Shown here: in pieces, positions 1-64,000 of the stretch
How positions within the stretch are numbered: the first letter of the stretch is position 1
Layout of the letters: the number at the start of each line of letters is the position of its first letter
Origin: Eledone cirrhosa
Taxonomy: Eukaryota
Length of the DNA stretch: 64,000 bases
Assembly: GCA_964016885.1 (NCBI GenBank)
Contig: OZ024742.1
Location: forward strand, 252,898,001-252,962,000
Reading direction: 5' to 3'
Notes under the pieces: model-generated
Database searches by the model: none
What the model was told of the DNA's origin: nothing
Seen by the model: the letters and a program-made list of their open reading frames with translations, nothing else
Position numbers and translations under genes: made by a program

Positions 1-2977
1 TACGTCCGTTCTTCCACGCTAGCATGGGTTAGACGGGTTGTCCTGTTGTGGGCAGTGTCTGGTCGGCTGACCATGCCTTGCTCATACAGGAACTGATCTG
101 GCTTGATTTCTACAGCTGGATGCCCTTCCTAACACCAACCTCATTTACAGTGAGTGCTGGGTGCTTTTTCGTGGCGCCTACACGTCCACTTTACAGTGTG
201 GGCTGGGTGCTTTTTTGCCGTGGCACCTCCACGACCACCTTGCGGTGGGGGGGGGGGGGGCATATTGTTTATATGCTTCAGCATGTACCCATGGGAGGTC
301 GGGTACCCTGTATTACTGCGTGACGCCAGAAGTCACGGTCGTGTGTCATTGACTTTGAGAGGTGTAGTTGGGTAAGGTCGGCTTTTATCACCTCATCCCA
401 AGTCATCTTGGGTCTCCCCACTCCGCGGTTTCCATCAACTTCTAGTGCTCTGCACCTTTTTATGCAGCTGTCATCCTTCATACGCATCACATGTCCATAC
501 CAGCGTAACCGCCTCTCCTGCACGCAGCATTTGATTCCTCTTATGCTCAGTCTCTCTCTCAATTCATTTATGCTTTGTCGTTCACGTATATTACTGTTAC
601 ACATCCATCGGAGCATGCAGGCTTCGTTTCTCTCTAATCTACGTAAGTCTTCCACCTTCAGCGCCCAGGTCTCACTACCATGCAACATCGCTGTTCGGAT
701 ACACGCATCATACAGTCTGCCTTTCATTCTGAGGGAGAAGCCTTTTGCAGCTAGCAGTGGTAGTAGTTCCCTAAACTTCTTCCATCCCGTTCTTACCCTA
801 GTTATTGTACTTTCTGAGCACCCACCTCCGTTGCTAATTCGGTCACCTAGGTAGCAGAAGCTGTCTACTGTTTCTACAGGGCCCTCCCAGAGATTGGTGG
901 TACTTGTTTCCTGTGGCTGTTTGCTTGCTGTTTCAGCACAGCTGCTGCATGTGAATCCTACATTCTTAATTAAGCTTCCTGAGATCCCGCTACATCTCTT
1001 GTGTACCCATTGTTTGCATTTGGGGCAAAGAATGGAGTTCCTACCTACACCTTTCCTACATACTGAGCAAGGCCATTTCCCTGAGGGGATCTGGGTTCTG
1101 TTTTCTCGTCTACTTATAAGGACCTTAGTCTTTGTCATGTTGACTTTGAGGCCCTTTCTCTCTAGTCCCTGCTTCCAGGTTTGGAATTTATTCTCTAGTT
1201 CTACCATAGATTCAGCTATGAGTGCGAGGTCATCAGCATACAGGAGTTCCCATGGGCATCCGGTCTTAAACTCCTCCGTTATTGCCTGCAGGACTATGAT
1301 GAACAGGAGAGGGCTAAGAACAGAGCCCTGGTGGACCCCAACCTGTACGCTAAATTCCTCGCTATACTCATTGCCAATCCTAACTTTGCTGACTGCTCCC
1401 CTATACATGGCTTGTACCGCTTTCACAAGCCATTCATCTACTCCTAGTTTTCTAAGAGCCCACCAGATTACTGCACGTGGAACTCTGTCAAAGGCTTTCT
1501 CAAGGTCGACAAATGCCAAGTAGAGTGGCTTACTTTTAGCTAGGTACTTTTCCTGTAATTGCCTCACAAGGAAGAGCGCATCAGTGGTGCCTTTCCCTGG
1601 TACAAACCCAAATTGCATCTCGTCTATATTCACCCGGTCCCTAATCAGCTGTGCTATAACTCTTTCTGTTACTTTCATGACCTGGTCCATCAACTTTATA
1701 CCTCTATAGTTTCCTCTATCTAGTGCATCGCCTTTACCTTTGTAGCAGTTGACAATGATGCTACTGCACCAATCTTTTGGTATGGCCCCCTCTAGTATTA
1801 CCTGGTTAACGATACGTGTGGTTATAGTGTGACCTACAGACCCAGATGCCTTCAGCATCTCGGCAGCTATACCCGATGGACCGGTTGCCTTCCCTATCTT
1901 CATATCTCTGATTGCCTTACTTACTACGCTGCCGCTGACTTGTACTGCTGGTCCCTCTATAGGGTCTACGTGGGGTAGGGTCTCTTCTTCCCATGCATTC
2001 TCCTCATTTAGTAATCTATCATAATGACTCTTCCATGCATCTTTCTTCTCAGCACTTGTGAGGGCAAGCTCACCTTTATCATTCCGGATACACTTCTCTC
2101 CAATGACATCACAACTATCTCTGACACACTGCCTCGCAATCTTGAATACCTCCTGTTTCTGGTCCTCACGTTGTAAAACATGCTTGAATTTTCTATCCTC
2201 TGCTTCCCTCCTAGCTAAGTATACTTGTCGCCTAGCTTCCCTCTTGGTCTCTATGTAATGTACCCTGCTCCCCCCGTTCTTCCATTCTTTCCATGCCTGT
2301 CTCTTGGCCTTGACTGCTTCATCTACCTTATTGTTCCACCACCAAGTCACTCTCCTCCTGCTTGAGGTCTTACTCCAGCCACAAACCTCATCCGTCGCCT
2401 CTAGTAAGTTATTTTTTAGGAACTCCCAGTTCTCTTCTACGTTAAATGTCTCTATCTGTTCTTCTTTACTGTCGTAGGCGTTGAGTAAAATATCTTTAAA
2501 TCTGTTACTGGTTGAGGGGACTTTCAGCTTCCAGATCTTTCTTCTCCAGGTTGGCCTCTGTTTCAGGGCTCGTCTAGTTCTGACCGTGAGGTCGCTGACA
2601 ACTAAGCTATGTTGGGATGTACATTCCTCACTAGGGAAGGCTTTTGTGTTTACGACCGTCCATCTGTCACGTCCTCTGATGAGGATAAAATCTAACTGAC
2701 TAGAGTGCTCCCCTGATCTATAGGTGATCAGGTGGTTGTCGGGTTTTTTAAAGTTTGTGTTACATATCGACATGTCATTGGCGTCGCAGAATTCTAGAAG
2801 TCTGAATCCTTCCTCATTCCTTGTGCCAACTCCATGGCCTCCATGTACTCTATTGAAGCCGTCGCAGTGTTTACCTACGTGTCCGTTAAAATCTCCTGCA
2901 ATGATTAGGAAGTCCTTGTCGTCTGTTAGAGCAGTAGTGTGTATTAGGGACTCGTAAAACCTATCCTTAAGTTCGTT
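1..2977 (-). mobile_element. RTE-clade non-LTR retrotransposon, 5'-truncated, with 3' UTR at ~1-277
   Basis: Stop-free frame 2977-278. It contains the C-terminal half of APE (IIAGDFNGHVG, SQLDFIL, SQHSLV) and RT motifs (NYRGIKL, QFGFVPGKGTTDA, AFVDLEKAFDRV, GVHQGSVLSPLLF, LLYADD, RRLRWYGHVMR, GRPKMTW). The 3' UTR matches tails at 2978, 8370, 12265 and 45085. Confidence 0.95.
278..2773 (-). CDS. RTE LINE polyprotein (partial APE + reverse transcriptase with inserted PHD-type finger)
   Basis: 831-aa ORF with intact YADD and a C4-H-C3 motif at ~938-1069. The frame stays open upstream to ~2977. Confidence 0.9.
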   Translation of the reverse strand: MSICNTNFKKPDNHLITYRSGEHSSQLDFILIRGRDRWTVVNTKAFPSEECTSQHSLVVSDLTVRTRRALKQRPTWRRKIWKLKVPSTSNRFKDILLNAYDSKEEQIETFNVEENWEFLKNNLLEATDEVCGWSKTSSRRRVTWWWNNKVDEAVKAKRQAWKEWKNGGSRVHYIETKREARRQVYLARREAEDRKFKHVLQREDQKQEVFKIARQCVRDSCDVIGEKCIRNDKGELALTSAEKKDAWKSHYDRLLNEENAWEEETLPHVDPIEGPAVQVSGSVVSKAIRDMKIGKATGPSGIAAEMLKASGSVGHTITTRIVNQVILEGAIPKDWCSSIIVNCYKGKGDALDRGNYRGIKLMDQVMKVTERVIAQLIRDRVNIDEMQFGFVPGKGTTDALFLVRQLQEKYLAKSKPLYLAFVDLEKAFDRVPRAVIWWALRKLGVDEWLVKAVQAMYRGAVSKVRIGNEYSEEFSVQVGVHQGSVLSPLLFIIVLQAITEEFKTGCPWELLYADDLALIAESMVELENKFQTWKQGLERKGLKVNMTKTKVLISRRENRTQIPSGKWPCSVCRKGVGRNSILCPKCKQWVHKRCSGISGSLIKNVGFTCSSCAETASKQPQETSTTNLWEGPVETVDSFCYLGDRISNGGGCSESTITRVRTGWKKFRELLPLLAAKGFSLRMKGRLYDACIRTAMLHGSETWALKVEDLRRLERNEACMLRWMCNSNIRERQSINELRERLSIRGIKCCVQERRLRWYGHVMRMKDDSCIKRCRALEVDGNRGVGRPKMTWDEVIKADLTQLHLSKSMTHDRDFWRHAVIQGTRPPMGTC

Positions 2978-3273
2978 TTATGTCCATTCTTCCATGCTAG
3001 CATGGGTTAGATGGGTTGTCCTGTTGTGGGCAATGCCAGGTCAGGTGACCATGTCTTGCTCATACAGAATTGATTTTGGCTTGATTTCTACAGCTGGATG
3101 CTCTTCCTAACACCAACCTCATTTACAGTGAGTACTGGGTGCTTTTTTAACGTGGCGCCTACACGACCACTTTACAGTGTCATGACACCTACATGACCAC
3201 TTAACAGAGGGAAGGGGTGGGTTCATACTGTCTATATGCTTCAGCTTCAACATGTACCCATGGGAAGTCGGGT
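2978..3273 (-). mobile_element. Short RTE 3'-UTR fragment abutting the 5' truncation point of the long copy
   Basis: Aligns by eye with 1-303 (gctagcatgggttag...tttctacagctggatg...catgtacccatggga). Confidence 0.85.
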
Positions 3274-3804
3274 CATCTGAAAGAATGATTTTATTCAAAA
3301 TATCACAGCAGTAAGTTATCTCACCAATGTCATAGTTATAGTTAAATAAAATATACTATTGGGAGGTTATCATTACACAGCGTAATATAATATTTCCTGT
3401 GTGAATACATTTATGGTGATTTAACAAAGTCATTATGATATCAGACAGAAGGATTAGCAGCATTCATTGTATCTATCTGCACTTTAAATCATGTAAAGGT
3501 CACCTTTGCCTTTTATTCTTTTGAGATCAATAAATATAGTACTAGTTTAGTACTGAGGTTGATTTTCCCCCCTTGATCTTTTTCTATTTCTGTGGCTGTG
3601 GTCAAACAGAGTGATAGGCACCACCAGGTTTAAAAATGTCAAAGACATACAGTATCACAATGGTGTCTTTATGATTCAATTATGGGTTATAGCATCAGTA
3701 ATTCACAAAATAGTGTTGGGAGGTTATCTCATATAATTCTATCTTTTTTCGTGTGTGACTACACTTATTATTTTATAAAATATCTTTTCATAGAAAGAAC
3801 TAAG

Positions 3805-4400
3805 CTATTTGTATCCCAGTTTTAGAATAGGTAAACTAAATCACTGTGTTTATCCAGTTTTAGAATAGATACATTGTATTCCTGTGTATATCCCAGTTTT
3901 AGAATAAGTATACTATATCCCTGTGTGTATCCCAGTTTTAGAATAGATACACTGTATCCCTGTGTCTATTGCTCTTTTAGAATAGGTACAGTATATCCTT
4001 GTGTGTATCCCAGTTTTAGAACACATACCCTGTATACCTGTATGTATCCCAGTTTTAGAATACATACTCTGTATCCCTGTGTGTACCCCAGTTTTAGAAT
4101 AGATACACAGCATCCCTGTGTCTATTCCACTTTTAGAATAGGTACAGTATATCCCAGTTTTAGAATAGCTACACAGTCTCCGTGTGTCTATTCCATTTTT
4201 AGAATAGATACACAGTCTCTCTGTGGGTATCCCAGTTTTAAAATAGATACACTGTATCCCTGTGTGAATCACAGTTTTAGAATGCATACACTGTATCCCT
4301 GCAGGCATCCCACTTTTAAAATAGGTATATCATTCCTATATGTATCCCAGTTTTAGAATAAGTACACTGTATTCCTGTCTGCATTCCAGTTTTAGAACAG
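3805..4400. repeat. 39-bp minisatellite, roughly 15 degenerate copies
   Basis: Unit TATCCCAGTTTTAGAATAGATACACTGTATCCCTGTGTG. It produces the 13-aa periodicity of ORFs 3874-4356 and 3913-4308. Confidence 0.92.
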
Positions 4401-4643
4401 ATGCAATACATTCCTCTTGCAATGTTATAAGGTGATTAAAAGGTTTCCTGTCATGAAAGGTATCCAACCAAAAAAACACTGCCTTAAAAAAGGAAACATG
4501 GGTAAAGCTCACAAGGTTAAGTCCTACTTTAATAGAGAAACATGCTGTTGTGTGATAATGAATCTCAACACTGATATAGTCATGCATCTGTAGGAATACA
4601 AGCATGTAACATTTTGACAATGACTCACCACATATATCAAGTG

Positions 4644-5753
4644 TTATGGCTTCTCTTCAGTATGAATACATTTGTGAGAATTTAAGTTACCATTGCGAAT
4701 GAATGATTTACCACAGAAATCACAGTGATAAGGCTTCTTTCTTTTATGTATATGTTTGTGTTTAGCTAATTCATTACTTTGAATGAATGATTTATCACAG
4801 ATACCACAATGATATGGCTTTTCTCCTGTATGAATACGTATGTGTTTAGTTAAGCCACTTTTATGAGAGAAAGACTTACCACAGATATCACAGCAATATG
4901 GCTTTTCTCCAGTATGAATACGTTTGTGAGTAGTTAAATGACCATTTTCAGAGAATGATTTACCACAGACATCACAGTGATATGGTTTCTCTCCTGTATG
5001 AATGCGTTTGTGATCACTTAGGTGATTATTTCGAGAGAATGATTTACCACAGATATCACAATGGTATGGTTTCTCTCCTGTATGAATACGTGTGTGTCTA
5101 GTTAAGTCCCCACTTTCAGGAAATGATTTACCACAGATCACACAGTGATATGGCTTCTCTCCTGTATGAACACGATTGTGTCTAATTAATTTACTACTTC
5201 CAGAGAATGATTGGCCACAGATATCACAGCGGAATGGTTTTTCTCCTGTATGAATACGTATGTGAATAGTTAAGTCATGGTCATGAAAGAATGATTTACC
5301 ACAGATATCACAGAGATATGGTTTTTCTCCTGTATGAACACGTTTGTGAGTAGTTAACTGACCGCTTGTAGAGAATGATTTACCACAAATATCACAGTGA
5401 TATGGTTTCTCTCCTGTATGAACTCGCTTGTGAGTAGTTAACTGACCATTTGCAGAAAATGATTTACCACATATATCACAGGGGTATGGCTTCTCTCCTG
5501 TATGAACACGGTTGTGATTAGTTAAAGAACTACTGACAGAGAATGATTTACCACAGATATCACAGCGATGTGGTTTCTCTCCTGTATGAATACGTATATG
5601 CGTAATTAGGTTGCATTTTTGATTGAAAATCTTTTGACAGACATCACAGTTGTATTTTGTTTTACTTATTTCTTTCGGCATTTTATCAGGAAAATCAATT
5701 CTTTTAGATCCTGCATCAAATTTAATTTCATTCTCAAATAATTCACTCTCCAT
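4644..5753 (-). CDS. Tandem C2H2 (Kruppel-type) zinc-finger protein, 12 fingers, single coding exon
   Basis: 369 aa with 12 C-x2-C-x12-H-x3-H fingers, mostly TGEKP linkers, and a short N-terminal leader with no recognisable effector domain. Candidate splice acceptor tttctttattatttcAG at 6060-6059 upstream. Confidence 0.95.
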
Positions 5754-6514
5754 AATTTCTATTTTTCCCCTCTGATATACAGAAATGCTTCTTTTTGTTT
5801 ATATTTTATATCTAACAAATACTTCTGCTATTTTCTGGTCAGCTGTGATCTATCGTTTTTGAAATCTGAAAATGTTTTTTTCTAAATTCATCCAAGTTCA
5901 GTTAGCATAAAAAGCCATCTTGTACACCTTCCAGGTAGTAAAGTAGAGAAATGTTATTAATCTCAGTTCAGGTGAAATGTTTCACAAAATAGAGTTATAT
6001 CTGTTCTATATAACATGTTCCTTTAGTCTTAAAAAAGTAATAAAAATTGATGATACATCTGAAATAATAAAGAAACAGTATAAGGCATAGAAGATACAAT
6101 GTAAATTTCTATATTAATGAAACTGTAGATATAAACCTTTACTTGAACAACTGAAATTTACTTATATATATATATATGTATGTCGAAATATATATATGTA
6201 TGTATACTCCGAAATCATTAGACGTGTCCGTCGAACCTGCGGGTCCAGAATCAGACAGACCCACACAATGATCGCATCTCGAGCTGTCCGCCGGCGAAAC
6301 AATTGTAAGACACAATAAATTGAGTTCAGATGCATCACTGATTTTTCGTTTTATATTATATATGTATGTATATATATCTAGAGAGAGATAGAGATAGAAA
6401 GAGAGAGAGTCTGCAGTGCTGAGACTGGGGAGACCACAAATCTTGGGAGTACTCAATGCATGGGGAGATGCAGAGTGGGTATGGAACCGTCTGTGACGCC
6501 AAGCCATTTCAGCT

Positions 6515-6570
6515 TGTGTTCAGCAAGCCTTTTCAAGGGTGTATTCCCTTGAAAGGGCTTGTGGAACACA
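6515..6570. other. 25-bp-stem hairpin
   Basis: TGTGTTCAGCAAGCCTTTTCAAGGG-tgtatt-CCCTTGAAAGGGCTTGTGGAACACA: 22 Watson-Crick pairs, 2 G-T and 1 mismatch. Confidence 0.8.
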
Positions 6571-6809
6571 TACGTCAAAATCAATTGTTATCACAGTAGG
6601 GTTCATACTTCTCTCTTTCTATATATATTTCAAACAATAGCTACACCTTCATAATGTCTAGCATATATGTTAAACTACAGCTACATAATGAAATGAAAAA
6701 TGAAATTTATAATTCACACCTATGTAGGGTTAGCAAGCCTCCTACCTGGTTTCATTTCATATGAGGTTTCTTTCATGTTTTAATGATAAGGGCCTCAATG
6801 AGACTATAA

Positions 6810-6920
6810 AATGCAATGTGAAATGATGTGAATTACTCAACAACACAACACGCCACCTAGTCCAGGAACTGAACCCACGGCCTTATGATCTTAGGTCCCA
6901 AACCCTAACTGCGTGGCCAT
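6810..6920 (-). mobile_element. Degenerate tRNA-derived SINE head
   Basis: Reverse complement reads tggccacgcagttagg...gtgggttcagttcctggactaggtggcgtgttgtgttgttgagtaa, with A/B-box-like motifs similar to the SINE at 45085-45485. Confidence 0.6.
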
Positions 6921-7179
6921 TATTGTCGAACACATTACATATGTATACAATAGGTACACTGTATCTCTGTGTGTCATATGAAGCAATTAGAAGTGTTAGT
7001 GGCCGGGAAGAATATCTGGGTGTAAAACATTGCCTCAAAACATCCTCTCTAATAAATGCCAGCATGGAAAGGTCAACATAAACATGATGATGATAGACAC
7101 ATATTTATTAGCAGTGACATTAACATAGCGTGGTTCATAATAGAGGTGTATATGAAGGCATATACAATATGTTAATGTA

Positions 7180-8290
7180 TAATAAACACAAAAGTTTCGC
7201 TATGAATATTTTAAGCTGTGAACATGTCACAGTAACTGGTGAGAATGCTAGACATGTGTTCTGGGAATTTTTATGGGACAAAATTCTGGAAGTCACAAAC
7301 CAGGTCTGCTGTTGGAGCAAGGTCCTAGCAAGATGGAGGGTGATGTGATAGTGGAATAATAAGGTCGATACAGCCATAAAAACAAAAAATGACAAGTCTA
7401 GAGAGATTTAAGGAAAGGAAGAAACAGAGCAATAGCAGATAGCTAGAAGAGAGGTCAGGTGCCCAGTATACCTAGCAAGAGTAGTGGCAGAAAAGAAGAA
7501 GTTTACATGTCATGCATTGTGAAGATTAGAGGCATAAAGTGTTCCAGATTATGAGACAGTATGCTAGAGAAAATCATGATGTGATAAGAGAAAAGTGTGT
7601 TTGGAATGAGAATGAAGCACTTGCCTTGTTTGATGCTAAAAAGGGGGAAATATGGAAGACTTACTGTGTGAGACAACTGAAAGAGGAGAATAAATGGGAC
7701 AGTGAGGGCCTACTCCATGTAGACCCAATTGAGGGACCAGCTATAAAGTTGATAACAATGTGATAGATAAAGCAATGAAGTGCATGAGTTGGGAAGACAG
7801 TTGGACCATCTGGTATAGTTGTTGAAATATGCTAAAAACATTTGGTATGGTAGGTTACAAGCTAGTCAGATGCATAATTAATTAGGTAATACAGGTTGGT
7901 GTCATACCCAGTGACTGGTGCAGCAGTATCATTGTAAACTGCTATAAAGGTAAGGGAAACACATTAGAGAGACTAAACTACAGAGTTATCAAGTTCATAT
8001 TCCAGATCATGAAAGTTATTGAAAGGGTTATAGCACAACTAATTAAGGACAGAATTAAGTTAGTTGCAATGCAGTTTGGATTTATGCCAGATAGTGATAC
8101 TACTGATGCCCTCTTTCTGTTGAGACAACTACAGAAGAGGTATTTAGCTAAGAGTAAGCCACTGTACCTAGCATATGTAGATCTGGAAAGCACAAGGCCA
8201 GCAATTATTTTTATGGTGGATATGTAATCTAGTGGGCACTTGGGAAGCTAAATGTAGACGAATGTCTAATATTAGTGTGCATAAACGATG
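7180..8290 (+). pseudogene. Decayed RTE LINE fragment (linker + RT N-terminal half)
   Basis: Fragments HVDPIEGPAI, MKVIERVIAQLIKDRI, QFGFMPDSDTTDALFLLRQLQKRYLAKSKPLYLAYVDLE match the 278-2773 protein, with many stops and frameshifts. Confidence 0.9.
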
Positions 8291-8369
8291 TAGAATAAGC
8301 AATATATATATAATATATATATCATACATCTCCCATGAGGACAGGCTGAAGTATACATCCAGTGAAGCT

Positions 8370-8598
8370 TCCAGCCCACACTGTAAAGTGGTCGTGTAAG
8401 TGTCACGACAAAAAGCATCCAGTACTCACGGTAAATGAGGTTGGCGTTAGGAAGAGCATCCAGCTGTAGAAACCAAGTCAGAATCAGTTCTGTATGAGCA
8501 AGAAACGGTCACCTGACATGGCATTGCTCACAACAGGACAACTCGTCTAACCCATGCTAGCGAGGGGGAATGGGACGTTAAATGATGATAATGATAAC
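8370..8598 (+). mobile_element. RTE 3'-tail fragment ending in (TGA/TAA)n
   Basis: Reverse complement of 1-210; ends gggacgttaaatgatgataatgataa. Confidence 0.85.
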
Positions 8599-8794
8599 AA
8601 TATGAGATGCCAGAGGACTACTGATTATTTATACATGTAGGATTATATTTATAGAAACAGAATGAAAATATACACACAAATAATATATACAATACTTATT
8701 TCACATGAAAATATAGAATCAAAACGAAAGAAAATATTAATTCAACATTAAGCATCAATCGACCACACACTACAAGGGGCGCCGGAGCCTCCCT

Positions 8795-9212
8795 ATAATA
8801 CTTTTTGAGGCAAGCTAACATTACTGCAGGTTATGGCGAGACTAAGACGCTGGAACAACCAAGCAGTCTCATGGGCACCACCTAATACTTCGGTAAGGCG
8901 AGCTGCTAACAACGACAAGAACTTCGTTGTCAGCTGTCTAGCTCCCCCAAACGTCTCGAACGCCAAAGACTGGAAAAATAGTTTGCCGATAATTCCCATT
9001 TAAACATTTTTTTTATTCCGTTAACCACAGGATCCAGAATGTGGAAAGGAGCAAATGAGTCGCTAACTGTGGCATCACAAATGTGACATCTACCTCTCAC
9101 ACAAGGGCAAAGGTTAAGATTATTTGGTCTCTTCCCATCAACTTTGGACAATCAGGCCGGCTCCAGAAACGAGGGGATATTTATCCAAGTCAGGACCCCT
9201 TTCATAAATATA
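8795..9212 (-). pseudogene. C-terminal restriction-like endonuclease fragment of a CRE-like non-LTR retrotransposon
   Basis: Translates to NIPSFLEPA*LSKVDGKRPNNL...CDATVSDSFA...LAFETFG...WLFQRLSLAITCSN. This resembles the LEP..L...DGKRPDG / D.T..DT.A / P.A.ETLG / QRLS.AIQRGN motifs of CRE-clade elements as I recall them. Confidence 0.75.
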
Positions 9213-9431
9213 TCTAGTTTAATTTTTGTTTCTATCTTAAATATTGTTTACATGTATCGAAGGTGTCGTATTACGTTTTACAAAATGTTGGTATTTCTTC
9301 CATTAGGTCTGTCAATCACCAATAATATACACAGTTATACATTCATGGATATTTCAATCAGTATATAACGGGAGTTTCTAATCGAACTGTCTACGCAAAT
9401 TTCGAATGGTTATATTTATAAAAGAAAAATG

Positions 9432-9610
9432 GGCACTACAACGCTATTAGCTGTCAGTCGAAAGCAGCCGATGAAAGCAAAACATCGTTTATTTCCGTAT
9501 TACTACCACGCGTAAGTGGAGTTACTTGGTGGTAGTAATACGGAAATAAACGATGACGAATGACGTCACCTTCGCCTGCTTTCATCGGCTGTTTTCACGC
9601 CTGACAGCTA
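9432..9610. mobile_element. Palindromic MITE-like element (terminus GGCACTACAACGCTATTAGCTGTCAG)
   Basis: Nested inverted repeats: catcgtttatttccgtattactaccac/gtggtagtaatacggaaataaacgatg, cagccgatgaaagca/tgctttcatcggctg and agctgtcag/ctgacagct. The same ends recur at 52945-53053 and 53541-53680. Confidence 0.85.
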
Positions 9611-9746
9611 TATATCACGTGAACACAATCACATTATTCTTTCAAAAGGAAAAGTTTGGCGCCATTTTTCTCCAGGCAATAGCGCAAAAGTCAAACGCAG
9701 GAGAACAGAAGAAACAGTAAAAGCAAAAGATAAGAAAATAGTAAGT
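9555..9746 (+). promoter_or_regulatory. Candidate promoter / non-coding first exon with 5' splice donor
   Basis: TGACGTCA (9561), CACGTG (9616), YY1-like GCGCCATTTT (~9659), locally raised CpG, and donor ATA|GTAAGT at 9740/9741. Confidence 0.4.
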
Positions 9747-9974
9747 AATATCAAATAATTATTAAAAACGTTACAGGAGTCGCAATTACACGAATAATTA
9801 AGTTTCATACATACATATATATGTGTGTATGTATGTATATATATATGTATTTTATCTGATGAAAGCGGTGGTCCTTAAAATCTGTATAAAATAAATATGG
9901 TTTTATAAATATAGTTTCCATTTATTAATATATTGTATATATATATGTATGTATGTATGTATATATATATGTAT

Positions 9975-10430
9975 GTCAAAGGGCAAAGGAGCTCTTAAGA
10001 GTCAATGGCCATCCAAAATCACCGGGAGAAATGACCCCCTTAGCCTTTGTCAAGGCAGAATTCTAGGAGAAGGAAAACTCTGATATAACACCTGCAACCC
10101 TGATGGTATCCAATGATGTTGACTTTTTCTTCTTTTTGGTAAATATCATCTTGGTTAAGAGAGTGGGACTGGCTTTGTGCAGTGCTTTTGCTCACTATAA
10201 AAGCTTCACGGCACAGGCATTGCTTTATATCTGGAGATCTCTCTGCACTTGTCGTCACATGGTACCATGGGCCTAGCACTATGTGTCAATAATTGTCACA
10301 AGTGTAGTGTTTGTACCAGAGTTTTCAAGTCGCTCGCTGGACTAAAAAGTCACACTCGTTTAGCACATCAGTAGGGGTTTTCCTAGATGGATATAAAGTA
10401 GTGGCTGTACTCGAAAACGAGTTGGCAGCC
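9975..10430 (+). mobile_element. RTE-BovB-like 5' UTR fragment
   Basis: caaagggcaaaggagctcttaagagtcaatggccatccaaaa and ctaggagaaggaaaactctgatataa match the reverse complement of 48740-49035. Confidence 0.65.
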
Positions 10431-10449
10431 ACCATATATGTATGTATAT

Positions 10450-10986
10450 ATAAAAAAAATTATCAGCAACTAAATGTATTAAACTAAGATTTGATTGTTT
10501 TATATTTTGTATCTCGGCTCTGTAATACATTTTAAAATTTACATTGACCCTTTTATATACATATCTAACTACGTATATAATATATACATATAAAATATAA
10601 AGGATTTTTTAATTTAAGATATAGGAATCTTATAAAATCAGAGAAAATCATTTCAATGTAAAATCAAAGCAGCGTGAAGGAAACTTACGTTATTTAGTTA
10701 TATAAATGTTACAATTGTTAAGATATTAAAGGACATTTTATGTAATACACACTTTGTTATTAAACAAATTTTTTTTATATAAGTTTTATAAGATTACCTG
10801 TTATGTAGTTATGACTGTTATTAAGTGCAATCGAATTGTATGCATATACACATATATATACATACACAATTCCCACATATACATACATATATGTGTGTAC
10901 CCACACAAATAGGTAGATATGCATCACATATATATATACATACAGATAGACATACACGCATAAAACATATGTACATGTATATCAAT

Positions 10987-11073
<87 letters not shown>

Positions 11074-11895
11074 GAGAGAGAAAAGTATATATAAATACAG
11101 TACATAGTATAATTGAAGTACATAAAATACAAAAGAATTATATTACGATTTGGAAATATAATTATAAGCAATATAACTTTAAAACAATATAACTTTAAAA
11201 ATATTATAGAATATTTCAAGTTATAATTTCAAAATAATAATATGTTTAATAAATTTAGTATAAAAATTTTCTACGTATATTTAACTTAATTTTATATCCA
11301 TAAGAGAAAGAAAAAGAAACTTTCAAAAGATAAACATTCGAAAATAGGAGAAACTATCAAAAAATATTTTACCCTTTTAAGAACTTTCAGTATATTTCTC
11401 TAGAAGAGTTTATTATATTTATTTATATTTAGGAAGAACAGTTTTTTTTACTTGAGTGTATAAGCAGTCAAAAAATGAAGGAATCTAATGATTTATCGAT
11501 AGGTTCAATATATTAATAGAATTAATTAATTAATTATATATTACATTTTAAATTTATATTTAAACGTTGAGTTCAATCTATGTCTACAGCAACTGAATAA
11601 ATTGTTCCTTAGGTTCAGGGAATTTTTGGTCTTTAATATAAAGAATATTTCCTCTATACAAAGATCACAATTTTCTGCAGAATCGCGAGCAATTTATAAT
11701 GTTATTTAAGCATTAGTAATGTTATTTATGTATATATTTAAAACATATTTGCTATGTTATTCTACTTTAAATTTATTTATATGCTTTGTATATATTATAT
11801 ATACACAAATAATGAATCTGTATATTAAAACATCGTTTGTATTATTCAATCAGTTTATTGAACAATTAGAATGCGCATCCTCAAGTACTTTATAC
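10450..11895. repeat. Unclassified AT-rich dispersed repeat; both ends recur at 61920-62790
   Basis: 10450-10550 matches 61920-62022, and 11679-11895 matches 62577-62792 nearly identically. Contains (TA)n at ~11000-11062. Confidence 0.75.
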
Positions 11896-11928
<33 letters not shown>

Positions 11929-12264
11929 GGGGTATGTATGTATCTATATATATGTGTGTGTATGTATATATGTGTGTATGTATATATATGTGTGTGTGTA
12001 TGTATATATATATGTGTATGTATGCATATATGTGTGTGTGTATGTATATATATGTGTATGTATATATATATATATATGAAGATAAATTAACGGAGCCATA
12101 GAGTCGCGTTATTCCCTGTAAATTATGTGCTCAAAGGGAAAGGAATCCTATACATATTGTATATGTATATATATATATATATGCATGTATATATATATGT
12201 ATATGTGTATATATATGCATGTATATGTGTATTTGTATATATGTATATGTGTGTATGTATGTAT
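11895..12264. repeat. Compound (TA)n/(TG)n microsatellite
   Basis: Direct reading of the sequence. Confidence 0.9.
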
Positions 12265-15200
12265 ATCATCATCATCGTTTAACGTCCATCTTCCACGATT
12301 GCATGGGTTTGGACGGGAGTTTTCCCACTTGAGGCAAGAGTGGTTGTCTTGCTCGTATAGGACTGTCTGGTGGGTTTTCTACGGCTGGATGCCCTTCCTA
12401 ACACCAACCACGTTTACAGTGTGGACTGGGAGGTTTTTACCGTGTTGCCTACACGGCCACATTACAGCGTGGACTGTGTTTTTTTGTCGTGACACCTACA
12501 CGACCTCATTTGTTTCGGACTGGATGTTGTGGTACCAACATAACTTTACATTGAAAGAGGTGGTGTGGATGGGGTGGGGGTGGGGGTAGTGGGATGGCGG
12601 TGTATTTTTGTTAGAGGTGCCTCCTGACTGTGGTTGGTTTCACTTTGTACTTAGGTAAGGCGGGTCTGTATTACTGTGTAGCGCCAAAGATCTCGGTCCA
12701 GTGACATTGTCTTGGAGAGGTGTGTGTGAGGTCGGAATTTATCAAGTCGTCCCAGGTTTTTCTGGGTCTGCCTACTCCGTGGCTACCGTCTAGTTTTATT
12801 GCCCTGCACTTTTTTATATAGCTGTCGTCTTTCATGCGCATCACGTGACCATACCAACGTAGTCTTCTCTCGAGTAAACAACATCTGATCCCTCTTATTT
12901 CTAATTTTTCCCTTAGTTCGTTTATGCTTTGCCGTTCATGTATACTACTATTACACATCCAGCGGAGCATGCAAGCTTCGTTCCTCTCCAGTCTGCGTAT
13001 ATCCTCTGCACACAATGCCCAGGTCTCACTGCCATGTAACATTGCTGTTCGTATGCAGGCATCATACAGCCTGCCTTTCATTTTTAGAGAGAACCCTTTA
13101 GCGGCTAATAGTGGTATAAGCTCTCTGAACTTTTTCCATCCAGTTCTGACTCTAGCTACTGTATTTTCAGAGCACCCTCCACCACTGCTGATTTTGTCAC
13201 CCAAGTAACGGAAGGTGTCCACTATTTCTATAGAACCATCTGTGCAATGGAATGAGCTAGTATTCAGTGGGCACTTGCTGCTACTTATTGCACCAGAGCA
13301 CCGGCCACATATAAAATCTATATTCTTAGTTAACTTGCCTGTGATCCCACTACATCTTTTATGCACCCATACTTTGCATTTGGGACATAAAATGGAGTTT
13401 CTGCCTACTTCTTTCCTACACACTGAGCATGGCCATTTCCCAGATGGGACCGGTGCCCTATTTTCCTTCCTACAAACTAGAACTTTAGTCTTAGACAGGT
13501 TAATTTTAAGGCCTTTTGATTCTAGGCCATGCTTCCATGTTTGGAATTTCTTCTCTAGTTCAGCCATTCATTCAGCTATGAGCGTTAGATCATCTGCGTA
13601 TAGGAGTTCCCATGGGCAGCCGGTCTTGAACTCCACTGTTTACTATCCAGGTGACCATAGTGTGTCCCACCATTCCAGATGCTTTCAGCATCTCAGCAAC
13701 TATTTCCGAAGGCCCAGCCGCCTTACCCGTCTTCATATCTCTGATAGCCTTACTTATTATACTACCTTCAACTAGCACTGCTGGTCCCTCTATTGGATCG
13801 ATGTGGGGGAGACTGTCTTTCTCCCATTTATTCTCCTCATTTAGTAGCCTTTCATAGTGACACTTCCAAGCTACTTTCTTATCAGCGTCAGTGATGACAA
13901 GTACACCATCATTAACGACACACTTCTCCCCGACAATATCACGGTTTTCCTTGACACATTGCCTAGCAATCACGTTTTTGGTCCTCACGTTGTAGAACAT
14001 GCTTGAACTTTCTTTCCTCTGCTTCCCTTCTTGCGAAGTACACTTGTCTCCAAGCTTCCCTCCTGGCCACTGGATAGTCTTCTCTACTTCCCCCATCCCA
14101 CCATACTTTCCAAGCCTGCTTTTTGGCCTTAATTGACTCCTCCACCTTACTGTTCCACCACCATGTTACTCTCCTCCTGCCTATAGGCCTGCTCCAACCG
14201 CAGACTTCATCTGTCGCCATCAGCGGGTTTGCTTTCAGGAAATCCCACTGTTCGTCTATATTGTATGACTCTAATTGCTCTTCCTTACTGTCGAAAGCAT
14301 CAAGTAACATGCTTTTAAATTTATTACTGGCTGTGGGGTCCTTTAGCTTCCATATTTTTCTCCTGAGGATAGTCCTCTTCTGTTGTAGAGAACGTCTCAT
14401 CTTGACTATGAGGTCGCTAATTATGAATCTATGTTGAGAGGTGCATTCTTCATGGGGGAGGGATTTAGTGTTTACAACAGACACTCTGTCACGTCTTCTG
14501 GTTAGGATATAATCTACCTGGCTGGTATGTTCCCCTGATCTGTAGGTGATCAAGTGATTGTCTCGCTTTTTTAAGTTAGTGTTACAGATAGTTAGGTTAT
14601 TTGCGTCACAGAATTCCAGGATTCTGGAGCCTTCCTTATTTCTAGTACCAAACCCATAGCCTCCATGGATTCCGTCATAGCCGTCACAATGTTGACCAAC
14701 GTGACCATTTAGGTCGCCAGCAATAATTATATAGTCACTGTCGGTTATTGGGAGGTAGTGAGCATCAGTGTCTCATAGAATCTGTCTTTTATAGCGCCAG
14801 GCAGTCCGGATTGGAGTGCGTATGCAGATATTAGTCACAGTAGTTCTATTTAGAACAAGTCTTATTTTAATTATTCTGTCGTTCACTCTATTTACGTCTA
14901 TTATCTTATCCACCCATTTTTCTGCTAACATGATTCCTACCCCACCCAGCCCATTGTCATTTCCCACCCAGAAAAGCTTATAGCATCGTTTTTTACCCTC
15001 AATGAATCTAGCAGACCCGCCCCTCCACCTGGTCTCTCGGATACAGCAAACATCAACCTCCTTACGTTCAAGCATTTCTACAACCTCGTTAGAGCGACCT
15101 TTTAAGGTGCCTACATTCATGGTACCAACTCTGAAGTTTTGCATTGCGTTTGGTGGGTGGGGCGCGGGGAGGGGTGAGGGGGATGGGGTTGGGGTTATGT

Positions 15201-15650
15201 TGGCCATCCGCGGCCGAAACAAAGAGGAGTCCTTGCCCTTTCGTCCGGCAGCATGAGGTGAATTTGTCGTTATCTTTGGCATTGTCTCTGAGTGTCCAGA
15301 TTCTTCAGACTATCCAGAATTCCTTAGTCCATCCATCATATCGAAAAGCAACCAGGAGTGATAGCATAGGCCGCTGACTTATGATTGGTCCAAATAATAA
15401 TGGTGGAGAGTGGGGGCGAGCGGGAGGGATATGGGGTAGTTAGCGAGCGAGAAGGTTTTAAATAAAGCAGATAAAGGTAACATGCAATATACTGGGATTT
15501 TAAAATACACCCAATTATTTAGAACAGCCAGACAGAATTATAGAATAGCATTGAGAAAGTAGGAATGGATTCTGGGCGATTATACAGATATATGGATGAA
15601 TGAACCGAAGGGTGGGGAGTCAAGAAAATGGTATTTTTACATTACATTTC
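12265..15650 (-). mobile_element. Near-full-length RTE LINE, frameshifted, with internal deletion of the RT core
   Basis: APE N-terminus (VGTMNVGTLKGRSNEVVEMLER, CCIRETRW), SQVDYIL, PIEGPA, WELLYADD, PHD finger, RRLRWYGHVMR and (TGA)n tail at 12265-12275. About 0.5 kb of RT is missing at ~13635. The 5' boundary is approximate. Confidence 0.92.
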
Positions 15651-15765
15651 GTAGAAGTGTATATATGAATGTATATATATGTATGTGTATATATATAGAT
15701 GTAATCTGAATTTTATAGATGTAATCTGAATAGTATGGTAGAATATTAAGTGTTAAATGTTAATT

Positions 15766-15803
15766 GAACAAGTACTTTCATGCTTTTGCAATCTTCAGGT
15801 TCA
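15766..15803 (-). ncRNA. Minimal type I hammerhead ribozyme in Penelope pLTR
   Basis: Minus strand: TGAAC-CTGAAGA-tTGC aaaa GCAt-GAA-AGTACT-T-GTTCA. Stem I is TGAAC/GTTCA and stem III is the palindrome AGTACT. Confidence 0.75.
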
Positions 15804-16715
15804 TATTCTGTGGTGACAGTCAAGTTTGCAATTTTCAACTGTAATGAGATGGGTAAATTTTGTGCCTTATATACAGTCAAAAGCGGCTACAGAATGCTAA
15901 ATTTTGAAAACTGTATTTCGACCAATTGGTGTGTAGTTTCACTGGATTACTGAAGCTGATTGGTTTAGGCGTCATTGTTGGTTGAGCATGTCTAACGACT
16001 TCTATCCAAAGCATCAATTGTTTTGCTATTTTTAGAAATGATGAAAATAGCATTTTATAGGGTTTTTATACCCCTAAGAATTATTATTGTTCATTTAGCT
16101 TGGGCTGGAATTTATCAATAAAATTCTTTTCTTTGATTTTTCTCTTGATTTCACTTGGCCTGTGTAATTTGTAGAATGGAAATATAAATATTTTCTGACC
16201 ACATGTTGCTAGATGGTTACTCAGGGGTATCTGACGGACATTTGGGGGTCTCTGATTTGCTGTCGGTGCAACCGTGCACGTTCCAATAGTGCATTTCCAA
16301 TTTGACCGACATATAGTTCTTCACAATTCGGGCATTTAATGCAGTAAATTAGATTTCTGCTTTTGCAGTTCATATTTGCATTTGGGAATATTTTTCAAAA
16401 TTCCAACCCAAGCTAAATGAACAATAATAATTCTTACATATAAACACCCTAGAAAATGCTATTTTCATCATTTCTAAAAATAGCAAAACAATTAATGCTT
16501 TGAATAGGGCCAAATAGAAGTCGTTAGACATGCCCAACCAACCGTGATGCCTAAACCAATCAGCTTCAGTAATCCAGTGAAACTACACACCAATTTGTCG
16601 AAATACAGTTTTCAAAATGTAGCATTCTGTAGCCGCTTTTCACTGTATATAAGGCACAAAATTTACCCATCTCATTACAATTGAAAATTGTAAACTTGAC
16701 TGTCACCACAGAATA

Positions 16716-16754
16716 TGAACCTGAAGATTGCGAAAGCATGAAATTACTTGTTCA
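16716..16754 (+). ncRNA. Minimal hammerhead ribozyme, second pLTR copy (stem III mutated)
   Basis: TGAAC-CTGAAGA-tTGC gaaa GCAt-GAA-ATTACT-T-GTTCA. Confidence 0.6.
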
Positions 16755-16841
16755 ATTAACACTTAACACTTAATATTCTACCATACTATTTCATTCTAAT
16801 ACCATTATAATCTTCTATAAACAATCATACACACCCGTGTA

Positions 16842-16899
<58 letters not shown>

Positions 16900-16902
<3 letters not shown>

Positions 16903-17098
16903 CTTTTAAGCTATTTTGCAGTATCTCTGTTCAGGAACACACCGCTTATATTAAATTTATCTCCCTGGAGCTTTGTAAAAGTCTGAGAAATTGGCTACAT
17001 ATATGTTTTATATATATATTTTTTTTTTGTTTAGATGGAAGACAAAACAAAGAAGATGAATATAAAGATGAAGAAGAGAAAGATAAAGATGAAGAACC
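16900..17098 (+). other. Intron-end/acceptor + purine-rich exon-like module, copy 1
   Basis: tatctccctggagctttgtaaaagtctgagaaattggctacatatatgttt...tttAG|ATGGAAGAC. Homologous to modules at 19190 and 19545. Confidence 0.5.
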
Positions 17099-17358
17099 TC
17101 ACTGCACCGCACTGCACAACACCGCACTGCACCACACCACATCGCAGTGCACCGCACCACATCACACCACACTTCACTACACCACATAAAAACATACAAC
17201 ACTACACCACACTACTCTACATAAAAACACACCACACTACTCCACACCACATAACACCACAACACACCACACCTCACTACATCACACCACATAAAAACAC
17301 ACTTCACTACATCACACCACATAAAAACACCACACTACTCCACACCACATAACACCCC
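17099..17358. repeat. Degenerate (CACCA/CACTA)n pentamer microsatellite
   Basis: Direct reading. Similar tracts at 18494-18800, 19095-19165, 19860-20075 and 24345-24530. Confidence 0.85.
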
Positions 17359-17699
17359 AAATTTTTTCCTCATCTTTTTTTCATGTGTTATCAACTAATC
17401 CGAACTCCAAGATGTTTGTTATTGACTCTCTCTTCATGGAAAACTTAGGTGGATGCACTTTTCTCATTTAACCCCAGAGTTTTCTCTAAGATTTTTCGTA
17501 TGTTATCAACGAATATGACCTCCAAACCAGTTGGAAATGATTAGTTGTTCTAGGAAAAAGGAGGGGTAAAGCAGGTGGAAAACCATTGTCGTTTTGTAGA
17601 TTTATACCCTAATGATTTTTCTTCGGTCTCCTTTTCAGTGCTATCAACTAATCTGACCTTTTAGTTGCTCTGAATCAATTTTTTTTCTGGGATTTGGAA

Positions 17700-18070
17700 A
17701 CTAAAACTAAATTAAACATAAAATTAAATCTAGCGCCAACTCTAAATCTAAACCAAACCAAGCTAAATTTAAATATAAACATTACCCCATCCCTTAAACT
17801 AAACCCTAAACTATACCCCAACCATAAAACTAAACCCTAAACATTACCCCAACCCTAAAAATAAACCTTAACCTTTACCCCAAACCTAAAACTAAACCCT
17901 AAACATTACCCCAACCCTAAAACTAGACCCTAAACATTACCCCAACCCTAATCTTTACCCCAACCCTAAAACTAGACCCTAAACATTACCCCAACCATAA
18001 AACTAAACCCTAAACTTTACCCCAACCCTAAAACAAACCCTAAACATTACCCCAACCCTCAACCTAACCC
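17700..18070. repeat. Telomere-like ~31-bp tandem repeat (AACCCTAAAACTAAACCCTAAACATTACCCC)
   Basis: About 9 copies from ~17780, preceded by degenerate (CTAAA)n. Contains AACCCTAA motifs. Confidence 0.85.
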
Positions 18071-18115
18071 AGGGAAATAAGTTGATTGGAAGCATCTAGG
18101 AGGTCAGATTAATTA

Positions 18116-18200
18116 ATAGCACAGGAAATAGCATAGGAAATAGCATAGGAAATAGCATAGGAAATAGCATAGGAATAGCATAGGAAATAGCACAGGAAAA
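18116..18200. repeat. 12-bp tandem repeat (GGAAATAGCATA), about 6 copies
   Basis: Direct reading of the sequence. Confidence 0.9.
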
Positions 18201-19189
18201 ATACCGAAAATGATTAAGTCCCACAACATGTGAGTGGGGTGTAGATCTGCAAAACTCTTCCCCTCTCCCTCTCCTCTTTCTCCAAAGCTAGTTGTTTTTG
18301 ACTAGTTTGGAAGTCATATTCACTGATAACGCAAGGAAATAGAATCAAAGAAAAAATTCCGAGTAAGCAGGGGTTATCCGGGTGAAGGGGGAACCACCTC
18401 ACCCCGCCGTTTTCCTGGGGAGAAAAAGTCAGTTTCAAGCATCTTGGAGATTGGATTAGTTGATAGCACATGAAAAATAAGATGAAAAAATTTCACATCA
18501 CATCACATCTCGTCTCGCCTCGCCTCACCTCATTTCACCACGCCACGCCACATTTCATCACATCACATCACATTTCAGCATGCCACGCCACATTTCATCA
18601 CATCACATCACATTTCACCACGCCACGCCACATCACATGCAATCACACCACATGCTACCACACTACATCCCACCACACTCTACTACACCATATCTCCCAC
18701 CCTACATTGAACCACTCCACCACATTCCACGACACCACACCACTGTCCACTACACTAAACCACACTCCACTACACTACACCACCCCCCACCCCACCACTG
18801 TCTATTCGACTGTTTTCTATTTCGTAGGTATGTCCAGTTACAGTAAGAGAAAGTTATTTCAAAGGATCTGAGTAAGTAAACACTTCATTGACCATCATTT
18901 TAAGCAGAATCTCAGTGTAGTTTTAAATTGACCTTTTCATATGATTACACCTCAGTCTTAACTTAATCACCTGTAGATGGTTGCTACATGTAATGTTAAA
19001 ATTAGTTAAACACTGTTTCCCCCTTCTCATCACATATGGATGCTACATGTGTATTGTTAACATTAATCTAACATTGTGTCCCCCCCCCCCCCGCCTCACC
19101 ATATCATACCACACCACATCACACCATGTTGTACCACACCAGACCACATAACACCATGCTATACCATATATATATATATATATATATAT

Positions 19190-19386
19190 GAGCTCCCCAC
19201 TCGTTATATTAACTGTATCTCCTCAGTGTTTCTTGAAAGTCTGAGAGATCAGCTATATATTTGTTTACAATTTTTTTTTAATATTTAGATGGAAAAGAAG
19301 AAAAAGACGATGAAGCAGACGACTAAAATGAAAATGACGACAAAGAAGACACGGGAAACGATGACGAAAAGAAGAAGAAAGTATGA
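19190..19386 (+). other. Acceptor + exon-like module, copy 2 (candidate exon 19289-19380)
   Basis: atatttAG|ATGGAAAAG...GAAGAAA|GTATGA; upstream sequence homologous to 16940-17034. Confidence 0.5.
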
Positions 19387-19544
19387 TCTCAGTTCAGTCT
19401 AAACCTAATGATTTATAGATATGATCTTCGTTCAGTCTTAACCTAATGACCTGTAGATACGATCTGTTTAGGTTTAACTTAAACATTCAAAGATATTTGT
19501 ATATACTTTTGTTGATGTTTGACATTGTTTTTTTAGTTATGAAA

Positions 19545-19812
19545 TAGCTTATAAGCTACATTATAGGATCACAGTGCATGAGCACACTGCTCTTTAAATT
19601 AACTTTATCTCCTCAGCACTTTGTAAAGTCTGAGAGATAGGCAACATATATGTTTAACATTCTTTGTTTTTGGTATTTAGATGGCAGAGGAGAAGATAAA
19701 GGCACAGAAGAAGTCAAAGGCACAGAAGCAGTCAAAGGCACAGAAGCAGTCAAAGGCACAGAAGAAAACAAAGGCACAGAAGAAGACAAAGAAAATGAAC
19801 AAGAAGAACAAT
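19545..19812 (+). other. Acceptor + exon-like module, copy 3, with 18-bp repeats
   Basis: ggtatttAG|ATGGCAGAG followed by five AAAGGCACAGAAG(A/C)A-type 18-bp units. Confidence 0.5.
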
Positions 19813-20114
19813 TATTATTACTATTATTATTGTTATTATTATTTGTATTATTATAATCAAACTAAGCCCCACTACATCAACCTATACCATACCATGCCAC
19901 ACCACACTGACAAACATTATACCATACCACATTATCCAACACCACACTACGAAACACTGTACAACCTCACATCAGACCATGCTATGAAACAATATACCAT
20001 ACTACACTATACAACAATAGACAACACCACACAAGACTATGAAACACTATACTTTACCACACTATATCACACCACTCAAGTTAGAGAGGATCAACTTTTT
20101 TTCTGGAAAGTAGA

Positions 20115-23100
20115 AAACCTAACTTTAAGCTAAAACCGAACTTTAAAAATAACACTTACCCTAACACTTGCACTCACACATGCTCTAACACTTGCACTCA
20201 CACATGCTCTAACAGTGAACTTAGCGCTAACATGAAAACTAACACAAACACAAAATCTGAAAACTAACATTAAATAGAAAACTAACACAAACACTAATCT
20301 GAACACTAACACTAACCTGAACACCAGCACTAAAACTAACACTACCGTAAACACGAATACAAACACTAACACTAACCTGAACACTTACACTAAAACTAAC
20401 ATTAGCACAAACATTAGCCTCAACACTAGCACTAAAACTAACACTACCATAAACACTAACACTGAGCTGAGCACTAACACAAACACTAATCTGAAAACTG
20501 ATACTAACCAGAAAACTAAGCTAACATTAACTTCAACACTAACGCTAACAGAGATACTAACACAAAAACAAACACTAACACAATCTCTAACACTGACCTC
20601 AACACTAACTCTAACCTGAAAACTAAGCTAACATTAACCTGAACACTAACATAAACACTAATGCTAACACTAACAGAAATACTAATGCTAACATTAACGC
20701 TAACCTTATCACAAAAACAAAGACTAACACTAATGCTAACAGAGATACTAACACAAAATCAAATACTAACACTAACACAATCTCTAACACTAACCTTAAC
20801 ACTAAAACTAACACTAACATTAACTTGAACACTAACACTAACCTGAACACTTACACTAAAACTAACACTAACAGAGATACTAACACAAATATTAACACAA
20901 AAACAAACACTAACACAAAAACTAACACTAACCTGAAAACTAAGCTAACATTAACCTGAACACTAACACAAACACTAATCTGAAAACTGATACTAACCAG
21001 AAAACTAAGCAAACATTAACTTCAACACTAAAACAAACACTAACGCTAACAGAGATACTAACACAAATATTAACACAAACACATACACTAATGCAATTTC
21101 TAACACTAACCTCAACACTAACACTAAAACTAACATTAACTTGAACACTAACTCTAACCTGAAAACTAAATTAACATTAACCTGAACACTAACATAAACA
21201 CTAGTGCTAACACTAACAGAAATACTAATGCTAACATTATCGCTAACCTAAACACAAAAACAAAGACTAACGCTAACACAATCACTAACACTAATGGAAA
21301 CATCAAACACTAATGCTAACAGAGATACTAACACAAATATTAACACAAAATCAAATACTAACACTAACACAATCTCTAACACTAACCTTAACACTAAAAC
21401 TAACTTGAATACTAACACTAACCTGAAACTAACACTAACAGAGATACTAACACAAATATTAACACAAAAACAAACACTAACACAATCTCTAACACTAAAA
21501 CTAACATTAACTTGAACGCTAACACTAACCTGAAAACTAAGCTAACATTAACCTGAACACTAACACAAACACTCATGCTAACACTAACAGAAATACTAAT
21601 GCTAACATTAACACAAAAACAAAGACTAACACTAACACAATCACTAACACGAATGGAAACATCAATCACTAATGCTAACAGAGATACTAACACAAAAACA
21701 AACACAAACTCTAACACTAACCTTAACACTAAAACTAACATTAACACTAACACTAACCTGAACACTTACACTAAAACTAACATTAACCTAAACACTAGCA
21801 CTAAAACTAACACTACCATAAACAGTAACACTAACACTGATCTGAGCACTAACAGTAACACTACCATAAAAACTAACACTAATAACAACACTAACACTAA
21901 CCTTAACACAAAAACTGATACTAACCAGAAAACTAAGCTAACATCAAAACTAAGCTCAACACTAGAACAAACACTAACATTAACAGAAAAACAAAGACTA
22001 GCACTAACACTAATGGAAACACAAACATTAACACAAAATAAAACACTAACACTAAAACTAACACTACCGTAAACACTAACCTGAACACTAACACTAAAAC
22101 TGACATTAACACGAACATTAACCTGAACACTAACACTACCATAAATCACTAACACTTAAAGTAACACAAGCCCTAATCTGAAAACTAACACTAACCAGAA
22201 AACTATGTCAACATTAACCTGAACACTAACACTAACAAAAATGCTAACACTAATACAAAATCAAACACTAACACGAACACTAATGGAAACACTAACGCTG
22301 ACACTGACGAAGATGGTTATGCTGACACAATCCCTTACCCTGACAAACACTAACGTGAATACTGATGCAGGTGCAAAGGCCAATGCTGACAGAGACTCTG
22401 ACGCACACGCTGATGTAAATGCTACACAGACTCTAACACTGACGTGGACACTGACACAAATGCTCACGCTGATGCAAACACTAAAGCAAATGCAGACACT
22501 AATGCAAACACAGACGCAAATGTTGATGCAGATGTTAAAGCAAACGCAAATGCTGACACAAATGATGACAGCGATGCTAATGTGAACCTTAACGCAGACG
22601 TAAACATTGACGTAGAAGCTAAAGGAAACACTGATGCAAACACTAATGAAAATGCTGACACAGACGCTAACATACGTTAACACAGATGCTAACGTAAACA
22701 CTGACGCAGATGCTAATATAAACACTGACGCAGATGCTAATATAAACACTGACACAGATGCTAACACATGTTGACACAGATGCTAACGTAAACGATGACG
22801 CAGACGCTAACGTAAACGATGACGTAGAAGCTAACGTAAACGCTGACACAGACGCAAATGTAAATGCTGACGCTGATGTAGATGTAAATACAGACGCTGA
22901 CGTAGAAGCTAACACAAACGCTGACACAGACACTAATGTAAGCGCTGACGTAGAAGCTAATGTAGATGCTGACGTAGAAGCTAACGTAAACGATGATGGA
23001 GATGTTAACGTAGAAGCTGACGTAGATGCTGATGTAGAAGCAAACGTAAATGCTGACGTAGAAGCTAACAAAACGCTGACGTAGTTGTTACGTAGAAGCA

Positions 23101-24245
23101 GGCGTAGAAGTTAGCGTTTACCCTTACCGCCGAAGCTGATCTCCAAAACGCAATTGCTGATGCGGATTGCTGAAGCCAAAGCCAAGCTAACGCTGACGCA
23201 AATGTTGAGGCAGTATTGCCGGCGCTGACGTGTATGCTGACGCTCACGCAAATGCTGATGCGGACGCTAGGGCTCAGGCTAACGCTAACGCTGACGCAAA
23301 TGCTGAAGTTAACGCTTACATGGGATATGCAGACGCTGCAATGATGCGGACGCCACAGGAAAGGTTGATGGAAACGCCAATGCTAACGGAAACGCTGACG
23401 TACACGTTACGGAAACGCTGACGTAGAAGCTAACGTAAACGCTGACACAGATGCTGACGTACACGCTGACACTGACGTTAACTGAAACGCTGATGCTGAT
23501 GTAGATGTAAATACTGACGCTGACACAGAAGCTAACGTACACGCTGACACAGATGCTAATGGAAACGCTGATGTAGAAGCTAACGGAATTGCTGACATAG
23601 AAGCTAACGGAAACGCTGACACAGACGCTAACGGAAATGCTGACAAAGACGTTAAAGGAAACGCTGTCGCAAACACTAATGCTAATGTGAATGCTGATGC
23701 AGATGCTGACGCAAATGCTAACCCCTACACAAATGCAAACGTTGACGCTAACACTGACTCAAACACTAATGCAAATGCTGACGTGCACGCTGATGCAAAC
23801 GCTGACACTGAGGGAAATGCTGACACTGACACAGGTGCTAACGCGGACGCTAATGATAATGCTGACTCAGAAGCTGACGTAGACGCAGGCACTGAAACAA
23901 ACACTAATGCTAACACTAATGTTGACTCAGACACTAGGGGAAATGCTGACACAATCACTATCACCAGTGCAGACGCTGACGCAAATGCTGACATAGATGC
24001 TGGCACTTACGCAAACACTAAGGCTAACACCAGTCTACATAGACACTAACACAAAAGCTTACATAGACGCTTATGCAAATGCTAATGCTGATGCAGACAG
24101 TAATGCAAACAGTAACTGTAAGAGTAACAGTTACAGTAACACTAACAGTGACAGTAATGCTAACAGTAACACAGTCACTAACAATAAACTTACCATTAAC
24201 AGTAAAACTTACCCTAACACTAACCCTAAATCTAACATTAACCCA
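20115..24245. repeat. 4.1-kb degenerate hexamer array: (ACTAAC)n grading to (GCTGAC)n and back
   Basis: ACTAAC-type at 20150-22300, GCTGAC/GCTAAC/GTAGAA-type at 22300-24100, AGTAAC/CCTAAC at the end. Flanked by tcaactttttttctgg and cccagagaaaaaagt. Confidence 0.9.
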
Positions 24246-24469
24246 GAGAAAAAAGTCATTTGCAATCAAAGTCATTTAAGGTCACTCTTTAAGATATAGA
24301 AGATAGGCATTACATTTTAATGAGTTTAATTTAAAGAGAATCATGCTATACGATGCAACACAATAACACACCACACCACACTAACCTACACTACACCAAA
24401 CCAGATTATACCTACCTTGGTAAATTTATGATAGGTTTCCATGTTATAACTACACCAAACTAAACCATA

Positions 24470-27400
24470 CCAAACTACACCAAACCAAACCACACCATAA
24501 CAAACTACACCATACTACATCACACCAAGCTATTGATTTTGGTGTGACAAATTTTCATCTGGCAACTTTTTTTTTTTTTTTTGTGCTTACCACCCAATTT
24601 CACGTAAAAGGTGCCCGCAAATTACTATTTTATGCACATATTATCAATGGTTATGATATAGAAACCTGATTAAAATGACTAGCTTTGTAGAAAAAAGAGG
24701 GAGGATGTGGGTGGAAATACCATTTACAAAGCTAGTCATTTTTTATTGCAGCGGAAGTCATATTTTTTGTTAATATGCTAAAAGCATAGTCCACTGCAAG
24801 CATCTTGGAAGTTGATAGCACATGCAAAAATGAATGAAAAATTTTTTTTCTAACATAAATCAAAGTGTAAATTTAAATCCTCATTTATAACAAAGCACAC
24901 CACAGCACATTAATCCACCCCAATCCACACCATAAATTCACCATAACCATACTTCACTATATGGTAAATTTATTACAAAACACCTACTCCGACTATTTAC
25001 ATCACACCATGGTATGGACATCAATGTGACAAATTTGCTACCTGCTTTTTTTTTTTTTTTTTTTTGTGGTTACCACCTCAAAACACCTAGTCCGACTATT
25101 TACATCACACCATCGTATGGACATCAATGTGACAAATTTGCTACCAGCTTTTTTTTTTTTTTTTTGTGGTTAACACCTCAAACTAACATCAAAGGTGCTT
25201 GCAATTGACTATTTTCCCACACATTATCAATGAATCTATCGTTTACAATTGGTTTCCATTTCATAACTTCACCAAACCACACCATACCAAGTTACACCAT
25301 ACTACAACACACCAAGCTATTGATCTTGGTGTGAAACATTTTCTTCCCGTTTCTTTTTTTTTTTTTTTTTTTTTTTGTATGTGTGCTTACCCCCCAATCT
25401 GACATTAAAGGTGCTCCCAATTGATTATTTTTTTTCCACTTATCAATAATTATGACATGGAAACCTGTCGAAAATGACTATCTTTGTAGAAACTTCACCA
25501 AACCACACCATACTACATCACAACAAGCTATTGATTTTGGTGTGACAAATTTTCATCTGGCAATTTTTTTTTTTTTTTTTTTTTTTTTTCTGTGCTTAGC
25601 ACCCAATTTGACGTAAATGGTGCTCGCAAATTACTATTTTATGCACATATTATCAATGGTTATGACATGGAAACCTGATGAAAATGACTAGCTTTGTAGA
25701 AAAAAGAGGGAGGATGTGGGTGGAAATACCATTTACAAAGCTAGTCATTTTTTATTGCAGAGGAAGTCATATTTTTTGTTAATATGCTAAAAGCATAGTC
25801 CACTGCAAGCATCTTGGAAGTTGATAGCACATGCAAAAATGAATGAAAAAATTTTTTTCTAACATAAATCAAAGTGTAAATTTAAATCCTCACTTATAAC
25901 AAAGCACACCACAGCACATTAATCCACCCCAATGCACACCATAAATTCACCATAACCATACTTCACTATATGGTAAATTTATTACAAAACACCTACTCCG
26001 ACTATTTACATCACACCATGGTATGGACATCAATGTGACAAATTTGCTACCTGCTTTTTTTTTTTTTTTGGTGGTTACCACCTCAAACTAACATCAAAGG
26101 TGCTTGCAAATGACTATTTTCCCACACATTATCAATGAATATGACATGGGATCTATCGTTTACAATTGGTTTCCATTTCATAACTTCACCAAACCACACC
26201 ATACCAAGTTACACCATACTACATCACACCAAGCTATTGATCTTGGTGTGAAACATTTTCTTCCCGTTTCCTTTTTTTTTTTTGTACGTGTGCTTACCCC
26301 CCCAATCTGACATTAAAGGTGCTCCCAATTGATTATTTTTTTTCCTCTTATCAATAATTATGACATGGAAACCTGTCGAAAATGACTATCTTTGTAGAAA
26401 CTTCACCAAACCACACCATACTACATCACACCAAGCTATTGATTTTGGTGTGACAAATTTTCATCTGGCATTTTTTATTTTGTTTATTTTGAGCTGACCA
26501 CCCAATTTGACATAAAAGTGACTCGCAAATTACTATTTTATGCACATATTATCAATGGTTATGACATGGAAACCTGATGAAAATGACTAGCTTTGTAGAA
26601 AAAAGAGGGAGGATGTGGATGGAAATACCATTTACAAAGCTAGTCATTTTTTATTGCAGCGGAAGTCATATTTTTTGTTAATATGCTAAAAGCATAGTCC
26701 ACTGCAAGCATCTTGGAAGTTGATAGCACATGCAAAAATGAAGGAAAAATTTTTTTTCTAACATAAATCAAAGTGTAAATTTAAATCCTCACTTATAACA
26801 AAGCACACCACCGCACATTAATCCACCCCAATCCACACCATAAATTCACCATAACCATACTTCACTATATGGTAAATTTATTACAAAACACCTAATCCGA
26901 CTATTTACATCACACCATGGTATGGACAGCAATGTGACAAATTTGCTACCTGCTTTTTTTTTTTTTTTTTGTGGTTACCACCTCAAACTAACATCAAAGG
27001 TGCTTGCAAATGACTATTTTCCCACACATTATCAATGAATATGACATGGGATCTATCGTTTACAATTGGTTTCCATTTCATAACTTCACCAAACCACACC
27101 ATACCAAGTTACACCATACTACATCACACCAAGCTATTGATCTTGGTGTGAAACATTTTCTTCCCGTTTCCTTTTTTTTTTTTGTACGTGTGCTTACCCC
27201 CCCAATCTGACATTAAAGGTGCTCCCAATTGATTATTTTTTTTCCTCTTATCAATAATTATGACATGGAAACCTGTCGAAAATGACTATCTTTGTAGAAA
27301 CTTCACCAAACCACACCATACTACATCACACCAAGCTATTGATTTTGGTGTGACAAATTTTCATCTGGCATTTTTTATTTTGTTTATTTTGAGCTGACCA

Positions 27401-29171
27401 CCCAATTTGACATAAAAGTGACTCGCAAATTACTATTTTATGCACATATTATCAATGGTTATGACATGGAAACCTGATGAAAATGACTAGCTTTGTAGAA
27501 AAAAGAGGGAGGATGTGGATGGAAATACCATTTACAAAGCTAGTCATTTTTTATTGCAGCGGAAGTCATATTTTTTGTTAATATGCTAAAAGCATAGTCC
27601 ACTGCAAGCATCTTGGAAGTTGATAGCACATGCAAAAATGAAGGAAAAATTTTTTTTCTAACATAAATCAAAGTGTAAATTTAAATCCTCACTTATAACA
27701 AAGCACACCACCGCACATTAATCCACCCCAATCCACACCATAAATTCACCATAACCATACTTCACTATATGGTAAATTTATTACAAAACACCTAATCCGA
27801 CTATTTACATCACACCATGGTATGGACAGCAATGTGACAAATTTGCTACCTGCTTTTTTTTTTTTTTTTTGTGGTTACCACCTCAAACTAACATCAAAGG
27901 TGCTTGCAAATGACTATTTTCCCACACATTATCAATGAATATGACATGGGAATCTATCGTTTACAATTGGTTTCCATTTCATAACTTCACCAAACCACAC
28001 CATACCAAGTTACACCATACTACATCACACCAAGCTATTGATCTTGGTGTGAAACATTTTCTTCCCGTTTCGTTTTTTTTTTTTTGTATGTGTGCTTACC
28101 CCCCAATCTGACATTAAAGGTGCTCCCAATTGATTATTATTTTTCCACTTATGAATAATTATGACATGGAAACCTGTCGAAAATGACTATCTTTGTAGAA
28201 ACTTCACCAAACCACACCATACTACATCACACCAAGCTATTGATTTTGGTGTGACAAATTTTCATCTGGCATTTTTTATTTTGTTTATTTTGAGCTGACC
28301 ACCCAATTTGACATAAAAGTGACTCGCAAATTACTATTTTATGCACATATTATCAATGGTTATGACATGGAAACCTGATGAAAATGACTAGCTTTGTAGA
28401 AAAAAGAGGGAGGATGTGGATGGAAATACCATTTACAAAGCTAGTCATTTTTTATTGCAGCGGAAGTCATATTTTTTGTTAATATGCTAAAAGCATAGTC
28501 CACTGCAAGCATCTTGGAAGTTGATAGCACATGCAAAAATGAAGGAAAAATTTTTTTTCTAACATAAATCAAAGTGTAAATTTAAATCCTCACTTATAAC
28601 AAAGCACACCACCGCACATTAATCCACCCCAATCCACACCATAAATTCACCATAACCATACTTCACTATATGGTAAATTTATTACAAAACACCTAATCCG
28701 ACTATTTACATCACACCATGGTATGGACAGCAATGTGACAAATTTGCTACCTGCTTTTTTTTTTTTTTTTTGTGGTTACCACCTCAAACTAACATCAAAG
28801 GTGCTTGCAAATGACTATTTTCCCACACATTATCAATGAATATGACATGGGAATCTATCGTTTACAATTGGTTTCCATTTCATAACTTCACCAAACCACA
28901 CCATACCAAGTTACACCATACTACATCACACCAAGCTATTGATCTTGGTGTGAAACATTTTCTTCCCGTTTCGTTTTTTTTTTTTTGTATGTGTGCTTAC
29001 CCCCCAATCTGACATTAAAGGTGCTCCCAATTGATTATTATTTTTCCACTTATGAATAATTATGACATGGAAACCTGTCGAAAATGACTATCTTTGTAGA
29101 AACTTCATCAAACCACACCATACTACATCACACCAAGCTATTGATTTTGGTGTGACAAATTTTCATCTGGC

Positions 29172-29203
<32 letters not shown>

Positions 29204-32200
29204 GTGCTTACCACCCAATTTGACATGAAAGGTGCTCGCAAATTACTATTTTATGCACATATTATCAATGGTTATGATATAGAAACCTGATGAAAATGAC
29301 TAGCTTTGTAGAAAAAAGAGGGAGGATGTGGATGGAAATACCATTTACAAAGCTAGTCATTTTTTATTGCAGCGGAAGTCATATTTTTTGTTAATATGCT
29401 AAAAGCATAGTCCACTGCGAGCATCTTGGAAGTTGATAGCACATGCAAAAATGAAGGAAGATTTTTTTTTTCTAACATAAATCAAAGTGGAAATTTAAAT
29501 CCTCACTTATAACAAAGCACACCACAGCACATTAATCCACCCCAATCCACACCATAAATTCACCATAACCATACTTCACTATATGGTAAATTTATTACAA
29601 AACACCTAATCCGACTATTTACATCACACCATGGTATGGACAGCAATGTGACAAATTTGCTACCTGCTTTTTTTTTTTTTTTTTTTTGTGGTTACCACCT
29701 CAAAACACCTAGTCCGACTATTTACATCACACCATCGTATGGACATCAATGTGACAAATTTGCTACCAGCTTTTTTTTTTTTTTTTTGTGGTTACCACCT
29801 CAAACTAACATCAAAGGTGCTTGCAATTGACTATTTTCCCACACATTATCAATGAATCTATCGTTTACAATTGGTTTCCATTTCATAACTTCACCAAACC
29901 ACACCATACCAAGTTACACCATACTACAACACACCAAGCTATTGATCTTGGTGTGAAACATTTTCTTCCCGTTTCTTTTTTTTTTTTTTTTTTTTTTTGT
30001 ATGTGTGCTTACCCCCCAATCTGACATTAAAGGTGCTCCCAATTGATTATTTTTTTTCCACTTATCAATAATTATGACATGGAAACCTGTCGAAAATGAC
30101 TATCTTTGTAGAAACTTTACCAAACCACACCATACTACATCACAACAAGCTATTGATTTTTGTGTGACAAATTTTCATCTGGCAATTTTTTTTTTTTTTT
30201 TTTTTTTTTCTGTGCTTAGCACCCAATTTGACGTAAATGGTGCTCGCAAATTACTATTTTATGCACATATTATCAATGGTTATGACATGGAAACCTGATG
30301 AAAATGACTAGCTTTGTAGAAAAAAGAGGGAGGATGTGGGTGGAAATACCATTTACAAAGCTAGTCATTTTTTATTGCAGAGGAAGTCATATTTTTTGTT
30401 AATATGCTAAAAGCATAGTCCACTGCAAGCATATTGTTAAGTTGATAGCACATGCAAAAATGAATGAAAAAATTTTTTTCTAACATAAATCAAAGTGTAA
30501 ATTTAAATCCTCACTTATAACAAAGCACACCACAGCACATTAATCCACCCCAATCCACACCATAAATTCACCATAACCATACTTCACTATATGGTAAATT
30601 TATTACAAAACACCTAATCCGACTATTTACATCACACCATGGTATGGACATCAATGTGACAAATTTGCTACCTGCTTTTTTTTTTTTTTTGGTGGTTACC
30701 ACCTCAAACTAACATCAAAGGTGCTTGCAAATGACTATTTTCCCACACATTATCAATGAATATGACATGGGATCTATCGTTTACAATTGGTTTCCATTTC
30801 ATAACTTCACCAAACCACACCATACCAAGTTACACCATACTACATCACACCAAGCTATTGATCTTGGTGTGAAACATTTTCTTCCCGTTTCCTTTTTTTT
30901 TTTTGTATGTGTGCTTACCCCCCCAATCTGACATTAAAGGTGCTCCCAATTGATTATTTTTTTTCCTCTTATCAATAATTATGACATGGAAACCTGTCGA
31001 AAATGACTATCTTTGTAGAAACTTCACCAAACCACACCATACTACATCACACCAAGCTATTGATTTTGGTGTGACAAATTTTCATCTGGCATTTTTTATT
31101 TTGTTTATTTTGAGCTTACCACCCAATTTGACATAAAAGTGACTCGCAAATTACTATTTTATGCACATATTATCAATGGTTATGACATGGAAACCTGATG
31201 AAAATGACTAGCTTTGTAGAAAAAAGAGGGAGGATGTGGGTGGAAATACCATTTACAAAGCTAGTCATTTTTTATTGCAGCGGAAGTCATATTTTTTGTT
31301 AATATGCTAAAAGCATAGTCCACTGCGAGCTTCTTGGAAGTTGATAGCACATGCAAAACTGAATGTAAAATTTTTTTTCTAACATAAATCAAAGTGTAAA
31401 TTTAAATCCTCACTTATAACAAAGCACACCACAGCACATTAATCCACCCCAATCCACACCATAAATTCATCATAACCATACTTCACTATATGGTAAATTT
31501 ATTACAAAACACCTACTCCGACTATTTACATCACACCATGGTATGGACATCAATGTGACAAATTTGCTACCTGCTTCTTTTTTTTTTTTCTTTTTTTTTT
31601 TTTGGTGGTTACCACCTCAAACTAACATCAAAGGTGCTACCTCCTTTATTTTTTTTTTTTTTGTGGTTACCACCTCAAACTAACATCAAAGGTGCTTGCA
31701 AATGACTATTTTCCCACACATTATCAATGAATATGACATGGGAATCTATCGTTTACAATTGGTTTCCATTTCATAATTTCACCAAACCAAACCAAAACAC
31801 ACCATGCCAAGTTACACCATACTACAACACACCAAGCTATTGATCTTGGTGTGAAACATTTTCTTCCAGTTCCTTTTTTTTTTTTTTTTTTTTTTTCCCC
31901 GTATGTGCGCTTACCCCCCCAATCTGACATTAAAGGTGTTCCCAATTGACTATATTTTTTCCACTTAGCAATAATTATGACATGGAAACCTGTCGAAAAT
32001 GACTATCTTTGTAGAAACTTCACCAAACCACACCATACTACATCACAACAAGCTATTGATTTTGGTGTGACAAATTTTCATCTGGCAATTTTTTTTTTTT
32101 TTTTTTTTTCTGTGCTTACCACCCAATTTGACGTAAATGGTGCTCGCAAATTACTATTTTATGCACATATTATCAATGGTTATGACATGGAAACCTGATG

Positions 32201-35200
32201 AAAATGACTAGCTTTGTAGAAAAAAGAGGGAGGATGTGGATGGAAATACCATTTACAAAGCTAGTCATTTTTTATTGCAGCGGAAGTCATATTTTTTGTT
32301 AATATGCTAAAAGCATAGTCCACTGCAAGCATCTTGGAAGTTGATAGCACATGCAAAAATGAAGGAAAAATTTTTTTTCTAACATAAATCAAAGTGTAAA
32401 TTTAAATCCTCACTTATAACAAAGCACACCACCGCACATTAATCCACCCCAATCCACACCATAACCATACTTCACTATATGGTAAATTTATTACAAAACA
32501 CCTAATCCGACTATTTACATCACACCATGGTATGGACAGCAATGTGACAAATTTGCTACCTGCTTTTTTTTTTTTTTTTTGTGGTTACCACCTCAAACTA
32601 ACATCAAAGGTGCTTGCAATTGACTATTTTCCCACACATTATCAATGAATCTATCGTTTACAATTGGTTTCCATTTCATAACTTCACCAAAACACACCAT
32701 GCCAAGTTACACCATACTACAACACACCAAGCTATTGATCTTGGTGTGAAACATTTTCTTCCCGTTTCTTTTTTTTTTTTTTTTTTTTTTTTGTATGTGT
32801 GCTTACCCCCCAATCTGACATTAAAGGTGTTCCCAATTGACTATATTTTTTCCATTTAGCAATAATTATGACATGGAAACCTGTCGAAAATGACTATCTT
32901 TGTAGAAACTTCACCAAACCACACCATACTACATCACACCAAGCTATTGATTTTGGTGTGACAAATTTTCATCTGGCATTTTTTATTTTGTTTATTTTGA
33001 GCTTACCACCCAATTTGACATAAAAGTGACTCGCAAATTACTATTTTATGCACATATTATCAATGGTTATGACATGGAAACCTGATGAAAATGACTAGCT
33101 TTGTAGAAAAAAGAGGGAGGATGTGGATGGAAATACCATTTACAAAGCTAGTCATTTTTTATTGCAGCGGAAGTCATATTTTTTGTTAATATGCTAAAAG
33201 CATAGTCCACTGCGAGCATATTGTTAAGTTGATAGCACATGCAAAAATGAAGGAAGATTTTTTTTTTTCTAACATAAATCAAAGTGGAAATTTAAATCCT
33301 CACTTATAACAAAGCACACCACAGCACATTAATCTACCCCAATGCACACCATAAATTCACCATAACCATACTTCACTATATGGTAAATTTATTGCAAAAC
33401 AACTACTCCGACCATTTACATCACACCATGGTATGGACATCAATGTGTCAAATTTGCTACCTGCTTCTTATTTTTTTTTTTTTTTGTGGTTACCACCTCA
33501 AACTAACATCAAAGGTGCTACCTGCTTTTTTTTTTTTTTGTGGTTACCACCTCAAACTAACATCAAAGGTGCTTGCAAATGACTATTTTCCCACACATTA
33601 TCAATGAATATGACATGGGATCTATCGTTTACAATTGGTTTCCATTTCATAACTTCACCAAACCACACCATACCAAGTTACACCATACTACATCACACCA
33701 AGCTATTGATCTTGGTGTGAAACATTTTCTTCCCGTTTCCTTTTTTTTTTTTGTACGTGTGCTTACCCCCCCAATCTGACATTAAAGGTGCTCCCAATTG
33801 ATTATTTTTTTTCCACTTATCAATAATTATGACATGGAAACCTGTCGAAAATGACTATCTTTGTAGAAACTTCACCAAACCACACCATACTACATCACAC
33901 CAAGCTATTGATTTTGGTGTGACAAATTTTCATCTGGCAACTTTTTTTTTTTTTTTGTGCTTACCACCCAATTTGACATGAAAGGTGCTCGCAAATTACT
34001 ATTTTATGCACATATTATCAATGGTTATGATATAGAAAGCTGATTAAAATGACTAGCTTTGTAGAAAAAAGAGGGAGGATGTGGGTGGAAATACCATTTA
34101 CAAAGCTAGTCATTTTTTATTGCAGAGGAAGTCATATTTTTTGTTAATATGCTAAAAGCATAGTCCACTGCAAGCATATTGTTAAGTTGATAGCACATGC
34201 AAAAATGAATGAAAAAATTTTTTTCTAACATAAATCAAAGTGTAAATTTAAATCCTCACTTATAACAAAGCACACCACAGCACATTAATCCACCCCAATC
34301 CACACCATAAATTCACCATAACCATACTTCACTATATGGTAAATTTATTACAAAACACCTAATCCGACTATTTACATCACACCATGGTATGGACATCAAT
34401 GTGACAAATTTGCTACCTGCTTTTTTTTTTTTTTTGGTGGTTACCACCTCAAACTAACATCAAAGGTGCTTGCAAATGACTATTTTCCCACACATTATCA
34501 ATGAATATGACATGGGATCTATCGTTTACAATTGGTTTCCATTTCATAACTTCACCAAACCACACCATACCAAGTTACACCATACTACATCACACCAAGC
34601 TATTGATCTTGGTGTGAAACATTTTCTTCCCGTTTCCTTTTTTTTTTTTGTACGTGTGCTTACCCCCCCAATCTGACATTAAAGGTGCTCCCAATTGATT
34701 ATTTTTTTTCCTCTTATCAATAATTATGACATGGAAACCTGTCGAAAATGACTATCTTTGTAGAAACTTCACCAAACCACACCATACTACATCACACCAA
34801 GCTATTGATTTTGGTGTGACAAATTTTCATCTGGCATTTTTTATTTTGTTTATTTTGAGCTTACCACCCAATTTGACATAAAAGTGACTCGCAAATTACT
34901 ATTTTATGCACATATTATCAATGGTTATGACATGGAAACCTGATGAAAATGACTAGCTTTGTAGAAAAAAGAGGGAGGATGTGGGTGGAAATACCATTTA
35001 CAAAGCTAGTCATTTTTTATTGCAGCGGAAGTCATATTTTTTGTTAATATGCTAAAAGCATAGTCCACTGCGAGCTTCTTGGAAGTTGATAGCACATGCA
35101 AAACTGAATGTAAAATTTTTTTTCTAACATAAATCAAAGTGTAAATTTAAATCCTCACTTATAACAAAGCACACCACAGCACATTAATCCACCCCAATCC

Positions 35201-38200
35201 ACACCATAAATTCATCATAACCATACTTCACTATATGGTAAATTTATTACAAAACACCTACTCCGACTATTTACATCACACCATGGTATGGACATCAATG
35301 TGACAAATTTGCTACCTGCTTCTTTTTTTTTTTTCTTTTTTTTTTTTTGGTGGTTACCACCTCAAACTAACATCAAAGGTGCTACCTCCTTTATTTTTTT
35401 TTTTTTTGTGGTTACCACCTCAAACTAACATCAAAGGTGCTTGCAAATGACTATTTTCCCACACATTATCAATGAATATGACATGGGAATCTATCGTTTA
35501 CAATTGGTTTCCATTTCATAATTTCACCAAACCAAACCAAAACACACCATGCCAAGTTACACCATACTACAACACACCAAGCTATTGATCTTGGTGTGAA
35601 ACATTTTCTTCCAGTTCCTTTTTTTTTTTTTTTTTTTTTTTCCCCGTATGTGCGCTTACCCCCCCAATCTGACATTAAAGGTGTTCCCAATTGACTATAT
35701 TTTTTCCACTTAGCAATAATTATGACATGGAAACCTGTCGAAAATGACTATCTTTGTAGAAACTTCACCAAACCACACCATACTACATCACAACAAGCTA
35801 TTGATTTTGGTGTGACAAATTTTCATATGGCAATTTTTTTTTTTTTTTTTTTTTCTGTGCTTACCACCCAATTTGACGTAAATGGTGCTCGCAAATTACT
35901 ATTTTATGCACATATTATCAATGGTTATGACATGGAAACCTGATGAAAATGACTAGCTTTGTAGAAAAAAGAGGGAGGATGTGGATGGAAATACCATTTA
36001 CAAAGCTAGTCATTTTTTATTGCAGCGGAAGTCATATTTTTTGTTAATATGCTAAAAGCATAGTCCACTGCAAGCATCTTGGAAGTTGATAGCACATGCA
36101 AAAATGAAGGAAAAATTTTTTTTCTAACATAAATCAAAGTGTAAATTTAAATCCTCACTTATAACAAAGCACACCACCGCACATTAATCCACCCCAATCC
36201 ACACCATAACCATACTTCACTATATGGTAAATTTATTACAAAACACCTAATCCGACTATTTACATCACACCATGGTATGGACAGCAATGTGACAAATTTG
36301 CTACCTGCTTTTTTTTTTTTTTTTTGTGGTTACCACCTCAAACTAACATCAAAGGTGCTTGCAATTGACTATTTTCCCACACATTATCAATGAATCTATC
36401 GTTTACAATTGGTTTCCATTTCATAACTTCACCAAAACACACCATGCCAAGTTACACCATACTACAACACACCAAGCTATTGATCTTGGTGTGAAACATT
36501 TTCTTCCCGTTTCTTTTTTTTTTTTTTTTTTTTTTTTTTGTATGTGTGCTTACCCCCCAATCTGACATTAAAGGTGTTCCCAATTGACTATATTTTTTCC
36601 ACTTAGCAATAATTATGACATGGAAACCTGTCGAAAATGACTATCTTTGTAGAAACTTCACCAAACCACACCATACTACATCACACCAAGCTATTGATTT
36701 TGGTGTGACAAATTTTCATCTGGCATTTTTTATTTTGTTTATTTTGAGCTTACCACCCAATTTGACATAAAAGTGACTCGCAAATTACTATTTTATGCAC
36801 ATATTATCAATGGTTATGACATGGAAACCTGATGAAAATGACTAGCTTTGTAGAAAAAAGAGGGAGGATGTGGATGGAAATACCATTTACAAAGCTAGTC
36901 ATTTTTTATTGCAGCGGAAGTCATATTTTTTGTTAATATGCTAAAAGCATAGTCCACTGCGAGCATATTGTTAAGTTGATAGCACATGCAAAAATGAAGG
37001 AAGATTTTTTTTTTTCTAACATAAATCAAAGTGGAAATTTAAATCCTCACTTATAACAAAGCACACCACAGCACATTAATCTACCCCAATGCACACCATA
37101 AATTCACCATAACCATACTTCACTATATGGTAAATTTATTGCAAAACAACTACTCCGACCATTTACATCACACCATGGTATGGACATCAATGTGTCAAAT
37201 TTGCTACCTGCTTCTTATTTTTTTTTTTTTTTGTGGTTACCACCTCAAACTAACATCAAAGGTGCTACCTGCTTTTTTTTTTTTTTGTGGTTACCACCTC
37301 AAACTAACATCAAAGGTGCTTGCAAATGACTATTTTCCCACACATTATCAATGAATATGACATGGGATCTATCGTTTACAATTGGTTTCCATTTCATAAC
37401 TTCACCAAACCACACCATACCAAGTTACACCATACTACATCACACCAAGCTATTGATCTTGGTGTGAAACATTTTCTTCCCGTTTCCTTTTTTTTTTTTG
37501 TACGTGTGCTTACCCCCCCAATCTGACATTAAAGGTGCTCCCAATTGATTATTTTTTTTCCACTTATCAATAATTATGACATGGAAACCTGTCGAAAATG
37601 ACTATCTTTGTAGAAACTTCACCAAACCACACCATACTACATCACACCAAGCTATTGATTTTGGTGTGACAAATTTTCATCTGGCAACTTTTTTTTTTTT
37701 TTTGTGCTTACCACCCAATTTGACATGAAAGGTGCTCGCAAATTACTATTTTATGCACATATTATCAATGGTTATGATATAGAAAGCTGATTAAAATGAC
37801 TAGCTTTGTAGAAAAAAGAGGGAGGATGTGGGTGGAAATACCATTTACAAAGCTAGTCATTTTTTATTGCAGAGGAAGTCATATTTTTTGTTAATATGCT
37901 AAAAGCATAGTCCACTGCAAGCATATTGTTAAGTTGATAGCACATGCAAAAATGAATGAAAAAATTTTTTTCTAACATAAATCAAAGTGTAAATTTAAAT
38001 CCTCACTTATAACAAAGCACACCACAGCACATTAATCCACCCCAATCCACACCATAAATTCACCATAACCATACTTCACTATATGGTAAATTTATTACAA
38101 AACACCTAATCCGACTATTTACATCACACCATGGTATGGACATCAATGTGACAAATTTGCTACCTGCTTTTTTTTTTTTTTTGGTGGTTACCACCTCAAA

Positions 38201-41200
38201 CTAACATCAAAGGTGCTTGCAAATGACTATTTTCCCACACATTATCAATGAATATGACATGGGATCTATCGTTTACAATTGGTTTCCATTTCATAACTTC
38301 ACCAAACCACACCATACCAAGTTACACCATACTACATCACACCAAGCTATTGATCTTGGTGTGAAACATTTTCTTCCCGTTTCCTTTTTTTTTTTTGTAC
38401 GTGTGCTTACCCCCCCAATCTGACATTAAAGGTGCTCCCAATTGATTATTTTTTTTCCTCTTATCAATAATTATGACATGGAAACCTGTCGAAAATGACT
38501 ATCTTTGTAGAAACTTCACCAAACCACACCATACTACATCACACCAAGCTATTGATTTTGGTGTGACAAATTTTCATCTGGCATTTTTTATTTTGTTTAT
38601 TTTGAGCTTACCACCCAATTTGACATAAAAGTGACTCGCAAATTACTATTTTATGCACATATTATCAATGGTTATGACATGGAAACCTGATGAAAATGAC
38701 TAGCTTTGTAGAAAAAAGAGGGAGGATGTGGGTGGAAATACCATTTACAAAGCTAGTCATTTTTTATTGCAGCGGAAGTCATATTTTTTGTTAATATGCT
38801 AAAAGCATAGTCCACTGCGAGCTTCTTGGAAGTTGATAGCACATGCAAAACTGAATGTAAAATTTTTTTTCTAACATAAATCAAAGTGTAAATTTAAATC
38901 CTCACTTATAACAAAGCACACCACAGCACATTAATCCACCCCAATCCACACCATAAATTCATCATAACCATACTTCACTATATGGTAAATTTATTACAAA
39001 ACACCTACTCCGACTATTTACATCACACCATGGTATGGACATCAATGTGACAAATTTGCTACCTGCTTCTTTTTTTTTTTTCTTTTTTTTTTTTTGGTGG
39101 TTACCACCTCAAACTAACATCAAAGGTGCTACCTCCTTTATTTTTTTTTTTTTTGTGGTTACCACCTCAAACTAACATCAAAGGTGCTTGCAAATGACTA
39201 TTTTCCCACACATTATCAATGAATATGACATGGGAATCTATCGTTTACAATTGGTTTCCATTTCATAATTTCACCAAACCAAACCAAAACACACCATGCC
39301 AAGTTACACCATACTACAACACACCAAGCTATTGATCTTGGTGTGAAACATTTTCTTCCAGTTCCTTTTTTTTTTTTTTTTTTTTTTTCCCCGTATGTGC
39401 GCTTACCCCCCCAATCTGACATTAAAGGTGTTCCCAATTGACTATATTTTTTCCACTTAGCAATAATTATGACATGGAAACCTGTCGAAAATGACTATCT
39501 TTGTAGAAACTTCACCAAACCACACCATACTACATCACAACAAGCTATTGATTTTGGTGTGACAAATTTTCATCTGGCAATTTTTTTTTTTTTTTTTTTT
39601 TCTGTGCTTACCACCCAATTTGACGTAAATGGTGCTCGCAAATTACTATTTTATGCACATATTATCAATGGTTATGACATGGAAACCTGATGAAAATGAC
39701 TAGCTTTGTAGAAAAAAGAGGGAGGATGTGGATGGAAATACCATTTACAAAGCTAGTCATTTTTTATTGCAGCGGAAGTCATATTTTTTGTTAATATGCT
39801 AAAAGCATAGTCCACTGCAAGCATCTTGGAAGTTGATAGCACATGCAAAAATGAAGGAAAAATTTTTTTTCTAACATAAATCAAAGTGTAAATTTAAATC
39901 CTCACTTATAACAAAGCACACCACCGCACATTAATCCACCCCAATCCACACCATAACCATACTTCACTATATGGTAAATTTATTACAAAACACCTAATCC
40001 GACTATTTACATCACACCATGGTATGGACAGCAATGTGACAAATTTGCTACCTGCTTTTTTTTTTTTTTTTTGTGGTTACCACCTCAAACTAACATCAAA
40101 GGTGCTTGCAATTGACTATTTTCCCACACATTATCAATGAATCTATCGTTTACAATTGGTTTCCATTTCATAACTTCACCAAAACACACCATGCCAAGTT
40201 ACACCATACTACAACACACCAAGCTATTGATCTTGGTGTGAAACATTTTCTTCCCGTTTCTTTTTTTTTTTTTTTTTTTTTTTTTTGTATGTGTGCTTAC
40301 CCCCCAATCTGACATTAAAGGTGTTCCCAATTGACTATATTTTTTCCACTTAGCAATAATTATGACATGGAAACCTGTCGAAAATGACTATCTTTGTAGA
40401 AACTTCACCAAACCACACCATACTACATCACACCAAGCTATTGATTTTGGTGTGACAAATTTTCATCTGGCATTTTTTATTTTGTTTATTTTGAGCTTAC
40501 CACCCAATTTGACATAAAAGTGACTCGCAAATTACTATTTTATGCACATATTATCAATGGTTATGACATGGAAACCTGATGAAAATGACTAGCTTTGTAG
40601 AAAAAAGAGGGAGGATGTGGATGGAAATACCATTTACAAAGCTAGTCATTTTTTATTGCAGCGGAAGTCATATTTTTTGTTAATATGCTAAAAGCATAGT
40701 CCACTGCGAGCATATTGTTAAGTTGATAGCACATGCAAAAATGAAGGAAGATTTTTTTTTTTCTAACATAAATCAAAGTGGAAATTTAAATCCTCACTTA
40801 TAACAAAGCACACCACAGCACATTAATCTACCCCAATGCACACCATAAATTCACCATAACCATACTTCACTATATGGTAAATTTATTGCAAAACAACTAC
40901 TCCGACCATTTACATCACACCATGGTATGGACATCAATGTGTCAAATTTGCTACCTGCTTCTTATTTTTTTTTTTTTTTGTGGTTACCACCTCAAACTAA
41001 CATCAAAGGTGCTACCTGCTTTTTTTTTTTTTTTTGTGGTTACCACCTCAAACTAACATCAAAGGTGCTTGCAAATGACTATTTTCCCACACATTATCAA
41101 TGAATATGACATGGGATCTATCGTTTACAATTGGTTTCCATTTCATAACTTCACCAAACCACACCATACCAAGTTACACCATACTACATCACACCAAGCT

Positions 41201-42147
41201 ATTGATCTTGGTGTGAAACATTTTCTTCCCGTTTCCTTTTTTTTTTTTGTACGTGTGCTTACCCCCCCAATCTGACATTAAAGGTGCTCCCAATTGATTA
41301 TTTTTTTTCCACTTATCAATAATTATGACATGGAAACCTGTCGAAAATGACTATCTTTGTAGAAACTTCACCAAACCACACCATACTACATCACACCAAG
41401 CTATTGATTTTGGTGTGACAAATTTTCATCTGGCAACTTTTTTTTTTTTTTTGTGCTTACCACCCAATTTGACATGAAAGGTGCTCGCAAATTACTATTT
41501 TATGCACATATTATCAATGGTTATGATATAGAAAGCTGATTAAAATGACTAGCTTTGTAGAAAAAAGAGGGAGGATGTGGGTGGAAATACCATTTACAAA
41601 GCTAGTCATTTTTTATTGCAGCGGAAGTCATATTTTTTGTTAATATGCTAAAAGCATAGTCCACTGCGAGCTTCTTGGAAGTTGATAGCACATGCAAAAC
41701 TGAATGAAAAATTTTTTTTCTAACATAAATCAAAGTGTAAATTTAAATCCTCACTTATAACAAAGCACACCACAGCACATTAATCCACCCCAATCCACAC
41801 CATAAATTCACCATAACCATACTTCACTATATGGTAAATTTATTACAAAACACCTAATCCGACTATTTACATCACACCATGGTATGGACAGCAATGTGAC
41901 AAATTTGCTACCTGCTTTTTTTTTTTTTTTTTTTTTTTGTGGTTACCACCTCAAACTAACATAAAAGGTGCTTGCAAATGACTATTTTCCCACACATTAT
42001 CAATGAATGACATGGGAATCTATCGTTTACAATTGGTTTCCATTTCATAATTTCACCAAACCAAACCAAAACACACCATGCCAAGTTACACCATACTACA
42101 ACACACCAAGCTATTGATCTTGGTGTGAAACATTTTCTTCCCGTTTC

Positions 42148-42179
<32 letters not shown>

Positions 42180-43795
42180 TATGTGTGCTTACCCCCCAAT
42201 CTGACATTAAAGTTGTTCCCAATTGACTATATTTTTTCCACTTAGCAATAATTATGACATGGAAACCTGTCGAAAATGACTATCTTTGTAGAAACCTCAC
42301 CAAACCACACCATACTACATCACAACAAGCTATTGATTTTGGTGTGACAAATTTTCATCTGGCAATTTTTTTTTTTTTTTTTTTTTTTCTGTGCTTACCA
42401 CCCAATTTGACGTAAATGGTGCTCGCAAATTACTATTTTATGCACATATTATCAATGGTTATGACATGGAAACCTGATGAAAATGACTAGCTTTGTAGAA
42501 AAAAGAGGGAGGATGTGGATGGAAATACCATTTACAAAGCTAGTCATTTTTTATTGCAGCGGAAGTCATATTTTTTGTTAATATGCTAAAAGCATAGTCC
42601 ACTGCAAGCATCTTGGAAGTTGATAGCACATGCAAAAATGAAGGAAAAATTTTTTTTCTAACATAAATGAAAGTGTAAATTTAAATCCTCACTTATAACA
42701 AAGCACACCACCGCACATTAATCCACCCCAATCCACACCATAAATTCACCATAACCATACTTCACTATATGGTAAATTTATTACAAAACACCTACTCCGA
42801 CTATTTACATCACACCATGGTATGGACATCAATGTGTCAAATTTGCTACCTGCTTCTTTTTTTTTTTTCTTTTTTTTTTTTTGTGGTTACCACCTCAAAC
42901 TAACATCAAAGGTGCTACCTGCTTTATTTTTTTTTTTTTTTGCGGTTACCACCTCAAACTAACATCAAGGGTACTTGCAAATGACTATTTTCCCACACAT
43001 TATCAATGAATATGACATGGGAATCTATCGTTTACAATTGGTTTCCATTTCATAACTTAACCAAACCAAACCACACCAAACCACACCATACTACATCACA
43101 CCAAGCTATTGATTTTGGTGTGACAAATTTTCATTTGGCAATTTTTTTTTTTTTTTTTTTTTTTTCTGTGCTTACCACCCAATTTGACATAAATGGTGCT
43201 CGGAAATTACTATTTTATGCACATATTATCAATGGTTATGACATGGAAACCTGATGAAAATGACTAGCTTTGTAGAAAAAAGAGGGAGGATGTGGGTGGA
43301 AATACCATTTACAAAGCTAGCCATTTTTTATTGCAGCGGAAGTCATATTTTTTGTTAATATGCTAAAAGCATAGTTCACTGCGAGCTTCTTGGAAGTTGA
43401 GAGCACATGCAAAAATGAAGGAAAAATTTTTCTTCTAACATAAATCAAAGTGGAAATTTAAATCCTCACTTATAACAAAGCATACCACAGCACAGATACT
43501 TCACCAGAACCATACTTCACCATATGGTAAATTTATTACAGAACACCTACTCCTACCATTTACATCACACCAATGCTCGCAGTTGACTTTTTTTCACATA
43601 TTATGAATGAATATAACTTTGAAACCTATCGTCAATGAGCTCTGTAGAAAAATGAAGGCAGAAAGTGGGTGGAAAAACCATTCACAAAGCTAGTCATTTT
43701 TAATTGCAGTGGAAATCGTATTTGTTGTTAATATGCTAAAAAAATAGTCAATTGCAAGCATTTTGGAGGTCGGATTAGTTGATAGGACATAAAAA
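24470..43795. repeat. Satellite DNA: ~21 monomers of ~0.9-1.0 kb with a ~3746-bp 4-mer higher-order repeat
   Basis: The landmark gagggaggatgtgg recurs 21 times (24698 to 43282), plus a degenerate copy at ~43657. Matching ORFs recur at 26104/27004 (900 bp apart), 31724/35469/39216 and 33573/37320/41069 (3745-3749 bp apart). Confidence 0.97.
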
Positions 43796-43819
43796 AAACA
43801 AAGGAAAACAAATATTGTC

Positions 43820-43925
43820 TATATGTTCCTGTGGAAAGTCAGGTCTTCTGTATTACTGTGCGACGCCAGAGGTCATGGTTGTGTGTCAATGCCCTTGAGC
43901 GGTGCAATTGGGAAAGGTCGGCTTA
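43820..43925 (-). mobile_element. RTE 3' fragment
   Basis: ctgtattactgtgcgacgccagaggtcatggt...aaggtcggctt matches 308-384. Confidence 0.75.
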
Positions 43926-44359
43926 GAAATATTTACTTCTGCATTCACAGATTGATTTTTTTTTTTTTTTAGTTTCAGAAGATCCTATTAAGGGTGAAAG
44001 CAGCCGATTCTTTGCTTAAACTTTAATCTGTTATTTTAATAAATATTTGCTCTATGGTTCTTATATATTTTATATATATTTATCCTTATCGAGCCCTCTT
44101 TGGATGTTAGTCTTCAAATTTATTATTATTACTATTTGGCTCCCTTGATTGAGTACTCTATTGACTTATATTCATCATGCAGAAACAACATCTGAATATT
44201 TCTACAAAGAACATACCCGTACGATGCAGGAAGAAATACCTAAAACTACGTCTCCACAAACCAAAGTATCGCCTTCCTGTCTTCCTTCGGTTGCAACGTT
44301 TTTTGAAATATTTACTTCTGCGTTCACAGATTAATTTTTTTATATATATATACATACAT

Positions 44360-44673
44360 ATTGAAAGCATTGGCCTTGCAATGGAAAGGTTGTGAGTTCA
44401 ATTCTCAGACCGGGTGATGTGTTGTTTCCTTGAGCAAGACACTTTATTTCACATTGCTCCAGTTTACTCACCTGTAGAAATGAGATGATAGGACTGGAGT
44501 CCCTATCATTCCACTGCAAAGTGGTTGTAGAGGTGCCACGGCAAAAAAGCACCCATTACTCACTGTAAATGAGGTTGGTGTTAGGCAGGGCATCCAGCTG
44601 TAGAAATCAAGCCAGAATCAGTTCCCGTCCCACCCTTGCAAGCAGGGAAAAAATGGACATGAAATGATGATGA
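44360..44673 (+). mobile_element. tRNA-derived SINE with CORE-like central domain and RTE-derived tail
   Basis: B-box GAGTTCAATTC, core tccttgagcaagacactttatttcacattgctccag, tail gcatccagctgtagaaa...aaatgatgatga shared with the RTE 3' UTR. Confidence 0.85.
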
Positions 44674-44674
44674 A

Positions 44675-45005
44675 TGCTCCCAGCTGTGGTCACCCCATAG
44701 TATCAAACTAACCATGGAGCTTGGAGCAATCCAATGAAGCTACACCAAGAAGGTTGCCACAATGAAGGAGATAAACTACTGGGAGAGTCTAAAAGAACAG
44801 AAACTCTACTCCTCGGAATGAAGACGGGAGAGATATGCAATGATATACATTTGGAAAATCCTGGGGGGACTAAGACCAAACTTTTGCATTGAGAGCTGGA
44901 CCAATTCTCGAACAGGACGTCACTGTGTGGTACCAAAGGTCCCGTCTTCCATATCTAGAATCAGGAGCAGCCATTGCAATAGCCTGGGGTTCAAAGACCC
45001 TCAAC
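44675..45005 (+). pseudogene. CR1-group LINE 3' coding fragment
   Basis: CSQLWSPH...NYWE...RYAMIYIWKILGGLRPN...RTGRHCVVPK...NSLGFKDPQL; same family as 47730-48350. Confidence 0.75.
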
Positions 45006-45082
45006 TTGGTTTTCAAAATTTAAATTTGTGTTCCTATTCATAAATGCATCAAGCAAGCTATAAAACTCTGTTATATTTCATG

Positions 45083-45487
45083 ATCATCATTTTATGTCAG
45101 TTCTTCTACGCTAGCATGGGTTGTCATGTTGTGGGCAGTGTCCGGTCAGCTGACCTTGTCTTGCTCATACGGGAACTGATTCTGTCTTGATTTCTACAGC
45201 TGGATGCCCTTCCTAACACCAACCTCATTTACAGTGAGTGCTGGGTGTTTTTTTTTTTTGTTTTTTTTTTTTTGTTTTTTTTTTGCCGTGGCACCTCCAC
45301 GACCATTTTGCAGTGGAATGATAGGGACCCCAGTCCTATCATCTCATTTCTACAGCTGAGTAAACTGGAGCAATGTGAAATAAAGTGTCTTGCTCAAGGA
45401 AACAACACATCACCCGGTCCGAGAATTAAACTCACAACCTTTCAATTGCAAGCCCAATGCTCTAACTACTGAGCCATGTGCCTTCTA
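45083..45487 (-). mobile_element. Full-length tRNA-derived SINE (same family as 44360-44673)
   Basis: Minus strand begins gaaggcacatggctcagtagttagagc (A-box), then gagtttaattc (B-box), the core and an RTE tail ending in (TGA)n. Confidence 0.88.
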
Positions 45488-45489
45488 TT

Positions 45490-46455
45490 GTTGGCAATGT
45501 TAGGTCAGGTGACCATGTCTTGCTCATAAAGAACTGATTTTGGCTTGGTTTCTACAGCTGGATGCCCTTCCTCATGCCAAGCTCATTTACAATGAGTACT
45601 GGGTGTTTTCTGTTGTGATTCCTCTACGACTACTTTACAGTGTGGACTGGGTGTTTTTTACCGTGTCACCATCACGACCACTTTACAGTGTTTCGGCCTG
45701 TTCTCATGAAAGATATATTGGCGGGTGGGATGGATTGGTGCATACTGTATGTATGTTTCAGCCTTGGCCTGTGGGAAGTTGGGGTTTCTGTATTACCTCA
45801 TAACGCCAGAGATTTTGGTCCTGTGTCATTGCCTTTCAGAGGTGCAATTGGGCAAGGTCGGCTTTTATCACTTCATCTCAAGTCTTTCAGGGACTTTATG
45901 TAGCTGTCATCCTTCATACGAATCGCATGTCCATACCAACATAATCTCCTCTCCTGCACACATTTGATTCCTCTTATGCCTAGTTTCTCTTTCAGTTTGT
46001 TTATGCTTTGCTGTTCGCGTATATTACTATTACACATCCATCGGAGCATACAAGCTTCATTCCTTTCTAATCTATGCAAGTCTTCTACACACAGCGCCCA
46101 GCTCTCACTACCATGCAACATTGCCGTTCATATGCACACATCATACAGTCTACCTTTTATTCTGAGGGAAAAGCCTTTTGTATCCAGCTGTGGCAGTAGC
46201 TCCTTGAACTTCTTCCATCCCGTTCTTTCAGAACACCCCCCCCCTCCGCTTCTAATTCGGTATTGTTTTTACCAAGTCCTCCCAGACTTTGATGTCACTT
46301 GTTTTCAGTGATTGTTTGCTGCTTACTGTCCTGGTGCAACTGCTACATGTAAAGCCTACATTCTTAACTAAACTTCCTGAGATCCCACTACATCTCTTGT
46401 GTATGCATATGGGGCAGAGGATGGAGTTTCTACCTACACCTCTCCTACATAATGA
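45490..46455 (-). mobile_element. Decayed RTE 3' fragment (PHD finger to 3' UTR)
   Basis: CSLCRRGVGRNSILCP..HKRCSGISG, MLHGSESWAL, ERRLCWYGHAIRM; deletions relative to 1-1070. Confidence 0.9.
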
Positions 46456-46456
46456 G

Positions 46457-46488
<32 letters not shown>

Positions 46489-46512
46489 CACACACTCACA
46501 CATATATATATA

Positions 46513-47356
46513 TACTAGCCGAATTATCAGCGCCTTGCTGCGTTTCACACATTTTTTTTGTAAGAAAATGATGATTGATTTTAAATCAGTGATATAATTT
46601 ATGGAGAAAAACTCAATATTACTCAATGTAAAATATAATGCATGAAAAATTGGAAAACATCATTTTTTGTAATATATCAAATCAAAATTGCAATATTAAA
46701 TCTTATTCTTATTTTGTTTCTTGTAAATAATTTTTTTTCAAAATATCAATTGAAAATTTTGTGAATAGGCATCATATCTTGTCATTTACCTATGGTTTAA
46801 GTTTCATATAAATCGAAAGGGAAAAGTTTTCAGCGGGGGTTTGTACCCCCGGGGAACCCTAATAGGGGGTTTAACCACCATTAAGGTGTCTTATAGTATT
46901 GAAATTTTGTGAACAGGCATCATATCTCTTCATTTATCTATGGTTTAAATTGCATATAAATCGAACGAAGGGAAAACATTTTCAGCAGGGGTTTGTGCCA
47001 CCGGTGAACCCTAATAGGGGGTTTAACCCCCATTAGGGTATTTTAATTTTATTGAAATTTGCTGAAATTTTGTGAATAGGCATCATATCTTGTCATTTAC
47101 CTATGGTTTAAATTTCATATAAATCGAAGGTAAAGTTTCAGTGGCGGTTTTGTGCCCTCGATGAACCCTTTGATTACAATGAAATATACTTATACAAGTA
47201 CCCTGGGCAATGTAGTTTCAGAATATATATGGTTATGGGGGTCTATCTCCAAAACCATAGGAGGAGTTTGTAAAATCTTGTTCCATTTATTGGCCAAACT
47301 TTTCACTATAGGGCGTTTAACCCCCATTAGGGTGTCTTAATATTATTGAAATTTGC
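46513..47356 (-). mobile_element. Non-autonomous Helitron/Helentron-like element with internal ~150-165-bp tandem repeats
   Basis: Minus strand ends in a short GC-rich hairpin then CTAG|T (plus: tactagccgaattatcagcgccttgctgcg). Three copies of gaaattttgtgaataggcatcatatcttgtcatttacctatggtttaa at ~46752, 46901 and 47064. Confidence 0.6.
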
Positions 47357-47724
47357 ACACACACACATATATATATATACACACAAACACACACACACAC
47401 ACATATATATATACACAAACACACACATATATATATATATATATACAGACACACATATTTATATCTTTTAGCAGAGCATTTTAATATTGCCACGCAATGA
47501 AAACCCTTTGTTTGTTTGGAATAAATGAATCTTGAAAATTAGGAGTGCCTGTCAGTGTGTTTGTGTTTGTCTACTTAGCATCAATTTACTACCCTCCCCT
47601 ACCACCAGAAAATGTATAAATACCACCATATTACATTGACAGTCGGCTTTTCTGATGATTTCCTCCGAATGAAACAGTTCTAGTCCTGTTGAAGCCATTT
47701 CTATATTAAATATATATATATATA

Positions 47725-48350
47725 CTCTTTTAGTTGTTCCAGCCATCCGGCTGAGACCATGATTGGGTACTGCCCTTGTTGCTACACATTCTATCTCCAG
47801 CCTGTGTTGGCTGGCCATTGATGTAAGAGGGAGTTCGTTGCTGCTGCCCTTAGGTTACCTTCGTACCATGATGTGGGCTCATCCGGGATCCTGGATAACA
47901 GGGTGTCGAGAAGTTTCTTGAAAATATCCACGGCCATACCATGTAGATCTCTCAAATCCCTCGGAAGTTTGTTGAAGAGTTGAGGGCCTTTGAACCCCAG
48001 TCTATTGCAATATCTGCTTCTTGTTCTAGATGTGGAAGATGGGACCTTTGTCACCACACAGTGACGTCCTGTCAATACCAAAGTTTGGCGCTAGTCCCTC
48101 CAGGATTTTCCATATGTATATCACTGCGTATCTCTCCCGTCTTCGTTCCAAGGAGTAGAGTTTCAGTTCTTTTAGCCTCTCCCAGTAGCTCATCTCCTTC
48201 ATCGTGCAATCCTCTTGGTGTAGCTTCGTTGGATTGTCTCAAGTTCTGTGGTTAGTTTGATACTATGGGGTGACCACTGCTGGGAGCAATAGTCCAGGCG
48301 GCTTAGGACAAATGGCCTTCATAGTATCAACATGGTCTCCCGGTCTCTTA
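47725..48350 (-). pseudogene. CR1-group LINE 3' fragment
   Basis: FVLSRLDYCSQQWSPH...GRHCVVTKVPS...GFKGPQLFNKLPRDLRDL...FKKLLDTLLSRIPDEP...AATNSL. Confidence 0.8.
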
Positions 48351-48571
48351 TATAGAAAACCTCAAATAAAAAGTCAAGATTTGTTTTGATTTAACAGAGC
48401 AGAAAGAATTCGCGTCAGAATATTCCAACCAATCCAGCCTATATCAGCTGAATAAATATGTATATGGAGATATATATATATACACACCCACATGCACATA
48501 TATATATATATACACACACGCACGCACACACATATATATACACACACACATACATACACGCATGCATGCAT

Positions 48572-49185
48572 ACATGATGGCTGCCCCCCTCGTTATCGAG
48601 TATGGCCGTTGCACGATATACCATTATTAATAATTATTAATTAATTCTATTGTGCATGAAGATATTTTTTTAAATGAGGAAAGACTGTGCACTGAGCCAA
48701 TCCCACTCTCTGAGCAACAGTAGCTATAACCCGAAAAGAAGAAAATATCAACATCATCGGTAACTACTGAGCCGCAGGTTTTATATCGGAGTTATCCCAG
48801 TTTCCTGAGTTGCCTTCTCCTAGAAGAATGCCCTGACAAAGGCTAGGGGTCCTTCATTCCCAGTGGTTTAACCGCGCGATCAGGTGTCCAGCCAGATTAT
48901 TTCTATGTCCCCGTGCATGTACATACACATGCACCCATGTATATATACATATACATACATATGTACATGTGTATTTACATATTTACACACTTTTGGATGG
49001 CCGTTGACTCTTATGAGATCTTCCGCCCTTTGTCAGGTTTTGTTTTTTGTCCTGCAGGGTGTCCAAAATCACCCTCCTCACCAAGTAAACTTGGTGGGGT
49101 TGCCGGTTTAGTCGCAGACGACCCGACCATGCGACAGGTTGTACTGGGTTACATGTTACCATTAGCACTCAAGAGTGACCCGACA
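48572..49185 (-). mobile_element. Short non-autonomous RTE-BovB derivative (5' UTR joined to 3' tail)
   Basis: 5'-UTR motifs shared with 9975-10130. Tail catgatggctgc...cgata at 48572-48617 matches the BovB tail at 49196-49240. Confidence 0.55.
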
Positions 49186-51680
49186 TACATACATACATGA
49201 TGGCTGCAAACTCGTGTTCAAGTATTGCCATCGCCCGATAAAATGTTAAAAAATGTGAAGCACAAATGTGACTCTTTAAACCAGCCAAATACTTGCACCC
49301 TCTGGCACACACATGGCAACTTTAGGCTCCCACCAAACCTTCCATTGCTTTGTTCTGGCTGTATGTTCACATGTATCTTTTAAGACCTCCCATGCTTGTA
49401 CATTTCTTGCACCTTTTCAGATGATAATCTACAGGAGGTCTACTGATATGACTTTGTTCATGTCTAATCAAACCAGCTTTGCTCAGGCTGACTAGACCAC
49501 AGTGCTGGCAAACCAGATGATGTTCAACAGCAGGCAGTTCAGAACAGTCTCAATCCTCACCTTCCTTTTCAGTGTTAGGTGTTCTCTCCGATGAGTTTCA
49601 AAGTGTTCACCACCTGACTTGATCAAACGTCTCCACTTCACACGCTCGTCAGCCATTTTCTCACATTCGTCAAATGAAATTCCAGCACAAGCCAAGGTGC
49701 CTCTGATACAGTCCCGGTACCGCCTTTTTGGTTTATGTGGTGGTCGCCTTCCTTCACACAGTTCTCCATAGAGAAGTTGCTTTGGAATACGATCATCAGA
49801 CATCCGGACCACGTGATTGCACCACCTCAACCGATACCGAAAGATTATGCTCTCTATAGTCACGCACCTGCTCCGTTCTAGAACTTCCAAATCACTGGCG
49901 AACATTTTCCACCACACCCCAAGTAACTTATGAAGAGATTGTTGGTGAAATCTCTCCAGATCCTTGAGGTGCTTTCTGTATGTGACCCACGTTTCACAAC
50001 CATAAAGTAAAGAGGAGACGACACAAGTCAGATACACTTTCACCCTGGTTTCGATAGTGATACCTCGTCTGGACCATAAACGTTGATGCAGCCGTCCAAA
50101 AGCATCACTGGCTTTCTTGATTCTTAAGGATATTTCATTATCATGTGTGCATGAAGTGTGCAACGTACTACCAAGGTAAACAAACTTGTCAGCAACTTTT
50201 AGCCTCTTTCTGTACACGTACACACTTGGTGCAGTGTACTCGTTTCCAGGTACTGGCTGATACATCACAACAGTCTTTTCCAAGCTTATTGTGATGCCCA
50301 AAGTGCTGCAAGCTGCAGAAAAAGAGTTCATAATATGCTGCATGTCACTTTGTGAGTGTGCAAAAAGATCGCACTCGTCTGCATACAAAAACTCTCGGAT
50401 TATAGATGTTAATACCTTTGTGCTTATACCAAAGCGCCTGGTGTTGAACAATCTTCCTGAAGTGCGATACCTGATGTAAACCCCATGAGAACAATATTTG
50501 AATGCCATGAGAAACACTATCGTAAAATATAAGGAAAACAGAGTTGGAGCCGGAATGTCCCCCTGCTTCATTCCATTTTCAACTGATATTGGTTCAGAGA
50601 TGCTACCACCAATACTGACCAAAGCCTTCATGTCATCATGGAAAAGATGCAGAATCTTCTACCCTACCTTGGATTTTTTTCCCACAACGCAGTTTGATTG
50701 ACAGTGTCAAAGGCCTTTGTCAAGTCAACAAAGACCTGGTAAAGGTCCATACATTGTTCGATACACTTTTCTTGCAGCTGCCGAGCAGAAACGATCATAT
50801 CCACTGTTCCTCTTTCCTTTCTGAACCCACACTGCGACTCAGGCAACACATTCAGAGCAACTCTTGGGATCAATCTATCCATCAATATTCGACACGACTT
50901 TACCAACTACTGAAAGAAGGGATATGACATGATAATTGCCACATTTGTCCTTGCCGTCCTTTCCTTTATGGAGAATCACCATGAGCGCATCCTTCTTGTG
51001 GGACATTCTCATCTTCCCACACCATTTTCATGAGGTCAGTCAGGCGCTGCGTGAAGTTTTCACCACCACACTTCAAAACCGCTCCACTCAGACCATCCAT
51101 ACCAGGAGACTTACCACAGTTCAACTTATGTACAACAGAAGTCCCCTCTGCAAGAGAAGATACATTAGCCATCTCATATACTTCACTGGTTCAATAGGAA
51201 TGGAACAAATGAAATCATCATCAACCTGGGATGGCTGGTTTAAGAGCTCATCAAAGTGATCTCTCTATCTGTCGAGTGTCTTTTGGGTCGCGCAGTAATT
51301 GCTTGCCATCTTTCGATCTCAAAGAGGCCACTGGAGAGCTGAAAGGGCCATACACCTCTGTGAGTAGAAAGTGCGGCAGTTTCACATTGTTGCCGTCAGA
51401 TGCCACTTGAACTTCATCTGCTTTATTGCTCCACCAGGTATTTTGCATAGCCCTGAGTTTCACCTGCACTTCCTTCTTTACCTGTCTGTAATGCTCATAA
51501 TTGTCACCAACAGAGCTACCACCTTTAATAACTGCATCAAGTGCCTTTTGTTTTCTGTCTAGCAGAGCCTTGACCTCCTGGTCATTCTCATCAAACCAGT
51601 CCTTGTTTTCTTGTGATAAAGCCAAGGACCTCTGCTGAAGCCTCATAGACCGAGCTCCTGAAATCCTTCCAGTTGTTCTC
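49186..51680 (-). mobile_element. RTE-BovB LINE, 5'-truncated and frameshifted
   Basis: GKSPGMDG, LPESQCGFRKERGTVDM, FVDLTKAFDTV, GMKQGDIPAPTLF, FLYADE, RLRWCNHVVRM..RIPKQLLYGEL, C-terminal C2H2-like motifs and an (ATGT)n tail. Confidence 0.92.
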
Positions 51681-51944
51681 ATACACGCATACATACTTAC
51701 ATATATACATGTATACATACATACACACATCCATCCATCCATCCAACCATACATGTATACATACATACATACAATGGTTAAAGTGTTTGACTGACGACCA
51801 TAAGTTCATGGATTCATATTTGGGACCGGGTAGTTATTGAATCAACTTGATATCAATGTTTATTATACAGCACACTTCCTCTTTGGTATAATATGACACA
51901 TAGTACCCATCTAATCTGTTATAATATGATTTACCTTTCCTCTG

Positions 51945-52050
51945 TGAAGGCACATGCCTTAGGGGTTACGGTACTGGACTAACCATTATAAAGTCATGGG
52001 CTCGTTTCTTCGATCCTGCAGCATGTTGCGTCCTTCAGTAAAATACTTTA
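51945..52050 (+). mobile_element. Degenerate SINE head
   Basis: gaaggcacatgccttaggggttacgg...atgggctcgtttc...tgttgcgtccttcagtaaaatacttta resembles the 45487 SINE head. Confidence 0.55.
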
Positions 52051-52349
52051 GTTCGTGTAGCATCTGCTACCAGGACTTGCGGCACACAGGTAATATCAGT
52101 AAGGGAAAAAAACCTTGTTTCATTAGTATGACTTGGAAATCAGTTCCACTCTATTTATCTTCTTTATTAAAGGCAATCAAATTATTTTTTATTTTATTCT
52201 TTTTCTTATTTTTCCATGTTTGTTAAATAAATTCCAAAAAATCGAACTAAATTGAAATTTTGTAATAAAATTTCCATAAAAGTTAATGTTTACAATACAA
52301 TAAAATGTAATAAAATGTATTGAAGTCGACGAAATGTGGACCTTCATTT

Positions 52350-52617
52350 TTGAAAGATGGATAATGCTATAAGCAGACCTTACAATATTGTACCACAATT
52401 TTCCTTTGTGCAAAAGTGGGCAGCCGAATTTAGGAAACATAGGGGATTCTTGAAGATGACCCAATGTCTGGACGTCCTACAACTGCCACAACCGAGGAAA
52501 ACATTGATCTCAGTACTGCAACACCGATGGAAGAAGTGTGTGGAACGCAAGGGAGACTGTTGAAAAATAAACCTCATTTGGTCACATTCCATGAGAGTAT
52601 CTTCGTCAACCCTCGTA
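52350..52617 (+). mobile_element. Internally deleted mariner transposon remnant
   Basis: VQKWAAEFR..(frameshift)..EDDPMSGRPTTATTEENID fused to the C-terminus LQHRWKKCVERKGDC; ends in the mariner-type TIR ...CCCTCG|TA. Confidence 0.75.
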
Positions 52618-52749
52618 TCTATGTGCAATATACGTAAAGATACAGAATTGCGGGCACATTGTTGTCATATTTGTTGGTGAAAAAAATTTGATTATAAAAC
52701 TTAAATTTATGAATGACTTGTTTTCTACATTGATAACCATGACTTGTTT

Positions 52750-53053
52750 TCTAATTTGGCCATTTTAAGGGCCACCTATATTTTCATTTAAGTAACTCCA
52801 CTTACATCGATATGCTTTATAACCATGACTTGTTTTCTATGTTTTCTAATTTGGCCTTTTTAAGTCTTCCCTCTCTCTCTCTCTCTTCCTTATCTCTCTC
52901 TCTTCCTTATCTCTCCTCTTCCCTCTCTCTCTAAAAAAAATGCGTGAAAACTCCACTTACGCGTGGTAGTAATACGGAAATAAACGATGTTGGCGAGTGA
53001 CGCCACCTTCGCCTGTTTTCCACTGGACTGACAGCTAATAGCGTTGTAGTGCC
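52750..53053. mobile_element. Fragments of the GGCACTACAAC-terminal DNA element
   Basis: 52755-52805 is the reverse complement of 53620-53675; 52945-53053 ends gactgacagctaatagcgttgtagtgcc. Confidence 0.8.
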
Positions 53054-53261
53054 GAAAAATGAAATGAAGGCTGTCTCCCTACTACCAAAGACCGCCCAGT
53101 TTTGTATCATAGAACCAAGGGTGGGTTCGTATCAAGACTTAAATATATATTTGTCAAACTCACCGTATAATTGTTCCAATGAATGCAGTCGGCAACTATT
53201 AACATTAAATTTTAACACGACAGAGTTATTTCCCCTTTACAAGATTTAATTTCACAGTTTC

Positions 53262-53380
53262 CGATAGGTGGAGAAGGGTCAATGGTTTCTAATTTAAGCA
53301 CAAGGCCAGCAATTATTTTTATGCTGGAAAAGTTTAGTATAATGTCACATTACATGACTGGTACTTTATTTTATCGACCT
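53262..53380 (-). mobile_element. SINE fragment (Nin-like domain)
   Basis: tttctaatttaagcacaaggccagcaatt...ctggtactttattttatcgacc, the reverse complement of 62305-62405. Confidence 0.6.
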
Positions 53381-53540
53381 ACATGTGTATAAGGATGTAT
53401 AAACATAAATATGAATGTATGTATAAAATCCTGTAGGTCACTAATACTCTTGTTGTTATCGTACATTTTGTATAAGTTTTCTACAGCTGGATGCCCTTCC
53501 TTTCACCAGCCACTAGGTTGATATTACTAAGAAGATATGA

Positions 53541-53680
53541 CGGCACTACAACGCTATTAGCTGTCAGTCGAAGCAGCCGATGAAAGCAAAACATCGTTTA
53601 TTTCCGTATTACTACCACGCGTAAGTGGAGTTACTTAAATGAAAATATAGGTGGCCCTTCAAAGGGCCAAATTAGAATAT
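53541..53680 (+). mobile_element. Left end of the GGCACTACAAC-terminal DNA element
   Basis: Near-identical to 9432-9526. Confidence 0.85.
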
Positions 53681-53735
53681 ACCGCTGCGTTTTTACAGTT
53701 TTACTAGTTACACATACATATATATATATATATAC

Positions 53736-53815
53736 ACACGGTGTCCCCTCCAAAATATATACACACTTTGATTACTTTGCTGTTGAAGTGTGTATACATT
53801 TTTGGGGACCCTGTG
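53736..53815. mobile_element. ~80-bp Tc1/mariner-type MITE
   Basis: Imperfect TIRs cacggtgtccccctccaaaatatatacacactt / aagtgtgtatacatttttggggaccctgtg within a TA-rich tract. Confidence 0.65.
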
Positions 53816-53817
53816 TT

Positions 53818-53858
<41 letters not shown>

Positions 53859-54205
53859 GGAAGGGAGAAATTTTTGGATGTTATACCTGACATAATAAAA
53901 AACCAAAATACACCCCTAACATTTGTCGGAATATCAATCAAGAGAGTAGATAAATAAATATATAAATACATAAATAAGAAATGATAGAAAAGAAAAAGAA
54001 AATCCCTATATTATGTAATATTCCCAGTCACCCCTAAATTTTCCCTAAATTTCAAAACCGGGAGGGAAAAGTCCGAGGGTTAAAATCCCAAATGATGGTA
54101 CCTCAAATACTAGTGTATCCCTTCGCATTACAGTTTAAAGCAATACATATGATCGCTTTGATGACTCTTATTCGTTTCTAAGGGTCTCGTTTTTCTCTTC
54201 TTTCT

Positions 54206-54261
<56 letters not shown>

Positions 54262-54270
54262 AGAAAATAA

Positions 54271-54811
54271 TAAATTCAAGTATCACAGAATACGATTATA
54301 ATATAATTTGTACTGTATCAGAAAGGTACAATATGTGTAAACAGAAATGAATGGTGCGTGTACAGATGCTGGACTCACTATGAATGCGTGTGTGCGGCGT
54401 ATCAGTATATTTACTTATTTGTATTGCAGGAGTCAGCAATCAGCCAGGAAGGTGAGAATAAGTGGCAGACTGGTTTTTCGTGACGAGAGCTTGTAAATGC
54501 GACTTGTCTTGTCTGTATATCACTTCTTTCAGTCGGGGCGTAAACAACCCCTGTATTTATAAGAGTTGAAGTTAGAAGGATAGATATATCCTCTGAACTT
54601 TGGTTAGTCTCCCAAAGGATTAGTTTGCCAAGCGTAAACAAGTCAGAAAGATGGATATATCCTCTGACCTATTTTCTGTCAGGCGTAAACACCTCTGACC
54701 TGTGTTTAGCCTCTCCCAAGGGGTTAGTCTCTTGAGCGTAAACAAGTTACCATGGCTTGTCCCAGAGGCGGGAAAGCTCAGATTCGGTTTCGAATCTTCG
54801 CCACCGTTATA
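54271..54811 (-). repeat. 3' LTR, missing about 205 bp of its distal end
   Basis: Matches 59440-59978 with about 14 differences counted by eye. Confidence 0.92.
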
Positions 54812-55397
54812 GTACCCCCTTCCAGTGAGAAAGCTAAGATTGAACGATCTAGGTGCATGTGAAATGAAGATAGGTATGACTAGGTGTGTTGTTGAAGAAA
54901 ATCAGTAAAAATAAAAAACACATGAAAGTCATTTACAAACAGGAGAAATGAAAGAAAACATGCAAAGCAAAAGAAATTTACATGCAGGAAAATGTACTGT
55001 GATGTTACATAAAATTGAAAATGTTCGTACGAAAAGTTTGTTGATTAAAAGTTCGTTCATTTCATAGAAACGGAAAAATGTTCTTTTGTCTGTTCTTTTG
55101 ATGTGGGTGATGCACAGAGTTAATTGATTTGTGTGTAGCAATAGTTCATGACCACAGAAATTGGCCGATTCGTTGAAATGTACAAATTAGCCGAAATGTC
55201 GAGCAGATGCATAATTTGTACTTACCCGATAAACTTGTACGTATCGCGTGGGCCATCGGACTGTTGTTCCAGATTTGGTGTGTCGGGGTTGTGCAGAATT
55301 TGCCGTGCTTGTGTCGGGCAAAGTTGTTGATGAATCTGTTGGAGAAACGGTGGGTACTGGTGGCAATTCCTGTTCTATGAACGCTTTTTTTAAACAA

Positions 55398-58340
55398 TCA
55401 ATGGAGACGGTATTTCGTTTCCCGTTCAAGTCGAGGACGAACCTTATAGGGCCCGGAATACGGCGGACGAAGTTGCGATGGAATAGCGTCATTTCTAACG
55501 AAAACATGCGTCCATGTATCGATGTCTTTTGGTATGTGTGAAGTAACGTGCTGTTGTTTAGGGGCTGAAGGAGACAGATGCGACATCGATGACCGTAAAC
55601 GGTGCACATATTTTGTAGGGTCTGGAAGTTCTTGTGGCGAAACAGGAGCGATCATTTGTCCGGGTAGAGTGAGTACGGTGCCATACAACATTTCAGCCGG
55701 AGAATGTCCGACTCCCTCCTTAACAGTGGAACGAATACCAAGAAGAATGAGTGGGAGGTATTCGAACCAGTTAGTGGAGTCTTCGTAAGCCTTGATAGAT
55801 GCTTTTAGCTGGCGGTGGAAGCGTTCTACCATGCCGTTAGCGGCAGGGTGATACGCTGTTGTACGGATGTGTTTGCACCCGAGGAAACGAGTCAGTTCGG
55901 TAAATAGGTGCGAATCGAACTGACGTCCTCTATCCGTAGTGATGGTCGCGGCTGTGCCGAAACGCGAAACCCAGTGAAACACTAGCGTTTTGGCGACAGT
56001 TTCCGCAGTAATATCCGTCAGGGGAAAAGCTTCTGGCCAGCGAGAAAATCGGTCGACACAGGTGAGAAGATGAGTGTAGTTGTGAGAAGGAGGCAAAGGG
56101 CCAACGATGTCTATATGCACATGTTGGAACCGTGCATCAGGTGTTGCGAAAGAACCGATCGGGGCTTTGATGTGCCGGTGAATTTTCGCCTTCTGGCACG
56201 CGATACAGTTCCTAGCCCATTCGCGCGTGTCCTTGTTGATGTTGGGCCACACAAAGCGGGCAACCATCAGTTTCTGCGTGGCACGGACGCCAGGATGTGC
56301 CAGAGAATGCAGTGCCGAGAAAACGTTGCGTCGATGTTTCCGGGGCACGTATGGGCGCTCGTGGCCTGTGGAGATGTCGCACCAAATATAACCCGAAGAA
56401 GAGGGCAGCGGGCATTCCTTCAATTTCAAGGATGATTTCCGGAATTGCAGCAGTTCCTCGTCATTCTGTTGATCCGCTGCAATCCTCTGGAGGTCGATAG
56501 TCGCAGTGGTGTGGATTGCGTTAAGCTCCATGCGCGATAGGGCATCAGCTGCTGAGTTGGTGGCACCCTTAATGTACCGAATATCAGTAGTGTACTGAGA
56601 AATGAAGTCCAGATGTCGGACCTCCCTGGGTGAGTGTCGGTCAGGCTTGGCGTTGAACGCGTACACTAGTGTTTTGTGGTCGGTGTATATAGAGAACACA
56701 CGACCTTCTAGCATGTGTCGAAAATGCTTGACAGCAAGGTATGCTGCCAATAATTCACGACTGAATGTGCTGTACTTAGTTTCGGCGGGTTTTAATCTCT
56801 TAGAGAAAAAAGATACAGGTCGCCAAATATCGCCAGAGAGTTGTTGAAGCACACCTCCAACTCCGAAATCGGATGCATCAGTCAATAAACACATTGGGGC
56901 GTCAGGTTTGGTGTAACTCAGCATTGTAGCCTCGGACAACATTTTCTTCAACTCAGCGAAAGCGGTACATTCTTTTTCGCTGAGCTTGATGTTTGCGTTT
57001 ATGGTTGTACGCTGCCGCACCAAATCTGTGAGTGGTTGGGCTGTCTCTGCACAGTGGGGTATAAATCTTCTGTAGAAGTTTACCAGACCAAGAAATTCTC
57101 GCAGTTTGCGGAGAGATGTAGGTTGTGGAAAATCAATGATGGATTTGACTTTCTCCTTAAGTGGGCGAATAGCATCTTTGTCAATGATGTGTCCCAGAAA
57201 ATGAAGAGACGCAACTCCGAACTCACATTTGCTGGGGTTGATAACAATTCCGTATTCACGCAAATGTGTGAATAGGAGATCCAGGTGTTTCTCATGCTCT
57301 TCATCGGAGCTGCTGGCCACCAGTAAGTCGTCAATGTATGCGTATACAAAAGGTAGACCTCTGGTGACTGTATCGATGAATGGCTGGAATGTCTGCGCTG
57401 CATTTCGCAAACCGAAAGGCATACGCAGAAATTCGAACATTCCAAAGGGTGTTGTGACTGCGGTCTTTGGAATATCTGCGGGCTCAACGGGTATCTGATT
57501 GTAAGCTCGCACAAGATAGATCTTCGAAAATATGCGAGCCCCGTGCAGCGAGCTAGAGAAGTCCTGTAGATGAGGCACTGGATAAGAATCAGGAACGGTG
57601 CAGTTGTTCAGTGCACGGTAGTCGCCACAGATTCGCCAGTCGTTCGACGACTTCTTGGGTACACAGTGTATGGGTGAGGACCAGTTGCTGCTGGACGGAC
57701 GTATGATGCCGAGAACCAGCATGTGCTGAAATTCTTGTTTGACGGACTTCAGCCGGTCTGGTAGCCTTCTAGGTCGTGCAGCGACAGGTGGGCCGTGTGT
57801 TTTTATGTGGTGTGTGACGTCATGTTTTACAGAGCAAGCGTTGAATAGTGGTCGAGCTACGTCTGGGTATTTGTTGATGATGTGGTTGTGCCGGGTTGTT
57901 GTCGATCGTGAAATGACTGGATTGACTGTGGCTGTCCTAGCGGCTATGTCGCGCACAGCGAGACCAGTGGAGTTGTCAACGAGTCGTTGGTTTTTCAGAT
58001 CCACTTGCAGCGAGAAGTGCTGAAGAAAATCAGCTCCTAAAATAGGGGTCGGCAGCTTAGCCACAACGAATACCCACTGGAAAGTGCGGCGTAGTCCCAA
58101 ATTTAGTGTCAGGGACTGTTCTCCGTAGGTCGGAATATGTGAGTGATTCACCGCCTGGAGCCAGGCTGGTGTCTCTCTCCTTTTTCCAGGAACGCAGGAA
58201 ACCGGGATGATGCTGACTTCAGCACCGGTGTCGACCAGGAAACGTGTGCCTGTGACGCGATCCTGAATGAAAAATAGGCGACTTTGGTTATGAGGGCCAG
58301 AAACGTCCGTCGCATTCAGTTTCTGGCTGTGTCGTTTCCC
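55398..58340 (-). CDS. Gypsy Pol (protease, RT, RNase H, integrase); probably non-functional
   Basis: [62 protein letters not shown] motif A reads KIYLVRAY where KIDLVRAY is expected. A frameshift near 55440 moves the C-terminus (TVSIDCLK) into the frame ending at 55187. Confidence 0.9.
58278..58340 (-). promoter_or_regulatory. -1 programmed ribosomal frameshift signal (G GGA AAC + pseudoknot)
   Basis: Slippery heptamer at 58340-58334, 6-nt spacer, stem GCCAGAAAC/GTTTCTGGC, and loop GCGAC complementary to downstream GTCGC. Confidence 0.75.
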
Positions 58341-59181
58341 TGATTCGTTTTCGAAACAAATGAACAGGGATGGCTGCACTTTTGCGCTCGTCTCCCGAAT
58401 CTTTGGTGGTACCAACACATTTCTGGTGAATCCCGAGATGCGCTCGGACTTCTTGAGCGACCACCAAATCGGCGAGTTCGACTGTTGGACCGACGCGTGG
58501 AAATGTTGCCCAGTGACAAGGCCTGAATTTGTTGCGTCAAGGCTTGTATCTGTGTTGCCTGCTGTGCCAGTAACTGGTGTAGATCGGGCATCTCTGTGGA
58601 ACTGGAGGGCTGAAGGAAAGGATTGGTAGAAGGCACGGCTGGCGTCACATTCGCTATTTTTTTAGTGTGGATGTGGTACCTCCATGATCTTATCTGCCAG
58701 CTCGGCGAGTTCTTCTATGGTGGTGGATTCCCTGGTGGATGCTAGTACAACATGTGTGGCAGAAGGTAAACGCTGGAGGAAGAGTTGCTTGAAAATTTCA
58801 CCCGGGAGTTTATGTTCACCCAGGAGCTGCTTCATTCGCCGTAGGAGTTGTGTCGGCTTTTTATCTCCTAATTCCTCCGATATGAGGAGCTGGTGCAAGC
58901 GCTTCTGCTGCGACTCCGACGTCCGCTTAACTAATGTTCTTTTAAATGTGTCATATGACACAGAGCCGGGTGGTGCTAAAATGAGGTCTCGCACCTCATT
59001 CATAATCTCCGGAGACATCGAACCGATGACATGTGTGAGGCGGGATGCCTCGCTAACGATCCGGTTCGATGCGAACTACGCTCCGATGTGCGCGAACCAC
59101 CCAGAATGGTCGAATCCTTAATGTAAATGCCGCTCTGACTGCCATTTCTGCCGCTGATGAATCGTCGTGTGCAAGAGACAT
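58316..59181 (-). pseudogene. Gypsy gag, broken by frameshifts and a stop
   Basis: RPFW/WFAHIGA*F, LLISEELGDKKPTQLLRRM, LFLQRLP, LAELADKI and knuckle [18 protein letters not shown], spread over several frames. Confidence 0.88.
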
Positions 59182-59234
59182 CGTTTGTAGTGGATGATCA
59201 GAAGGTTGTGTGTCTGTTTTACAGGGTCACCAGT

Positions 59235-59976
59235 TGTAACGGAATATTATGTGTGGTTGTAACGATAAGTGGATGGATAGATGTAACTGTTAGTATGGTG
59301 GTTTCGATGTAAAGAAAAATACCAGGATTATGTTGTTACAAAGTTTATTTTATTATAACAATATTCAATTTGAATATTGAATGATAAAATCAATAACACA
59401 AAATATTCATACAATAATTTGGTGGTTCTTCGAGCCACGTAAATTCAAGTATCACAGAATACGATTATAATATAATTTGTACTGTATCAGAAAGGTACAA
59501 TATGTGTAAACAGAAATGAATGGTGCGTGTAAAAATACTGAACTCACTATGAATGCGTGTGTGCGTATAAGTATATTTACTTATTTGTATTGCAGGAGTC
59601 AGCGATCAGCCAGGAAGGTGAGAATAAGTGGCAGACTGGTTTTTCGTGACGAGAGCTTGTAAATGCGACTTGTCTTGTCTGTATATCACTTCTTTTCTGT
59701 CGGGGCGTAAACAACCCCTGTATTTATAAGAGTTGAAGTTAGAAGGATAGATATATCCTCTGAACTTTGGTTAGTCTCCCAAGGGATTAGTTTGCCAAGC
59801 GTAAACAAGCCAGAAAGATGGATATATCCTCTGACCTATTTTCTGTCAGGCTTAAACACCTCTGACCTGTGTTTAGTCTCTCCCAAGGGGTTAGTCTCTT
59901 GAGCGTAAACAAGTTACCATGGCTTGTCCCAGAGGCGGGAAAGCTCAGATTCGGTTTCGAATCTTCGCCGCCGTTA

Positions 59977-59978
<2 letters not shown>
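59235..59978 (-). repeat. 5' LTR (~744 bp), termini TATAACGG...CCGTTACA
   Basis: Inverted termini; followed 2 nt later on the minus strand by PBS TGGTGACCCTG (59232-59222). Confidence 0.92.
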
Positions 59979-60014
<36 letters not shown>

Positions 60015-60016
<2 letters not shown>

Positions 60017-61895
60017 GAGAATCTAAATTATGTTAATTTTAAATCTAACCACCTCACTAACATTAAAAATGCTATAGTTAGTAATATTGGAAAAAGAATA
60101 TCAAACCTATCATCTAATAAAAAATATCTTTGATGCTAACGCCAATTACTATAATAGTGCGCTTTCTAAAGCCGGTTATCTTGATAAAATCAAATACAGT
60201 AAAGAAACCAATCCTAGAAGATCTTACAGTAAAATAATTAATTATGATCATTCCAATAACATAAATAAAAGACCTAGATACAAAAATATAATCTGGTATA
60301 ATGCTCTTTTCTCTATTTCTATTAATAATAATATTTCTAAATTATTCTTTAGTGCCTTAAATAAATGCTTCCCTCCCTCACATATCTATAGTAAAATATT
60401 TAACAAACATACAATAAAATTTTCCTATTCCACCTCCTCCAACATCTCCAACATTATCTCTAAACACAACAATAAAATATTAAATACTAAATCACTTCCT
60501 TCCAACACTGAATGTCATAATAATAGCAGTAGTACTCCCGACGTCATTGTTAACTCTAGGCTAGTTTCTGAAAACTCAAATACGACGTCAAACGTAACTT
60601 CGTCAAATGTTCTTAATACCAATCTAAATCAGGAAACTATTATTCCTATCGTAAATAACTTCTCCAATCCAATTCCTCCTATAGATAACACTAGATCACT
60701 TGTTAATAACTCTGTTAATTTCTCTATTATTTATTATACATTATATAATACTAGTTACTCATTCTATATCCTTCCTATTTATCAATTTCCTTTCTTCCTC
60801 TTTTCTTTTAATTTCTAACCTCTAATCTGTACTTTTTCTTCCTAACTACTTCTCAATTCTTATTATTACTCACCACAACATATCCACTCTTCCATCTTTC
60901 TTCATATCAATAAAAATTATTATTACCTTTTAAATACTTTATAGCATTACCTTTAAAAATCCTTCGTAAACATAAACATTTTTTTGACGTTAGATTATTC
61001 CTCCTCAGTTCATTATATTTTTCTCCCTTTCATGCTCGTCTGACTTTTACATATCACATATCACAATACATAAAAACAAACTTAAACCCTAACTAATCTC
61101 CTTTATTACATTATATTATTACCATTAGAAAATACTTCATAAACATATATATTTTGATGTTAGAGTCTTCTCTTCCTTAAACACTATTTTCTTCTTTGCT
61201 TTCTGCGCTCATTTGTAAACAAACTATTTACATATATTACGCATACATATTACATTACATAAAAACAAACTTAAACACTAACTAATTCCTCTAAATTCAT
61301 AATTCATCCACTCTTCTACTTCTTTTCACCTTATATCCTTAATAACATTAATATTTTTATTTTAATAATACATATTAACAATTTCTTTTCATCGCACATA
61401 TTATTAAACCCTTCAATAGACAAACCTTAATTTAATATTATTCTTAATTTTTTTTCTCTTCATCAACTTTTTATTTTCAAATTCTTTTAAATTATATGTT
61501 ATCTTCCAACGGCTTTTTAACCTCTCTCTGTGAAACAATATATATTTTTTCTCAGTTATAAAGACTATCTCTCTCTTTCTATCGCCCACCTCTCCTCCTA
61601 TCTCATCCTTCCTTATTATACTCCTCCTCCACCATTCTTTACTCTCATCTCCTCCTCTTTTTCACCCTTTCCAACCCCCCAACCCCTCACTTTTTTCCCA
61701 ATATCACACATCAATCATAAATTACTTTTCATATGTTGATTTAAAACTTCACTATTCACAAGTGTTTTTTAACCTTCATATCATGTATCCCTATTTTATC
61801 TGACGAAAACGCAAATGTCATCTCATGATGATATTTGTTTTTGAAATGCGCATAATAAAATGCATGGAACTCTTTTAACCATCTTTTGATCTTAT
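60015..61895 (+). mobile_element. Penelope-like element remnant (RT thumb/linker + AT-rich 3' region with hammerhead)
   Basis: LNYVNFKSNH...IGKRISNLSS(fs)IFD...YNSALSKAGY...KNIIWYN...FPPSHIYSKIFNKHTIKFSYS..NISNIISKHNNKIL resembles the PLE linker as I recall it. No GIY-YIG seen. Confidence 0.8.
61793..61861 (+). ncRNA. Type I hammerhead ribozyme
   Basis: ATTTTAT-CTGACGA-[aaacgcaaatgtcatc tcat gatgatatttgttttt]-GAA-ATGCGCAT-A-ATAAAAT: complete core, 7-bp stem I, 16-bp stem II (one mismatch) and palindromic stem III. Confidence 0.85.
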
Positions 61896-61919
61896 ATTAT
61901 ATATATATATGTATGTATG

Positions 61920-62790
61920 TAAAAAAAAATTATCAGCAATTAAATGTATTAAACTAAGATTTTATTGTTTTATATTTTGTATCTCGGCTCTGTAATACAT
62001 TTGAAAATTTACATTGAGCCTTTTCTCCTACCGGTAACTGGCTAGTACTTAGTACTACCATCCATATTTATAATCATATATAAGTATAAATATTATTATT
62101 ATTACTATGTATGTATAATATCTGCCCTACGTGTTTTCTTCCAACAAAAATCCATGCAAGATGTAAATATCCGTTGATATGAGATATTCGTTGATATCCG
62201 TTGATATGAGAACCCGTGGGGGTGATGTTATACAAATGAAATACGCATAATAAAATGAATAGGGATGGGCAAATGATACCGTCTTTCTTGTTTATTATTA
62301 TAACCCGCCGAGGTTAACTTTGCCTTTCATCCTTATGGATCGATAAAATAAAGTACCAGTAATACACTGCGTAATTGCTGGCCTTGTGCCAAATTAGAAA
62401 CAATTATTATAATAAAACTCCGGATAAACATAAACTGTTGAGTGTTTGTCATCTCTTATGAAAGAGTCGGCAGATTTTCAATCACCCAACTTTCCTTAGT
62501 TGAATAAATATATGTATGTATATATATGTATATTTTCTTTAATATTGCAACATTAAAGGAATATACCCTTCTGAAAGAATCGCGAGCAATTTATAATGTT
62601 ATTTAAGCATTGGTAATGTTATTTATGTATATATTTAAAACATATTTGCTATGTTATTCTACTGTAAATTTATGTATATGCTTTGTATATATTATATATA
62701 CACAAATAATGAATCTGTATATTAAAATATCGTTTGTATTATTCAATCAGTTTATTGAACAACTAGAATGCTCATCGTCAAGTACTTTAT

Positions 62791-62792
<2 letters not shown>
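61920..62792. repeat. Second copy of the 10450-11895 repeat ends with a different interior (includes SINE fragment 62305-62405)
   Basis: End segments near-identical to 10450-10550 and 11679-11895. Confidence 0.7.
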
Positions 62793-62875
<83 letters not shown>

Positions 62876-62970
62876 AATCTATATATATGTATATATATGT
62901 ATGTATATCTATATGTATATGTGTGTGTGTATGTATATATATGTGTGTATGTATGAATATATATGTATAT
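62793..62970. repeat. (TA)n(TG)n compound microsatellite
   Basis: Direct reading of the sequence. Confidence 0.92.
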
Positions 62971-64000
62971 ACATTCTTCTGGAAAGGAAGAGATGAAGGA
63001 ACCAGAAGAGAGGCTGGGGTAGGATTTGCTGTTAAGACTGTTCTTGTGAATAAATTAGAAGAATTCCCAGTAGGGATTAGTGAGCGTCTTATGTCCATGA
63101 GAATTCCGCTGGACAAAGGAAGATATGCGACCCTGGTGAGTGTGTATGCTCCAACTATGAATTCTGTCGATGAAGAAAAAGTGTCCTTTTACCATGCCTT
63201 GAAAGGTGTTTTAAGAAATATCCCTCAGGCAGACAAAGTCATCGTGCTTGGTGACTTTAATGCTAGAGTGGGTAGCGATTTTAACACATGGAATGTAATC
63301 GGAAGGCATGGGGTGGGAAAGTGTAACAACAATGGTATGCTCCTGCTGCAGATGTGTGAGGAGCTGGATCTGTGTGTTACCAACACCATGTTCCAACAAA
63401 AGAACAAATTCAAGACCACATGGATGCATCCTGCATCTAAGGAATGGCATCTTTTGGACTACGTCCTAGTCAGGATGCGTGACAGACAGGATGTGCAGTG
63501 TGTTCATGCTCTTCGTGGAGCTGAGTGCTGGACGGACCACCGCCTTGTACGCGCAAAAGTGAAACTAATCACTAAACGTAAAATCCGGGCTCCTGGTGTT
63601 GCCCTGCCCAAAAGATTGAACGCTGCTCGTCTTAAGGATAAAAATGTGAAGAGGACATTGGAAGAAGAGATGCAGGCTGCAGATCTTCGTGAGGATTGGC
63701 CGACCCTTAAAAAGTCGGTTTATGATGTAGGCGTGTTCTGGGATTGGTGCAGAGAAAACATCAGGACTGGTTTAATGAGAATGATGCACATATAGAAGAC
63801 TTGTTGGCTGATAAGAGGCGTGCTCTGTCACGCTACTTGACGGCAAAACCACAGGAGAGGAATACGTTACATGAGGAACTCAAGGATGTAAAATCACGTG
63901 TTAGGCGGAGTCTTTCTCAGATGAAAGATCAGTGGTGGAGTGAGAAGGCTGGTGAGATACAAACTGCGTCAGATTCCAATAACACAAAGCTGTTGTACAG
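62967..64000 (+). mobile_element. RTE-BovB LINE, APE endonuclease region; 5'-truncated and runs off the window
   Basis: YTFFWKG, GVGFAVK, SERLM, SVYAPT, LGDFNARVG, TTWMHP..K.WHLLDY, CWTDHRLV; frameshift near 63735. Confidence 0.92.

Follow-up and report, generated by a model that had tools for sequence, protein, structure and literature searches.

What has moved at this locus? A window of 64,000 nucleotides from the genome of Eledone cirrhosa (assembly GCA_964016885.1, contig OZ024742.1, positions 252,898,001 to 252,962,000 of the forward strand; "the window" is this whole stretch, and all positions are counted from its first letter) contains a foldback cassette, a hexamer array and a long satellite that share related sequences. 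The first-pass annotation had viewed these as a single foldback family, bounded at 17360 and 43795 and seen in three mobile states, for which neither a superfamily nor a transposase could be named. Our analysis leads to a different view of the mobile unit: the cassette, the hexamer array and the satellite are very probably the fixed cargo of one non-coding, 43.6-kb giant copy of a Merlin element that was likely moved whole by a transposase encoded in its sister copies.

The ends of the carrier element

The true unit reaches far beyond the bounds originally proposed; it occupies 9432-53053, and homology between copies stops at both of these positions. Its termini are imperfect inverted repeats (TIRs) of ~92-105 bp. 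When 9432-9523 is aligned with the reverse complement of 52949-53053, the 28 opening nucleotides are identical, and there are in all 85 identities, 7 mismatches and 13 gap positions. The 28-mer of the left TIR has 276 exact matches in the genome and its control has 0. Two other candidate ends, a TA microsatellite near 15700 and position 44135, were dropped because homology runs past both. A C2H2 zinc-finger exon lies outside the element, at 4644-5798. The features that define the ends are as follows:

9424..9431, + strand: left target-site duplication, GAAAAATG, 8 bp, identical to 53054-53061
9432..9523, + strand: left terminal inverted repeat of the giant Merlin element, begins GGCAC
9432..9610, no strand: left mini-element, made of the outer TIR and an inner inverted TIR copy without the terminal 13 nt
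47411..52650, no strand: segment found only with right ends of subtype B, its place being taken in subtype A by the transposase gene
52650..53053, - strand: right mini-element, ~400 bp, of which the right TIR (52949-53053) is the outer end
53054..53061, + strand: right target-site duplication, GAAAAATG, 8 bp, matches the left
53542..64000 and on past the window, + strand: second, independent copy, ~35.7 kb, with its own 8-bp target-site duplication, GATATGAC

The inner inverted copy within the left mini-element aligns to the TIR from position 14 onward only. The window copy has a degenerate inner end in its right mini-element; sister copies retain ~24 nt of that end intact. Across the family there are two types of left end and two types of right end, which are found in various pairings. 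The second copy, which begins at 53542, contains 3 satellite monomers and is interrupted by an LTR retroelement.

Target duplications accompany these ends throughout the family. All 11 large copies that were mapped end to end (17-44 kb) are flanked by an 8-bp duplication, perfect in 8 and agreeing at 7/8 letters in 3; in one mapping batch of 11 regions, the fetched DNA included both ends of only 6, 4 of those large. Sixteen further large TIR-pair intervals on contigs C1-C3, drawn from the first 100 of the 276 exact TIR matches, gave 13 matched duplications (12 at 8/8 and one at 7/8), of which 4 were chosen among 2-4 candidate end pairs and one of the perfect matches sits in a TA run and is hence uninformative; no matching duplication was found for the other 3 intervals. 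The sizes of these intervals are 22-48 kb, plus one 84-kb double unit. Unrelated end pairs, which serve as the null, reach 7/8 in 6 of 823 cases. In total, 24 large copies (17-48 kb, one of 84 kb) have matched target duplications, the sequence of which differs from site to site. The same TIRs also bound small family members, 236-1212 bp long, and a head-to-head dimer of 3 kb, with duplications at 7-8/8 (one in a TA run), and a single case of a 9-bp duplication occurs in a 7.5-kb family member.

The Merlin superfamily (related to IS1016/IS1595) is characterized, in the accessible part of PMC8101967, by TIRs of 24-462 bp starting 5'-GG, by target duplications of 8 or 9 bp and by a DDE_Tnp_IS1595 transposase. 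The carrier has TIRs of ~92-105 bp that both open 5'-GGCAC and, in the window, a duplication matching at 8/8 letters; the transposase domain, with its D-D-E triad, is found within the family, in sister copies. The carrier is thus a Merlin element, and the superfamily and the transposase that had been missing can both be supplied. Helentrons and HINEs are not known to make a target duplication and have subterminal repeats with a 3' hairpin. Membership in that group is excluded by the site-specific 8-bp duplications of the carrier.

The cargo and its descent from an older foldback MITE

Between the two ends of the window copy lie the following components:

12265..15657, - strand: broken LINE with reverse transcriptase and endonuclease frames (ORFs), nested in the element
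15729..16800, no strand: separate long foldback, cargo, with ~400-bp arms that are ~91% identical
17096..17359, + strand: left (CACCA)n tract, cargo, common to 20 of 20 loci
17360..18493, no strand: foldback cassette of three nested inverted subunit pairs, with an AACCCT core at 17701-18064 of 31-bp period
18494..18800, + strand: right (CACAT/CACCA)n tract, cargo, its junction common to 18 of 20 loci
18872..19288, + strand: intron-like segment with GT..AG ends; one X4 contig joins 18871 to 19289
20090..24262, + strand: hexamer array with units from AACACT to GACGCT type, bracketed by relics of the MITE core's inner flanks
24419..43526, + strand: satellite, 21 monomers of 0.9-1.0 kb, ~19 kb
30593..41832, + strand: higher-order repeat of 4 monomers (3.75 kb), about three near-identical copies
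43527..47367, + strand: right-hand cargo common to copies, comprising half a MITE, a 420-bp tandem segment and SINE and LINE relics

The order of these parts is fixed. In 10 copies compared over 10 kb each way (one of them the near-identical twin of the window copy), the long foldback is followed by the cassette, the hexamer array and the satellite, with deletions or rearrangements in some of the 10, and the same order is found in sister copies on C1, C2, C3, C4, C21 and C5. On the right, the stretch from 43527 to ~44135 is present in 25/25 loci, and in most full copies it continues to 47367. The broken LINE occupies the same place in L023, L033, L171 and L179/180 and is absent from L029, L031, L092 and L096. 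The long foldback is likely an independent abundant MITE; in run X1 its contig depth is ~10 times that of the cassette or more. The join of 18871 to 19289 comes from X4, a run whose kind is not on record, and is not listed for the other three runs.

The three nested inverted subunits originally recognized within 17360-18493 hold up well. The arm pairs L1/R1, L2/R2 and L3/R3 have local scores of 79, 40 and 48, and none of 200 dinucleotide shuffles reaches any of these. The subunits are also mutually homologous, since 12 of the 15 pairwise comparisons exceed all 200 shuffles (L1/R2, L3/R2 and R2/R1 fail to do so). Among cassette copies the length of the core ranges from 155 to 415 bp, and the cassette is 68-69% identical over 290-350 nt to the free MITEs L196, L230 and L247. 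The (CACCA)n tract around the cassette is likewise real, but it cannot be an insertion site, being common to the copies (the 20 flank-compared loci include the window and its twin). An insertion at 17360-18493 is excluded by these common flanks and by a homology that continues for kilobases. Nor is the cassette itself a free MITE: MITE termini are missing, no target duplication flanks it, and the sequences on either side are related from copy to copy. Judged by its sequence, it is a terminus-less relic of an older MITE.

The hexamer array appears to have a similar origin. Its span from flank to flank is 4.15 kb in the window and 3.0-4.05 kb in the 5 sister copies in which both flanks were found. 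That it is bracketed by the inner flanks of the cassette core, as had been noticed at the outset, is borne out by alignment scores of 30 on the left and 26 on the right that are reached by 0/500 shuffles each, although these are short stretches of 18-33 nt. When three free MITE copies are compared instead, the right flank stands clear of the shuffles (0/200 each) and the left flank is only marginal (35, 3 and 10 of 200).

Each satellite monomer comprises a relic MITE terminus, three ~200-bp subrepeats, an inverted L2 subunit and an R1 end. The proposed alignment of 17500-17590 with the monomer was found, with 17500-17587 matching at 72-74% over 89 nt (E about 1e-6 to 4e-4); the right terminus matches at 76-92%, so that both the homolog of the second left subunit and the right terminus are indeed within the monomer. 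Against free MITEs the monomer scores 40-69, with 0/200 shuffles. Within the higher-order repeat, 0-1 substitutions separate monomers that are four positions apart (6 in one pair) and ~24 separate neighbors, with poly-T runs collapsed; this repeat could be very recent, or it could be an assembly artefact.

The window copy has 21 monomers and its twin 11; nine further regions have 0-7 each. The satellite motif has 547 exact matches in the genome. On the largest contig, C1, there are 62 matches in 26 clusters of 1-6. All but one of these clusters (25/26) have an element marker no more than 40 kb away, compared with 1.3% of random points, although the marker set includes some free-MITE positions; 18 of the 25 are within 40 kb of a TIR match, and the one exception is a truncated cargo copy. 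On C1, the satellite is hence confined almost wholly to the giant elements. The positions cover C1 and part of C2, so that elsewhere only the total count bounds large free arrays.

The putative ancestor still exists in free form. The free foldback MITE is ~260-790 bp long and 65-80% identical to the cassette, with a short AACCCT-type core and its own termini; both ends start GGTA and are then asymmetric, with a variant right end in L228, L249 and L250, and they have the 5'-GG expected of a Merlin-type MITE, which this family may be. The arm motif has 538 exact genome matches (control 0). Its first 30 matches define 23 loci, which in our own reading are 11 giants (18 matches), 9 diverged free elements and 3 composite-like loci of older date.

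The MITE terminus has 84 exact genome matches. Both ends were present at 9/30 terminus loci, and with a 2-nt shift allowed the flanks match at ≥6/8 in 6/9 (null 10/72) and at ≥7/8 in 3/9 (null 3/72), those of the other 3 loci not matching; two more candidates at 7/8 (L181 and L200) were read by eye. These would be degenerate 8/9-bp duplications. One free MITE terminus has itself expanded to a 29-bp tandem array (L240-L242). A search for an autonomous partner with the MITE's TIRs gave none, either in 30 fetched loci out of the 150 with PF12762 or in 39 MITE loci, which were compared with 98 Merlin proteins. Both cassette halves, the satellite monomer and the right flank of the array align to free MITEs beyond 200 shuffles, and these alignments support a descent of cassette, hexamer array and satellite from one foldback family.

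Four other sites contain older composite blocks with 65-85% identity to the cargo. Around each, 20-30 kb of fetched sequence lack the giant's TIRs, and the carrier of the blocks was not found. Since cargo-like blocks exist without these TIRs, the block is likely older than its capture.

It could be argued that the foldback family was itself mobile here, with the MITE, the expanded-core copy and the satellite as three independent insertions or states. Common ancestry is real, free MITEs exist (9/23 distinct loci sampled; 84 terminus matches) and older blocks occur without the giant's TIRs; this part of the initial interpretation, a single repeat-generating family, survives, with free members to support it. 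The three mobile states at the locus do not. The cassette lacks termini and a duplication, its flanks are common to copies, and cassette, hexamer array and satellite travel as a set of fixed order inside elements of 17-48 kb with Merlin TIRs; the idea is already largely refuted at this locus, and we consider it very improbable.

Transposase, copy number and mode of movement

A search for the transposase domain DDE_Tnp_IS1595 (PF12762) yielded 447 candidates, of which 150 were scored as matches; many adjoin element markers, and matches are found directly inward of the right TIR. Among 10 marker-adjoining regions examined, 3 contain full frames of 301-303 aa, 2 of the 3 being in cassette-bearing copies, and these two sister copies have Pfam E values of 7e-19 and 2e-19, both past the cut-off. 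The DDE triad of the 302-aa Merlin transposase consists of D151, D212 and E249; the closest proteins are Merlin-type transposases of Octopus bimaculoides and O. sinensis (73-85%), and the transposase genes are 92-98% identical to that of L178. Upstream of the transposase just the 13-nt TIR core is left, within a palindrome. In run X5, which has another organism label, only short, low-depth pieces of the cassette and transposase were found.

The window copy is without a transposase, as judged by tblastn of the window. In an unbiased set of right-type ends, 2/17 are of subtype A, with the transposase gene, 14/17 are of subtype B and 1/17 received neither call. Subtype B, to which the window copy belongs, consists of an extra host segment and the 400-bp mini-element. 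With only 2/17 right-type ends accompanied by a transposase, we infer mobilization in trans, and the sequences make it likely that the window copy was moved whole by the 302-aa transposase of sister copies. A fragment at 60078-60818, which we take to be Penelope-like from its motif, was considered as the motor and set aside, being matched in only 1/5 copies.

Duplications of 8 bp are not unique to Merlin. The ends might accordingly be read by another transposase that makes them (hAT, Mutator, P or Zisupton), the Merlin gene being a passenger, and its absence from most copies would accord with this. However, the same TIRs, with 8-bp duplications, bound elements of 0.2-1.2 kb and the 3-kb transposase dimers, and the genome's other Merlin families (~1.6-2 kb where ends are visible) also have GGCA-starting TIRs and 8/9-bp duplications; a passenger role is very improbable.

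We estimate the family of giant Merlin elements at ~200 copies, extrapolated from exact-match counts: 18/30 arm-motif matches are in giants, at 1.6 matches per copy, and there are 538 in total. The 276 exact TIR matches agree with this in order of magnitude. Candidate tallies (610, 1128, 1214 and 950) are not copy numbers and were left out of the estimate. In a genome search with the left arm, the 40 of 610 candidates that were scored are all 97-100% identical; in 11 unbiased copies arm identity to the window is 91-97%. The window copy has a 99.7%-identical twin 367 kb away, with flanks in common, which could be an assembly artefact. That twin, the tandem blocks at 150-220-kb spacing on C5 and C211 and the zinc-finger exon at 4644-5798 might suggest segmental duplications (a duplicon, e.g., zinc-finger gene clusters) containing Merlin ends by chance, but homology ends at the TIRs, 24 large copies have site-specific 8-bp duplications and no HTGEKP motif occurs in 20 flanking stretches examined, so that this is scarcely credible.

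How might such a giant Merlin element have formed? Fragments of the MITE, their termini lost, would have gathered in a CACCA-rich stretch, and tandem arrays would have grown out of their cores and arms; the outcome would be a composite block, represented elsewhere by more diverged versions. One version may then have ended up between two small Merlin-family elements with defective inner ends. We propose that, these inner ends being defective, the transposase used the outer ones, as in a composite transposon. The carrier fits such a recruitment of outer ends, since both of its ends resemble small family members; the ~24 nt intact at the subtype B right inner end in sister copies are left unexplained by the "defective inner end" step. 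The unit, typically of 22-29 kb, would subsequently have multiplied to roughly 200 sites through cut-and-paste. After insertion, array lengths would have shifted by slippage or unequal exchange, leading in the window to 21 monomers and a recent 4-monomer repeat.

In copies above ~30 kb, nested insertions and array growth may postdate movement. A bolder scenario, which we regard as doubtful, is that the 302-aa transposase moves units of at least 40 kb, up to the 84-kb double unit, after array growth, making the family a composite transposon that recruits new ends and a genome-wide conveyor and incubator of satellites, with a spliced transcript carried along. Cut-and-paste efficiency is held to drop as TIR spacing grows (PMC6431247, accessible part).

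Relation to known elements and meaning

The likeness to described Merlins lies in the GG TIRs, 8/9-bp duplications, DDE_Tnp_IS1595 and internal tandem repeats (PMC8101967, accessible part). That source proposes that tandem repeats inside Merlins spread as proto-satellites, and its Repbase table, as available, gives tandem-repeat coordinates up to 10,335 (Merlin-1_DR) and 13,661 (Merlin-2_DR), with arrays of ~1 kb or less. The present family is different in size (17-48 kb, one 84 kb, vs. ~13.7 kb for the largest listed there), in the 4-kb and 19-kb arrays, nested LINE and MITEs of the window copy, and in its interchangeable ends.

Other systems resemble parts of it. In Tetris of Drosophila virilis, likewise a non-autonomous foldback, internal modules seed kb-size satellite arrays; here, unlike in Tetris, the arrays stem from a foldback that is now a dead relic, and they are dispersed by a second, giant carrier with unrelated TIRs instead of being multiplied from the foldback (PMC4079207, in part). 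The Cg_HINE Helentrons of the Pacific oyster are also mollusc elements that disperse satellite-like arrays of variable length, but they are rolling-circle elements, whereas the window carrier has paired TIRs, target duplications, a DDE transposase in the family and arrays up to 19 kb (PMC7492417, in part). Animal Pack-TIRs similarly have host or foreign DNA caught between TIRs and then amplified; their multicopy cases have few copies, whereas the present unit is tens of kb in an estimated 200 copies, and the main text of the source, as accessible, never uses the word "Merlin" (PMC8277862). The use of ends from separate nearby elements has a counterpart in Ac/Ds alternative transposition (PMC4270019, in part), and the accessible portion of a review of giant transposons makes no mention of Merlin (PMC6431247). 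No description of the family was found in the literature on Merlin in octopus or cephalopods, a search that did not cover Repbase, Dfam and most subscription journals. Merlin and tandem-repeat-bearing Merlins are already known; what appears to be new is a Merlin family of very large, cargo-laden elements, which spread arrays that stem from an older foldback MITE.

At 22-48 kb and an estimated 200 copies, its members are two to three times the size of the largest Merlin listed in the accessible part of PMC8101967 and, if these were moved whole, the family would be an unusually large carrier of young satellite DNA. In it, the same arrays have in effect been started ~200 times over, each time at a different site, and the genome still contains the ancestral MITE and the older blocks. 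Hence, each step by which a transposon gives rise to a satellite, and even the origin of a higher-order repeat, becomes directly measurable.

Surroundings of the giant element

The giant Merlin-family transposon is accompanied in the window by several features of other kinds.

Other features of the window
3810-4402: 39-bp minisatellite, adjoining the zinc-finger exon
4644-5798, minus strand: C2H2 zinc-finger exon, 384 codons long, whose linkers read HTGEKP
15729-16800: separate foldback with arms of about 400 bp
54258-59975: LTR retroelement, inserted into a TA run of the second giant copy
55398-58661, minus strand: long pol frame of the LTR retroelement

The zinc-finger exon lies 3.6 kb to the left of the giant element. 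Two coding fragments were named from their motifs: that at 52300-52620 is presumably from a mariner-like transposase, and the protein fragment at 60078-60818 is one that we take to be Penelope-like. The foldback at 15729-16800 is, judged by contig depth, far commoner than the foldback cassette of the cargo, and it is likely to constitute a MITE family of its own.

Duplicated and multi-unit copies

The window region has a twin 367 kb upstream (G000:C3, about 252.54-252.60 Mb; loci L021, L022 and L293), with which it has a flank in common and an identity of 99.7-100%; the twin has 11 satellite monomers versus the 21 in the window. This twin represents either a recent segmental duplication or an uncollapsed haplotype. 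On two other contigs, C5 (12.47-13.05 Mb) and C211, the element markers repeat every 130-220 kb, which suggests that the giants there sit within larger tandem duplications.

Family members with more than one unit
G000:C3:42007076-42091183 (L281-L283): 84-kb interval whose outer TIRs show an exact 8-bp duplication; more family ends lie within
L190 (contig C28) and L287 (contig C1): elements of 3.0-3.3 kb that consist of two divergently oriented transposase genes

The 84-kb interval is possibly a pair of giants that moved as one. Both transposase-gene pair elements have a right-type end at either side, and their target duplications match at 7-8 of 8 positions.

Older relatives and possible splicing of the cargo

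The older composite blocks (L296/L297, L301, L302, L309 and L300) contain the same modules as the cargo in a partly shuffled order, and that at L297 includes a hexamer array of the AACTCT type. The terminus of the older, free-standing MITE is the building unit of a 29-bp tandem array at L240-L242 (C2:169.53 Mb).

Within the cargo itself, three modules are about 75% identical, and each has a T-rich AG acceptor with purine-rich repeats downstream of it. In one contig assembled from run X4, a sequencing run whose kind is not on record, a canonical GT donor is joined to an AG acceptor (window 18871-19289); related modules sit near 17035 and 19681. The cargo of the giant element may give rise to a spliced transcript.
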